Positions 1 through 64,000 of a stretch of 64,000 nucleotides of DNA are shown one piece after another. Made by a program: the position numbers and the translations under genes. Position 1 is the first letter of the stretch, and every line of letters begins with the position of its first letter. The notes under the pieces were generated by a model. The model searched no databases. It was not told the origin of the DNA and was given only the letters and a program-made list of their open reading frames with translations. The stretch is from Seison nebaliae (taxonomy: Eukaryota), in assembly GCA_023231475.1 (NCBI GenBank), contig JALJEE010001690.1:1-64000 (forward strand). The letters run 5' to 3'.

Positions 1-859
1 CTATAATAGTTTTCCAAAACTATAGACGAATTGAATTTTCTGCTCGCTTTTTTTAATCGTTAATACATTCGAAATTAAAAAACAATCGGCAATTATCGTT
101 ATTGTATAATCATTTCTTAAAGAAAAATAACCATGACGACAGATCACTTCAACTCATCGTACGAAAATAGATTAGAATCGTTTAAAATATTTACACATTC
201 ATCCAACCAAAGTTTATAATAACACAGATGAATTTATAAAGAAGAAACTATTAATTTGTTTAAATATGAATTTTTTAAATAAATGAATTATTTTCGCACA
301 ATTGAAGGTATTTCATAATGTCGATCCTTCATCACGAAAGCCATTATAGGAAAATTCAAAAAGGCGAAACATCATGAGTTCGGAGACTTGCACAATTCTA
401 ATTAGTAATAATTACATCCTTATCATATATGGGAATTGGTATAAATTTTGGAGCATAAATTTGTCAGGCTAAGTTTTTTGGTTGGAAGTTGCAAGAAAAC
501 AAGTATGATTTTTTATATACTTGTCGAATCTAGGAGCGGAATTAACTTTATAGAGGAACTCACCCGCTGTTTAATTTTCGTACCGGAAAACCCTCTAATT
601 TCGGAAGGGAACTCACCCACTTTCAATATTTCGGATATCCACTCACCTTATTTTTTCAATTTTTGAGAGGATTATTTGAACCCATCGAAAATATTGAAAA
701 TCATATCATTTTAAGATAATGTAAGTTGTGATAAATAAGCAAAAATATGATTCATAAAACAATTTGACGAAAATCATCAAATTCTATCGAATATAAATGA
801 AAATTAATTACTAAATTAAGACTCTACTCTTACTCTAATTACTCTAATTAAGAGTTTAA

Positions 860-2894
860 ATTTTGGTCAAAAAAATCTTTCTTCTTTCTTCTCCGGTAAA
901 AGCGTTTCCGAAACCTTTAAAGGTAGGGAACGAAAACCTTTCGTTCGGACAAAGGCCGTCATCATTAGAAATGTCGTTCACAATACAGATTTGAATATGG
1001 TGGCAGAATCTATGCGCGATAAGGACATGCCTTTCCTCGATTTATAGAGACTTCGACTTGAGCAAATGGAATTCCGAAAGTTCTACAAAATGTTTCATCG
1101 TCAAATTTGATGAAAAGAATGCTGAAACTTTTTTCAATCCTGCAAATTGGCCGATCAACACATTTGTTCGAGAATTCTTCTTATCGAAATCCATCAATTC
1201 CTTTCTTGGTGAACGATGTGAGAAGTGGAGCCAACAACTCTTGAACAATAACAGTTCAATCCTTCCCTCGTCAATGAACAATATTGAGAATTAAAAAGAT
1301 ACGCCAATGTTATGATTTCCAACCTGTCCAGATGGAAGTAGTAGTGACAGATCTTCTAGTATTTCTATAATTTCCTTTAATTGTCATGGACCCAGCGGGT
1401 TTTTGACAGATATCTACGATCTTCTCCGATTTGGTGTCATTTTTCTTCAAGAAACTTGGCTCATGTCAATTCCGTTCTCATTTATCGATATTAATTCACG
1501 TCTCATTTTCAATTCACCTTCAATTCCTCCGAACAGTTTGAATGGAAAAGGTAAATGTTCGTCAGGCATGATCATTTTTGTTCGTAAGAACTTACAACCA
1601 ACCGAATTCCTAATTCAATCTCAACATATGTGTTCGATCATGATTTGCAATGTTCTATTAGTTAATTTTTCCGGTGATAGTTCTAACAAAATTCACAGTG
1701 TGATGATCCTAGAAGATCTCTTCACTCATGAATGTAATGGTAAAACCTTTATAATTGGGGATGATTTCAACATCTCTCCATTTGATATTGAACTAATGAT
1801 AATCAGTGGAAATAATCTTCTACACAGATTCGATTGTTCATTAATAGTATTATTATAGATGAGGAATAGATGTTTCATAAGTGAAATGTTCACAAATGCT
1901 TATGGTGTCATCAAACATAAATCAGAATCTTCTTCGTTATTTAAGATTAACAAAGGAGTCCGACAAGGTTCAATTCCCGCTCTTTGGGAAGAATTATTAA
2001 TGAAGTTCTTGTCGATGCTAACAATAACTTCTCTTTTAAAGTTGGTAATGAGAGTTTCCCATCAGTCTTCGCTTATGCTGATGACATTCTCATTTGTTGT
2101 AATAATGTGAAACAATGTAAGGAACGAATTGAATTTATTAGTTCCAAGTTATCTGAGAGATGTATCTTCTGTAATCAAGAGAAATGGAAAATCTTAACAG
2201 ACATTTACCTTTCTTCCATGTATGGGGATATGAAAAAATTAGTTGAGAAGAACGTAATTTTTCTGGGTATGACAATTGATAATATGCAGAAAAGTTCAAC
2301 GACGACCGATGAAATTAAATGTAAGTTTCTTAGATCTTTTTATTCGTTTCATCATCGTTGCAAATATTTCTCGATTGAATTGAAGATCAACTTATTCTTC
2401 ACTTACTGTTGCGATTTTTGTGAGCTGGCCGTTTCTTTGTCCAACACTAAAAAGTCCTTGCTATCTCTCGATCATACATATATATATAATTACTCTATTA
2501 TAATAGAGTAATTAGAATGGTTCTCGGTTGTTGTAAGCCATTTAATAGGGCATTTATGTTTTCTATCTGCGGATTAAAACCCTTTCCTCTTCTCATTGTT
2601 CAAAGATATTAGAAAATAATTCAGTCTACCGAGGAATCTGATTTATCATTTCCATCTTTTCTCCAGTGTAAAAATTTCTTCAATCCGTTTATCTTCTTTT
2701 GTTCTTATTATTCGATTGATGTTCCTGAATCTTTCGATGAAGCTCTTTACATTTCTTCTAACTTCGACATTACTTCTCATATTCCGGAATATCGTCATTG
2801 GAAGAAAGCTTATCAATGACAATTTTTACAGTGATCTATCTCATTTTCTTTTTAATTTACCCGGAGGGGATTTTATTTTATAATAAAAAAAAAA
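860..2894 (+). mobile_element. Decayed, internally deleted non-LTR retrotransposon (LINE; clade unresolved, CR1/L2/RTE-X-like)
   Basis: ORF1 remnant ending in FFNPANWPINTFVREF (WP..VR.F motif typical of CR1-group ORF1). APE endonuclease motifs SFNCHG, IFLQETWL and FIIGDDFN (~1370-1790). RT motifs GVRQG and FAYADDI (1955-2090) broken by stops and a frameshift. Short 3'UTR and A-tail (aataaaaaaaaaa, ~2882-2894). The C-terminal half of the endonuclease and early RT domains are missing. 5' boundary approximate. Confidence 0.85.
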
Positions 2895-3010
2895 CAATCT
2901 CGAATAAACAAAAACAAATTTATATATATATATATATCGATTTTATATAGAGTAACCTTTTTAGTTCATCATTCTGGATATTTTATAATTTTTAAATTTG
3001 ACTTTTGATA

Positions 3011-3697
3011 ATGTGTGAAAACTTCATATTATTTGGATTGAGTATTATGATAGTATTATCGAATTGTGAAGATACTCGGAGAGTATTTTTTAATAAGACA
3101 AGTGGCAATAGAAAATTCTCTTTAAGTAACAATATAAAGGAAATTGGAAGATGTGCATCGGATTCAGAATGTGATGGTTTGGATGTTAATGGGGAATGTT
3201 CACGTAACGGTCCGAACAAATCTTGGGAAAAAACTTTTTCCGCTGAAGAATGTGAGGAGTGGGATAGACCTTCCATAGATATGTCACTGGACTTTGTTAT
3301 GGGAAAGTTCTTTAATGTAGATAAATTCTTTGGGCGAACGTGGCAAGAATATAAATGTGGTTTTTATGATGATAAAGAAAATTTTTATTTGGGAAATGAA
3401 TTTCTTCGTAACTTCGTTCAGGAAAAGAATGTACAATCGTTAATTTTCGAAAATCGTAATATTCGATATCGTTATGAAGATCCAATTATTGATTCTGAAG
3501 AGAATGGTTATGTTATTATTACAAATTCATCTCATTCAAGAACCGATAAATTTATAACGAAAGATAGGAATGGCGGAATTGTTTGTCCAGAAGATGCATA
3601 CTATGGATTTTGGAATCGAAAATGTCATCTTACAATTTTAAATGGATTAAATGTTAAATACATTCTAATTACAATATTCCAATATATAGACCACTAA
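3011..3697 (+). CDS. Uncharacterised Cys-containing, probably secreted protein (~230 aa)
   Basis: Open frame from ATG 3011 with hydrophobic N-terminus (MCENFILFGLSIMIVLSNC) and several Cys. No family recognised. A possible short GTT..TAG intron near 3653-3689 could change the C-terminus. Confidence 0.5.
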   Translation: MCENFILFGLSIMIVLSNCEDTRRVFFNKTSGNRKFSLSNNIKEIGRCASDSECDGLDVNGECSRNGPNKSWEKTFSAEECEEWDRPSIDMSLDFVMGKFFNVDKFFGRTWQEYKCGFYDDKENFYLGNEFLRNFVQEKNVQSLIFENRNIRYRYEDPIIDSEENGYVIITNSSHSRTDKFITKDRNGGIVCPEDAYYGFWNRKCHLTILNGLNVKYILITIFQYIDH

Positions 3698-4588
3698 CAA
3701 TAGACCCAAATTTATTTACTAATTTATCTAACAGGAATTTCCTTAATAAGTAATGTTGTTTATTATTATTAATTGATATTTAATATTATCTAATAAATTA
3801 ATATTATAATTCAAACATAAATTTTGAACATCATAAATACGGTAAAAACTTAGAGTAGTCGAACACTTTAGGGGTTTTATAAAACAGATCATAACTTCTG
3901 TTTAATTAAATGTCTTTTAAGAGGTTGCATATCATAAAATAGCCATCTTCAAGCTCTTTAAGATAGTGAAAAAAAAGTTTTGAACGCATTAACAGTAGGT
4001 CTGTTAATTTAACAGGGCATTTTCGATAACAGTTCGGTTTTCTTTCTGGATCATACTTGGAAAATAGAGCCTAAATTATTTTCAATCGTAGTTTCAGTTA
4101 TTGAGATCACCACCATCGAAAACGTCAGTGTTACTGTTTATCATCAGCTGTTTAGTTTACTTAAAATATTATTTACTCATTTTTCTCATTTATATCATGA
4201 AGATTTTAAATACCATTGGTACATTGAAATATTTTCGTTTACAAACATAGCGAAGTGTCAATTTGCATTTATCAAATAAAATTTTAGATTATTAGTAGAG
4301 GTAGAGAATAGAAAAGATGTTGAACAAAAAGTAGAACATTAATGTAGATATCTTAATAACTCTAAACTAATACCTAATACCGTAGGGCCTACGGTATGTA
4401 TGATAAAACTTTTTTGAAACCACCTGTTAGTTGAAGTAGGAGTCTCATATTAAAACATTTTATTTTTTTGAAAAAATGCATGATTATGTAAATATGTGTT
4501 GAATGTTGTTTGTTTTCGAAGATGTAAAGGACCAAGATGTATGAGAAGATAAGAAAAGATGAAGTAGTTGATAAATTAAGTAATACTG

Positions 4589-7500
4589 CTAATTAATTGT
4601 TGTATTCGATTGAACATTATCCGGAGGCAATTTTGTCAAATAATTACCGAGTAGCAAATTTGAATTACTGTTGTTACTATTAATTGTAACATTGACATTC
4701 CCATTCAAACTTGCATTGTTGTTGTTGTTCTGGTTGGCATGAATTTGATGAGTTGAATTATTCATAATATTATTAATATCATTTGGCATCTTCAAGTAAT
4801 CGACAGTCTCATTTTTAGTGTTGTTGTTATTGTTATTATTTGAAATGTTATTACAACTGCTTTCTCCAGATGAAAGATTGGTCGTATTAGGTAAATTTTG
4901 TACGTTTTGGTTAAGTTGATTCATGATATTTAATCCGTTGTTCAATGTACCACTAGTGGTGACTATATTGGGATTGTACAAAGTAGTTGGATCACTCATA
5001 TAATGATTGTTCGAATAATTTAAATTGGGTTGCAACATTTTCAATAATTCCATCGTTACTTGTCTTCCGTTCATGTCAGTGCCATTTCCATAGGACAACG
5101 AACCTCCGAGATGGTTTATGGTGTTTAGAGAATTATCCGGTGTCGTACTTGACAAATTTAACAGATTTCCGAATTGTGGACCGATATTAGAAGAATAAGT
5201 ACTTTGTGACATAAAACGACGATCTCCAAACTCATTAAATTTGATTGGTAATGAGTAATCTATCAAATTTCTATTCTCGTCCGTATAGTAGTTGTGAGGT
5301 ATTTTCCGAGCGGTCGGGTCATAATTGGACGATAATGGCAATAATGTCGCGGAGAAGTCAGGTATTTGAAGTACTAGAATAAAAAATGCTAGGGAAAATT
5401 TCATAAGAAATATTAACACTGCAAATTGACCCCAAACATTTTTAAAGTGAAAAATGCAGCGATCTCCTTCGCATCCTGTGCCATTGGCACCGGATTCACA
5501 GTATAACCATAGACTTTACCACAGAGCGTTACGGTACAATGATAGACCTTCGTATTATTCTCCCCATCTAATGGTTGTAAGTCATATTTGGGGGTGATCA
5601 ATAATTTTTGTTGACAATAGAGTTCCAGAGCCTATAGAAATTACGAAAAATTTAAGAAGAAAATTAGTAGGAAATACAATTCCATTTGACATATTATACA
5701 GTTTTCAATAGAAAGTGGCAAATAATTAAGTTAATGGAAACGATGAAGCGTTAATGAAGAGGAAGCTGAGTAAATAATGTGGGGGAGGTGTGGAGGGAGA
5801 GAGAGACATGCGAAGATAATTGACAGAAACTAACTGCACAACAAGTGCATTTATTGTGATTTGTTAAGCTCTTCGATAGATAAGATATGATTTGGTCCAA
5901 ATTAGATGGTGATGCATTATTAGACAAGTCGATTAATTCAGGAATAGTAGAAGAACGCATTGGATGGTTGGTTCTTGGCTGTGTCATCGGATATGGCATT
6001 GACTGTAATCGAGATGTGGCTAAATAATTTCGACGAATCACCGAATTATTCGTTCCATTGTCATTGATAAAAGTTTGGGGTAGTATTCCTTGAGTATTCG
6101 CCAATTTTAAAAGTAGATTTTCATTAGATGATAAAAGGGAGTAATCAGTCTACAGAGAATCGTTATATAGATCATAATGAATGGTTGGATATTAAATGAC
6201 GAGAAATAAAAAAGTTTTCGGTCAGTAAAAATTTCAAAAATTTTCCATATAGAACAATTTGAAGGAACAAAAAATCGGATTTCCATACGAACAACAAGAG
6301 AATTGTGGAAAGATAAAATTTAATTAAATTTCACTCATTCAATAGAAAGTTATTAGAATCTTTTTTCCTTTCCGTAAAAAATCAACAGACAATTACTATA
6401 AAAATCATCTCCAAATGAATCTGATGACAATCGTCACATATTCCAAAGAACAGAGACTAAGAGGAGAATGTCGATATACTGACCTTCGGAGCTAACGGCA
6501 AGATATCATCGAATGCTACATTGCGAAATGAATCTGAAATTTAAAAAATTTTAAATTCTTCACAATTAACAAATTAAACATCTTCCTTGTTGCGCCCTAA
6601 AATAATAAATATTTATTTTAAACGATTACAAAGGAATTGAAACATCTGTCGAAGTTGTTGATCTTGTTTGGCGAGTGCTTTCGATTCGCGAATGGTAGTG
6701 AGAACCTGTTCATTCTTTTCTACCGGTTTCGCCAATTCAATTTCCACGACGGAATTCCCGATCATTTTATCTATGAGAAATTCGATTAATTCCATGAGAT
6801 GATGAAATCAATTCAAACTGTTCAAATATTCAATTGCTTTACATGCGTCTTCTCGTTCTTTGAAATGGACGAAAGCATAATCTCGAAGGACTCGTACACG
6901 TTCGATACAATCCGTTTTCCCAAGGACGTTTTGGATTGTACTTTGAATTAATTCGTTCGATGTGTTTGGCATGAGATTTCTAATGTAGATATTTCTTACT
7001 TTTTTCATAGTTTCGGGATCGACCTTATTTTCTGGCTCGGCCCAATCCACTGCCACTTCATTCGTCCACAATGTAAATGGTTTCTCTTGCAATTTCTTCC
7101 TTCCCAAGGCTGCTTGTCGATGTGTGGCGTATTCGACAAATGCGAATCCACGATTCTTTTTCCTGTCATCCATTAAGGGATAAACGATGGCTTTCACTAC
7201 ACCCTCCGTATGTTTTTTCATTTCCAAATAAATGTCATTACTGTTCTTGAGCTTAGGTATTCCACCGATAAATAACCGTTTCGTATCATGAATGTGCAAG
7301 ACGGTAACTGTACAATTCTCTCTAATCTGTTTGCCGTGCAATTTCTCCACAACCAAATCGGCTTGCTTCTTTGTCGATAGAGTAGCGAACGCGTAACATT
7401 TCGATAATTGATTCGCTTCAGTCATCAATCTCAACTCGTATAACTTGACGTTCTCTTGCGTAATAAATTTAATTATTTCATTCTCATAACAATTGGGAGG

Positions 7501-7737
7501 TAGTAAGCCTAAGATAATCTCACAACCTTCTTCGGGTGGATGATCTACCCAATTGGACGGAGGTCCTCCACATCGACGTTGACCATTATCCTTTTTCAAA
7601 GGACATCCAACTGATCGACAATATTGTTCAACAATCGCATCTCGACCTGCATTATCATTCATCGATGATAAAGTAGATTGGAATTGTTGTTGTTGTTGTC
7701 GTGGTTCGTATGATGGATCGAGATAAGACAAATTCAT
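4589..7737 (-). CDS. RBM46/RBM47/A1CF (dead-end/hnRNP-Q-related) RNA-binding protein: 3 RRMs, dsRBM-like domain, Asn-rich tail; 7 exons
   Basis: Family motifs GQRRCGGPP, KRLFIGGIPK, KNRGFAFVEY, VAVDWAEPE and LRDYAFVHF, plus LELYCQQKLLITPKYDL resembling the family's dsRBM-like domain. No long hnRNP Q/R N-terminal domain. Inferred introns 6771-6818, 6597-6643, 6534-6579, 6150-6483, 5632-5834 and 5374-5417 give one open frame. Confidence 0.85.
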
Positions 7738-10173
7738 TAAAAGAATATTTTGAAAAATAATTAATTTGAATTTCTAGATGTCTGTCACTCGTTCCGATTG
7801 TTCACAAAAATAATAATAATTTGTTGTTGTTCTATTTAAAATTTATTAGAACGTTAAATAATCATTTCTTTCTCTTCAACTAAATTTGCTGCCATAAATC
7901 ATTTATCATCTTTTCTTTTTCCCAATGTTTTTTTTTCGCAATATCTCAATGGAACAAACTTTTCTAATTCGAAATAAACAATCACTCAGTGATGGTTTGA
8001 AGAGAATTCTAATGGAAAAATTTATAATGAAAATAAGATAAGATAGTGGGGGATTGAGTTGACAATGAATGATTTATGTGAATCATTCATGCCAAGTAGT
8101 TGAGAGGGGGAGAAGTTAATGATAAATTCTTCGATTATTCATTAAGTTTCTACTAGTCATTCTCGGATTGTGTGCAGGGGAGATAATAAAAAGTTTTGTT
8201 GGATGGAAGTTGTGTTGAGGGGAAGAGAATGAAAAGAATCTGAATAATTTGATGAGAAGAAGATCATGTCCTAAAGTTCAATCTATCTTCTTTTGTCTTC
8301 GGTATTTACGCTAATTCTACTGAGCTGATTTGGTCAAAGTCTTTTATTTCATCATTCCAAAGAGACGTCCTACACAAATTATTTAATTATTTCTCACTCA
8401 AACACTACGGGTGGGGAGTATGTTTGGAGAGTTGTGAAAATGTATACGGCGTCGCATTATTTCTGAGCCATCTCTCCAGCGAGAATAGATGTTAGAATTA
8501 TATAGGAACACTGTTGAACTCGAACATTAAATTCGATGTAAACATTTGAAACTGACACCAGAATTGTGTAAAAAGGGAAATTCTTTTTCGTTGATAGAGT
8601 TCAATTAAAAACAGTAATCATGAATAACCATATGAAGAACATTTAAAATATATGAAATATATAAATATATGAGAGATAAGAGAGACACATGATGGATAGT
8701 CGAATTGTTTACATAATGTTTCTTTATTTAATTTGGAGGAATAAATAATTTAAAAATAATATTTTTAATTTCGTTTCACACTCGTTCGGTCAAATCGACG
8801 AGCATGTTAGTGGAAGAGACGTCAAACGAAGTACTTGATATGGGAAAGATTTTAATTGATATGAATAAAATTTAATGTGGTTGGAGGAAGAGGGATATTA
8901 TACGAAGAATTTGATCCGAAAACCATATTTTTGACGTATACTCCATTCTCTGGGAAACTTCCGAAGTACTTATGAAAAAACAAATTGCCATTCAATACCA
9001 ATCCAACAACGTGAAGAAACAATAAACAATCAACTCAATAACGCGAATAATAAATCGACTTCCACCCAAATTCCATAGAAAACGGAAAAATTGTACCAAG
9101 TCAAATTGAAGTTAATTCAATTTATATTTTATGTAAATTAGTATTGGCGTTCATTGATACGTCTCCTCTCATCCACTCATACGTGTAAACATTACGACGG
9201 TTCCGTCGATGACGAGTAGAATATCAATTAATCAACGACGTAACTCCAAATTCTTGCACTAACATCGAATGAATAATCTCAAAAATATTATTTAAAAAAA
9301 TCTCAAAAATAATAAAATATAATTATTTGAAAAAAAATTTCAAAAATTTTTTTGGAGAATTATTTGAATTGTCACTCAATCCCTTCTGAATATATTGATG
9401 GTTTTTATGATGATTTTAGTGAATTAGTGGGAATTATAAAAATGATACATAAGTTTTAATATGAATCGAGTTTAAACGGAACAAGAGCAACAAGAAAGAT
9501 GATTGGTAAATGTCTTGAACACGTACCCGTCAACATGATATGTGGACTAGCATATTCTATTCGATTTAATTCATTTCTAACGAACACATCCAAATTTACA
9601 TACGAACAAGTAATAAAGTTGAAAGAGAATTAATTTCTAATTTTTCCAAGTAGTTTCCTTCATCAGAATTTTACCGATCTAACATCAAATTCACATGAGA
9701 GAGAAGCATTACACTTGATAGTCAATTCGTCTCTCTCCATCACGACTTGTCTAATGTTCGTTCATTGCTCATAGGTCTGGTCGACATTTAACTTCGCTCC
9801 GCACGTACATAGTGAGAGGGGGGAAACGTTTTCTCCAAAAAAACAAAAACGAAGAGCTTTTCCCAATTATTTCAAGGAGAAGATTTCCACAACGAGAATG
9901 TTAATTCTTCCAACTTCTCTTCATCTTCGACAACTACATGAGAAAGAATGTTCTCCAAAACACAAATTAATCGTCACGTAAATTATATTCGAATTCATTC
10001 CGATGCACATGTATCAGATCTTCTCTATTCTCAACTTTTCTTCATCTGATATTTTCTGCCTTATCTTCCTCATTATTCACCGTCATCATTCTCGTCGTCG
10101 TTACTATAGAAATTATTTCGACTATTTTTCTGACCAAACCGGAACAATTAAAAGATTGCATGTCCACGAATTT

Positions 10174-11476
10174 TTAATGAGACAATGCATCGTTAATTAC
10201 TTTCAGATAATTCTCTTCCGTCTTCAACTTCTTACCTCTTTTTTCATAATTCGGATGCCACGTCACTTCTACCTCATCAGTCCGGAAACGTTGGCAAATG
10301 CATGTGTCACTTATCAAATGTTTCACTCCATTCTCGTACATCAATAAACCAGCTTGAGCGATCATTGCACCATTATCAATACAAAATCGTTCGTCTGTTG
10401 CGAACAATCTTCCTCCACGTTCTTTACACATTAGATCCATCATTTCTTGCAATCTCTTATTACAACCAACACCACCAACAATTAGAACATCACTCGAACC
10501 GACATGTGCCATCGCTCGTTCTATTTATAATGAATTGAATTTAAATTGATTTGATATGAATCAAATTTAAAAATTTTTTAAATAAAAACCAGTTATTTCA
10601 ATTAACATCGAGAAAATGGTTTCTTGGAGAGAGTAACACAAATCCTCTTTCGTATATTCACCTTTCTCATACAATTTCATTCCTTTTGTCTATTCATATA
10701 AGAAAATGATGATGAAAAAAATGGAAAAAACGGAACTTGAATGAAAGTGAGAATTCCACTCGTCGAAACGTCCATTCCCTTCACACTATACGGTAATTTC
10801 AAATATTTCTTTCCTCTATATAAATTGAAGAAAAGTTCCAGAAAGGAAAATAAAGAGAAGAAACTTTTTCGCCATTTGTTCGATATTGTAACCGGGAGAC
10901 GGCACATTCGACAACTACAAAATAAAATATAATTTTCAAAATTTTAAATTTTAAATTAATTTTAACTTTTATAATTCTGGCAAACTTGTCTAAACAATTT
11001 CCGACGGCTGTATCGAGTGTCTCACCAAAAATCTGATATCGGTCAACGGAAAATGCAATGATTTGTGTATTGCCACCACTCGCGTATAAGATAACCGGAT
11101 TCTCCGCCTTCGTTATCATTCGACCCATTTCAATGTGACCAATACAATGATTAACACCCAATATTGGTTTATCGAATAATTGAGATAAGGTCCTGGCAAC
11201 AACTGCCACATTTGCCAATGGAGCTCCCATTCCCGGTCCTTTTGTAAAACAGATAACATCAATGTTTTCCATAGTCATATTGGCATCCGTTAATGCTGCT
11301 TCAATCAAAGGAAGCACATGTTGTGCGTGATGTTTGGCAGTAGGAGAAGGTTGAAATCCTTCACCGATCGGTGCAGAATAAGTTCGACGAACATTAGCCA
11401 ATACTTCACCTTGAGATGAAATTATCCCGATTCCTATTTTATTAGCGCTACCTTCCAAACCCATTGCAATTGTCAT
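10174..11476 (-). CDS. OSGEP: tRNA N6-threonylcarbamoyladenosine transferase OSGEP/Kae1 (KEOPS); 5 exons
   Basis: [90 protein letters not shown]. Four short GTT..AG introns restore the frame. Confidence 0.97.
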
Positions 11477-11798
11477 GTTGAAAACAATTAAGAAAATTAT
11501 GCAAAATTTTCATGTTTTATTTAAGCCGAAAATTTAAAAAGAAAATTCAAATTTCTCAAAAGAAAAAATTCAATAAGATTTCTCATAAAATGGTCGTGAT
11601 AGAAGTCACAATTTATTAAACTGATATAATTATTATTTTTGATAAAACATTTCGATTATTTTTATAAGCCAAAATTTTGAATTTGAGTTTTTTTGAAAAT
11701 TAAGAATGAATGTTCGAAGTGGGAATAAATGTTATCGTGGGCTGAAGGAATGATGGAATGCGGTCTTCTACATTCGAAAAAGACTAATATTGGTCAGT

Positions 11799-13127
11799 AT
11801 GTTGTTGAAGCAACTACATCAGAATTTCCGAGTGCTCTATCGGTGCAAATCTCGTGCAGAATATCAATGTTTATTTCCTCATACGAAAAAGTTCACCGGA
11901 GTTCAACTTCACAAAACGAATTCGGAAGAGAAGAATTTTGTAAAGATTTCTGAGCAATCGATATCGATTGATGATATGATTGATTGCTCGAATAATGTCC
12001 AAAGTTCTCTAACTCCGAACATCATCGATAATCAATCTGCCTCACCATCAAATGTGTCGATCAATCAATCTAAATCGACGAGTCGAGAACCATATGTCAT
12101 TTTAAAGTTAATTGCTGCTACAATTAATCCGTCGGATGTTAATACGATCGAAGGGACATATCCGAAGAAATATCAGAAAACGAACATTTTGGGTAACGAA
12201 GGAGTCTTCAAAGTGATCGCTAGACATCATGATTCGATTCATACACTTGGTGATTGGGTAGTTCCTCGAATAACATCTTTCGGTACATGGCGAACTTATG
12301 TTCTTTGTGCTGATTCCGATTTGAATGTTCTACATCGTTCAGCTGGTGCTATTTATCGAACTCGACAAATTACACAACGATCATCAGTGGAAGATCATGA
12401 ATATGATCAGAAAATGTCATCAGCAACTGAAATAATTAATAAAATTCCATTAGAAGCTGCTGCTACTTTAAGAATTAATCCAGGAACAGCATGGCGATTA
12501 TTGAGAGATTTTATTCGTTTGAAGCCGAATGACTCATTTATTCAAAATTGTTCAACAAGTGCTTGTGGACAAGCAGCAATTCAATTGAGTAAAATTTGGA
12601 CATATCAATCAATAAATATCATTCGGACTGATCGTGACTCAGAAAATTTAAGGAAATATTTGATGTCGTTAGGTGCTACATACATTTTTACGGAAAAGGA
12701 ATTAAATGGAATTTGTAAATTGCCGATAAATAAACGTCCATTTCCACCACCCAAACTCGCATTAAATGGAGTTGGTGGACGAGTGGTGGGAGATATGGCG
12801 AGAGTTATGGATGAATCTGGTGCCATCGTTACATATGGAGGAATGTCGAAACAACCACCAATTGTAAATACTTCAGATTTGATTTTCAAAAATATTTCAT
12901 TGCAAGGATTCTGGTTCACTCGATGGAGGAATGATACTATCAATACAATCGAGAGTGAAGCAATGTTTCGACAATTGATAACGATGTCACGTCGTTCTAA
13001 ATTGAAGGCACCTCTCACTAACAAGTTCTCTCTAGAAAATATTCATGACGCTATCCAATACTATAATTCCAACGATTATTATAACGACGATATTCCGATA
13101 AAGAAGAAAATTTTGTTGATTCCATAA
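11799..13127 (+). CDS. MECR: Mitochondrial trans-2-enoyl-CoA/ACP reductase (MDR family), intronless
   Basis: ATINPSDVNTIEGTYP, GNEGV, GTWRT, AATLRINPGTAWRLL, LALNGVGG, VTYGGMSKQP, LIFKNISLQGFW. Basic N-terminus compatible with a presequence. Confidence 0.92.
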   Translation: MLLKQLHQNFRVLYRCKSRAEYQCLFPHTKKFTGVQLHKTNSEEKNFVKISEQSISIDDMIDCSNNVQSSLTPNIIDNQSASPSNVSINQSKSTSREPYVILKLIAATINPSDVNTIEGTYPKKYQKTNILGNEGVFKVIARHHDSIHTLGDWVVPRITSFGTWRTYVLCADSDLNVLHRSAGAIYRTRQITQRSSVEDHEYDQKMSSATEIINKIPLEAAATLRINPGTAWRLLRDFIRLKPNDSFIQNCSTSACGQAAIQLSKIWTYQSINIIRTDRDSENLRKYLMSLGATYIFTEKELNGICKLPINKRPFPPPKLALNGVGGRVVGDMARVMDESGAIVTYGGMSKQPPIVNTSDLIFKNISLQGFWFTRWRNDTINTIESEAMFRQLITMSRRSKLKAPLTNKFSLENIHDAIQYYNSNDYYNDDIPIKKKILLIP

Positions 13128-13233
13128 AATTCATCATTTTTTCTTTCGTCGATATTGTTATTTGATTGGAAAAAAATTAAAATTTATTCTTCTTCGCTTT
13201 CTCCAAATAGATTTTATTTTTCCTCATAAAATA

Positions 13234-15449
13234 ATGGAAATAAAACCATATTGGTTATTACCGGATTGTAATGGTGAACAATATGGAATTTTGTTCGTGG
13301 GAGAAGGAAATTTTAGTTATTCTACATCATTCATTCGATTGGTGAAAGAATCGAATGGGAATTTTATTGTGACATGTCACGAAAAAGCATCGGATAAAGG
13401 AGAGAATTGTCATCAGAAGAAATTGGAGAAATGTGAAATTCGAAAAAGGAATGTGAAAGAAATGGAAAAATCAAGTTCATTTTAAAAATTTGAAAATCGT
13501 TCCATTTATCAGAAATTAGAGAATGTTGAAATTCGTTTTGACTTCGATGCAACTGATCGAGATCATCTTCCACAATTTCCTTTTAAACATGGAAGAATAA
13601 TTTTCAATTTTCCTCATATTGATGGTAAAGCGAATATCGGAAAGAATCGTCAATTATTATATGACTTTTTAAAAAAGTTGGAAATATTTTTTTTTAATTT
13701 TATTCATTTTTTAATTATAATTCAGTTGTCGAGAAAGTTTCTCTCACATCAATTTAATTTCAAGTGATGTCGGTGTTGTGGTGACGTTGGCGAAAGGTCA
13801 AGGTGGAACAACAGCTGATGGTAATTATCGTCGAGAAGTGGAAGCGGACAGTTGGAAAGTTAGAGAATGATTCTTATTAAATTTTCATTAATTTTTCAGA
13901 TAAGTGAAATAGCAGCAGAAAATGGTTTCGTTATAACAAACGTAGCAAAAGGAGAAGAAATGATTCCGAAATTAGTAGACGAAAGTAACCATTATATTCC
14001 AAGTGGTTTTCGGTTTCCATCAATTTTCTCTATTTTCATTCTACTCCTAATATTTACAGTGGTACCACTAGAGAATTCCTCACAACTGGCTCCATCTGCC
14101 ATTTATTGAAACCAGTTGAACGAGGAACAAATTTAAAATTATTCTCTTCCTTAAGCTTACTTATTAATGAAAATGATGTTTACGAAATTGAGGGATCGAA
14201 TTGGTATCTCAATGTGTTATATTGGTCCTTCAAATTCAAGAGTGAAATTGTTGATTATTTAGAAAACGCATTAACAATAGACCATGTGCGAGCAAGGGGA
14301 AATGAGGAAAATTATGGAAAAGATGATTTTCATAAAAATTTCAAAGTAAAAAAACCGACGATTAAATTAAACGGAAATATTCTCAATCTCGAATATTTTC
14401 CATCAATTCTATATTATAGAATTAGGCAATATATCGATTCCTTTTGTCTCCCAATCACTCTCACATTTAATGCGTTTGCCGATTTCGATTTGGTTAAAGA
14501 ACATGACGAAGATCTCTCAAAAGGAGAATATAATCGATATATCAAATCTGCCATCAAATGGTCACCGACATGTTGTACCATTCAACGGTATTTAATCTAT
14601 ATTTCTCTATCCCCTGATTATATACGTTACCGTCCAATCATTGAAGGAATGAAATTGAAATATGGTTTGGGAAATTATTCGAAAGGAAAACATAGAGTTA
14701 AAATGGACATGACAGAAAAGTGGATGGAGTTCGTGGAAAAATTACACGAGAAAATAAAATGTGCATCCCTTCAAGTAATCGAAGAGGATCTTTATATTCG
14801 ATTTCAGTTGGATTATGATAATCGTACACTCCTTTATCTTCATATTTTCAACATTTCCAATATTTTGTGTGATATTTTCTCATTAGAAAATTGTGTTGTA
14901 TTCTGGTACAATCAATTGGAAGTATTAGAATCACTTCAATCGAATAAATGGAAGAGAAATCTTCAAATTAAAACTAGCAAACCGATAGATGAGGAATTTG
15001 AAATTTTAGATAGTTGCTTTAATAATTTCAAATTAGGAGCTTCTCTCCTTCATTCAAAATTGGGAGATTGGACTAAATCATCAGATCAACATCATCAAAA
15101 CCATCCTGGAAATCTCCTAATAAATTCTAATTCATTTTTTACCAATGTTTATGAATTCGATATCAATTTCTGGTGGTGTCGTCCAGACAATAAGGAAGAA
15201 GAGAAAAAATTCGATTTATTACAATTGAAAGAACTACTGAGGAATATTGGACATTTATTCATAAAATCCGTTCGAATTGTTAACATGTTTCGACATCCGC
15301 AAACTGGAGACTTAGCCAGATGTTATCGAATTGAATATCAGTCGCCGATACTTCCGTCATTTTTATCTTTGTCGAAAAAAGACGCACATTCTTTCCAAGT
15401 TCAATTGAGAAATGAAGTAAAAGAAAAACTCAAATATGACGTTCGTTGA
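13234..15449 (+). CDS. FDXACB1: Ferredoxin-fold anticodon-binding domain protein 1 (N-terminal Bmt5/DUF2431-like methyltransferase domain, C-terminal FDX-ACB); 5 exons
   Basis: ILFVGEGNFSYS, IFNFPH, IGKNRQLL, VTLAKGQGGT and DSWK in the first exons. C-terminal FDINFW...FRHPQTGDLARCYRIEYQS...LRNEV..VR. Four GTT introns join the pieces. Confidence 0.88.
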
Positions 15450-15498
15450 AATATTTTTATTAAGCTTTTGTTTTTATTAAATTCGTTAAAACTCTAAT

Positions 15499-16715
15499 TT
15501 ACGTTCGACTTGATAAATTACCTGCTGTTGCGATAGCATGACTCTCCGTTCGGCCTGTTGGATTTGCATTTTTCTTTAAAATATTACCTGTTATCCAATC
15601 GTACATATAATCCAATCGATATCCGTTAACTTGATAGAGTTTTTGAAAAATATATCTCAAATAGGCATAATCAGGTCGCATTTCAAAATCCAATTCTCTT
15701 ACATATGTCAAATAACGAACGAAAACATCGGGCAATCCATCACATAATTCTTCAACACTCTTCTCTAATTTCTTCTCACAAATTCTGTCATATTTTTGTC
15801 TTTTCGTTGCTGCTTTCACTCCTTGCCAAGGTAGGATACCTCTCATAAAATATCTGAGGAATGTGTTGAAAGATGAGAAGTTTAAAAAGTAAGAAGAATA
15901 ACACTAACAATAATACATATCCTACTGCTTCCAAATCGTCTCTTCTACTTTGTTCCAAACCCAAATGTGCATTAATTGACACATATCTCGGTGTCCCGGT
16001 AAGTGCCTTGTCTTCCCGATAAGGAATATGAGCGTCTTTCACTTTCCATTTTTTCGATAAACCAAAATCAATTATATAAACCTTTCTTATTGAGAATTAA
16101 ATGAATAAATGAATAAATGAAACTTTGTTACTATAACGTCCCGTTCCCATCAAGAAATTATCAGGTTTCACATCTCGATGAATGAAATATCGAGAGTGAA
16201 CGAACTCTAATCGAACCAACATCTGGTCACCTAATAATAAAGTAGTCTTAAGAAAATTTAAAATTATGACTGAAATCTCCCGTAAAATATAAGTAATATA
16301 AGAGGAAGAAAATGTGGTTGAAATGAAGAGTAGAAACCTTTGTTGAGAATTTTCTTCCACAGAACGTGAACAAATCTTCGAGACTCGGTCCCAATAGTTC
16401 CATGACAAGACAATTGTACATTCCCTCTTGACCATAATGATAAATTTTTGGTATTCCTGGACCATTTTTCAAATAGTCGTTATATAATCGATTTTCGAAT
16501 GACAATTGTGGATTGGGTGTTTTATTCGACTCGATTTTTACTGCTAACTGAAAAGAGAATAATTTTAAATATTTCAAATTTTTATTACCAACTTTCTCAT
16601 CAGTAAATATATTTTTGGCTAAATAAATGTCGCCGAAACTACCGGAACCAATTTTGCGTTCAAGACGATATTGATCATTAACTATAAAATTGGAAGTTTT
16701 CTTCTCTTCCATCAT
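15499..16715 (-). CDS. Casein kinase 1 (alpha/delta-epsilon-like); 5 exons
   Basis: [88 protein letters not shown]. Four GTT introns. Confidence 0.95.
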
Positions 16716-17073
16716 GATCAAAAAGGGAAGAGCTGTCCAAATCGGGTTTGAAAATGAAAGTTTGAATTAAAATTTCCTTTTCAATTCACATCACTTCTCA
16801 TCAAATCGTACACGACTTATCTTATAGGAAATCAATTTTCCCAAATTTATTCGGAACTTATATGGTTTTTAAACCATTAAACAATGGAAATGCTGATTAT
16901 TATAATTTCCATCATTTCTTTGAAATTCTAATTAATTTGCTTGAAGTTATTTCAATTCAGATAGTTAAATTTATGATGCTTAAAAGAGTATTAATTATTA
17001 AAATAATAAAATTTATTTGAATAAATCGAGAATAGAAGCAAATCGATGACACTTTAGGATCTTACAACTCTTT

Positions 17074-18455
17074 CTATTCGATAGATCGATAATTTTCGAT
17101 TTGATTTGAAGACGAATAAAACTGATTAATATACTTCGCTGTCTCCTTAATATTCTCGTTGGATAATCGTCGTTGTGTTTCTCTTTCACGATCGGCTCGA
17201 GATAAATGCAAATGTTCGTCTTCTGTCGATTGTCTGTATTTCTCTTCTTCCTCTTCCTCTTGTTCCTGCAATTCTCGCGCAACACTATTCGATTTCTGAT
17301 GTCGTCTTTTGCTGATCCAATCGCTTAAAATCGTCTGATCAACTTCCCGTTCTCTTTCACGACTCTCTCTCAATTTCTCTTGTTCGTCTTCCGATATTTT
17401 GAAACGGGGAATGGAACTTTGAGGCACATCAGATCGTTTGATGACTCGGACGGAATTTTCCTGATATTTCGTTTTTGGCATTTCCTTCTCTACAATTGTA
17501 CCAGTTTCATTAAATTTATTTCTCATTTGTTTCTGTGTTTTCATCACTTCGATTAGATCTTTCGCTTCGTTAGCCATTTGTTTCTGTGGCTGTTGAATTG
17601 GTCGTATGAAACGGTTTGGATCGTTGAAATTCTACGAAAAAAATTCGAAAAATTTAAAAAACAAAAATTTTTTTTACGAACTGTCGATTTTCTCGCTTGT
17701 TGACCAGATCGAATGTATTGATTATCAAACTTCATATAAGTCGGATACCAATTTGGAGCGTTGTTTCTTCTCGTTTTTTGTTGTTGTTGTTTCGTTCTCA
17801 AAGATTCGCCAGTTAAAACAGAATTGGCACGTACATGTCGCTCATTTGGAGACGCCATTTGATTGGAAACTGATGAATAGGAATTCGTTTTCTGATGGTA
17901 AGATGGTCGGGGAGATGTATCAAGACTTGTGTTTGATGTACGAGAGATGGATCGATTTAAACGTTCGTGAGATCCAGTCGCTTTCTTCGTTTCATTGAAA
18001 TAAGTATTATAAGAAAACGTATTACGATCATTGCCTCCCATCGGGCTAGACGTTGCACTTCCGTTACTTTTTTTCAAATGATAAATTGGCGTTGGTGACG
18101 ATTTTCTCTCATTATTCCTTTTTCCAACCGTTGCTATGGTAACGGAAGATGGTTCAGATTTTCCATAAACTATTTTTTCGTTCGTCGAATTTCCTTTGGG
18201 GAATATTGGTTTCTTTTCATTGATATCACCCTTCTGTACACCGTCGGGTGTACTGGGAACTATTCGAATATTAATTTGGGTCGTTTGATTTTGTTTGACT
18301 GGCATTGGTCGTTCGATCGAACGAATATCAGTAATTTCTTTATTGGAGGTTGTGGAGGATGGATGAATAACATATCGTTTCGTATCTTTTCTCACTTTAG
18401 CCGACTCGGTGAGATGATCAACGGTTTTTATGGGAATTACTCGGTCCATCTTCAT
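17074..18455 (-). CDS. Uncharacterised low-complexity/disordered protein with a charged C-terminus; at least 2 exons
   Basis: The 300-aa and 167-aa ORFs join in frame through a GTTCGT..TAG intron near 17633-17680. No domain recognised. Confidence 0.7.
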
Positions 18456-20066
18456 TCGACCTAAAACACTCGATGAATGAAAATGAATGAAAGATTTCTA
18501 AAACTTTCTCAGACGAGAGAATTAGGAAGGAAAAACAAATAGAGAATTAAGGAAGGAGTCCAAATGTAATTGTCGTCGTCATTGAAGTTGAAGGGATAGG
18601 TTAAATGAGAAAATCTTCTTTCCAAATTTAATAGTTGACGAAAATGAATTTATTTACTGAATTCAAATTAAGAAAAATTAATATCGTTATTGTTGATGCT
18701 CCTAACGTTTTGACATATAACAGAGAATATACCCCCCAAAATATAATGACGACAACGACGGAGAGATTGTGGAAGGAGACAATCGACAATATACTGGAAA
18801 GAGAAACGATTTTCTAGTTTTCTTCCGAAACAAGAAAAAAAAATTTTTGAAGTATTTCAAACTTGCCGAGAAGACAGAGAATCAATGAGAAAATTTAATT
18901 TCCCAAACATTAATTATGACACCAGAAGAGATTAAAATAAATTTTCTCAAATTATCATTTTCTTTCTCGTTAAGAAAAAGATATTTCCAAATAGAAAAGA
19001 GAAAGCAATCGACTCACGTGAAGGAGTTAGAGTTGTAATGGAAAATTTATCAAAATGACGTCGGATGAGATAAGATGTATTTCGATTTTTATGAAGGACG
19101 GACGATCGATTTGTCTCTAATGATTTCTATTGAAGAATTCGAATGAAGGACTATCATTCTCCGAGTCATTTCTTCGTAGAAAAATCGCCTTCTTTCCATA
19201 ACTATCTAAATAATGAAGAAAATCCATATGATCCCATATTCTCCCCATATGTTCATCTTTCTTTCTCAACATTATTCTTTTATTGTACGATAGGTCAACA
19301 CCAAAATGATGACTCATACTGCACCATTAATTAGACTTTCTCCCATTCTTTCTAATTAATTTATTATCAATTTTATTATCGATCAAATGATCAAATGGCG
19401 AATGATTTTTTATATTATAAATAACCAACTCCAATGAAAGAATTTGAGTCAATGATAATTATGAAATAGAATTTGAGTCAAGTTGCAATCAAAGTAAATT
19501 AAGAAATGCCAAAGACATAGTTTATGAAGGTCGTCGTAGTTGATAATAAACGAAAATAATAGATGAAAACTGTTGAGAACGGTAAAGATTAATACTAATT
19601 AAGTAATTTCTTTAAGCATCGATTATCCTTATTGTGCAAGAAGAATTCGTACATGACAAGATTCAAATCAAAAAACTACCACAATGTCATTATGATCCAA
19701 GAGAAAACAACAATTTGTCAGCGAAACAAAAATATTTTTCAAAAATATTCAAAAAAGGTTTATTCAATTAACCACGATTTAAAATAGTTTACGGTTGATC
19801 CGGAAATGCAAAAACACAACTTTTAGAAAATGCTCAATAATTATGTCATAATTTAATTTTTTTTTTTAATTTTTAATTTTTCTAATGTAATTAAATATGC
19901 TCTACAAGATAGGCATAAAAGGTATATATCTAATACTAACCGGTAACAAAAAATTGAAAACCTATCGAAAAAAAATACCAAATTATTGACAGTCTTTAAT
20001 TTATATACGTAAAATATATTGAAATTGATAAGAATTAAAAAAATTTCAATTTTTTTTGTTCTTTTC

Positions 20067-22319
20067 TCAGAAGAATTCCACGATATCGACTAGAAATTAT
20101 TCATTAATAATACAATTAAAGTATGGAAAAGTATTAACATTGATGTTTATAATTTAATTTCTGCATGTCTTTCAATCGATGAAGCGTTGATAATAATCGA
20201 TCTTCTCGAATATTGATTACCTCGAACGAGAACAGTTTGAGAATGTTTGACCATTTAATTCTTTTGTACATGATGGATATTCTCATTAGTGAGAACTCCA
20301 AGAACAGTTCGATGACCTATAAAAATGATTGAACTAAACTAAAGAACTAAAAATAATTCCAACTATTTCAATATAAATTGGTGGTAGATCGTTGTTATTA
20401 TAATGGTCCAAAAATTTTTCAAAGTTTTTCTTTGCATCATCGATAGTGTTTTTGATGTTAAATAAACGATGAATCTGGCGAAGTATTATCGATCTTGACA
20501 ACCAGGTTTCCGTCAAGAATTGACCCATATTTAATCGACGAAAATATTTATTTTCATTTTCTTCCATTTTGCAACGTTCATGAGACAGTATCATATTGTC
20601 CGATTTATTATCGTTTAATTTGATAATTTGTTCTAATCGCCGATTAGGTAAATCATTGGGAGATAATATCAAATTCATTTTCCTTAGTTTTTCGATATAG
20701 CAATCTTTGGCATAAGAATCGTTTAGATCGAGAAGAAATCTTTCATTTTTTATTGTGACTATTCGATTCTCTTTCATTAGAAGATAATTTAATAATTTTT
20801 CATTATTTCTCAAATTCGGAGGCTTCTTTCTATTCAAAATACAGTTTTGATTTTTATCATTATTCTTCTTCGAATCTTTCGAAGAATGATCTAATGATTT
20901 CTCTAATCTTAATTGTCGATTATGATTCAATTCTAATACACCACATTGATATGCAAGAGGGTTAAATTGAATTATATATTTCATTAAATGAACCAGAGAC
21001 TTCATCAATGTCTTATCACTTTGGAATATCAAACGATGGGTATTCTCAGTATTGAAGTTCGTTTGACGATATTGAGAGTAATCGGTTTTCCCACCTTCAT
21101 CATAATAATCATTCTCATTTTCTTCCAAATGTTCATTTTCTGCTAAAATTACTGGCGGATTATTCTGGTTCATTGTGGTATTCGTTGTCGACATGGAAGT
21201 GTCATCATTATCAAAATAATCAGTTCCTTCGTCATTTCTATTATTTTCAGTCACTGGATCTAGAAGATCTTCAATTCTATCAATTTCCCCTGTTTGATTA
21301 ACATTAAGATTACTTGTTGTCGTTGTGGAACCGATAGTTATTTGGATGTTACTCGAATCTTTCATAATGAGAGAATAAACATATTTCAATAACAAATTGT
21401 TTTCTTCGTTCCATTCTTCATCTCGAATATAATCACCAATTGAATCACTCTTCGAATTATTCTCTTCCAAATGATTTAAAGTGATGGTACTCTTCATTGA
21501 AACGTCCATGAAATTTTCACTTAGAAAAATTAATTTTAATAATTTTTCATTATTCAAATTGGTTCGATATCCAACAAATGCCAAGTTTGCTGCTGTCACA
21601 CTAAATAATTGGTAATCGAACGTGTCATATTTGGTAAGGTAGACATTCTTCATTTTCATCATATTCATGAAATAATTTGCATGATCAATGAACAACAAGA
21701 TCAAACCAGAAATCTCTATCTCGTCTATCCCCTCAATTTCATCCAAATTACATAAATATAGATTCAACTCATACATAAACAATGACGACAAGTTCGTCAT
21801 ATCCACCAACTTCAATTCATCATTCGGATATTGAGTCGATTTATTATTTCCAGAAATACCTTCCAAAAAATTCATGAAAAATTTGAAATATTCCAATGAC
21901 TTTTTCGAGTAGATTGCAAAGAATATCAGTTCATAAAATATCAAATAAATAAATCGATGATCAAATTGAATAAAATCATTTCGATTTTCAACGATAAATT
22001 CATAAAACTTCTTGATTTCAAAAGTAGAACTTTCCAACCGAATTTCGTTTCGCAACATCGTCAAATTCATCATTGAATAAGACGCAGTGATGTATGCGTT
22101 ATGTGATGGTTTCGAAAGAAATTCGTTTTCTAATCCTTCTCGAATTGAGGAGAAAAGAATTTGAAAATTACCATTCTCTAAAAAATCGTTTGACGAACAT
22201 TTTTCGATCATACGACGATTTAATCGAAAAAATCTCTTTTTATGCGATTCTTCTACGAATTCCTTGTTCAGGGCCGCAATTGACTGAAAATAATCTTGTA
22301 ACAGGTCGTCTAATTCCAT
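20067..22319 (-). CDS. Uncharacterised, probably helical protein (~720 aa); 3 exons
   Basis: The 661-aa ORF is extended by two GTT..TAG introns to exons encoding VIELFLEFSL...YKHQ and FDIVEFF*. No family recognised with confidence. Confidence 0.7.
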
Positions 22320-23278
22320 TTGATGGAAAATTTATTGCCAATAATTTCAAAATTTTTTTTAGATGAAAAACTTAGAATTTGAAATTCAATTTTTTTACAA
22401 AACTCAGTTAACGATGAATATAAAGTGGATCAGTAATTAAAAAGAAAATTAACGATTAATATTCTCAATCGGATGTATTTGGGAAATTTGTTCAAGAATA
22501 TGGAATTTTAGATGGTACTGACAGAACATCATCAAAAAAAATCCTAAGAAATTTTTTTGTTTCCAAAATTCAAATAATTTTTCTTTGAACCTCAATTTCG
22601 TTATCTTCTTTTATAATGTTTACTCTACAAACGTCATTTTATTTCTTGTCATGTTTCAATCGTAAATTTCTTCTGCCGCAATTCGTCCTGTCGTTCTTTT
22701 CTACATGAGAAGAAATGAAATTATGGACGAAAGTCTTCTATTCGGAAATTTTATAATGTCATTGATCATCAGTGAAAAGGAAGTACATTCTGTCATTTAT
22801 TTGTTTAACAAACTCATAATATTTTGTTGTTTTCAGAAACAACATTTAGAAGACACTTTTCATTTTTGGATATAAATTCTGCAGAGTCGTTTCTCCGTTT
22901 AAAACGTTTTTTATATTCTGATTTAATCATCAATTTGACAGTTCTTTTTAAAAGACGATTTTATTTTTTCTGTAATATCTAAATATTATTAGGGAATTTC
23001 ATTGTCAATGATAACATATGTGTGGGAGTAGTTGATGAAAATAATTTTCAAGAGACTTCCCAAGTTTGATTTGCCAGAATTTTCTGTAATTTTCTGTGAT
23101 GATATTCGACATTTGATTAATGAAACAAATCAATTCCATTTCGTAATTCTTAATAATTTTATTATTTCTAAAATTAGAACTAGTTTCGAAAATTCACTTT
23201 CATTCATTCTCTTTACAGAAGAGAATTTATGGAAGACGATAATTTGATCATTTATTGAACTATAACCCGTAGTTGGAA

Positions 23279-26200
23279 ATGTCAATTAATAATGATGATA
23301 ATTGTGTCATATCGTGGCATAGTGAAAGTGAGAACGGTCAATTCAAACGAAAACGACAAAGTGAAAGAGACCAAACGATGAAAGAAGTGGAGAATGAACA
23401 ATTACTTAACTATAATGAGAACGATATATCGCCAATGGTTAATATGAAAATTTCATTTAAATTTCATTTAAATTTCTTCGATTATCTAAATTATTGCCAA
23501 GAATTTCTTATCGATTTTTTTATCATTTATTTGGTACGTATATTTCAACATTATAACGGGATAAGTCATAATAACATCAATCTCCTGCTATTATTATGTC
23601 GTTTTAATAAAATTAATAACATGAATGATAATGATCAATAACAATATTATCTTATAATTAATCAGAAAATTTTGAGGAAAAACGACACGAAAAACAATGT
23701 ACGTGTATAAATTTCGACTTTAAAAAAAAAGGAATAATCGGATGAATAAGATGTTTAACCTCTCTATCTCCGTATTGACGAAATGATTGTATTGTTTTCG
23801 GACGTTATGGTTGAGCGAGTGAAGAATATGCTGCATATTTACATTGGTATTTTTTCATTAAAAATCGTTTGATGAGAAGGTGAGTGTGAGAGTCGTCGAA
23901 AAATTAATGAAAACCTAATCTTTTGTCCTAACCAAAAAAAGCATATCGTAAATTTAATTAAAATTTCACTGTGAATTTTATATAAATTTGACGATTGACA
24001 AGAATTTTAATGATAATTACAATTTTATTAAATTTATTTAAATTTCTTCTTGTGCTTTAGATGAAAGAACGAAAACTTGGACGGTTTTTCGTGCAGTCCA
24101 TCCAATTGGATGAAACGGATGGTGGAATTGCGCCCGAGAATGACATCGAATTGGAGCAACAAGAAAATGACCATTCATCAGTAATTTCGTCTACAACGAC
24201 ATTGTCTTGTAGTTCGGTTGATGGGAAATATTGTGAATCTTCGACATCTCCAACGAAATCATCATTCAATTATCAGAAGGAAGATTTGGAGGAAGGGAAA
24301 TCGACATCACAAAAAAAGAAGGAATCGATAAAAGAATATGAAGAGAATTTAAATAAAATGAGAGAACAAATGAAAACATTCGCAAAAATGATGGAGGAAC
24401 AACAACGACAATTAAAGAAATTGGAAGATGGAAATGAGAATGGAGAGACTTATGTCCGATTGAAACGAAATAATCAAACAAGATCTCGAAATAAAACGAC
24501 AAGAATCGCTTATAATATGTCGACTGATAGTGATGGAAGTGATGGAATAATTTCACATGAAAATCGAATAAAACGATTGCGTTCCAGAACACATCCACAT
24601 AAAACGATTGAATTCAAAAAGAATGATGATGATGATTCGAAATTTATGTGTGATTTAAATGAAGGTGATCAATCGAAACAGAATCACAATGAAAATATTC
24701 GACAATCATCTCTCAATAATGAAATGGGACAATCGAATCGACATAGTCGACAAATGTATGAAAATAATCAAACCTCATCATATGATCATTATAATACATG
24801 GAATAATGAACCTCAATTGAGGAAGGAATTCCTTCAAGAATTTCAAACTAATAAAAATAAATTATTTAATCATTCGACAAATCAATCGAATTATAATAAT
24901 GATACAATATCAATACCACAAATCACATCGACTGATGATAATGACATTTTACCGAAAGAAGTTCATTTTGAAAATGTGAGACAAAAACGTAGAAGATCAT
25001 CGACAGTCATTAAGAATGAGAAGAAGAATGAACAGAAAGAAAAATTTCCAGGAAGTCAACGATTGTTTCAACAACAATTCGACATCTTTAGAAAGCAAGG
25101 ATTGTCCATTGAACAAGCTGAAGAGAAGACTCGTGAAATTTTTAAAGACAGTCAATTATTGAAGAAGAATGAAGAGAATGGAGATTTAACGATCATCGAA
25201 GAAGAAGATGATGATAATCATAAACGTATAAAAAGAAATAATTTGAGATTATTAGAAGAGAAGAAATTGGATCGGAAACGACGTTTAAATGAGTTGGAGA
25301 AGAATGTAGAACGATATGATTTGATTTTAGAAATAATGCAAAGGAAAATTCCATCGAAAATCAAACGAAGTTTCGATGAAGAAAAAAGTCATTATAATCA
25401 ATATATGATCGTCATTTGTAGTTTATTATATGGATTGATATTGACAATGATTGGTTTATCACTTTCATTATTTGAAGTTTTAACGGATGATGATTTGAAG
25501 AAAGAAACAAATCTTTATTTTATCATATTATATATTATTTCTATTTGTTGGATGCTCTTCATTTATGTCGATATGTATATTAAGAGACGACAGAATTATG
25601 TATCGAAAGTCATCATAAAAAAGAAAAGTTTCCTTCAACGATTATTCTGTTATTTGTCATCAAATGATTTGAAACCGATGCAATCGAAAGACGATTATAA
25701 ATTGAATGAAGACGACTTAGAAGATCAAAATACAGGAATCTCTTATGTTTGTACAGGACGAATTTGCTCCAAAAATTGCACAGTCTCCGTATCATTTTTC
25801 AAAAAATTGTTTTATTGTTTTTGTTGTTGTCTATTTCGAATCAATGACGATAGTGGTGAAATGGAAATGGGAAGTTTTATGAGACGAATTCATTATCTGT
25901 TGAGTCGATGTCTTCCAAATCATTTCAAAGTGAAAGAGAAAATTGATGAAACGGAATTAAAAGAATTATCTCAAAAGAAGTCGAATTATTTGAATTCTTA
26001 TGATGTCATTTTGAAAAGAGAAAGTAAACAACATGGATATCATTTCGATAGTCGTGTTGAAGTGGCTGGGCTGTTTGTAAAATATGGATGTGCTGCATTT
26101 TGTGCTGCCACAGGTGTACTCATCGGACTCAAATTAGCTGTACAATTGAGCGATGTGACGATGAGTACAGCGGAATTTTTCGAAAATTTATTTGGATTAA

Positions 26201-29200
26201 TTTTTATTTTAACTCAATTTCTTTTTATTTTTCAAAAATCTAATTTAATCATTTATCGCGCTCGTAATATCGCTCTTTTTGGTGTGATACATATCGTTGC
26301 CACCAATTTATGTCGATGGGCGAAATTATTGATTGAAGAAGCGTCTCATGCTTCTCATAATGATTCTCATTCAACATCCACTCATTATGATCATGGAGAA
26401 TCAGTTTTATCAACAACATATCAATCAATTATTGAAAATGGAACAATTTTCGCTTCATTATCTTCCGATTTACATCATCGTCTTAATAAGAGAGCGACGG
26501 TAGTAGAAGCGAATAGTCAGAATGAGAAATTTCGCGATTTTTTCGATGATGCCTCACCATATTTATTACCAGCAGCTGTCGAATATTCTTTATTGTCATT
26601 AGAAGTATTTCTACTCATTTATTATAATATTGGAAGGAAATTATTTTTTTCGTTGGAAGAAGATTATCCAACTTTGACAATTGATGAGAACGACATCGCT
26701 TATGCTGAAATTAAAAAAGGAATTCGTTTGAATAATGAAAAATTTATGAAAAAATCAAATACAAATGTTCAAAATACCAATCATAATCTTCATTTACTTC
26801 ATACACAAAACGAACAATTGGAGAAAACGGGAGAGAATGAAAATGATGAAAAACTCAATTTTCATTCAAATGCTCTCGCACTCAATCATCAGCCGAGTCA
26901 GATATCGATCGATGCCAAATTTGAAATGACACGATTCTCCCACCGATATGCTGATGGTCATCATCATCAACATAACGGAGGATCTGGGGCGTACGACCTT
27001 CGAGGTGAATCATCCGCTGCTTTCAGTAATCGACAATTAAGTATTTTCAATGATAAATCTCCAGATGATCAACAATTTCAATCTTTTTGGAAGAAATCGT
27101 CAGTTTATACAATCGATTGTCATAAATCGACGAGAGGTTTATTCATTGGTCTAATCGTTTTATTAGGAACGATAATTTCAATGATTGTCGGTTATGTATA
27201 TAAAAGAGAATTTGATCATATTCCATCGGAGACATATACGATCATTTTAGAATATTTGACGAATGTTCATTATGAGAATACTTTTATTGAATTCTGTATC
27301 ACTTATGGAACTCAAACTACACTAATTCTCATTGCTCTTATTTGTACAATTTGGGCGTACACTGTCCACTATAAACATTTGACATTTATTCACGTGGTGG
27401 ATGTGGATACACAAGCACTCCAATCCACTTATGATACTTATACAAATTTGTTTGTTCATTTATTGAAACGATATTTGGACACAGCCAATATCGTTCTAAG
27501 GAGAACGAAAAGAAAAGAAAGGAATCGTGCTCGACAAATGCGTCATGACGAAAGAAAACGAAAACAATCATTATCGATCATTGAAGAGAATGGCGATCGA
27601 TTCAAATTCAATAATACAGACGATGACAATGATAATGATAATGATAATGACGCTTATAAAGACAATATAGATTATACATCAAATATGATGCATCAAGAGA
27701 GATTGAACAATTATCATCATCGGGCAAATGGTTATAAGAGCGATCGAGAGAAATCGATGATTCATATTCCCAATTTGATTCATATGAATTCGAAAACCGT
27801 CGAGATACCATCAACAGTTATTCATGGATTAACTGATTATTTTAGTTCGGCGGTAGATATGCAGAATATATTACGAAAGAAGAATGAACCATCAGCTGAT
27901 ATGTTGACATTAATGGAGAATACTCATAAGTTTATGAATAATAAACGTGAGAATAAATTACATATGATTTCTGATCCTATATCATTCACATCCATTACTA
28001 ATACTGGTAATGAGAAGATGGATAGTTTGAAAAAAGATAATGAACACAAAGAGAATGGACGAGCGAAATTTTCAATAGAACCGATGCATCAATCAGAAAT
28101 CGAATATAGTGAACCACATCGAGATCATCAAAATCGACAGGAGAATGATATTAATTATTATAATGAATTATTAAAGAATCAACATAATTCACATTCGACA
28201 AGTATCACACATTATTTACATGCATTGCAACGATCGATGGGGAAAATGGATGGAAGAAAATTACCATTTGTTCCATCTATTTTAGATAATCAGAAATTCC
28301 TCGAAAAAAATTATGATACAGATAAATTAAGGAAGAAACTTCAACATTATGACAAAGTACTTATCGAACATATGAGAACGAATCCAGAAGATTTATTTTC
28401 GGAGAAAACAAATCCGAATTTCAATCAATTTATTAATCATCAAAAACCATTAGTAAAACAGACGGAATATCGTCGTGCATTAAGGAGATTTTTGAAAGAA
28501 ATGAAAATGGAATTACCAAAAGAATTATTTTCAGAATCATCTACTGATTCAATGAGTTCAATGTCATCAACAACTTCCATTTCCACCATCTCCTCCTTTT
28601 CTTCTTCACCATCAGAAGAAGAAGATTTATTAAAACAAGCACAAGATGAATTAGATGATAACAATAAACGAGAACAACATCAACGTCCAATTGATCGTCA
28701 ATTGGATATTGAACATTTGAACAAAAAACTTTCTCATTTTAATCAGAAATGGAAACATCGAGCAAAACATATTCAAAATGTATTGGCAGATAATGAGATT
28801 GAGAAACAAAAACATTTCATGCATCGATTAGACATCGTTCTCACATTCGTTTCATTATTTGGACTTCTCATTTATGAGAGTTGTAGTTTCATCGCGTCCG
28901 TACGGCGAGATAATGGGAAACTTCGAGTAATTTATGGGACGAATTATACAAATTATGTCGATGATTATCGAGAGAATATGTTTCATGCCGAAGTCGCTCT
29001 CTCCATTATTCTCTCAATTATTTCCATTATACAATCGATATTGCAAACTTTATTTATTATTGATGGTTTAAATCGAGCAGCCACTGATTGGTATGCACTT
29101 TCTGTGAAACCAGGTAGAGAAAGTGCAACATTGTTAATTATTATTAATCTTCTTCTTTGGTTTTATGGATCATTTAAATCACAAACTAATCTATCCACAC

Positions 29201-29496
29201 CTTTACAAGTCATTTATTTCGGTAAATCATCATGGAATCTCATCAAAAGTATCACTTTACCATTATCTCTATTTTTCCGTTTTCATTCATCGTGTGCCCT
29301 CACCGAAATCTGGAAGAGAGCTCACCATCGTCCTGACCATCCTAGACATCAACATACTCATCAAAACATATCAAATCATCACCACCATCATCATCATCAC
29401 AATGATCATGGTCATCACCATCATAACCATCATCATCACGGTCATCATCATCATAATCATCATCATCATCATCATCAACGACCGTCCTCAAAATAA
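23279..29496 (+). CDS. Otopetrin-family proton channel, greatly expanded (>1800 aa) with a His-rich tail
   Basis: Otopetrin signatures FGVIHIVATNLCRW, YLLPAAVEYSL, IDCHKSTRGLFIG, IQSILQTLFI, KPGRE..LLIIINL and LPLSLFFRFHSS, with multiple TM segments. Main exon 24061-29496 follows a polypyrimidine-AG; probable first exon 23279-23437 (intron 23438-24060). Confidence 0.92.
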
Positions 29497-31145
29497 AAAT
29501 CCTATTTTTTTCAATCGATTTCTCAAATTCTTTTCAAACAATATTTTTTAAAAAAATATTTCTAATTTAAATTTCTCCCTCTCTCCATAATTTCTCTCTA
29601 TCCATTCTGTAGCTCTCATAGGTTCTTGTATTGTCGTATCAGTGTCATCTTCTACAATTATCTTACACTCGTTCGAATCTAATTAAAGAACACACCCGAT
29701 AACAATTATATTATATTTTATAACATCCAACGACCATTTCTTCTATTAATATCTAATTTAATTTGAAAACTTAATAAATAAGAAACAATCTTCATCCATA
29801 TAATTCAGACAACCCTTTTTTAATTTATATATATTTCTCCGAACTTTTTTTGAATTGATAGTATCAAATATATCGATTTATTTGAATTTAGAAAGTTTAT
29901 TTTCCTAAAAACGAAAAGAATTTAATTCGATTTATAAATAAAACCGAAAAAATTTTATTCGATTATTCAGGAAAAACAAGATAAAAACATTCATTTTTAC
30001 GTCGATTGATGTTAGTCGATTAATAGAGAAACTTTAGGAGATGTTGTCCATTTATGAGAATGAGTGAATTCTATTACTAAACATAAGTAAATATAAGCTC
30101 AATAATAAGGAGAATGAATTATAAAGAATAATCCGATTGACAATGTTTCGTCGTTGATACATGTTCAATGCAATTAATGGAATCTAAAGAAAAAATGAAT
30201 TTTATTTATAATTCAAATAGTCAATCATCGAAGGAATGTGGTGTAATTTGAAAATAAGAAAGGATTGAATTTTTATAATGAACTTGTGTTTTAATGAAAG
30301 CAAATTGAAAAGAAATTAAAAAAGTGTGAAAAGATTATGGGAGAAAAGAAAAGTATTTTTTGTCCAATAATAAAAAATAGATTTTAATTAAATAAGGAAG
30401 GAAGATGTGTTTGCAAATTCAAAAAATTATTTAAATCATCTTCATATGATCAATTCCTTCCTCTAATATTCTCCTTTCACACGGATCATTTATTTCTCCA
30501 ATTTAGATGATGTTTGTCCATATCGAGCGATTCATTCTCTACTTTATCAAACACATCTGTCTCTCCCTTTCGATCGTTTGTGTAATGTAGATGAACAATT
30601 CGTTTCTGTGTGTGTCTCCTTTTAATCTCATCCATTATTGATAATACTTCATTTTATTTCTTCTTTTTTCTTCCTCTTCTTCAATTTGGCGAAAGAATTC
30701 TTCCCCTCTCTTCAACTCCTAATTGGAGAGAATGTCGACTGTTATGAAGATGATAATTCTTTCTCTTCTTTATTATCGATTTCCGTATAATTCTCGAAAG
30801 AAAATTGTCGACGAGAAAATGAGAGAGATGAAAACTTTTGAGATTATTAAAATTTTATCGATATCTCACTCGAATATCATTTCGTTGCAATTAGAGCAAG
30901 AACAATTGCATTGATGAAGAATAATGAAGAATCGGTGAGAATTTTCAACTGTTTTTTTCCTCGTCATCTCAAATCGCCATTTGACCAGATTTTATTATCT
31001 CTTCAGCCAGAAACGATTAAGTAAAAAATAAAAGAAAAGGTAAAATCACAAAATGTCGATAAAAGGAATTGATCTCCTTTAAATATTTTCTCTTTCGAAA
31101 ACAAGAAGATTTCGTACCAGTATTAGAATCATCAATTTCATCTTC

Positions 31146-31176
<31 letters not shown>

Positions 31177-31752
31177 CGATCCATCATCTCTCCATTTTCC
31201 GACACGAATATGTCTTCCATAAAATGTACACATATATATCGTGATGATTAACGGATGAAGTTATTTGTCGATTTAAATGAATAAAAAAGAAATAGAATGT
31301 TTATTCTTCTTTTCTTCATTCGAGAGTGGAACATATTCCACTTTCTCTTTCATCAATTCATTCCTTTTTTATCTCTCCCTTATTTTTCATTTATCAGTCG
31401 TTTTCCATTATCAATTCTTATGGTTTCAATTTTTAGGAGAATTGACAAAATTTTATTTTTATTGAGAAATTTAAAAGAAAGAAAATCATCGTCATCTGAA
31501 ATTTAATTTGAATATTATAATTACTTTATATAATTCCATTTATTGAGATGATTCATTGTTTTGTGATTAAGCGCACTTTTTTCAACCATTCATTCTACAA
31601 TAGAAAGCAGTCTATGTAAGAGTCATCTCTGTTTTCTAAGAATACATAGGAGAAACTATTAAACCATCTCCATAATTTTTAAACTAAAAAAAATTTAAAA
31701 AATATTCTTACAAAAAATTATTATTATTTTTTTCTTATTTTTCTTTAACACT

Positions 31753-34700
31753 ATGCCCAATAATGTTGGATTGAAGAGTAAAGAAGAACCAGAATTCCCT
31801 TCAAATGTCCAAGAACTAATTCGGAAGAATAATAATAGAAGGAGAATGACAACTAATTCATTTCAGATGTGTCGAACATCAAAATTTCGACACGTTTTCC
31901 CACAAATCTGGAAGAGACAATATTGTTTCACAAATCTTCGAATCGCCAAAGTTTCGAGTGACTCTTTATTCTGTACAGTCAATCCACATTTCATCGGAAT
32001 AATCACCGAATGTAGTGGTGGTGGTAATTTCATCATTTTACGATTAGATCAATTTGGTCGGATTGAATATGATTTCCCTTTAGTTAGTGGACATAATGCT
32101 GCTGTGCTCGATTTAGCCTTTTCACCACATGATGACTTTATTATAGCATCAGCTGGAGAGGATGCTCTGGTACAAATTTGGAAAATTCCTGATTCGAAAG
32201 GAATCACTACAACTTTACGTAAGAGTCGATCGACATTAAATGGACATGAGAAACGAGTGACATGTATTCGATGGCATCCTTGTGCTTCTGATATTCTGGC
32301 ATCAGCCAGTGCCGATTCATGCATGATAGTATGGAATGTGAAAGATGGTGAGAAATTATTCAAATTGAATTTGGAAGAAGCAATTATCAATGAACATTTA
32401 TTAATTTTACAGAAATTCCGAGAGAAGAATGGACAAGTTCAAGAGAATAATAAATTTCGTTCTGGACCGAAACGTTCATCATATTCATCGAATACAGCGA
32501 TTCATTCGATTGCATGGAGTCATGACGGACGATTTGTTGCAACAGCGAGTAAAGATCATTATGTTCGTATTTGGAATATTCGTCCAAATAATTTTGATGT
32601 TATTAAAGAGAACGATAATACTGATGGTGATAATGATGAAGATCAATTGATGAGTGAAAATGATGATAAAACAGAAAATGATATCGATCGTCATAATTCT
32701 CCAATTCTTTCATCTGAATCATTATTATCGAATCAAGATAATGGATCAGAGAATAATATTCCATTATGGAATGATGACAAATCGAAGAAATTGAAGAAGA
32801 ATCCAATATCTTCCATTCTCGTCGATAATTCATCAGAGAAGACATTGAATGTTGATGAGAATATGGAGATTGATGAGAATCATAAAAAAAAATTTCAATT
32901 GAAATATTCGGATGTTCCAATTTGTTCATTTATTCCACATGAAGATTTGAAGTCATGTAAAATTGTTTGGTTGAAAGATGGGAATTTATTGACAACAGGA
33001 TTTTCACGTGGTAGTGAACGACAATTAGCCGTTTGGAAATTGAAGAATTGTAATTTGCATGATGCTGTAAAGGAATCATCAGGAAAATTGTTATCGATTG
33101 AACAAACGAAATATTTCTCTCGTCGAACAACATCATCTTTATCATTATGTAGTTCATTATCAAATAGTCCATCAATTGTCGCTAATAATAATTTCCCATT
33201 AAACGGTTTCACGAATAATGATATTGATGGAGATATTCATTCATCGACAGATGACCAATCATCTGATCAACAACAACATGGAAGTTATCGAGCAGTATCA
33301 CCACCACAGACCAATATTAGCATCCATTCCATTAAACAACGATTTGAGCAATTGTCATCGAATAATAATTCGAGACATTTAAATGGTTCTTCATCATCAG
33401 CATCAGATACTGATTATCATACAAGACCAAATTCTGGTCGATGGTCTGGTAATTCTTCATCGTCACCAGCCACAACATCGTTAGTCCATCAGAGACATCA
33501 ACGAAAACGTCAACGTAAATTGGAGGAGGAGAAGATTGAACAAAAATTCCTTCTCGATTATTTGTCGAAGTTGTCATCGATTGAAGTGGAGCAGTTACAT
33601 ATCGAAAATATCGACAATGGTAGTGGAATTCTTTATCCGATTTATGATGTCGATACGAATCTCATATATTTATGTGGGAAAGGTGATTCGATGATTCAAT
33701 TATTTGAATATATTCCATTGACGAATTATGTTCCTTCAACAATGCATCAATCTAGTCATTATAATAATGGAATGATAGATGATTCAACTGACAAATTCCT
33801 TAAATCCACCAATTCACAATTATCTCATACATCTCTATCATCGATGAAATTGAAATCTTCATCTTGTCGAATCGAATCTCAACATAAATATATTTATGCT
33901 ATTGAACAACATTGTTTGAAAGATTCTCAAAGAGGTATAGCTTATTTGCCTAAACGAGGATGTCATGCACAATCTTGTGAAATCGCCAGATTCTTCCGTT
34001 TACAAAGTGACAGTGTTTGTCAAATCATCAGTATGATTGTTCCACGACGTCGAGGCTTATCTCATCAGACTGATATTTATCCACCAACTTTAGCAGCACA
34101 TCCAGCATTATCCAGTTATGAATGGATTTCTGGCAAGAATTCTCTGCCCGTTCTTCAAGATATCACATTCGATATCAGCGAAACACCATATCCATCGTTC
34201 TATCTCTTCTCTGCATCACAACCAAATAATGGGCAATTAACCAATTCTCCATCGGTCAATAATGGAGCGGATTCATTACATTCATATCCAGCCATTTCCA
34301 AACCATCAATGAAGAATATGCCAGAATATAAAATGAAATTGAACGAAAATATTTCATCAGATCAACTTCCTACTACTACCACATCAGCACAATCCATCAC
34401 AACAACTAATATAAATAATATTAATTCGATTTCCATTAGCGATAACAAATTCGCAAAGAATAGTAATGGATTATTCAATGCAGCAACTAAAAGGAATTTT
34501 CAACATTCCACTTCATTTCGTCAACGACGACGACAACAATTACAAGATAGAACATTAACATCCATTGATCAGAATGATATAAAGTTTAAATTAATCTTCT
34601 TATTTTCATTCATTTTCATTTCGATAAATAGAGAAAGTCACAAATTAAATTCTCTCAAATACTCGTCACCAGAACCGTCGATATTGAACGGAAATCACAT

Positions 34701-35274
34701 TGATGGTAGGGAGCCATTGACTATCAGTGGAACTAAGCCTAGTATTATGGAGAAAGCGAAATTATTTAAAGGAAGACAAAGTGAGTTGAATTCTTATTCT
34801 TCATTTTCACAACATTCCTCACACAACATGTCACCGTCATCAAAAGAATTGACAGTTAATCGAAATGATGATTTATCGAAACAAATGAAAGAAATGAAAG
34901 ATGAATTAGAAAAATTGAACAAGAAAGTGACATCACTCGATTTCACATGTGAAATGTTACGACAATTAGTAACTTTGCAGAACGAAAGAATTCATAAATT
35001 GGAAGAAAAGAAAACATATAAATATCCAACAGACAGTGATGATATTAATACTGACGGAATGAATGATTTCGATGGGAACGGAGATATCGATGATACTTTT
35101 GATGAAGATCATAATTTGGATAATGATCTTACTGACATTCGCTCACATAAGAAAGAAACATTGAAAAACGATTTGAACTTAAACGGTTTCCTTAATAGAA
35201 CCATTACATCGGAAAATAAAAATGGAAGTTTCTATTCTGAAAAATTATCAAAACGATTTCACGACGGCATTTAA
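31753..35274 (+). CDS. Coronin (WD40 actin-binding protein) with long low-complexity insertions and a C-terminal coiled coil
   Basis: RTSKFRHVF, GHNAAVLDLAFSPHDD, WHPCASDILASAS, TTGFSRGSERQ, YLCGKGDS, QRGIAYLPKRG, CEIARFFRL, MIVPRR, DIYPPT. Probable in-frame 48-nt intron 34584-34631. Confidence 0.95.
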   Translation: MPNNVGLKSKEEPEFPSNVQELIRKNNNRRRMTTNSFQMCRTSKFRHVFPQIWKRQYCFTNLRIAKVSSDSLFCTVNPHFIGIITECSGGGNFIILRLDQFGRIEYDFPLVSGHNAAVLDLAFSPHDDFIIASAGEDALVQIWKIPDSKGITTTLRKSRSTLNGHEKRVTCIRWHPCASDILASASADSCMIVWNVKDGEKLFKLNLEEAIINEHLLILQKFREKNGQVQENNKFRSGPKRSSYSSNTAIHSIAWSHDGRFVATASKDHYVRIWNIRPNNFDVIKENDNTDGDNDEDQLMSENDDKTENDIDRHNSPILSSESLLSNQDNGSENNIPLWNDDKSKKLKKNPISSILVDNSSEKTLNVDENMEIDENHKKKFQLKYSDVPICSFIPHEDLKSCKIVWLKDGNLLTTGFSRGSERQLAVWKLKNCNLHDAVKESSGKLLSIEQTKYFSRRTTSSLSLCSSLSNSPSIVANNNFPLNGFTNNDIDGDIHSSTDDQSSDQQQHGSYRAVSPPQTNISIHSIKQRFEQLSSNNNSRHLNGSSSSASDTDYHTRPNSGRWSGNSSSSPATTSLVHQRHQRKRQRKLEEEKIEQKFLLDYLSKLSSIEVEQLHIENIDNGSGILYPIYDVDTNLIYLCGKGDSMIQLFEYIPLTNYVPSTMHQSSHYNNGMIDDSTDKFLKSTNSQLSHTSLSSMKLKSSSCRIESQHKYIYAIEQHCLKDSQRGIAYLPKRGCHAQSCEIARFFRLQSDSVCQIISMIVPRRRGLSHQTDIYPPTLAAHPALSSYEWISGKNSLPVLQDITFDISETPYPSFYLFSASQPNNGQLTNSPSVNNGADSLHSYPAISKPSMKNMPEYKMKLNENISSDQLPTTTTSAQSITTTNINNINSISISDNKFAKNSNGLFNAATKRNFQHSTSFRQRRRQQLQDRTLTSIDQNDIKFKLIFLFSFIFISINRESHKLNSLKYSSPEPSILNGNHIDGREPLTISGTKPSIMEKAKLFKGRQSELNSYSSFSQHSSHNMSPSSKELTVNRNDDLSKQMKEMKDELEKLNKKVTSLDFTCEMLRQLVTLQNERIHKLEEKKTYKYPTDSDDINTDGMNDFDGNGDIDDTFDEDHNLDNDLTDIRSHKKETLKNDLNLNGFLNRTITSENKNGSFYSEKLSKRFHDGI

Positions 35275-35572
35275 CCATCATATATTAATTTTTAATAATA
35301 TCACTTTTCCTTTTTTAAACTTTTTATTTACAAGAAAATTTTTTGAAAATTATAAACTTCTCTGAACATTCGTCACATCTTTTCACTAACAATATAAATA
35401 TATCATACTCATCATCGTCAAATGATTAAATGAAAAGTTTTCAAGAAATATTTTTAATATAAAATTAAATGTTATTAATCCAAATTCCAAATTAATGAAA
35501 AGAGAAAAGTGGAGATGAAAGACTCTAAAATGTGTAAATAAATTTGGTGATTCAATTTATTTTCCGTCAAAA

Positions 35573-38409
35573 ATGGATAGAAGAGAGAATGATACCAAAA
35601 TTTATGTTGATCGTTTACACGTTGTACTTAATTGCGCCATATTGGGATTATTGTCAGTTTCAATTTTTTTAGCTATATTCCAAACTCAACAAAAAGAAAG
35701 TTAAAATTCTAATAATTTTTTTCTGAAAATTTTGTGGTACAGGAACTTATGATCCTAATACACCTCAGTTCTACATATTGGAGGTGACAGATGGAACTTA
35801 TGAATTAGGTGTAAAGTATAATTCTTCATATCATGAAATCTGGTTCAAAAGTCATGATCCTTTCATTACGATAAACCATCAGAAATGTTCGGTCACATCT
35901 GGTTGTCTGATATTAGTCGGTGGTTCCTCATCAACTAGTGGCATCGATGTATTTGGACAATGGCAGAATTCGATTTACACATATTATGTTAATGGAACAG
36001 GAGAATTATTTAAAGTAGAATTTAGAACTTATCCGTATCGAGAGTTTATGATATTCCGTCAACATATCGTTGAAGATATGGTGAATTGTTCGACAGGAGA
36101 TGTCGAATCGATTGTCACTGGTTATCCTTCATTTTCCGTAGAGAAAGGAGAAAATGATAAAGGTGTTCTCTCTTATGGTGGTCAAATGAGTGGAGATGTT
36201 ATGAAAAAAATTAATAAGTTTAATTTAAATATTATTAGAAATTTATTTTTTCGAATATGACAGATGGGAACCAAAAGATTATTTGATCAATTCGGGAATG
36301 TTGGGTGGTCTTTTTACTGTTTTCCAAATGGATATGGATAATAGTATCGTTTTTTCACCTCTCGATCATTTCCCATCATCGTCAGTTGAATATAAACAAA
36401 ATGGAGGAAGTTATTATTGAAAGAAACATTCAATTATCAATTTAACATTCAATTTCAGATTATTCCTTCGCTTTCGGTGTTATGGGAGGTGCGGAGAAAA
36501 TTAATATGCCGGACGAATATTCCTATTTAGTTTCCTTTTCACCATATGGTATAAATGACGTTAGATATTTTCTCAACATTAACCATTAACAATGAGAGTT
36601 AGGCAATATCAAGACATGGAAAAATTATTCAGAAATATCATAACGGACAAAAATTTCATGATCCTTTACTCGATTTTATCGGTTATTATACAGATAATGG
36701 TTAGAGATTATTTAACAAAAAACTTTCAAGAACATTTACGATAGGTGCATATTATTATTATAATGCTGTTGGAACGACATACGACAACATTTTAAATCAA
36801 ATTAAAAAGAAATTTAATTTTTTCTCTTATCAAATCGATTCCTGGTGGTACAAGAAAGATGCTGCGAATATTGCAACCATCTCGTGGAGTCCGGATAATA
36901 ATGTATTTTCGGATTCAATTGTAGATTTTGCTGAAGAATTAGATCGTCCAATAATCGCCCATAATAAGATGTGGTCGTATGATGTAGTGTACGCTTCTTA
37001 CAACGGAGGAATGTTTCCATTCTTTCCTGATAAGCTATCTGGTTTATCATTACCTGCCACTCAAGATTTTTGGGATTGGTTATTTGCGTATGGTAAAAAA
37101 TGGAAATTGGCAACATATGAACAAGTTACATATGAAATTAACAGAATTGTTCTTCATTATTTATTAGGATTGGATGAATCATCAAACGATGGATTTTACT
37201 CCGTTAAAAACAAATATAAATTTAGGTGAGAATTGGTTAAGCCAAATGAATATAGGAGCGAAAAAATTCAATATTTCAATTCAATATTGTATGGCGTTAC
37301 CACGTCATACAATGGAAGCAGTACGTCAATCACAAGTGACACATGTTCGTGTCTCTGACGATTATGCTACTTCTCTCAAATTCAGTTAATTTTTTTCGAG
37401 AAAAACTCTTTTTTATAATAAAACAGAATTTCCTCAATGGAAAATTGGGATCACTTCAATTTTCGTACTATCGTTGGGATTAAGACCACACAAAGATACT
37501 TTCTGGTCCACAAAATCCGAACCAGGTAATCCAAAATATGCGAATAATCGTGAAGTTATTTTAATTATTGACATATTGTTAAATAGATTTCTTTTAAAGA
37601 TTTCTCCAGGTGCTGAATTGACAATATCGGTCATTACTGGTTCTCCAGTGGTGCCAGGTGATGCCATCAACAAAATCGATAAAGAACTACTCTCAACATC
37701 AAGTAGAAATGATCAACGTGTTCTTCGTCTAACAAAGCATGCTACTGCAACTGATCATCAAATCAAAGAAGTTAGATTATGTAAAGAATGAAGGTGATAT
37801 ATTATTTATATTTTAGATGGTTTCTGATTTTAATTGGGGTGAATTATGGTTTGGTTATTCTCAATATGTCGATCAATTTTTCGGATTAGTATTTTGTGCG
37901 GAAATTCCTCAGGCAACAGTCGTCAATTTCGATAAATTATTAATTAATGTTTCTATAAAACTTTTAATAGTTTTTTATATATTCTATTCATATTTAGTCA
38001 AATAACCATATCATTTATCAGATGATACCAACATTAAAAATATTCGAAAATATTACAGATATTCATGAATATGTCATCGACAATTGTACATCTAAAGAAG
38101 ACTATAGGACTATTTTGACAGCTCCTCAATATTTGAGACCAGAGTTACATTTTATCATTTTTCATTTTATTAATTTCAGTTGGTAGCAAAACTTCGGTGT
38201 ATCTTTTGGGAGAAAAAGATAAAATCGTTCCATTTTCTACGGATCGATTTAGAATCAAAGTGATCAAATCTGGAATCATCGATTTTATTGAGGTGATTGG
38301 TGGGACAATGGATGAAACAATTGTTGTCTATCTTTATATCAACCAACAAATTGAAAAAAGAGTTGTTATGATGGAAGCAAACTCAACAGTTAAACTACAT
38401 TGGAATTAA
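35573..38409 (+). CDS. Membrane-anchored glycoside-hydrolase-like protein (family uncertain); 12 exons
   Basis: Eleven GTT..AG introns give one frame with an N-terminal hydrophobic anchor and motifs YYTDNGAYYYY, QIDSWWY, AHNKMWS, YEQDWM, IQYCMALPRH and RVSDDY, reminiscent of alpha-galactosidase-type TIM barrels. The function is inference. Confidence 0.7.
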
Positions 38410-38760
38410 TTTATTTTTAGAACATTAAATTATAACGAATTTTTCTTTGTTGTACATATTTAATATATATATTATGTTATATTATATTATATGAATTTTA
38501 AACAAATAAAAAAAATATTTTCAACAAAAATTATTTATTTCAGAAAATTCACATTCAAAATTATTGAAAATTATGAGCAAAGCTAAAAATGTGAGAAGAA
38601 CTTTCTTTTGAATATAAACTTGTTTAGAATGAATTAGATTTAATTTTCGTTTGTCAATTGAAGAATTTTTGCCGTTTACCGGAAGCGAAAATTCTGGAAT
38701 TATCTTCGTCTTTCAAACCATTAAATTTAAAGAGTTTAGGAAATTAATATTGTTGGAAAT

Positions 38761-40108
38761 ATGTTACATAGTGATGATGAAGTTATTTTTGTCTTTAAAC
38801 AAAATTGATATATTTCGCATGTTTTCTAGAGCTACTTAGAATATGAAACAGCTTCATCTACTGCAGGAAGTTTATTGAATGATAATAATTATGAGAATTA
38901 TCAGGACGAAGAATTCAAAGAAATAAATTATATTTCAAACGATCAATTGGATAATAGAGTTGATCAAGATGAAAATAAAATAGAAAATAGTCATTATAAC
39001 TACCAAGATAATGGGAAATCCCAATATGATGAATATAATTATGATATGCATTTAAATCAATTCAAACGTTGGTCAGATTTGGAAGAAGAACTTAATAATG
39101 AAAGGAGAAATCCGTCAGAAGATGCTGATTACGGAAATTTCAACAAAGAAATGAGTAGTAAAATGAATTGTAGTAACTTTAAGAAAGTAGAACATTTGGA
39201 TGACGAAGTGAAGCGTTTCAAAAAAATCTCTATAGATGGAACAGAAGTTGAAGAAGAAGTAGATGAAGTATCATCTTCATTTTCGTCTCCTATCAACACT
39301 CGACCGTTTCATCGAGACAAACCAACTCCAGAACCTAAAAGTAACGGTTGGAAAAATATTTTTCGATCAGTTTTGAAAATTCTAATTGATTTCAGATATA
39401 GACGAAAAGAAATTTAATGAATTTCATAAAACGTTTTATAAGAAGAAAAAGAATGAAGAGAACATTTCACTGGAAGAATTAAAAGTTAAAAATTATTAAT
39501 AAACTATCTATTATTATCTTGGAAACTACAGGAACGATTTGTGAAAAGTAAAGAGTTGAAGGAAGAAGGTAATTTTGAATTTAGTAAAAGTAATTTCAGA
39601 GAAGCAATCATATGTTATACCAGAGCTCTCTATAATTGTCCATCGGAGAAAACCGATTTCATTTCTATTCTCTTGCAAAATCGAGCTACTTGTTTCCTTC
39701 ACCAAAATACTGACGAGCAAGCGATCCAAGATTTAAATACAGCTATTAACTTCAACAAGAGATATGTTAAAGCTTATATGAAACGTGCTAAACTTTTAGA
39801 GAAGTTAAACAAACTAGAAGGTGCTCTTGAAGATTATCAGACAGTGAAGGAAATTGATAAGAATATTCCCGAAGTCTATTATCAGATTATGGTTAGGAGA
39901 TTATGAGAATAAAGAATAAATGTTTCATCTTTTATAGAGATTAGACGAATTGATAAAGACAAATAATGAAAAATTGAAAACTGAAATGTTTGGGAAATTA
40001 AAACTTTTAGCGAATGATTGTTTAGGTCGATTCGGTTTATCAACAGATAATTTTCAATATGAAAAAGATCCACAAACTGGAAATTACAGTATTAATATGC
40101 AACACTAA
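38761..40108 (+). CDS. Tetratricopeptide repeat protein 1-like, paralogue A (long acidic N-terminus); 5 exons
   Basis: Three TPRs (LKEEGNFEF...NRATCFL...YVKAYMKRA) and a TTC1-type C-terminus EMFGKLKLLANDCLGRFGLSTDNFQYEKDPQTGNYSINM. Four GTT introns. Confidence 0.85.
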
Positions 40109-40316
40109 ATTTGGAAGTTGTTCCATCATTGCAATTAATTGAACTAGGAACCATTTTGATCATAATTCAATTTCTATAAAAATTTTTGAAATCAAAACAA
40201 AATAAATTTAAAATTGAAAAGAAAAGAGAATTAGATGAGTAGTAATTTAAAAGTTATTTAATTATAAACATGTAGCTGAAAAGAAATGAAGTGATAATTT
40301 TATTATTATAATCCAA

Positions 40317-41645
40317 ATGTTCTCTATCAGCAAATGTATCGCTAGTCAATTTCTGAATAATAAGATACCTCTTCGATTATTTTCGTTAATTTTCTCTCGT
40401 CTAAAACTTTTTGAAATGATCTTTCCAAAAGTTTAACATCTCAGAATGATCGAAAATACAAAAAACCTTATGAAACAGCTCCAGTACGAAAACGTGGTGG
40501 AGGATATGACCAATTGTTAACTGAAGAGAATCGTTCGTTTTTGAAAAGTTTAAGGAAAGAATCATATAAAGGGCCGCTAAATATTGAACAATGGCCGAAA
40601 TATGAATGGTCTGAAAATCCAATGTTTCATTTAATTTTAAAAGAATTTGAAATTTCTAATCTAAACAGAACAGTTCGTTCGGGAGTAATTGCTATAAAAT
40701 TGGGATCTATTCCTCAATGGCAACCGAATGGAACTCGTGTTTTCTGCACCGTCCTCCAAATTTTAGATAATCATATAATCTCATATACATCTCCCGAACA
40801 AGTCAAAGAACGGAAAGATTTCAAACAAATGAAATTTACAAATGACGGTGAATTTGGAATGCAAGTTGTCGGAGCAATCAGTTCTGATCATCGAATAGTT
40901 TTTTCTAATAATTTTTTATTATTTTACACAATTTTATTTAGTTCACTAAAGATTATTTGAATTTATTTTTAAATGCTGGTGTACCACCTAAACGGATCTT
41001 ATCCAAATTTATCGTCAGTCCACATTCGGCTTTATCACCCGGTAAATTTTATTTCAATTTTCAATTTATAAATTCTTTTCAGGTACAAAATTAACGTCGA
41101 AACATTTCCGTGTTGGGGATTATGTGGATTGTCATTCAAAAACTATTGGATGGGGTTTCGCCGGTGTGATGAAACGATGGGGAATGAAAGGTGGTCCAGC
41201 TTCTCATGGAGCTACAAAATTCCATCGAAGAAGAGGAACAGTGAATAGTGGAAGAAAATTGTCAAGAATCCTTCCAGGAACTAAAATGCCGGGAATGATG
41301 GGCCAATATTTTCGGAAATTGAAAGGACTTCAAGTTTTTATTTTCTTTTTTTTTTAATTTCAAAATTAACATTTTCAGATTTTACGAGTTGATGATGATT
41401 TGAATTTGTTATTCGTCAAAGGAAAAAACATCCCTGGATCGATCCATTCTTATATTCGTGTAACAGATTGTTGTTTTAAGTTTCTTTTAAAATTCGAAAT
41501 ATCAGACATGAAAATTATTTGAAGACATCGAAGGAAAATGTGGAATAAAGAGAATCATCCACCTCATCCAACCGCTAACGAGGATTATGAAAGAATTGAA
41601 GAGAAGAATATTTTACATAAAATGGAAATGAAAAAATTGAAATAA
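40317..41645 (+). CDS. MRPL3: Mitochondrial large-subunit ribosomal protein uL3m; 7 exons
   Basis: [66 protein letters not shown]. Six introns (five GTT, one GTA at 41042-41082). Confidence 0.93.
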
Positions 41646-41674
41646 TATTTTCTTTCTTTCTATAAAATGTAAAT

Positions 41675-42595
41675 TCAATCGTCTTCATTAATCGACAATA
41701 ATTTCTTCTTTTTTGAACTGTTCATATAAGGTCGTAAAGCGAATTCGACTGGAGCTAAATCCAAATTGTCGAGAGTTCCATTTTTTATGCTAAACAATTT
41801 CATATCGAATCGAGGACCAATCTCATTCAATTTAACGTTTTCACTTGAAACAGTTGATGATGTTTCATTTTTCTTCTTATTCATTTCATATTGATGATGA
41901 CGGAAGGCAATGAAATCATTAACATTTAACAAACTGATAACTCGACGACTTTCTGTTTTTGTTCTTCCTTGAGGGAATAAAAATCGTAAAATGTCTCCAA
42001 TTCTTTTCCCCAATTTCGAATTGAGTTCATGAAGAATCAAATGAGGATATTCTTCCGGTGAATGTTTCATTTGCGGTATATCATGTCGGAGGACGACATT
42101 ATGTAATGACAGTTGTGCTGTTGGTCCATAAGGAAGATGACATATTTGTATTGAATTTGGTTCGCCTCTTTTCTCATGTAGAATAATAATATCAGTCATA
42201 TTATTTCTTTTAGAGACACTCATCAATTGAGCGATTTCTGTTGTTCCACGATTAAGTCTGATAGAATTAGGAATTAATAATTTCATTTCCTTTGCGAATT
42301 GTTTTAAACGACTTGATGGATATCTTGATGTTGTTATAACAACACTTGGATCTTCCACACCAGCTAACCGATATTCATCATCTTCACCACTTTTAATTCC
42401 AGTCGCTCCAGAATCATTCCAATCCAATTTGGAACTCAATTCAATCGCTTCATCTCTTAAATGAGCTGGAATTTTTTGATTGTTCAATAAACTTTCTTCA
42501 ACCAATCTCTTCTTTTCTTCTTTCTCTTTCTCTCGTCCATCGATCAATTTTTTATAAATATATTCTCTTCTCAATCGAACGTCTCTACGACTCAT
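41675..42595 (-). CDS. IMP4: U3 snoRNP protein IMP4 (Brix domain), intronless
   Basis: RLRREYIYKK, DDEYRLAGVEDP, ITTSRYPSSRLKQFAKEMKL, CHLPYGPTA, LNEIGPRFDMKL, LRPYMN. Confidence 0.96.
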   Translation of the reverse strand: MSRRDVRLRREYIYKKLIDGREKEKEEKKRLVEESLLNNQKIPAHLRDEAIELSSKLDWNDSGATGIKSGEDDEYRLAGVEDPSVVITTSRYPSSRLKQFAKEMKLLIPNSIRLNRGTTEIAQLMSVSKRNNMTDIIILHEKRGEPNSIQICHLPYGPTAQLSLHNVVLRHDIPQMKHSPEEYPHLILHELNSKLGKRIGDILRFLFPQGRTKTESRRVISLLNVNDFIAFRHHQYEMNKKKNETSSTVSSENVKLNEIGPRFDMKLFSIKNGTLDNLDLAPVEFALRPYMNSSKKKKLLSINEDD

Positions 42596-42833
42596 TTTTA
42601 TTTTACAAACATATATTATCAGCAACGATTTATATCCAGAAACACATGTTTAGAAATAAAATAATTTTTTCTTTAAATTAATCAAGCTTAGTTTTTCAGT
42701 TTAAAATTTAGAAAACAAATAATTTTTTATCAATTATATAATTTAAATTTCAAGCTGTTAAAAGTTACAAATTGTTTAGAAGTTGAATATATAGGAAATA
42801 TTTTAATATATTATAATTATTCATCTGATAATA

Positions 42834-43747
42834 ATGAATAATACGAAAGAAAATGATTCAGATGTTAATATTATTATGGAATTTTAAATTACATTAAATT
42901 TTTTCAGACAAGTTCTACTGATTATGATACAGCGTCATCGAACGGAGGAGATGTTGGAGAAAGAATGGGAGACACCGATTTACCAAATATGGAAAAATGT
43001 TTATAATATAATTTTCATGTTGGGAAGTAATTGATTTGACAGTAAATTTAAGTGAGTATTATATCGATTTTGATAAGAAGAAAGAAGTCGAATCAAAATT
43101 AACAGAAGAAGAATTAGAAGTTTCTTCCTCTTAATTTACTCACAAAGAAAATCATTTTAAAGTTTTATTTTAGAAAAATAAGAAATTGGCAGTTGAAATG
43201 AAAGAAGAAGGAAATTCACAATTCGTTCAAGGTAATTTGAATGGAGCGGAAGTGAATTATTCTTATGGACTCGATATCTGTCCATCAACTGATAAGAAGA
43301 TGATTTCTATTTTATTCCAAAATCGAGCAGCATGTTTCTTACGAGAAAAGAAGAAACAAGAAGCTCTTGAAGATCTCAATGCTTCCATTCAATTCAATGA
43401 AAATTACATTAAAGCTTATTTGAAACGTGCGAAATTGTTAGAGGAAATGGGCAAATTAGACGAGGCATTGGCCGATTATAAAACTGTTAATGAAAAAGAT
43501 AAAAATGTCCGAGAATGTTATGTTGAAATGATGGTTCGAATTTCTTTTTCCGAATTATGAATTGGTTTTCTTTCAGAGATTAGAAGAATTGATAAGAACA
43601 AGAAATGAAAAGATGAAGGAAGAAATGATGGGAAAATTGAAAGATTTGGCGAATACTTGCTTAAAACCTTTTGGTCTATCTACGAATAATTTCCAAGTTC
43701 AACAAGATCCTTCCAGTGGCAGTTATAGTATAAATATGAAGAAATGA
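42834..43747 (+). CDS. TTC1: Tetratricopeptide repeat protein 1, paralogue B; 5 exons
   Basis: MKEEGNSQF...NRAACFL...YIKAYLKRA TPRs and [41 protein letters not shown]-terminus. Four GTT introns. Confidence 0.9.
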
Positions 43748-43799
43748 AAAGAATTTATAATTTTACTTTTCTCTCATTTGTTTTCTCATTTAAAATAAA

Positions 43800-45233
43800 A
43801 TGGAATTTTCTTTGATTTCATTATCATTCATTCTACTCTTCTATGTTCGTTGTCAGAGTGATGATAAGGATTTCCCCGGATCATTTACTCGAGAGGAAAT
43901 TGAAGATATTAAAGAATCGATTGATCATGACTCGAGTGATGAGACGGAAGTAATTAGTTTTGATAAATTCAAATGGGATTGTGGTGGTGGGAAATCGGAG
44001 GAATTATTGCAAATTATCGAAATTATGGCAACTATCATTCCTGAAACAATGATGACTCCAATTCCTGTCATATGGACAAAAATAACAAAAGAAGAAAGAA
44101 AATTAATTTCAGAAAGTGAACCAGGAACTATTAGAATCTTATCTAAAATGAACAACTTCTTTCGATATTTAAAAAATTATATGGAACGTCTTTTCCATAA
44201 AGCACAATTCCATATGGATACTACTCAATTAAATGACGATTATCATAGAGTGGCTAAATATATAACTTTCGTTTGCATCCCAGATAAAGCTTTATTTATT
44301 CTCGATCATTTATTTAATAATTTGATGATGATTTGTCGTATAGCAGCGACAGATGGTCGTAAAGAAATCAGCAAAGGATTTTTTAATGTACAAACTGATA
44401 GTGAATGTGATACAAGTGAAATATTCCAATATCTACGTATAGTTCGTGCAGGACAATTATTGTCAGAAGAAAAATTGAAAATCGACCAGATTATTCAGTC
44501 ACCAACATTTCGAACTATATCAGATCGTTGGATAAATTATAGCAAAAATTCAGGTAAATTACGTCCTATGATTTGCGACATAGCAGATCAGAGATATCAT
44601 CGAGTACAACAAGCTATGTGTTATACTCTTCATTATTTGCAGAATGTAATATTCAGTTTTGACGCTCATATAACTAATCACCAGAAACAATTAAAAAGAC
44701 TTTTTAAAGACACTTCTCGCATGTTCGTCATTCTAGCTAAATATTGGCCAGGAAATCCTGAAATGGAATTATCATCTAACGGTGATTTCATTCAATTAGA
44801 TGCTGTGCATGTCATTCAACTTATTCGTTCATTAGTAAACCAAATTGATAAGTTAACAAATGAAATAAGAAATAGTGATCGACTTGTCATTCCACAAATA
44901 ATTAAAAAACAATTATTGAATCTCATTGAATTCGGAGAAAAAAAACTGGAAATTTGTCGAGCTTCTGTTGAATGGAAAACTTCCTCAAAAAAATTACCGT
45001 CACATGCAAGTCGAGCTTATGCTCGTTATGTTAAAGCAAAATGGAGAACGTTTTATAGGTCAGGTCAGAAAGGTCCGGGTTGGCAACGGAGAATGAAGAC
45101 GAAATACAAAAATATAATGGCAGTTATGCGCAAAACGTTCACCGTTTCTCTGGCCTCATTCAAACAACGTTTCACTGATAAGGGACATAAATGTTCATCA
45201 GTTAAATATAATTATCTTTCTTTAGAATATTGA
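43800..45233 (+). CDS. Uncharacterised secreted protein, 477 aa, intronless
   Basis: Long open frame, signal-peptide-like N-terminus (MEFSLISLSFILLFYVRC), acidic start and very basic C-terminal ~90 aa. No family recognised. Confidence 0.75.
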   Translation: MEFSLISLSFILLFYVRCQSDDKDFPGSFTREEIEDIKESIDHDSSDETEVISFDKFKWDCGGGKSEELLQIIEIMATIIPETMMTPIPVIWTKITKEERKLISESEPGTIRILSKMNNFFRYLKNYMERLFHKAQFHMDTTQLNDDYHRVAKYITFVCIPDKALFILDHLFNNLMMICRIAATDGRKEISKGFFNVQTDSECDTSEIFQYLRIVRAGQLLSEEKLKIDQIIQSPTFRTISDRWINYSKNSGKLRPMICDIADQRYHRVQQAMCYTLHYLQNVIFSFDAHITNHQKQLKRLFKDTSRMFVILAKYWPGNPEMELSSNGDFIQLDAVHVIQLIRSLVNQIDKLTNEIRNSDRLVIPQIIKKQLLNLIEFGEKKLEICRASVEWKTSSKKLPSHASRAYARYVKAKWRTFYRSGQKGPGWQRRMKTKYKNIMAVMRKTFTVSLASFKQRFTDKGHKCSSVKYNYLSLEY

Positions 45234-45334
45234 TATTCAATAGTTGAATATTATCTCAGTTTTCAATACATTTATTTCCTATTAAATATTATATAAATAA
45301 TAAAAATTTCTTTTCTTTTTTCAACAACTTCAAG

Positions 45335-46612
45335 GGTTGGAGGACAGTTCTACTTCTTTTGAGTTGCTATCCAAAAAGGACTATTCTACTGCTTTTTTAA
45401 AACGCCTTTGAAAAGTTCTACTCTTTCTTTTTCAATTTGTTGCACACTTACTCCTCCTTTTTAAGAAATGAGGAATAGTCATACTTCCCTTTTCCTTGCT
45501 TTTAGATAGTTCTACTTCTGATAGATATATTCTCATTTATAAGATAGGTCATTTCTATTTCTTTTTACTGAAAATATGGACAGTTCTGCACCTAATTTCG
45601 AATTTTTATGCTCATTTTTAGGCCTTTCTCTCAAGAGATTTTTAAGGTTGCCGGACTGTTCTACTCCTTTTGGTTTTTGCTTCAAAAAAGGACAGTTCTA
45701 CTTCTTGTGGTTTTTTCAGAACGTACAGTTCTACTCCTTTTTGGACAATTACGGACACTTCTACCACTTTTTTCTCTAATATAGGACACTTCTACGCCTT
45801 TTTCTTACAAATTAGGACAGTTCTACACCTTTTAATAACGTAATTAGTGTTTCCAAAATTTTTCGGAGGAAGCAAAAACAGTAAATGATTATTTCGAGGA
45901 GAATTATATGCACCATAATTCAAAATTTCCACCTAAGTTGTGCAATAATTATAATTGAACAATTAAGAACCTTCCGCGAACCAGTAATTTGGTTGAAGGT
46001 AAAAATAACGGAGTAAAAGGTTCTGTAGAAGGTTCTTAACCGCTCAATTATAATTATTCCGCAACTTAAGTGGAAATTTTGAATTATGGTGCATATAATT
46101 CTCCTCGAAATAATCATAAACTGTTTTTGCTTCCTCCGATATTTCATTTCTTATATAATAAAATGCATATTCTACATATTGAAGCGGAACGAATGATAAG
46201 TATAAGGTATTTCGCGTTTAAAATGTTTGTTAGAATAATATCGTTCACGATAATCGACGCTACTCACTTTTCTGATCATACTTTGGCAGAGGTGAGAAAA
46301 TACGTTATTAATTAATACGTTACAAATTATCCGTGATTCATTTTTTACACAGATACAATCGCATTCTTGGAATTTTGGAGCCAGTTGTAAAGTAAGTTCA
46401 TAATTTCGTATAATTTTTTTTCTTAATAGGACGAAAGAAATTTATTTTATTTAATCGTAATGAAAATAATGAAAAAAAATCGATTAAAGAAAAGGTAAAT
46501 TTAAAAAATTATGTAAAAATCATCAGTCTTAAACGAAAACCAGTTTTAAAAAAGAAGTAGAACTGTCGTTTTTTGCATAGCAACTCAAAAGGAGTAGAAC
46601 TATACGACTACC
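45335..46612. mobile_element. Non-autonomous TIR DNA transposon (GG..CC termini, 8-bp TSD; Merlin- or Mutator-like)
   Basis: Direct repeat ACTTCAAG at 45327-45334 and 46613-46620. Imperfect ~70-bp terminal inverted repeats sharing AGTTCTACT(C/T)CTTTT..GAGTTGCTAT.CAAAAA. About a dozen degenerate GGACAGTTCTACTCCTTTT copies at 45342-45835. No transposase ORF. Confidence 0.85.
45863..46139. repeat. Long inverted repeat (fold-back/MITE-like), 112-bp arms
   Basis: 45863-45974 is the reverse complement of 46028-46139 with about 8 mismatches by manual count; 53-nt spacer. Confidence 0.92.
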
Positions 46613-46831
46613 ACTTCAAGAATCAGATTAATCGATTTATCAAATCAAAGTAACATTTTTTGAATATACTTAAAAATTAAAAATTTGGTTTTACAGTCTT
46701 TATAAGTTTATCTATTCTGATAATTTATAACGAGTTAGAAAATAAACTAAATTTCGAAATTATAAGAAGTTTAAAATTAAAGCTTATCATCATATTATAT
46801 CATCGTATTCTTTTGGCGTGGAAATAGTAAA

Positions 46832-48127
46832 ATGCCTAAACGAAAACGAATTGCTACACAATCTTCTGCTAATTCGAATGATATGAAGAGTGTCACAGTT
46901 ATTCCCAAGATGAACATTCCGAAGCAAAATCAGTCGAAACAGAAGAAGAAGAAAGTGCCGACGGTGCAACAAGTACAAGAAGGAGAGGAGAAGAAGGCGA
47001 CGAAAAGAAATAGACAAAAGTTGAAGAAAACAGCTAAAAACATGCAATTAATGAAGAATTTCCATCATATAAATGATGAGAAAAGTTTATCTTCAGAATT
47101 CCATCAAATACTCTCCAAAATGACACCACCAACACAATTGGAATTGAATGATATTACGGAACATTTACTTTCCATTTGGCGGAATGGACAAATGGATGAG
47201 AAGAATTTTGAGAAACGAATGAAGATATTCACTTTATTAAGTGGAATTATTGAACATACATTTCCCGCTGGTGCTTTGTATATAACAGGATCGTCGTTAA
47301 ACGGAATGGGATATAATGAATCTGATTTAGATTTGGTTTTCGTTCCGACCCAAAAACAATTGTCGATGACTGAACAGAATTTTCTCTTATTCAATTGTGT
47401 GAGAAGAATGTTGAGGGATTTGGGTGAGTTTAATCGCATAATTTCTATTCGGGCTCGAGTTCCTATTCTGAAATTTCAACATAAAAACCTCATCGAAGGC
47501 GACATTAATTTGAATCATATAAATTCAATTTATAATACTATACTTATCCGTTTATATGGTTTATGTGATGAACGATTTATTCAATTAGCGTTCCTCGTAA
47601 AGAAATGGGCAAGGAAACACAACATCAATGATGGATCGAAACATACGATCGCTTCATATTCTCTTTATATGATGGTCATTCATTATCTTCAATATCGTCT
47701 ACCTCAACCGATATTGCCTTGTCTTCATAAAATCATTCCAGATTGTTGTTCCATGAAAATTCCGTTGAATGATTTGACAATGAAATCAATCCTTCCACCA
47801 ATACCAAAATCACCAAACACATCAGATATCAGTTCGTTATTCATCGGATTCCTCAAATATTATGCACTCGAATTCGAATATTCGACAAACGTCATTTCTG
47901 TGAGAACCGGTGGCGTTCTGCCAAAATCACAATTCGTCAATTCAACTAACTCGCTAGATAAACGGAATTGGAAAGAATGGAAATTCTTATGTATCGAAGA
48001 TCCGATCGATGGAAATAATACGTCAAGGTCGGTGAGTCAAGTGGAAGAGTTTTTACAGATTATCTCCGTTTTTCGAAGATCTTTCTTCTCAATTATCGAA
48101 CATAAAAATTTAGATGAAATTTTTTGA
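46832..48127 (+). CDS. Non-canonical poly(A) polymerase / terminal nucleotidyltransferase, GLD-2 (TENT2/PAPD4)-like, intronless
   Basis: Pol-beta NTase motif GSSLNGMGYNESDLDL, ARVPILKF, GDINLN, VKKWARKHNIND, SYSLYMMVIHYLQ, and PAP-associated LCIEDP. No zinc knuckles, unlike TUT4/7. Confidence 0.88.
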   Translation: MPKRKRIATQSSANSNDMKSVTVIPKMNIPKQNQSKQKKKKVPTVQQVQEGEEKKATKRNRQKLKKTAKNMQLMKNFHHINDEKSLSSEFHQILSKMTPPTQLELNDITEHLLSIWRNGQMDEKNFEKRMKIFTLLSGIIEHTFPAGALYITGSSLNGMGYNESDLDLVFVPTQKQLSMTEQNFLLFNCVRRMLRDLGEFNRIISIRARVPILKFQHKNLIEGDINLNHINSIYNTILIRLYGLCDERFIQLAFLVKKWARKHNINDGSKHTIASYSLYMMVIHYLQYRLPQPILPCLHKIIPDCCSMKIPLNDLTMKSILPPIPKSPNTSDISSLFIGFLKYYALEFEYSTNVISVRTGGVLPKSQFVNSTNSLDKRNWKEWKFLCIEDPIDGNNTSRSVSQVEEFLQIISVFRRSFFSIIEHKNLDEIF

Positions 48128-51100
48128 AATAAAAATCTCTTTGAATAATTTCTGGTATTATTTTCTCGTCATATCTAACTGTCGAGTAGATGGAGAGAAT
48201 TATTGATTTAACCGATATATTGATGAGAAAAGTTTATATGAAATCGATCAGATGATGAAACTCTCATATGAATTCTGTGTAAATAAAAAGATAATTGTTT
48301 TTTTTTGGTTTAGATTTTTCCGATCAAACATCCATCATTTTCAAATTTCAAAGATTTTTCATTCGTTTTTGTTTTGAAGAAATTTTCTTTGAAAATATTT
48401 TCAAACATTTTTCTTTAATTAAAATTATTTCTTGTAATTGTTTCAATAAGTAAATTATTTCGGAAGAAATTTCCTTAAAATATTTGCCCGAAAACACAAT
48501 AAGATTAACATTCTTTCCGATTAAAGTGGAGGGAGTTCACATGATATCGAATGAAGTAGTCTATTCTTAATCAATCAACCAACTAACAAATGCCTTCTAG
48601 CGACGCATTAGCTATTAGAGAATTGTTGATTGATTTCGCTTTCACCTACGAGAAGTGGATTGTGATAATTATATTTAGTTAATACTTCCAATGAATGAGA
48701 TGTTGTTGGTACATGTACCATCACAACCACCATTCATATAAGAAGGTGCCCAACATAATTGATTATTTCCATATTAGACGAACGAAAGAAAAATAATTAA
48801 TCTTTTCCAGATCAATTGCCAAGTGTGAGTTGTTGAATAGATGAATTATGAGTGAGATTGAGTTTATTATAAAAAATAAAAATAAAAATAAATAGATTAA
48901 TATATGAAGAATAGACGAATTGATAGATTTCATCATTCGAAACAGCTGCGAATGTATATTGATTAGAAGAAGCACGTGAGGTTATTTGAAGTAGGAGATA
49001 AAGGACATAGAATAAATAAGAATAAGTGATTTGTGGTAGATGCAAATGCAAATGTTTTCTCAATTATTTCTGTCTACAAAATGCACAAAATCTTCTTACC
49101 TTCTTCAAAATCATTATTCTACTTATTTTCTCTATTCCATTTCGTTTCGTCTAATAATCAGACAATAAGTGATAGAATATCGGATAATGGTAACGAAACC
49201 ATAAAACCAATTTAACGCCTTGCTTATCCTACCACAATCATCATCTTCGTTCTGGTTAATTCATTTCACACCATTTATATTCATCACATAATTAATCATT
49301 CGCTTATCATTCTATCTCATCTATAAACTTTCGATGGTGAACACTCTCCAATTTCTCCCTATTTATAGAACGAGTTAACATCGAAACACCGTTCGAGATT
49401 CCTCATTTTCAAAAGAAAATTTCATAACTTTCTCTATTGACCATCTTCCTCAAACTGTCTGAATAATGGAAATGGTTATGTCAGATATAATTCAGACGGA
49501 ATAATTAGAAAACAAATTTAGTTTCTTTTCAAATGCAAATTATTATTTGAAAGATAAAATATGATATTATTAATATGTTTCACGAATTCTTTATTTAGAA
49601 GAAGATTCGAACTTCGAAGGCTGAACTTGTTTTCATATGTTTGTTTCAGTTTCAGAATAATGGTGAAACAATTAAAGGAAATGGATTAGTCACCCAACGG
49701 ATTAAGATATCATTTCCAATATTATTGTTTGTCTTCTCTTTTTCATTAATTTTCCTTCGATATTAATAAATGTAAATATTTGGTCAATCTAATCGATCAG
49801 AACTAGAAGTTGTTTATTCTACTCCTCTCATTTCATCTTAACACATTTAATACCCATTCCAAGATATAACCACTTCAATCAAAATCGCCATCGTCGGAAA
49901 ATTTCCCTTTTCACATCTTTTTGCATTTTCTTTCTCTTGATGTAGTTGGTCGGCGAAAGGAATTGGAATGAATCTTACAGTTATGTTAGAAGCGTAAATG
50001 TCGGAACTTTCCGACTCCATCCACACATGCAACGATATATGTACAATCATTATTTTATACTCTTCTCCTCTCCCGCAGTCATTCGACGGAGAACTCTGAA
50101 ACAGTATCTCGGCTCATCGGTTACTTTATAGTAATATCGCTTCAAAGAATCGCTACAAATGATCTTGATTATTTCAATAGAAAAAAAGGAGAACAACAAA
50201 ATTTCCATTATCAAATATTTTATAAATAATGGATCTTTTTTTTACTATAAAACTTACATTGTATTAAAATTTTCATTTTTTTCTTTTAACAAACAGTTCC
50301 TCAAACTTTTTGCTTTCCTTATTCTCTCCCAAATAGAACTGACTGTTCAATTCTGACATAAGAGCCGAACATTTTCCTTCTCTGCTAACAACAGAAATCG
50401 TATTTGAATGAAGAAATATCATTTCCATATGATAATTGATAAGAAGTAATTTAAATATATCTTCATATTTATTCTCTCACTTAAGTGTGACAGTTGTTTG
50501 TGGTGTTCTATGCGTCCTCAAAGTATAGGAAGAGTTTTACGATATCGTGCTATAACACTACAACTCTCTTTTATTAATTGCACTTTTTTTTAATGACATT
50601 CAATGCCTATCACGAACAAATAAGAAAATTATAATAAACGACCAAAATCATCTTATCACGTATGTGAGAGAAAACATTTCTTCTTCCACCATCACCTCCT
50701 AACTACTACTCTCGCTAATCATATGAATATGATAATTATTAATTTATGTGTAGCTTTTGTTCATCGAATACAATGAATGTGTGTTACTCTATTTCCGTTC
50801 AAACTGTTCTCGATCACTATTTACTTTATTTATAACAGTATGCGGTTACAATGACGAATGATTAATTATCAAATAATTACTAGTGAAAAGAGAAAGACGA
50901 CCATATGAATAGTAGTACTCTTCTCTCGATAGTCTGTATAATTTTATCAATAAACATTTATTATCCTAAGATATATGGTCGTAGTTTTTGAATGGCGGAG
51001 TGTTGGAGATGTACATTAATTTTCTCTTTATTATACATTTTTTTCTTTTCGTCGAAAAAAACTACAATCTATTATTATTCCTCTTTTAACCATTATACAA

Positions 51101-54100
51101 AGATCTGGTCATTTTCGTGTGTTTTATCCGAGTTTTGTTGAACTTAGGACATTATATATATATGGAGAATGTCTCACAATATATTGACATATAACTGACA
51201 TTTATGGGTTGTTCAACTTCTTATAATTTACAAAGCTTATTATTTCCATTCTTTGATAATACTCAATTTTTGTTAACATAATGAAATCGGTGAGATGTAA
51301 TTTAGTTTTACACTCAATTTCGGTGGGAGATCAAATTTCCACTTCCTTCGAGAATTATTTGGCAGATGTCCATTTTTCGGAAACCTTTCACCGAGTCGGA
51401 TATTGGCCGAACAGAAGTTCATCTTCATTCGAATGTTCTACTCACAACTCATGTTTGATATGTAGAGAAGAGAATTGGGTGAAGATAAAGAGAAAAATAA
51501 TGAAACAAACTGTTTTATATTGGAGTCTATTGTAGACTGCATTTACACCCTATCCAGTTTTTTCTTGGACTCACGTAAAAGAAGAATAAGTACATTAGCT
51601 GCTGGTTTCTTCCAAGTTGCTGTTGATATTGTTACTCTCGTTCATCGTCATATGATCCGGTTGCGATGTGTACATGAGATGTTTATTGGCATCTACAGAA
51701 TAATTTGTGGTATGAATTAACCAGAGGGAATTTCTTATTGCGGGGGGTTCCTTTTCTATAACGACCGATGATTGTTTTTTATTAATTCAAATTAAACATT
51801 CTTTACAATAACTCTAATTTTTTCATGCAATTCTTGAACCAATTATTCAGAAATATAGAAAACTCTTTTACTTAACTGAGAATTGGGAATTGTGTGACCA
51901 TATAGTTCAACAACGAGTTATTGTCCTTCTTTATTTAACGATTAGCACAACTCGAATAAACAGTTGGTCCAAATAGACTTATACGTTTTACTCGAATGAG
52001 AAGAAAACATGTGAAGTAGTTGCACTAGGAAAACAGATATTGACTATCATTCTTTCCAACAACTAACTGTTCATATTATCATTATCCATACGTCTATTGG
52101 AGTGATAATGGAGAGAGCTCGCCAATATTTCATAAAACCAAAATTATTCAGTTGTATAGAAATATTATGTCTATAAAATACTAGTTGAACAGTCTCATGT
52201 AAACATTGATATGTAGTGAATGTCTCCAATACTTCTAAATAAAGTGGTTGTCAGCTGTTGACATAAAATATTTCCCTATTTACAAACTGTTTGGGAAAGT
52301 TGTTTCGAGTTGATACGACTACCATTGATTAGGGGAACGAATGAGAGAAATCAGTGACGAAGTGAATCAAATAATAAGAAATAAGTAAATCAATACATTT
52401 ATACTTATTGCATGTTTATTTTTAATATAACTATATCATCTATTTAACTGTATACGAAACTCATTTTTCTAATGTTCATTTCTTCTATATATATTCTCAT
52501 GTTGGAAATGGACAACTGCTTCCTTAAAAAACAACTACTAGACCATTCTTTCAGCGCAATATAATGCATCTTATTTTAGAACTATAGTTATATCGATTAA
52601 ATGGTTTTTATATATTCCTTCACATTCCATCGTCAGTGTTCCATTCATTCAATATCTGAAAAAATTTCTTATATTAATAGTATTCTTCGATTATTATGCG
52701 TAGGTATTGTAAAGAATAATGGATGTTTCGATTCCATCATAATCTGTAGTGGAATTTCATTGCGAAATAATTATATTTCTGTGCGAACGGCATAATGTTG
52801 GAAACGACGTAATGTCTCGTAATATTAACAGAATAATATGAATTTGAAATTAATAGTTTTTGTGAAATAGTAACGAAAAATCGATTGCACCAATATTCCA
52901 TAATGAATTCGAATCATTCTCCTTCCAACGATATTCGAATGTTCCATCATTGTTGAATGAAATCTTATAGTATAAACTTCACATTGAATCAGTTTGTAAG
53001 ACACTGACATAATATCAGTGATATTCAACTATTGTTCTATATTTCTTTAAGGAAACTGCGAGTAACATAAAAGCGTATCGTTGTCTTGACAACGATAAAA
53101 ACAAAGAAATGGAATGATGTTATTGTTTTCTAATTTTTATGTTCATTCTTTCCAAAGTAAATAGGAGAATGTTTTAATTCGTTTATATTAACGTTTGATG
53201 TTTAAAGTGAAATTTGATGATTATTAGGTTAGTAAATGCATTTTCTCATGAAACCGAGAAATATTTTGATATTTATCTATGTTTATCTGTTAAAATTATC
53301 ATCGATAATTAAGTAATTAACACAAGAATGTCAAGAGAATTGATGATTTTATTTTTTTTATGTTTTTATTATTTATCTTATTTATTTTCACTTAATTATT
53401 ATCGATTTTCGATTATACAAAAAACAGTTTGATTATTGTTGTGTTTCAGGAATTCAACTTGAATAAGTCAACTCCTCTTTTTTTAGAAGTGTTTTCTTTT
53501 CCCTTTGGAATGTTTGTCTAATGAAAAATATCTTATTTTTTCAAATACATAACTTTAAACGTCTACCGATAAATATTCTTTTTCTGAAGAGAGATTGAAT
53601 TGGATACCATCAAAATAATCATGTCCGTTCCCACTATTTTTACGTTACTTGAATTAGAGATGTTTAGAGATTGGGTTGTTAAACTTTCAACCGATTGGGA
53701 GTATTCTTCATGGAGTGTGTAACGTCGTAGTAATATTTGCCGTCGATTTTGTCTCTGTCTTCTACCTCCAGTTGAGTGAGGTAAACTTCCATTTTTCCTA
53801 CCTCTAAATAAAGAATGGTTGAAGATCTTATTTCCGTTAGGCACGTGTGTAACTGAGTGTTTATAGATTTCTTTTTACTAACAACTTCATCAGAAAATAT
53901 GTATGTTATTCAAAAAAAGAAAGTTATTTTTTTGTTTGAAATTAATAAATTTTTTTCAAAATTCTCTTACATGTGGAACGATTAATTTTTACAATAATGC
54001 AAAACAATGGGAATATGAAGTCACGTGTAATATTTTAAAAGTCTTTATGTCTGTATCTATCTTATACATTATTATATCATCTGATTCCCATAATTATATT

Positions 54101-54414
54101 GACGAATAATATATTGACGTGAGATGTGTTGAGCACAATGATACACAAATAACACAACACACGAAGACATATGTATTTGTGACGTGTGTATGTAATGGAA
54201 TATTCCAATTGTGACTATAAAGTTGATTCATTCATTCATAAAATAAATTCTTCTTCTTTCCTCTCTCTCATTCCCCCCGACATTTCCTTACTTTATACAT
54301 CACTCACAAATGAATGTATATGTATTAAACGTACGCGTACGTCCACATTATTGGCTGTGTAGTAGAAGAAATATTCTTTTGATATTACGTGTAACTACTG
54401 ACTGCTTTCTATTC

Positions 54415-54443
<29 letters not shown>
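54415..54443. repeat. (GT)n(AT)n microsatellite
   Basis: gtgtgtgtgtgtgtgtgtgtgtatatatat seen directly. Confidence 0.9.
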
Positions 54444-54447
<4 letters not shown>

Positions 54448-56005
54448 TGCGTCTACGGATGACGATGTTTGAAAATTGTAATATAAATAAGTTAATGCGT
54501 AAATAAAGTTGTGGTAAGAATTGGAGTTATATAATAAGATATAATGATTCTAGAATAAAAAATGTAATATATTAACGTGAGAATTAAGTTGAATGATTCA
54601 GTTATTAATTTATTATCTCATCCGTCTAACAAGAAGAATGATGATGATGATGATGAATTCATTCATTCTATTCTATTCTATTCACATCACATTAAAAGAA
54701 GAGAATGGATTGCTTTCTCCACCACTTGTCGATATTTTTGATGGATTAGATGTCGTATCAATATTCTCCAGTTAGGGAATATCGTTCGATGAACTTATTC
54801 ATATTCTCCATAGAAATTATTGAACATTCTTCTTCTTTGATCATCGACATAATTTAAATTCGAATCGATATGATAATCGTCTAAATAATTCAGTTGTTAA
54901 TTACTAAATGAGTAAATGTGATTCTGTCGATTTGGATCATTAGGGAACGGGAAGATATTTGAAGAAGATGATAAAGTCGTCATTGATGAGGAGTAATAGT
55001 GGTAGTGGTGTAAGTGTTGCGATGTCAAAGATCATTGGATCTAGATTGAAATCGTTAACAACCATCTCATACAGTGATCTAAGAGATAAAGTTGTGTGAA
55101 TTAGGAAAGAATAAGGCCGTTTACACTTATCGGTTATTCACACGGCCGTTATGTGTCTTTCTTTCTTTTATGTTTCTTGTGTGTTAAACTTCAATCCATT
55201 TCGAATGTGAAACCGAAAGAAGAAAAAATCGTCCAAGTAAAATCATAATATTCACGATTCTCTCATTCTTTTCTTCTCACATTATTGTCAATAGGTGTGA
55301 GAGGAGGAGGAGGAGAAGGAGGATTTGATGGATGATATGACTTTTCTTATTTTTCTTTATCATCCATCGATTCTCGCCACCCACAACCATATGTGGATAG
55401 AGACACTTCACGAATAATCATTAGTTGACTAATTTATCTCACGTCAAATTCCATGTTACTTCGAAAAGAAATCTCGATTTTAATTTTTTCATATTTTATT
55501 TCGTTGAGACACTCTCTCATCATTATGATGATTAACATTCGCCTGAATGGATATCGGTCAACGAAAAATCGATGTTCGAATCGATGAAATGAGAGATCGC
55601 TACTTATTGAAAGGAGAATGAAATATAAGATGAAAAAAGAAGTCGAATTGATAAGATTGTCATCCTTATGTGTAGTGGTTTTTTGAAGGGGGGCCAGTCT
55701 CGCCACAAGTGTTTCAAAGGTCATCAACATATTCATCGTTCGTAGTAATAGTAGTGAGAGACGTAAAAATTATGAGGTGAAGTGAACGATGACCTTTTCT
55801 TTCTTTTTTTCTTTCGTCTCATTCACTATCGTTGATTCGGTTAAGAGAAGATTCATCTATAAATTAGGAAGTTATCTCAAGAAAAATTTCCATATTATAT
55901 TTTCTTTTTTTTTTCAATAATTTTCATTTTATTTCTTTTGAAATTCTTCTTCAATTTTTTAATAATTTCTTTTATTTTTTAGACAGAATTTTGAAATACA
56001 GTATC

Positions 56006-57171
56006 ATGGCATGCATGTATAAGGAGTCACATTTGGGTAATTCGATGAAGAATCTGATTGACGATTTCGATAGTTTAGGCATCTCATCTACTCCACAACT
56101 ACAACGACAAGATTCCGCATTATCATTTAGTGACCGAAATGAATTCTTTTGCAACGGTTTTCCTTGTCCTCCTTTGGAAACTAATGAAGGTTTCTCCAAA
56201 CGCAATTTAAACAAACCATTGACCGATTCATTTAATCGATGCATGTCATATGATGCTGATACGTATGCAACAGCAGCACAACCATTAATGAAAGTTTCGA
56301 AGCAACAGACACAAATCAGTTCGTCTGATTATTCCTCCGATTCATCGAAAAGTCCGGATAACATCAGATCACCAAATATCACAACGGAAGTGCAAGTTCC
56401 TACATCGGAGCATGTGGCTGAAATTGTTGGACGTCATGGATGTAAAATCAAAGCATTAAGATCACGAACGAATACTTATATCAAAACACCGGGTCGTGGA
56501 GAACGATCAATTTTCACGATTACCGGTCGACCGGAAAATGTTAATCAGGCGAAAGTACAAATTAATGCAGCAGCTGCTCATTTCACACGTCTCCGTCAAG
56601 CAAGACGACGTTCAATCGATTGTACTAGTGAGAGTAAAGATACGAAGTCGCCACCTCCACCAATGTCGATGGAATTACCAGAAGGACATGTCACTAAATC
56701 CGTTCGAGTTCCAATTCAATTAGTCGGTTTAGTTGTTGGTCCGAAAGGTAACACAATCAAACAAATTCAAGCTGCCACACAAACATATATCGTAACACCT
56801 GGACGTGATGCTGAACCAGTGTTCGAAGTGACTGGAGTACCAGAAGATGTCGATTCAGCTCGTCTTTGTATTATTATGCACATTTTGGAGAGGACACAAG
56901 AAGAAGATTACGAAGGAACTGATTTCTTAGAAGAGGCAACGAAAGATTATGGTAATCGACGAGAAGAGATGATAAAGAAAGCGAAAAATATTTTATTGAA
57001 TACACAAAAGAATCCGAAATCTTTATCGATGGCTAACTTTTATAATGGATGTCTCGATTTATTTACGAGTGATGGAGACAATAAATTATCGAATAATAAT
57101 GTTGAAAATAAGAACGGTTCAACATCATCATCATCATCAACCTCATTATTTACAGGTAAATTAACGAAAAA

Positions 57172-57203
<32 letters not shown>

Positions 57204-58165
57204 GTCGAATAAATCCGAAATTTTTAAATCAACCAATTCTTCGTCATCGAACTTGGTGTTTATATGATCATGAACCAAATGATATGGAACATAATAATAT
57301 TCTTGAAAATTTAACTAATAACAATAATAATAATAATAATATTAATGATGAAGTTTTCTTTCAGAATAATGAAAAAATGTGCAACCAAACATCAGATGAA
57401 CGATTACACCATCGATTGAGAAGTCATTTAGGACAGACATCATATTCATTATGTACAGCAACAACCGCTTCTCCAGCTTTACCACGAATGCCAAATAGTA
57501 TTGAATATGACAACTCGCCTCCATTCATCAGTTCAGCAGATTATTTCATGAGTTATGGTAGATCAGTTGCTCCAACTAATAATATCATCAATAACAACAT
57601 CAATTATTCTGATGAATATTTTAAAAAGAATAATAGATCAACATCAACAACAATAGCATCATGTCCATCCAATTCATCAACGTCATGTTCATCAAAAATT
57701 TCATTGGATCGTCATAATACATTTAGTGGACGTCAATATTTGCAATCAGAATTACAATCAAATATTCGAGATCATCAACAACCACCGAAAATGAATCATG
57801 CTCGTTATCATAATAATTTGGAACATCATCATTTTCATCCGGAACAGAATTATCCATTTAATTTTCATGATTCTGACGAAGCGAGATTCAATCGATTGAA
57901 ATTTGGTCCATATCGACAGACTATGAATTCGGAAGCGAAAAAATCAGATATCTATAAACTTTCATCACTTTATTCTAGTAATGGTAGTACCGGTTCACGT
58001 TTGAGCCAATATATCTGTAATGATGAATCACCATCTCCCCAACTCGAAGAATGGTTAGATAATTTGGAAGCTGACAGTTCTTCCCCACCCATTCAATCAG
58101 CCACCCCTCAATATCCATTTGAGAGAAATGGATTGGAACTCATCAATAATCTGATCGATAATTGA
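56006..58165 (+). CDS. MEX3: MEX-3 family RNA-binding protein (two KH domains, long Asn/Ser-rich tail, no RING seen)
   Basis: [36 protein letters not shown] and [45 protein letters not shown] are the diagnostic MEX-3 KH1 and KH2. Confidence 0.95.
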
Positions 58166-59938
58166 ACGAATCTGATAAAAAAACAACTTATTGAGATATG
58201 AAGATTTGAGTTTAATTATTTTACTGTTGCAAACATTTCTCTTCAGTGTTTTCTCTTCCATCACTTCCTAATATTAAAGAGGAATGTCAAATTGATAATT
58301 ATTTTTCATATTTCTTTCTTTCTTTCTTTCCTTTTATTTTTGATCGGTAGATATGAATAACTCTCAAGCACGCACACTTTCTAGATGTACCTCAGATATT
58401 TCCATTATTTCTTCCCACAAAAAGAAAGACAACACATCTTTTTCTCATCAACTTTTGAAATCTGATATTTGTCTACTTCTCCTACCTCGTGTCATCGTAA
58501 TGTTCATGTTTCCACATCGTTTCCATCACTTCATCATTTTTCATTTTATTTCCAATTTATCATTGTTTTATTTATCATCTTTGGAAAATGATGATGACAT
58601 CAATATTCATTTTCTCTCGATATTAGATTTTATCTAATCGTTACGATTTAATTAATCCCAAATTCTTCATTATCAATATTATACGTAATCATTTCTCTTT
58701 TTCACTTCAAATTTCTTTCATCATCATTATTATCGTTGTCATCGATATATATATATATATATATATATTTGCTTGTATACAACACAAATTGTACAATATA
58801 ATTCAAACAGTTTATCGACAATGGTCGGATGTCATTCCGATGAAGAAGCCAATATAGAATCAAGCTGATCAATTCAACCTGTACGTATTCGCAATTATAA
58901 GATAAATTATAATAATTTAACAAACGAAATCGATCAACTCTTTAGATGTTTCAAACAATTTTTCCATCAATAGCATCATCAGATTTTACGCAAATATCAA
59001 TAAATTTTACTATGAATTAGTTTTACAAATACTTTGAAAGAGATTTCTTTCCCTCACTTTCTTTTTTTCGTTTTCCAAGGAAATTCCTTCCAAATCAACA
59101 AAGAATAATTCTCGTTTACTCTATCATCAATTTCATATTTCCTTTAAATTTTCATGAATTTTCTCGTTTTTCTTTTTCAAAAATTTCTCAATATTTCTTT
59201 TTTTAAACGTTTAATATTATTTCCGGTACTCACCCTGTTGTTGGATGGAGGTATGATCGTAAATAACTATCGATCCTTTCCCCTCTAAATTCTATCGTTT
59301 CTCTTCCTCGATCTTCATCTAACACTACCACCACTATTATAGTCTCTCGATGTTTACCGTTATTTATTTTCATCCGTTAATTCTTCATTGATTGATGTTC
59401 TCTCATCGAATAATTTGCGATCAAAAAAAAACATAAACATTTATGTTCGTTGGATATGGAGAATGATGATTCCACAATACATGTTTCGATTTTACGGTCT
59501 GCGCAAAGATAAATCAAATCCAAATGCAATTAAATTCATTTGAGAACGATTTTGATAATTTTCTTCAAACCATTTTAATTTTCAAAGTTTTCTTTAAAAA
59601 AGACAACCGATACGACTACCCAACACATTTTCTTCTTTCTTTTCTCATCAATTTATAATTGAACGAACATTTCTTAGTCGTACTGCCAATTTATTATTTG
59701 ATTTCCAAATATATTTTCCTTCTTTTTCAATTCCTAATAAAAGAAATTATCAATATTATTATCATTCATATCAATCAATCAAATGGAAATAGTTTGATCT
59801 TAACATTCTCCAATAATTTCTAAATCAAGAATTAAATTGTCAGATTAAAATTTGAGATTGAAAGTGAATTAACAATAATTGATTTGATTTAATATTTAAC
59901 TAATTCTTTTTTGAACGAATTTTAAATGAAAAATGGAG

Positions 59939-60957
59939 TTATTTGAAATCAGGATGTTGTAAAGGTAGAACATCAGGTGTTTTGAGACAACAAGAATTCT
60001 CAACCTTAACAATAGCACCAGTTCGTTGTAATCCGATTAATGTCATTTTCTTACATGTACATTTACTTTCAGGCAGAGGTGGTATATTCATGGCATCATA
60101 AGAATAATGTTCTTGAACTCCTCCATCTTTTCTCAAAGAATGTTTCGAAAGTTCTTTAAGTAAACTATTTCTTCTATCTTTATTAGCATCTTTCATAAGT
60201 TCATCTAATCTATCAGAACCGGTTGCTCCTGTGAGTAATCCACTTACATCCACTTTCGATCCTAATGCACTTCTTGAACTATCACCTGGTCTATCGATTA
60301 ACGTCTGTTGTTGCTTGAGAAAGAAAACACATTTACGGAGTGATTCATCCCAAAGTACGTCTACAGAATAGACTGTGAATTAGATTGAATATTCTCTAGA
60401 ATGATTGAATGGATTAGGAGAGAAAGGAGTAACATAAGAAATTGATGCCATTCATTTGAGACGGTGCTGCACACCAAATAAAAAAGAAAGTCTTATATGT
60501 CCAATAGAGTGGTAGATCAACTCTCATGGGAATTTCTTGACTGATTTCAAGTACAAGAAATATTAAATATAGAAACCAGTAGATGGACCATCGCGTTTTC
60601 GATGAATATGAATTAGCCGATTTATTTTTATCCGTCAAACTAGAAACGATGAAGATTAAAGTATTGATTAATCATCGATAAAATTATTCAATTAGTCAAT
60701 AAAAGAAATGGAAACCAAATACACAACGGGTAGGCGATTAATATAAAGAAATTACATAAGAGGAAAGCCCATGAACAAAAAGTAAGAATGAGAATGCCGC
60801 TACCACAGTAGACTAGATTAATACAGTTTTTTTTGTTCGACGTAATCGTAAAGAAAATAATTAAACTCATTTGTTGATGTCTCGAAGATAATCCAGTTGT
60901 TGATTCTATTAAATCAATAAGAAAGTTCCTCTCAAATATCGTTTTCTGGTCGGTCAT
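59939..60957 (-). CDS. REEP/DP1/Yop1 (TB2/DP1/HVA22) family ER-shaping protein, divergent; 4 exons
   Basis: LLCNFFILIAYP, TRWSIYWFLY and PLYWTYKTFFFIWCAAPSQMNG match the REEP5/6 pattern. Three GTT introns join the ORF pieces. Confidence 0.8.
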
Positions 60958-62346
60958 TTTCAATTAGATAATACTCCAATTTCGACTAGAGACAATAAGA
61001 CGAAATAAGATTTTAATTACAAAAAAATAATAACTTGTTCGATTTAGCTCGTTCGGAAAATATGAAATTGTTTTTATTTCTTTCTTCTCCCTTCAATTCA
61101 ATCGTTTAATAATCGGAAATTAAATTGAACTAATTTTAATGTATTCTTATTTAGTCAAAAAGGAGGAGACTCATGTTGAATAGGTCGCGCACTTTTAACT
61201 TCATTATAATAGTTTATTCACTTCACTTCCAAACGCCGAATGTTAATTTGAGAAACTTGTCTACCAATCTATTGAGAAGAAGAATGACAGCGAAATAATA
61301 CTTTCGAACAAGGTTAATGAAATGTGTAACCGCAAATGTAATTAGATAGACACTTCGTTTATATGTACGTCCTCTCGACGAACTCTATAAATAATGAAGA
61401 CATTGTACTCTAAATCTAACACAAATATTTTTCAAAAGAATTTTTTATATTTTAACTAATTCAGTCGAACACGATGTAACGAATCTTCATTATGGAATCT
61501 CATATATTTAAATATTCTTTTAGGTATTATCAGATAATTCCACATGGTTCAATTATCGAATGGTTCCACTGATATCATTCGTTCAGAACTCAACGAATAT
61601 GTAACTAATATTTTATAAAATTATAATAAATTATCGTTGTTTTAATAAATGAAGTTTTATTTCTTTAAAATTTCAAGATTAATTGGTGGTCGAAATAGAA
61701 TTATGATGGAATTTTATATTCTTTATGTTCTAATTATCAGTTGATGGATGAAAAGAATATTCTACTTTAAGTTTTAAAAATAAACGAGTGAAAAATGTAC
61801 GTTTGAATGGAAATGATATTGATATTATTATGCTGCCCTATTATTCTTGGGTGAAAGAAGAAAGAATGGGAATAATGGCGAAAAGAATCGAAGTGGTGAA
61901 TGTTTATCTGTTTCACATATAATTGAGTATTGAGAACATATGGGAATGTCGATTAAACGATTTTCATCGATTATCGGTATCAATCAATTGTTTACGGACT
62001 CTCACATTCAATATTTCTTTACACTCTCTCATTCGATTATTCGATCAGGCTAATTTCTCTTTGAAAGATTTAGGTGAACTGTCCATTTTATCTAGGTCAG
62101 ACAGTTGATTATGCGATGTGACGCAATCGACCTCATCATCACCTCGCATCATTAACATTATTCTCTTCAATCGATTCATTATCTGACTCTCGCCTTCTCT
62201 TTCTCATGTGTATACGACTTACTCACCACCATATGATGGAGTTGACTATAAATATCGAATAAATTTTCGATTATAACATTATCTTTCGTTTCTTAGGAAT
62301 TCATTATTTTTTCTTTAAAATATTTCGGGAGTTTCTCTTCGACAAA

Positions 62347-63434
62347 ATGCACTTCCCCACTCTTCTTATGGTAGTTTACTTATCTAGTCAACTAGTATTT
62401 CTGGTACGTTCTGAGAATAAAGTTAGTTTTGATTTGAAATTCTATAATTTCTCTTTTGTTGAAGGATGCATTTAAAATGAATAAATATGGATCATATGGT
62501 CAAATTTTATATTTCAGTCAAACCCTTCATCCATACATCGAAGTTAATGCTAATGGCAACATCACTCTCACATGTTCAATACGATCATCAGAATCTTCTG
62601 ATATTCTCTGGTATAAGAATGATGAATTAATTTACCAAGTTCCCTTTTTTTCCCAATTAATTTATCTTTATTAAAATTTCTAGACAAACCTGTTACAAAT
62701 CGAACGATCATATAATGAACAAATGAATTATAATTTAGGTATTTGGAAAGACACATATGTGGTGCAGACGTCTCATCTTTTCATTCCATGTGCACAATAT
62801 ACTACCAACAATATCCGATATAGTTGTGTCGTTCGAAATCATTTCAAGACTATTCAGTCTAATACGATAATACAAGTGAATGAACATCCTTTAAGAAAAC
62901 ATCATCGATTTCTTTCTCGATTCAATGACATGAGACCGTTAAACGATTTATATGAAATGAATATATGTGAAAGTTAAAATAACCGTCTGCCTATAAAACC
63001 ATAAACATTTTTAAAAAAGATAAAAAAGAAGAAATCGTCTCGACATTTGTTCGAAAGAATCAACATCCGAATGATAATATGTTGTTCATCTGTCTCCATA
63101 ATTATGGAAAATCAACTAAATGGTACGAAACAACTTCAAATTATGAACAAAAACAAATTAAGAATAATGAACAAACAGAAGACAATTATTTAGCAGAAGT
63201 TAGTTCATCATCTATCTCACATCATTATCAATTCTTTCATAGTTTACTGAACATAAACAAATTCTCATTTTGAAAGATATCAATAAATCACCGATTAATC
63301 GTCGATCTTACATTTCTTGTTCGATCGATGACAAACGTCAATTTACTACTGTTCTTACAATGAATCAACGAAGTTATCTTCGTAAAAGTTCAATGAGAAA
63401 CCGATTAGACCACGTCACGCCAATGTCATGGTAA
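62347..63434 (+). CDS. Secreted immunoglobulin-domain protein, ZIG/Imp-L2-like; probably 5 exons
   Basis: Signal-like first exon (MHFPTLLMVVYLSSQLVFLVRS). Ig domain ITLTCS...ILWYKN...SHLFIPCA...YSCVVRN, then a degenerate second C..W..C unit. No TM segment. The last two exon junctions are uncertain. Confidence 0.6.
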
Positions 63435-63706
63435 CGATGTTCACTATCAATTTTCTGAATCTGCTGTATATAAACCAAATTGATTTCTTTCATTTCTAAT
63501 CAAGTAAAAATATTCATTTTCCTCTAGTCCATCCCCATCATTTCTTTTCAATCCTCATTCAAAATTTTCCGAGAAAATTTAAAATATTTTTAATGAAAAT
63601 GAATAAATTTTATTAAAGTTTCAATTCTTTTATAATTCATTCAAATCGAAAAAACGTTTAAAATTCTGTGTAAGTTTCTCTTCTGTATGAAGTTCGTTTG
63701 ATATTC

Positions 63707-64000
63707 TTATCTGTAAAGTCTCGACCATTGAATATTATTTTTTTTCATTAATCGAACTTCGATTTTCGGTTGGGCAAAATATATTTGTGTTTTTGTTGTA
63801 TCGATCTCGTCATATAACTGAATTTCTTCACCATATTTTTTTCCATCTTTCGATTCCATATTTGCTGTAACATTAACACTATTTGTTAAAATTGAACATT
63901 TTGTAGGAATTGGATTTCTGATATAAAAGACGATGTTAATTTCCATACCAGTTTGATGGTATTCCTTTCGACATTTTTCAACAACTGATTTCTGCGCAAT
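63707..64000 (-). CDS. CHORDC1: 3' end (CS/p23-like domain) of cysteine- and histidine-rich domain protein 1; truncated by the window edge
   Basis: KCRKEYHQTG.EINIVFYIRN...IQLYDEID..KTQI....KIEVRLMK....QWSRL resembles the CHORDC1/melusin CS domain (CRHDWHQTG...KIEITMRK...QWASL). The CHORD domains lie outside the window. Confidence 0.75.
   Translation of the reverse strand: MAQKSVVEKCRKEYHQTGMEINIVFYIRNPIPTKCSILTNSVNVTANMESKDGKKYGEEIQLYDEIDTTKTQIYFAQPKIEVRLMKKNNIQWSRLYR

Follow-up and report, generated by a model that had tools for sequence, protein, structure and literature searches.

A purine at donor position +3 and the ACUUAC box of U1 are among the traits of splicing that vary least. The only compensated case of U at +3 that we found in print comes from an intron-poor amoeba with rigid signals: in Entamoeba, GUUUGU(U) donors pair with a co-evolved U1 carrying ACAAAC and U6 keeps its ACAGA, according to the accessible text of Roy and Bowser (bioRxiv 10.1101/2022.06.08.495308). 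Other donor variants, as described in excerpts of the respective sources, are the +1 shifted-register sites known from humans (Roca and Krainer 2009, as cited in PMC4856993), the two classes of animal and plant donors, AG//GUNNN and NN//GURAG (PMC11732430), and a switch from A to U at +4 in Saccharomycotina, linked to loss of METTL16 and SNRNP27K (PMC10581693).

Our analysis concerns a stretch of 64,000 nt (the window) from the marine rotifer Seison nebaliae, to which public gene models of the SNEBB_ series map. In 12 genes on both strands, 51 predicted introns were rebuilt (Table 1). When the parse of an earlier, sequence-only reading is followed, 49 of them start with GTT, one with GTA and one with GTC. 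That reading had counted about 53 GTT donors among some 55 introns in 14 genes; the bias it described stands, here on a somewhat smaller sample. Reading the sequence again confirmed GTT at all the donors it had named (35700, 36218, 36410, 36560 and 36700), and its two exceptions, GTA at 41042 and, on the minus strand, GTC at 6483, proved correct. All 51 introns have GT...AG termini, as U2-type spliceosomal introns do, with TAG (26), CAG (18) or AAG (7) at the acceptor. The donor motif of U12-type introns is GTATCCT or ATATCCT, and this type was rejected, the hexamer GTATCC occurring at 0 of 51 donors. Intron length is 41-55 nt in 45 of 51 and, by hand count, not divisible by three in 35 of 51; removal of the introns restores conserved frames (OSGEP and CK1 profiles, public models). 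Searches of the window for RNA genes with Rfam and ARAGORN found none, so no snRNA gene was detected within these 64 kb. DNA contigs aligned over 35200-55100 gave flat cover and no GT-AG joints of intron size, a result that carries no information on splicing.

Table 1. Rebuilt introns and their donors in the window (a slash marks the exon end)
Feature	Position	Strand	Donors and basis
A1CF/RBM47-like RRM-dsRBD gene, 5 introns	5374..6818	-	GTT 6818, 6643, 6579, 5417; model 703 aa
A1CF/RBM47-like gene, non-GTT donor	6483, 852-nt intron to 5632	-	AAG/GTCAGT
OSGEP, 4 introns, 47-69 nt	10521..10966	-	GTT 10966, 10864, 10736, 10589
FDXACB1/BMT5-like gene, 4 introns	13475..14059	+	GTT 13475, 13677, 13859, 14013; model 677 aa
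Casein kinase 1 (CK1), 4 introns	15854..16592	-	GTT 16337, 16123, 15908; intron 1 ambiguous
Unnamed gene, 1 GTT intron, 50 nt	17632..17681	-	frame only
1 GTT intron, 623 nt, upstream of large otopetrin exon	23438..24060	+	frame only, weak
SNEBB_006843, 11 GTT introns, 42-49 nt	35700..38186	+	public 813-aa protein mapped back
TTC1-like copy a, 4 GTT introns	38782..39937	+	38782, 39347, 39485, 39892; copy b alignment and frame
mRPL3, 6 introns	40385..41524	+	GTT 40385, 40624, 40898, 41334, 41480; model 353 aa
mRPL3, non-GTT donor	41042	+	CCG/GTAAAT
TTC1-like copy b, 4 GTT introns	42864..43576	+	42864, 42999, 43120, 43534; positions match copy a
REEP/TB2-DP1 gene, 3 introns	60361..60866	-	GTT 60866, 60715, 60433; frame only
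Ig-domain gene, 4 introns	62422..63242	+	GTT 62422, 62639, 62973, 63199; frame only

The junctions fall into four tiers. GTT was obtained in 7 of 7 introns tested with a homologue profile (A), in 11 of 11 short introns of a public gene model, where an additional doubtful intron of 239 nt is GTT as well (B), in 15 of 17 placed by paralogue or homologue alignment and frame (C), and, after one off-by-one correction, in 15 of 15 placed by reading frame alone (D), which is the sole basis for 15 of the 51. The four OSGEP junctions, all claimed to be GTT, indeed have the top score in a profile of 99 homologues with any dinucleotide allowed, and they are identical in public model SNEBB_006835. Mapping of the protein SNEBB_006843 leaves exactly one GY-AG placement for each of the 11 introns in the gene at 35.6-38.4 kb, every one of them GTT as had been proposed, and paralogue alignment with frame bears out four of four in both TTC1-like copies. 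For FDXACB1 the reader's parse likewise gives GTT four times, with a GTG alternative at 13454 for intron 1 (seen by eye); two further introns have GTG alternatives, at 60724 (REEP, second) and 62967 (Ig-domain gene, third). Three of the four CK1 donors hold. At CK1 intron 1 homology favours another donor, since GTA 16588 with acceptor 16544 scores 511.1 bits and GTT 16592 with acceptor 16548 scores 508.0; the deciding residue is V in 116 of 133 homologues and L in one. Judged by these homologues, the intron more likely starts with GTA than with GTT. In a diverged CK1 copy, which alignment at 80% likeness shows across intron 4, 8 of 8 indels among those listed fall inside this intron, 15854-15908. 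Counting every ambiguous alternative against GTT gives a floor of 45/51.

GTT makes up 40% of GT trinucleotides across the whole window; inside the introns, whose interiors are 49% T and 33% A, it accounts for 17 of 31. The earlier argument, by which AT-rich sequence should yield GTA as readily as GTT, was slightly off, as interiors contain more T than A. Against an expectation of 0.40 the chance of such a bias is p=2.4e-17 (49/51) or 1.7e-12 (45/51), and against a generous 0.6 it is 2.9e-9 or 9.4e-6. Base composition alone cannot yield 88-96% GTT.

The IMP4 loci of bdelloids (21-32% GC in those compared) contain introns that resemble those of Seison in size and composition. Their donors are GTA in 19 of 30 and GTT in 9 of 30, and +5G accompanies all 11 donors with a base other than A at +3 and none of the 19 with +3A. 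GTT donors devoid of both -1G and +5G number 30 of 51 in Seison and 0 of 30 in bdelloid IMP4. Because GTT so often stands without -1G and +5G in Seison, +3U acts there as a matched base; bdelloids, in our reading, retain the ancestral donor state. Comparator rows L001 and L002 (match span too short for introns), L009 (figures identical to L008), L015 (donor same as L008) and L014 (no intron) were left out, as were the non-bdelloid rows L006, L007, L010 and L013, which share some 65% identity with every named animal. IMP4 itself has no intron in the Seison window and 6-7 in bdelloids, a sign of intron loss in Seison; in a tree built by a quick method the window's protein is an unplaced long branch.

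It is very unlikely that the bias is an artefact of T-rich introns and of frame restoration leaning towards GTT. The interiors are T-rich, one GTT call of the reader (CK1 intron 1) is probably GTA, and the public models may stem from a predictor trained on the Seison genome. Homologue-only scoring nevertheless chose GTT in 7 of the 8 introns tested, and an ab initio parser neutral at +3, which over-called introns inside open frames, placed GTT at 28 of 33 among the curated, held-out introns that it recovered; its 22 extra calls, judged spurious, include 3 GTT (both hand tallies). Bdelloid introns from comparably AT-rich loci give GTT in 9 of 30 only, and p stays at or below 9e-6, to one digit, even against 0.6. 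Still more improbable, to an extreme degree, is that these introns arose by copying of a mobile element (introner) that generates introns and starts with GTT. Their narrow lengths would suit such an origin, but when 49 short introns are compared in pairs the top score is 33, inside the 29-43 spanned by 20 shuffles, target-site duplications are missing (repeat of at most one base at 46 of 51 junctions), and four intron positions are common to the TTC1 paralogues (52-67% identical). Several OSGEP and CK1 intron positions presumably match vertebrate ones. Introner spread was rejected, as there are neither families of similar introns nor target-site duplications. The earlier proposal of a shifted donor specificity is therefore supported: the bias far exceeds composition, is missing in bdelloids, involves no introners, and +3U goes uncompensated at -1 and +5. 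A search of the openly accessible literature returned no report of a GTT-donor bias in Seison or any animal.

Among the 49 GTT donors -2A (32), +5G (14; 4.4-fold, p=2e-6) and +8T (32) are enriched, as is -1A (29, p=0.001); +4A and +7A are weakly so, and T is enriched at +9 as well as at +8. No enrichment was found in this set for -3C, -1G or +6T. All three non-GTT donors (41042, 6483 and the CK1 alternative) carry -1G, versus 9 of 48 GTT donors (p=0.011). Positions +4 to +6 are loose, with 25 hexamer types and mostly A at +4; the pentamer GTTTG occurs once, and of the 18 donors that have T at +4, 10 carry +5C (the GTTTC class; p=4e-4, uncorrected). Pairing with the standard U1 end averages -1.99 kcal/mol for real donors and -2.97 for composition-matched random GTA sites; with A opposite +3 the values are -2.89 and -2.48, a gain that is partly built in, the variant having been chosen to match +3U. 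In the last 40 nt of this small AT-rich set of introns, CTAAT, TTAAT, TTAAC and TAA show no positional peak that could mark a branch point, and CTAAC and CTGAC are absent.

We suggest that near-universal GTT would be due to a U1 snRNA with adenosine opposite +3. To this explanation, derived from the donor sequences and the analogy with Entamoeba, we assign an even chance; more generally, it is likely that the splicing machinery of Seison, most likely its U1 RNA, has changed which letter it reads at the third intron position. The U1 pairing region is predicted to read ACUAAC instead of ACUUAC, and, with the register normal, +3U would be read through Watson-Crick pairing. Existing introns would have converted from GTA to GTT rather than been swapped for mobile introns, the rare GTA and GTC donors would persist through added pairing at -1G, and U6 ACAGA would continue to read +5G. 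We infer positive selection on +3U, a normal register and U1 as the reader. Against U1, even the variant pairs weakly and -3C, -1G and +6T lack enrichment; in the accessible parts of the sources U1 is unchanged in other donor-shifted lineages, namely Thecamonas, Mamiellales and 69 yeasts (bioRxiv 10.1101/2022.06.08.495308) as well as 227 Saccharomycotina and 9 outgroups (PMC10581693), although these are +4 shifts. The U1 reading also leaves -1A (29/49) and the GTTTC class unexplained, and the 15 introns placed by frame alone and the neutral parser's 28 of 33 count against it too. The donor signal might instead be AA/GUU with two sub-classes, GUURG and GUUYC, whose readers would be a pair of variant U1 RNAs or else an altered U6 that can largely do without U1 pairing, which we regard as rather unlikely; no counterpart of a +5C donor class was found in the published literature.

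Selection of +3U at the U6 step is possible, if doubtful. Here U6 G44 would face +3 and favour U, by G-U wobble or after a change to A, the uridines of U5 loop 1 would bind the A-rich end of the exon, and pairing to U1 would be minor. Excerpts of PMC8283771 describe +3 as facing U6 G44 in a pair of non-Watson-Crick type with importance for catalysis, and in the text seen of Roy and Bowser (bioRxiv 10.1101/2022.06.08.495308) GUU might add ACAGA pairing. The donors agree in that -3C and -1G, which only U1 reads, are unenriched, but -2A, -1A and +5G are enriched, and in the scarcity of AG/ and GURAG. A wobble with unchanged U6 is, however, available to all eukaryotes, and yet a purine is preferred at +3; no more than 14 of 49 donors carry +5G, and ACAGA is invariant in 240 fungal species (PMC10581693, in part) and the same in Entamoeba (bioRxiv 10.1101/2022.06.08.495308, in part). 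Standard snRNAs with a changed protein enforcing +3U, be it U1C, LUC7, Prp8, a factor of the Cwc25/Yju2 region or a TIA-1-like U-tract binder, are unlikely. No protein change is known to us that would render U at +3 all but obligatory. T enrichment at +8 and +9 would fit a protein, and so would statements in excerpts of three papers: yeast +4 shifts go along with the loss of METTL16 and SNRNP27K and not with altered snRNAs (PMC10581693), Entamoeba U1C is highly diverged (bioRxiv 10.1101/2022.06.08.495308), and about one third of metazoan BUSCO genes are missing in the species (PMC8351084). Finally, standard U1 might read GTT donors in the +1 shifted register, with -1A, +1G, +3U and +4A pairing one step out, an option that the earlier reading had not considered. 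This would account for +3U and -1A jointly without any mutation, and the -1G of the non-GTT exceptions speaks for it; we consider it quite improbable, because +6G (2/49), -2C (5/49), +5A (14/49), +7T (22/49) and +8A (10/49) are not enriched, +5G is, and -1A is uncoupled from +4A. The donor logo favours the normal register.

An animal whose introns moved to +3U, with multi-intron genes and loose positions +4 to +6 kept, would show that co-evolution of donor code and spliceosome does not require homogenised signals. It would also allow a direct test of which component reads +3, whether U1 nucleotide 6, U6 G44 or a protein. Standard donor models in gene predictors will misplace splice sites in the Seison lineage.

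Seison resembles Entamoeba in having U at +3 in almost all U2-type introns (45-49/51), and both are host-associated lineages with compact genomes. Entamoeba donors are, in contrast, rigid (88-90% GUUUGU and 97-98% GUUUGN in the accessible text), and the amoeba is poor in introns and has fixed branch points, whereas Seison is an animal whose genes have up to 11 introns. An Entamoeba-type U1 fits Seison donors no better than chance (p=0.8), and a rigid donor of that type was rejected, given 0/51 GTTTGT and a +4 that is mostly A. With the human +1 shifted-register sites Seison shares the A/GUU start, that is -1A with +3U, but those sites are rare and, as excerpted, need +6G and -2C, which are unenriched here. 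It shares GU-AG introns and residual -2A and +5G with the two-class donors of animals and plants and yet fits neither class, AG/ being found in 2 of 51 donors and GURAG in none. As in Saccharomycotina, one donor position has switched to U throughout a lineage; there, in the part of the study available, the position is +4, U1 and U6 are unchanged and +5G is invariant, whereas in Seison it is +3.

Predicted introns in the window almost always start with GTT. The curated set, 51 introns rebuilt in 12 genes, comprises 49 GTT donors, one GTA and one GTC, so that the near-universal GTT donors proposed by the sequence-only reading are borne out. If all four ambiguous introns resolve against GTT, the count would still be 45/51. 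The excess over 0.40, the GTT share of GT sites in the window, has p=2.4e-17 for 49/51 and 1.7e-12 for 45/51; over an assumed share of 0.6 the values are 2.9e-9 and 9.4e-6. We are highly confident that the bias is real. It is a strong feature of the window sequence and apparently undescribed for an animal. The introns are short (41-55 nt in 45/51), and within the curated set they display neither mutual relatedness nor target-site duplications.

Several checks do not assume GTT. Protein searches found two public Seison nebaliae gene models in the window, SNEBB_006843 (813 aa) and SNEBB_006835 (OSGEP, 357 aa), both from a 153,044-base contig. When the first protein was aligned to 35.6-38.7 kb without imposing any splice signal, it yielded 12 introns with one GY-AG placement apiece, 12/12 of them GTT. 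Eleven measure 42-49 nt. The twelfth (239 nt), which skips a stop at 38409, is doubtful and was excluded from the curated set; the end that it gives to the public model is probably an annotation error. Three exons of this gene that were tested have no Pfam match, and a protein search with 485 longer candidates matched SNEBB_006843 solely to itself. For OSGEP, a profile from 99 homologues (the window's own protein excluded) was used to score 76-126 candidate placements per intron, non-canonical ones included. The GTT placement ranked top at 4/4 introns, the only ties being score-neutral slides, and the junctions are identical to those of the public model.

With a profile of 75 homologues, GTT also ranks first at introns 2-4 of casein kinase 1 (CK1). 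The earlier claim that all four CK1 introns are GTT is not secure, since intron 1 scores better as GTA (16588-16544, 511.1 bits, valine as in 116/133 homologues) than as GTT (16592-16548, 508.0 bits, leucine as in 1/133); the GTT version takes the first acceptor, which looks stronger. One low-depth diverged contig is ~85% identical across CK1 intron 4, which is ~11 bases shorter there. Among the differences listed, 8/8 indels fall inside this intron, and 30/35 of the listed substitutions in the next exon are at third codon positions (hand count), a pattern that reaches right up to the first exon base. This copy represents either a second lineage or a paralogue; another such contig is apparently a second CK1 gene. 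The two TTC1-like copies (52-67% identity in the parts compared) share four intron positions, and their alignment runs to the donor and restarts at an identical residue. Alignments of mRPL3, judged by eye, back both the GTA exception at 41042 and the intron at 40624, on whose removal an apparent insertion disappears.

A gene parser with neutral +3 was trained on long exons and on the intron interiors of OSGEP and SNEBB_006843, then run on held-out regions. Its 55 calls divide into 31 GTT, 13 GTA, 6 GTG and 5 GTC. By hand tally, it called 33/36 curated introns, 28/33 as GTT, and among the 22 calls beyond them GTT occurs in 3/22. These lie mostly in long open frames, beyond a stop, or in a homology-less 107-aa eight-exon model. 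We take them as false, yet they are the main result counting against the GTT reading.

Donor counts (n=51) are A33 at -2; A29 and G11 at -1; A25 and T18 at +4; A15, C15, G15 and T6 at +5; T26 and A20 at +6. The most frequent pentamer is GTTTC (10/51). There look to be two donor sub-classes: +5G follows a +4 purine in 11/26 vs 3/23 after a pyrimidine (p=0.03), and +5C follows a +4 pyrimidine in 12/23 vs 3/26 after a purine (p=0.004), both uncorrected and from a small sample. No positional branch-point peak was seen in the curated introns, a small AT-rich sample. Acceptors are AAG in 7/51 and GAG in 0/51. Downstream exons open with A in 28/51 cases and with G in 10/51, an AA|A preference in place of the usual AG|G.

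The +3 base pairs with U1 pseudouridine 6 and then faces U6 G44 (PMC8283771, in the part available). When duplexes are computed for the standard U1 end, real donors (-1.99 kcal/mol) pair more weakly than random GTA sites (-2.97), which means that GTA is what an unchanged U1 would be expected to prefer. An A opposite +3 reverses the order (-2.89 vs -2.48). On these energies we rank first, at about even chances, a changed U1 snRNA in which such an A would read +3U. An Entamoeba-type U1 end fits Seison donors no better than random GTT sites.

A U6/U5-centred reading of +3U ranks second and is rather unlikely; the contact with U6 speaks for it and the duplex energies rank it below the U1 change. 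A protein-based cause comes third and is less probable again; yeast +4 switches go with METTL16 and SNRNP27K (accessible part of PMC10581693). Standard U1 is retained in Thecamonas, Mamiellales and yeasts (bioRxiv 10.1101/2022.06.08.495308, part available). Fourth, and very unlikely, is a standard U1 pairing one step out. Enriched -1A and +9T would suit this shifted register, in which -2C, +5A, +6G, +7T and +8A are not enriched against background. Normal-register enrichment is seen at -2A, +5G and +8T and, to a weak degree, at +4A and +7A; it is lacking at -3C, -1G and +6T.

Bdelloid comparators came from metagenomes scanned with IMP4 of Adineta vaga as query, which returned 16 loci; seven distinct ones were used (90-96% identity to Adineta over ungapped matches). 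Their 30 non-independent introns (48-69 nt, 7 positions) have 19 GTA, 9 GTT, 1 GTG and 1 GTC donors. By position 3/7 lean to T, which differs from Seison (Fisher p=0.0025, computed with an uncorrected 48/51 GTT). Bdelloid +5G occurs in 11/11 donors without +3A and 0/19 with it, whereas Seison has +5G in 14/49 GTT donors, and 30/51 donors are GTT lacking both -1G and +5G. The -1G is found in 3/3 Seison non-GTT donors (CK1 alternative included) vs 9/48 (p=0.011). This coupling in bdelloids, the free +3U in Seison and the -1G of its exceptions argue that Seison +3U is handled as bdelloid +3A.

Seison nebaliae belongs to the seisonid rotifers and lives on Nebalia; its genome measures ~46 Mb and it has two lineages (PMC8351084, part available). 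The window has 31% GC and genes of animal type, namely otopetrin, coronin, a KH protein and an Ig-domain protein. Unbroken coding frames in MECR-like, coronin, poly(A) polymerase-like and KH genes, together with intronless IMP4, suggest patchy intron loss. The open frame within the GTC intron (see table) may be an alternative last exon of the A1CF-like gene, dropping the dsRBD, and the repeated element is possibly a non-autonomous DNA transposon.

Features located in the window
Feature	Position	Strand	Remarks
Broken non-LTR retrotransposon	820-2511	+	endonuclease domain in one frame, reverse-transcriptase domain in another
132-codon open frame	5751-6149	-	within 852-nt GTC intron of A1CF-like gene
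Match of low-depth diverged DNA contigs to CK1	15595-16410		
Otopetrin	24061-29496	+	single 1811-codon frame, long insertions, histidine-rich tail
SNEBB_006843	35573-38747	+	public gene model
TTC1-like TPR paralogues a / b	38761-40108 and 42834-43747	+	flank mRPL3 and IMP4
IMP4	41675-42649	-	intronless here; 6-7 introns in bdelloid loci
Repeated element	about 45330-46600		~tenfold contig depth in part; apparent inverted ends near 45350 / 46590 (by eye)

In the literature searched, most subscription papers lying outside it, we met no account of Seison or any other animal with GTT-dominant donors; the logo may be visible in public intron databases. The available part of PMC10599564 (17 metazoans) reports no +3U-dominant species. 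PMC10639083 has Seison in its supplementary species list and not in its main text. In the accessible main text of the genome paper (PMC8351084) 'splic' occurs once and snRNA never, and that of the lamin paper (PMC10125929) mentions for Seison solely alternative splicing. Seison donors fit neither of the two animal donor classes described in PMC11732430 (part available). In Entamoeba, 88-90% of introns carry GUUUGU and the U1 bears ACAAAC; Mastigamoeba has a further U1 variant (both from the accessible part of bioRxiv 10.1101/2022.06.08.495308). We regard the Seison donor shift, the mechanism of which we infer, as a variant of the type of donor transformation seen in Entamoeba.
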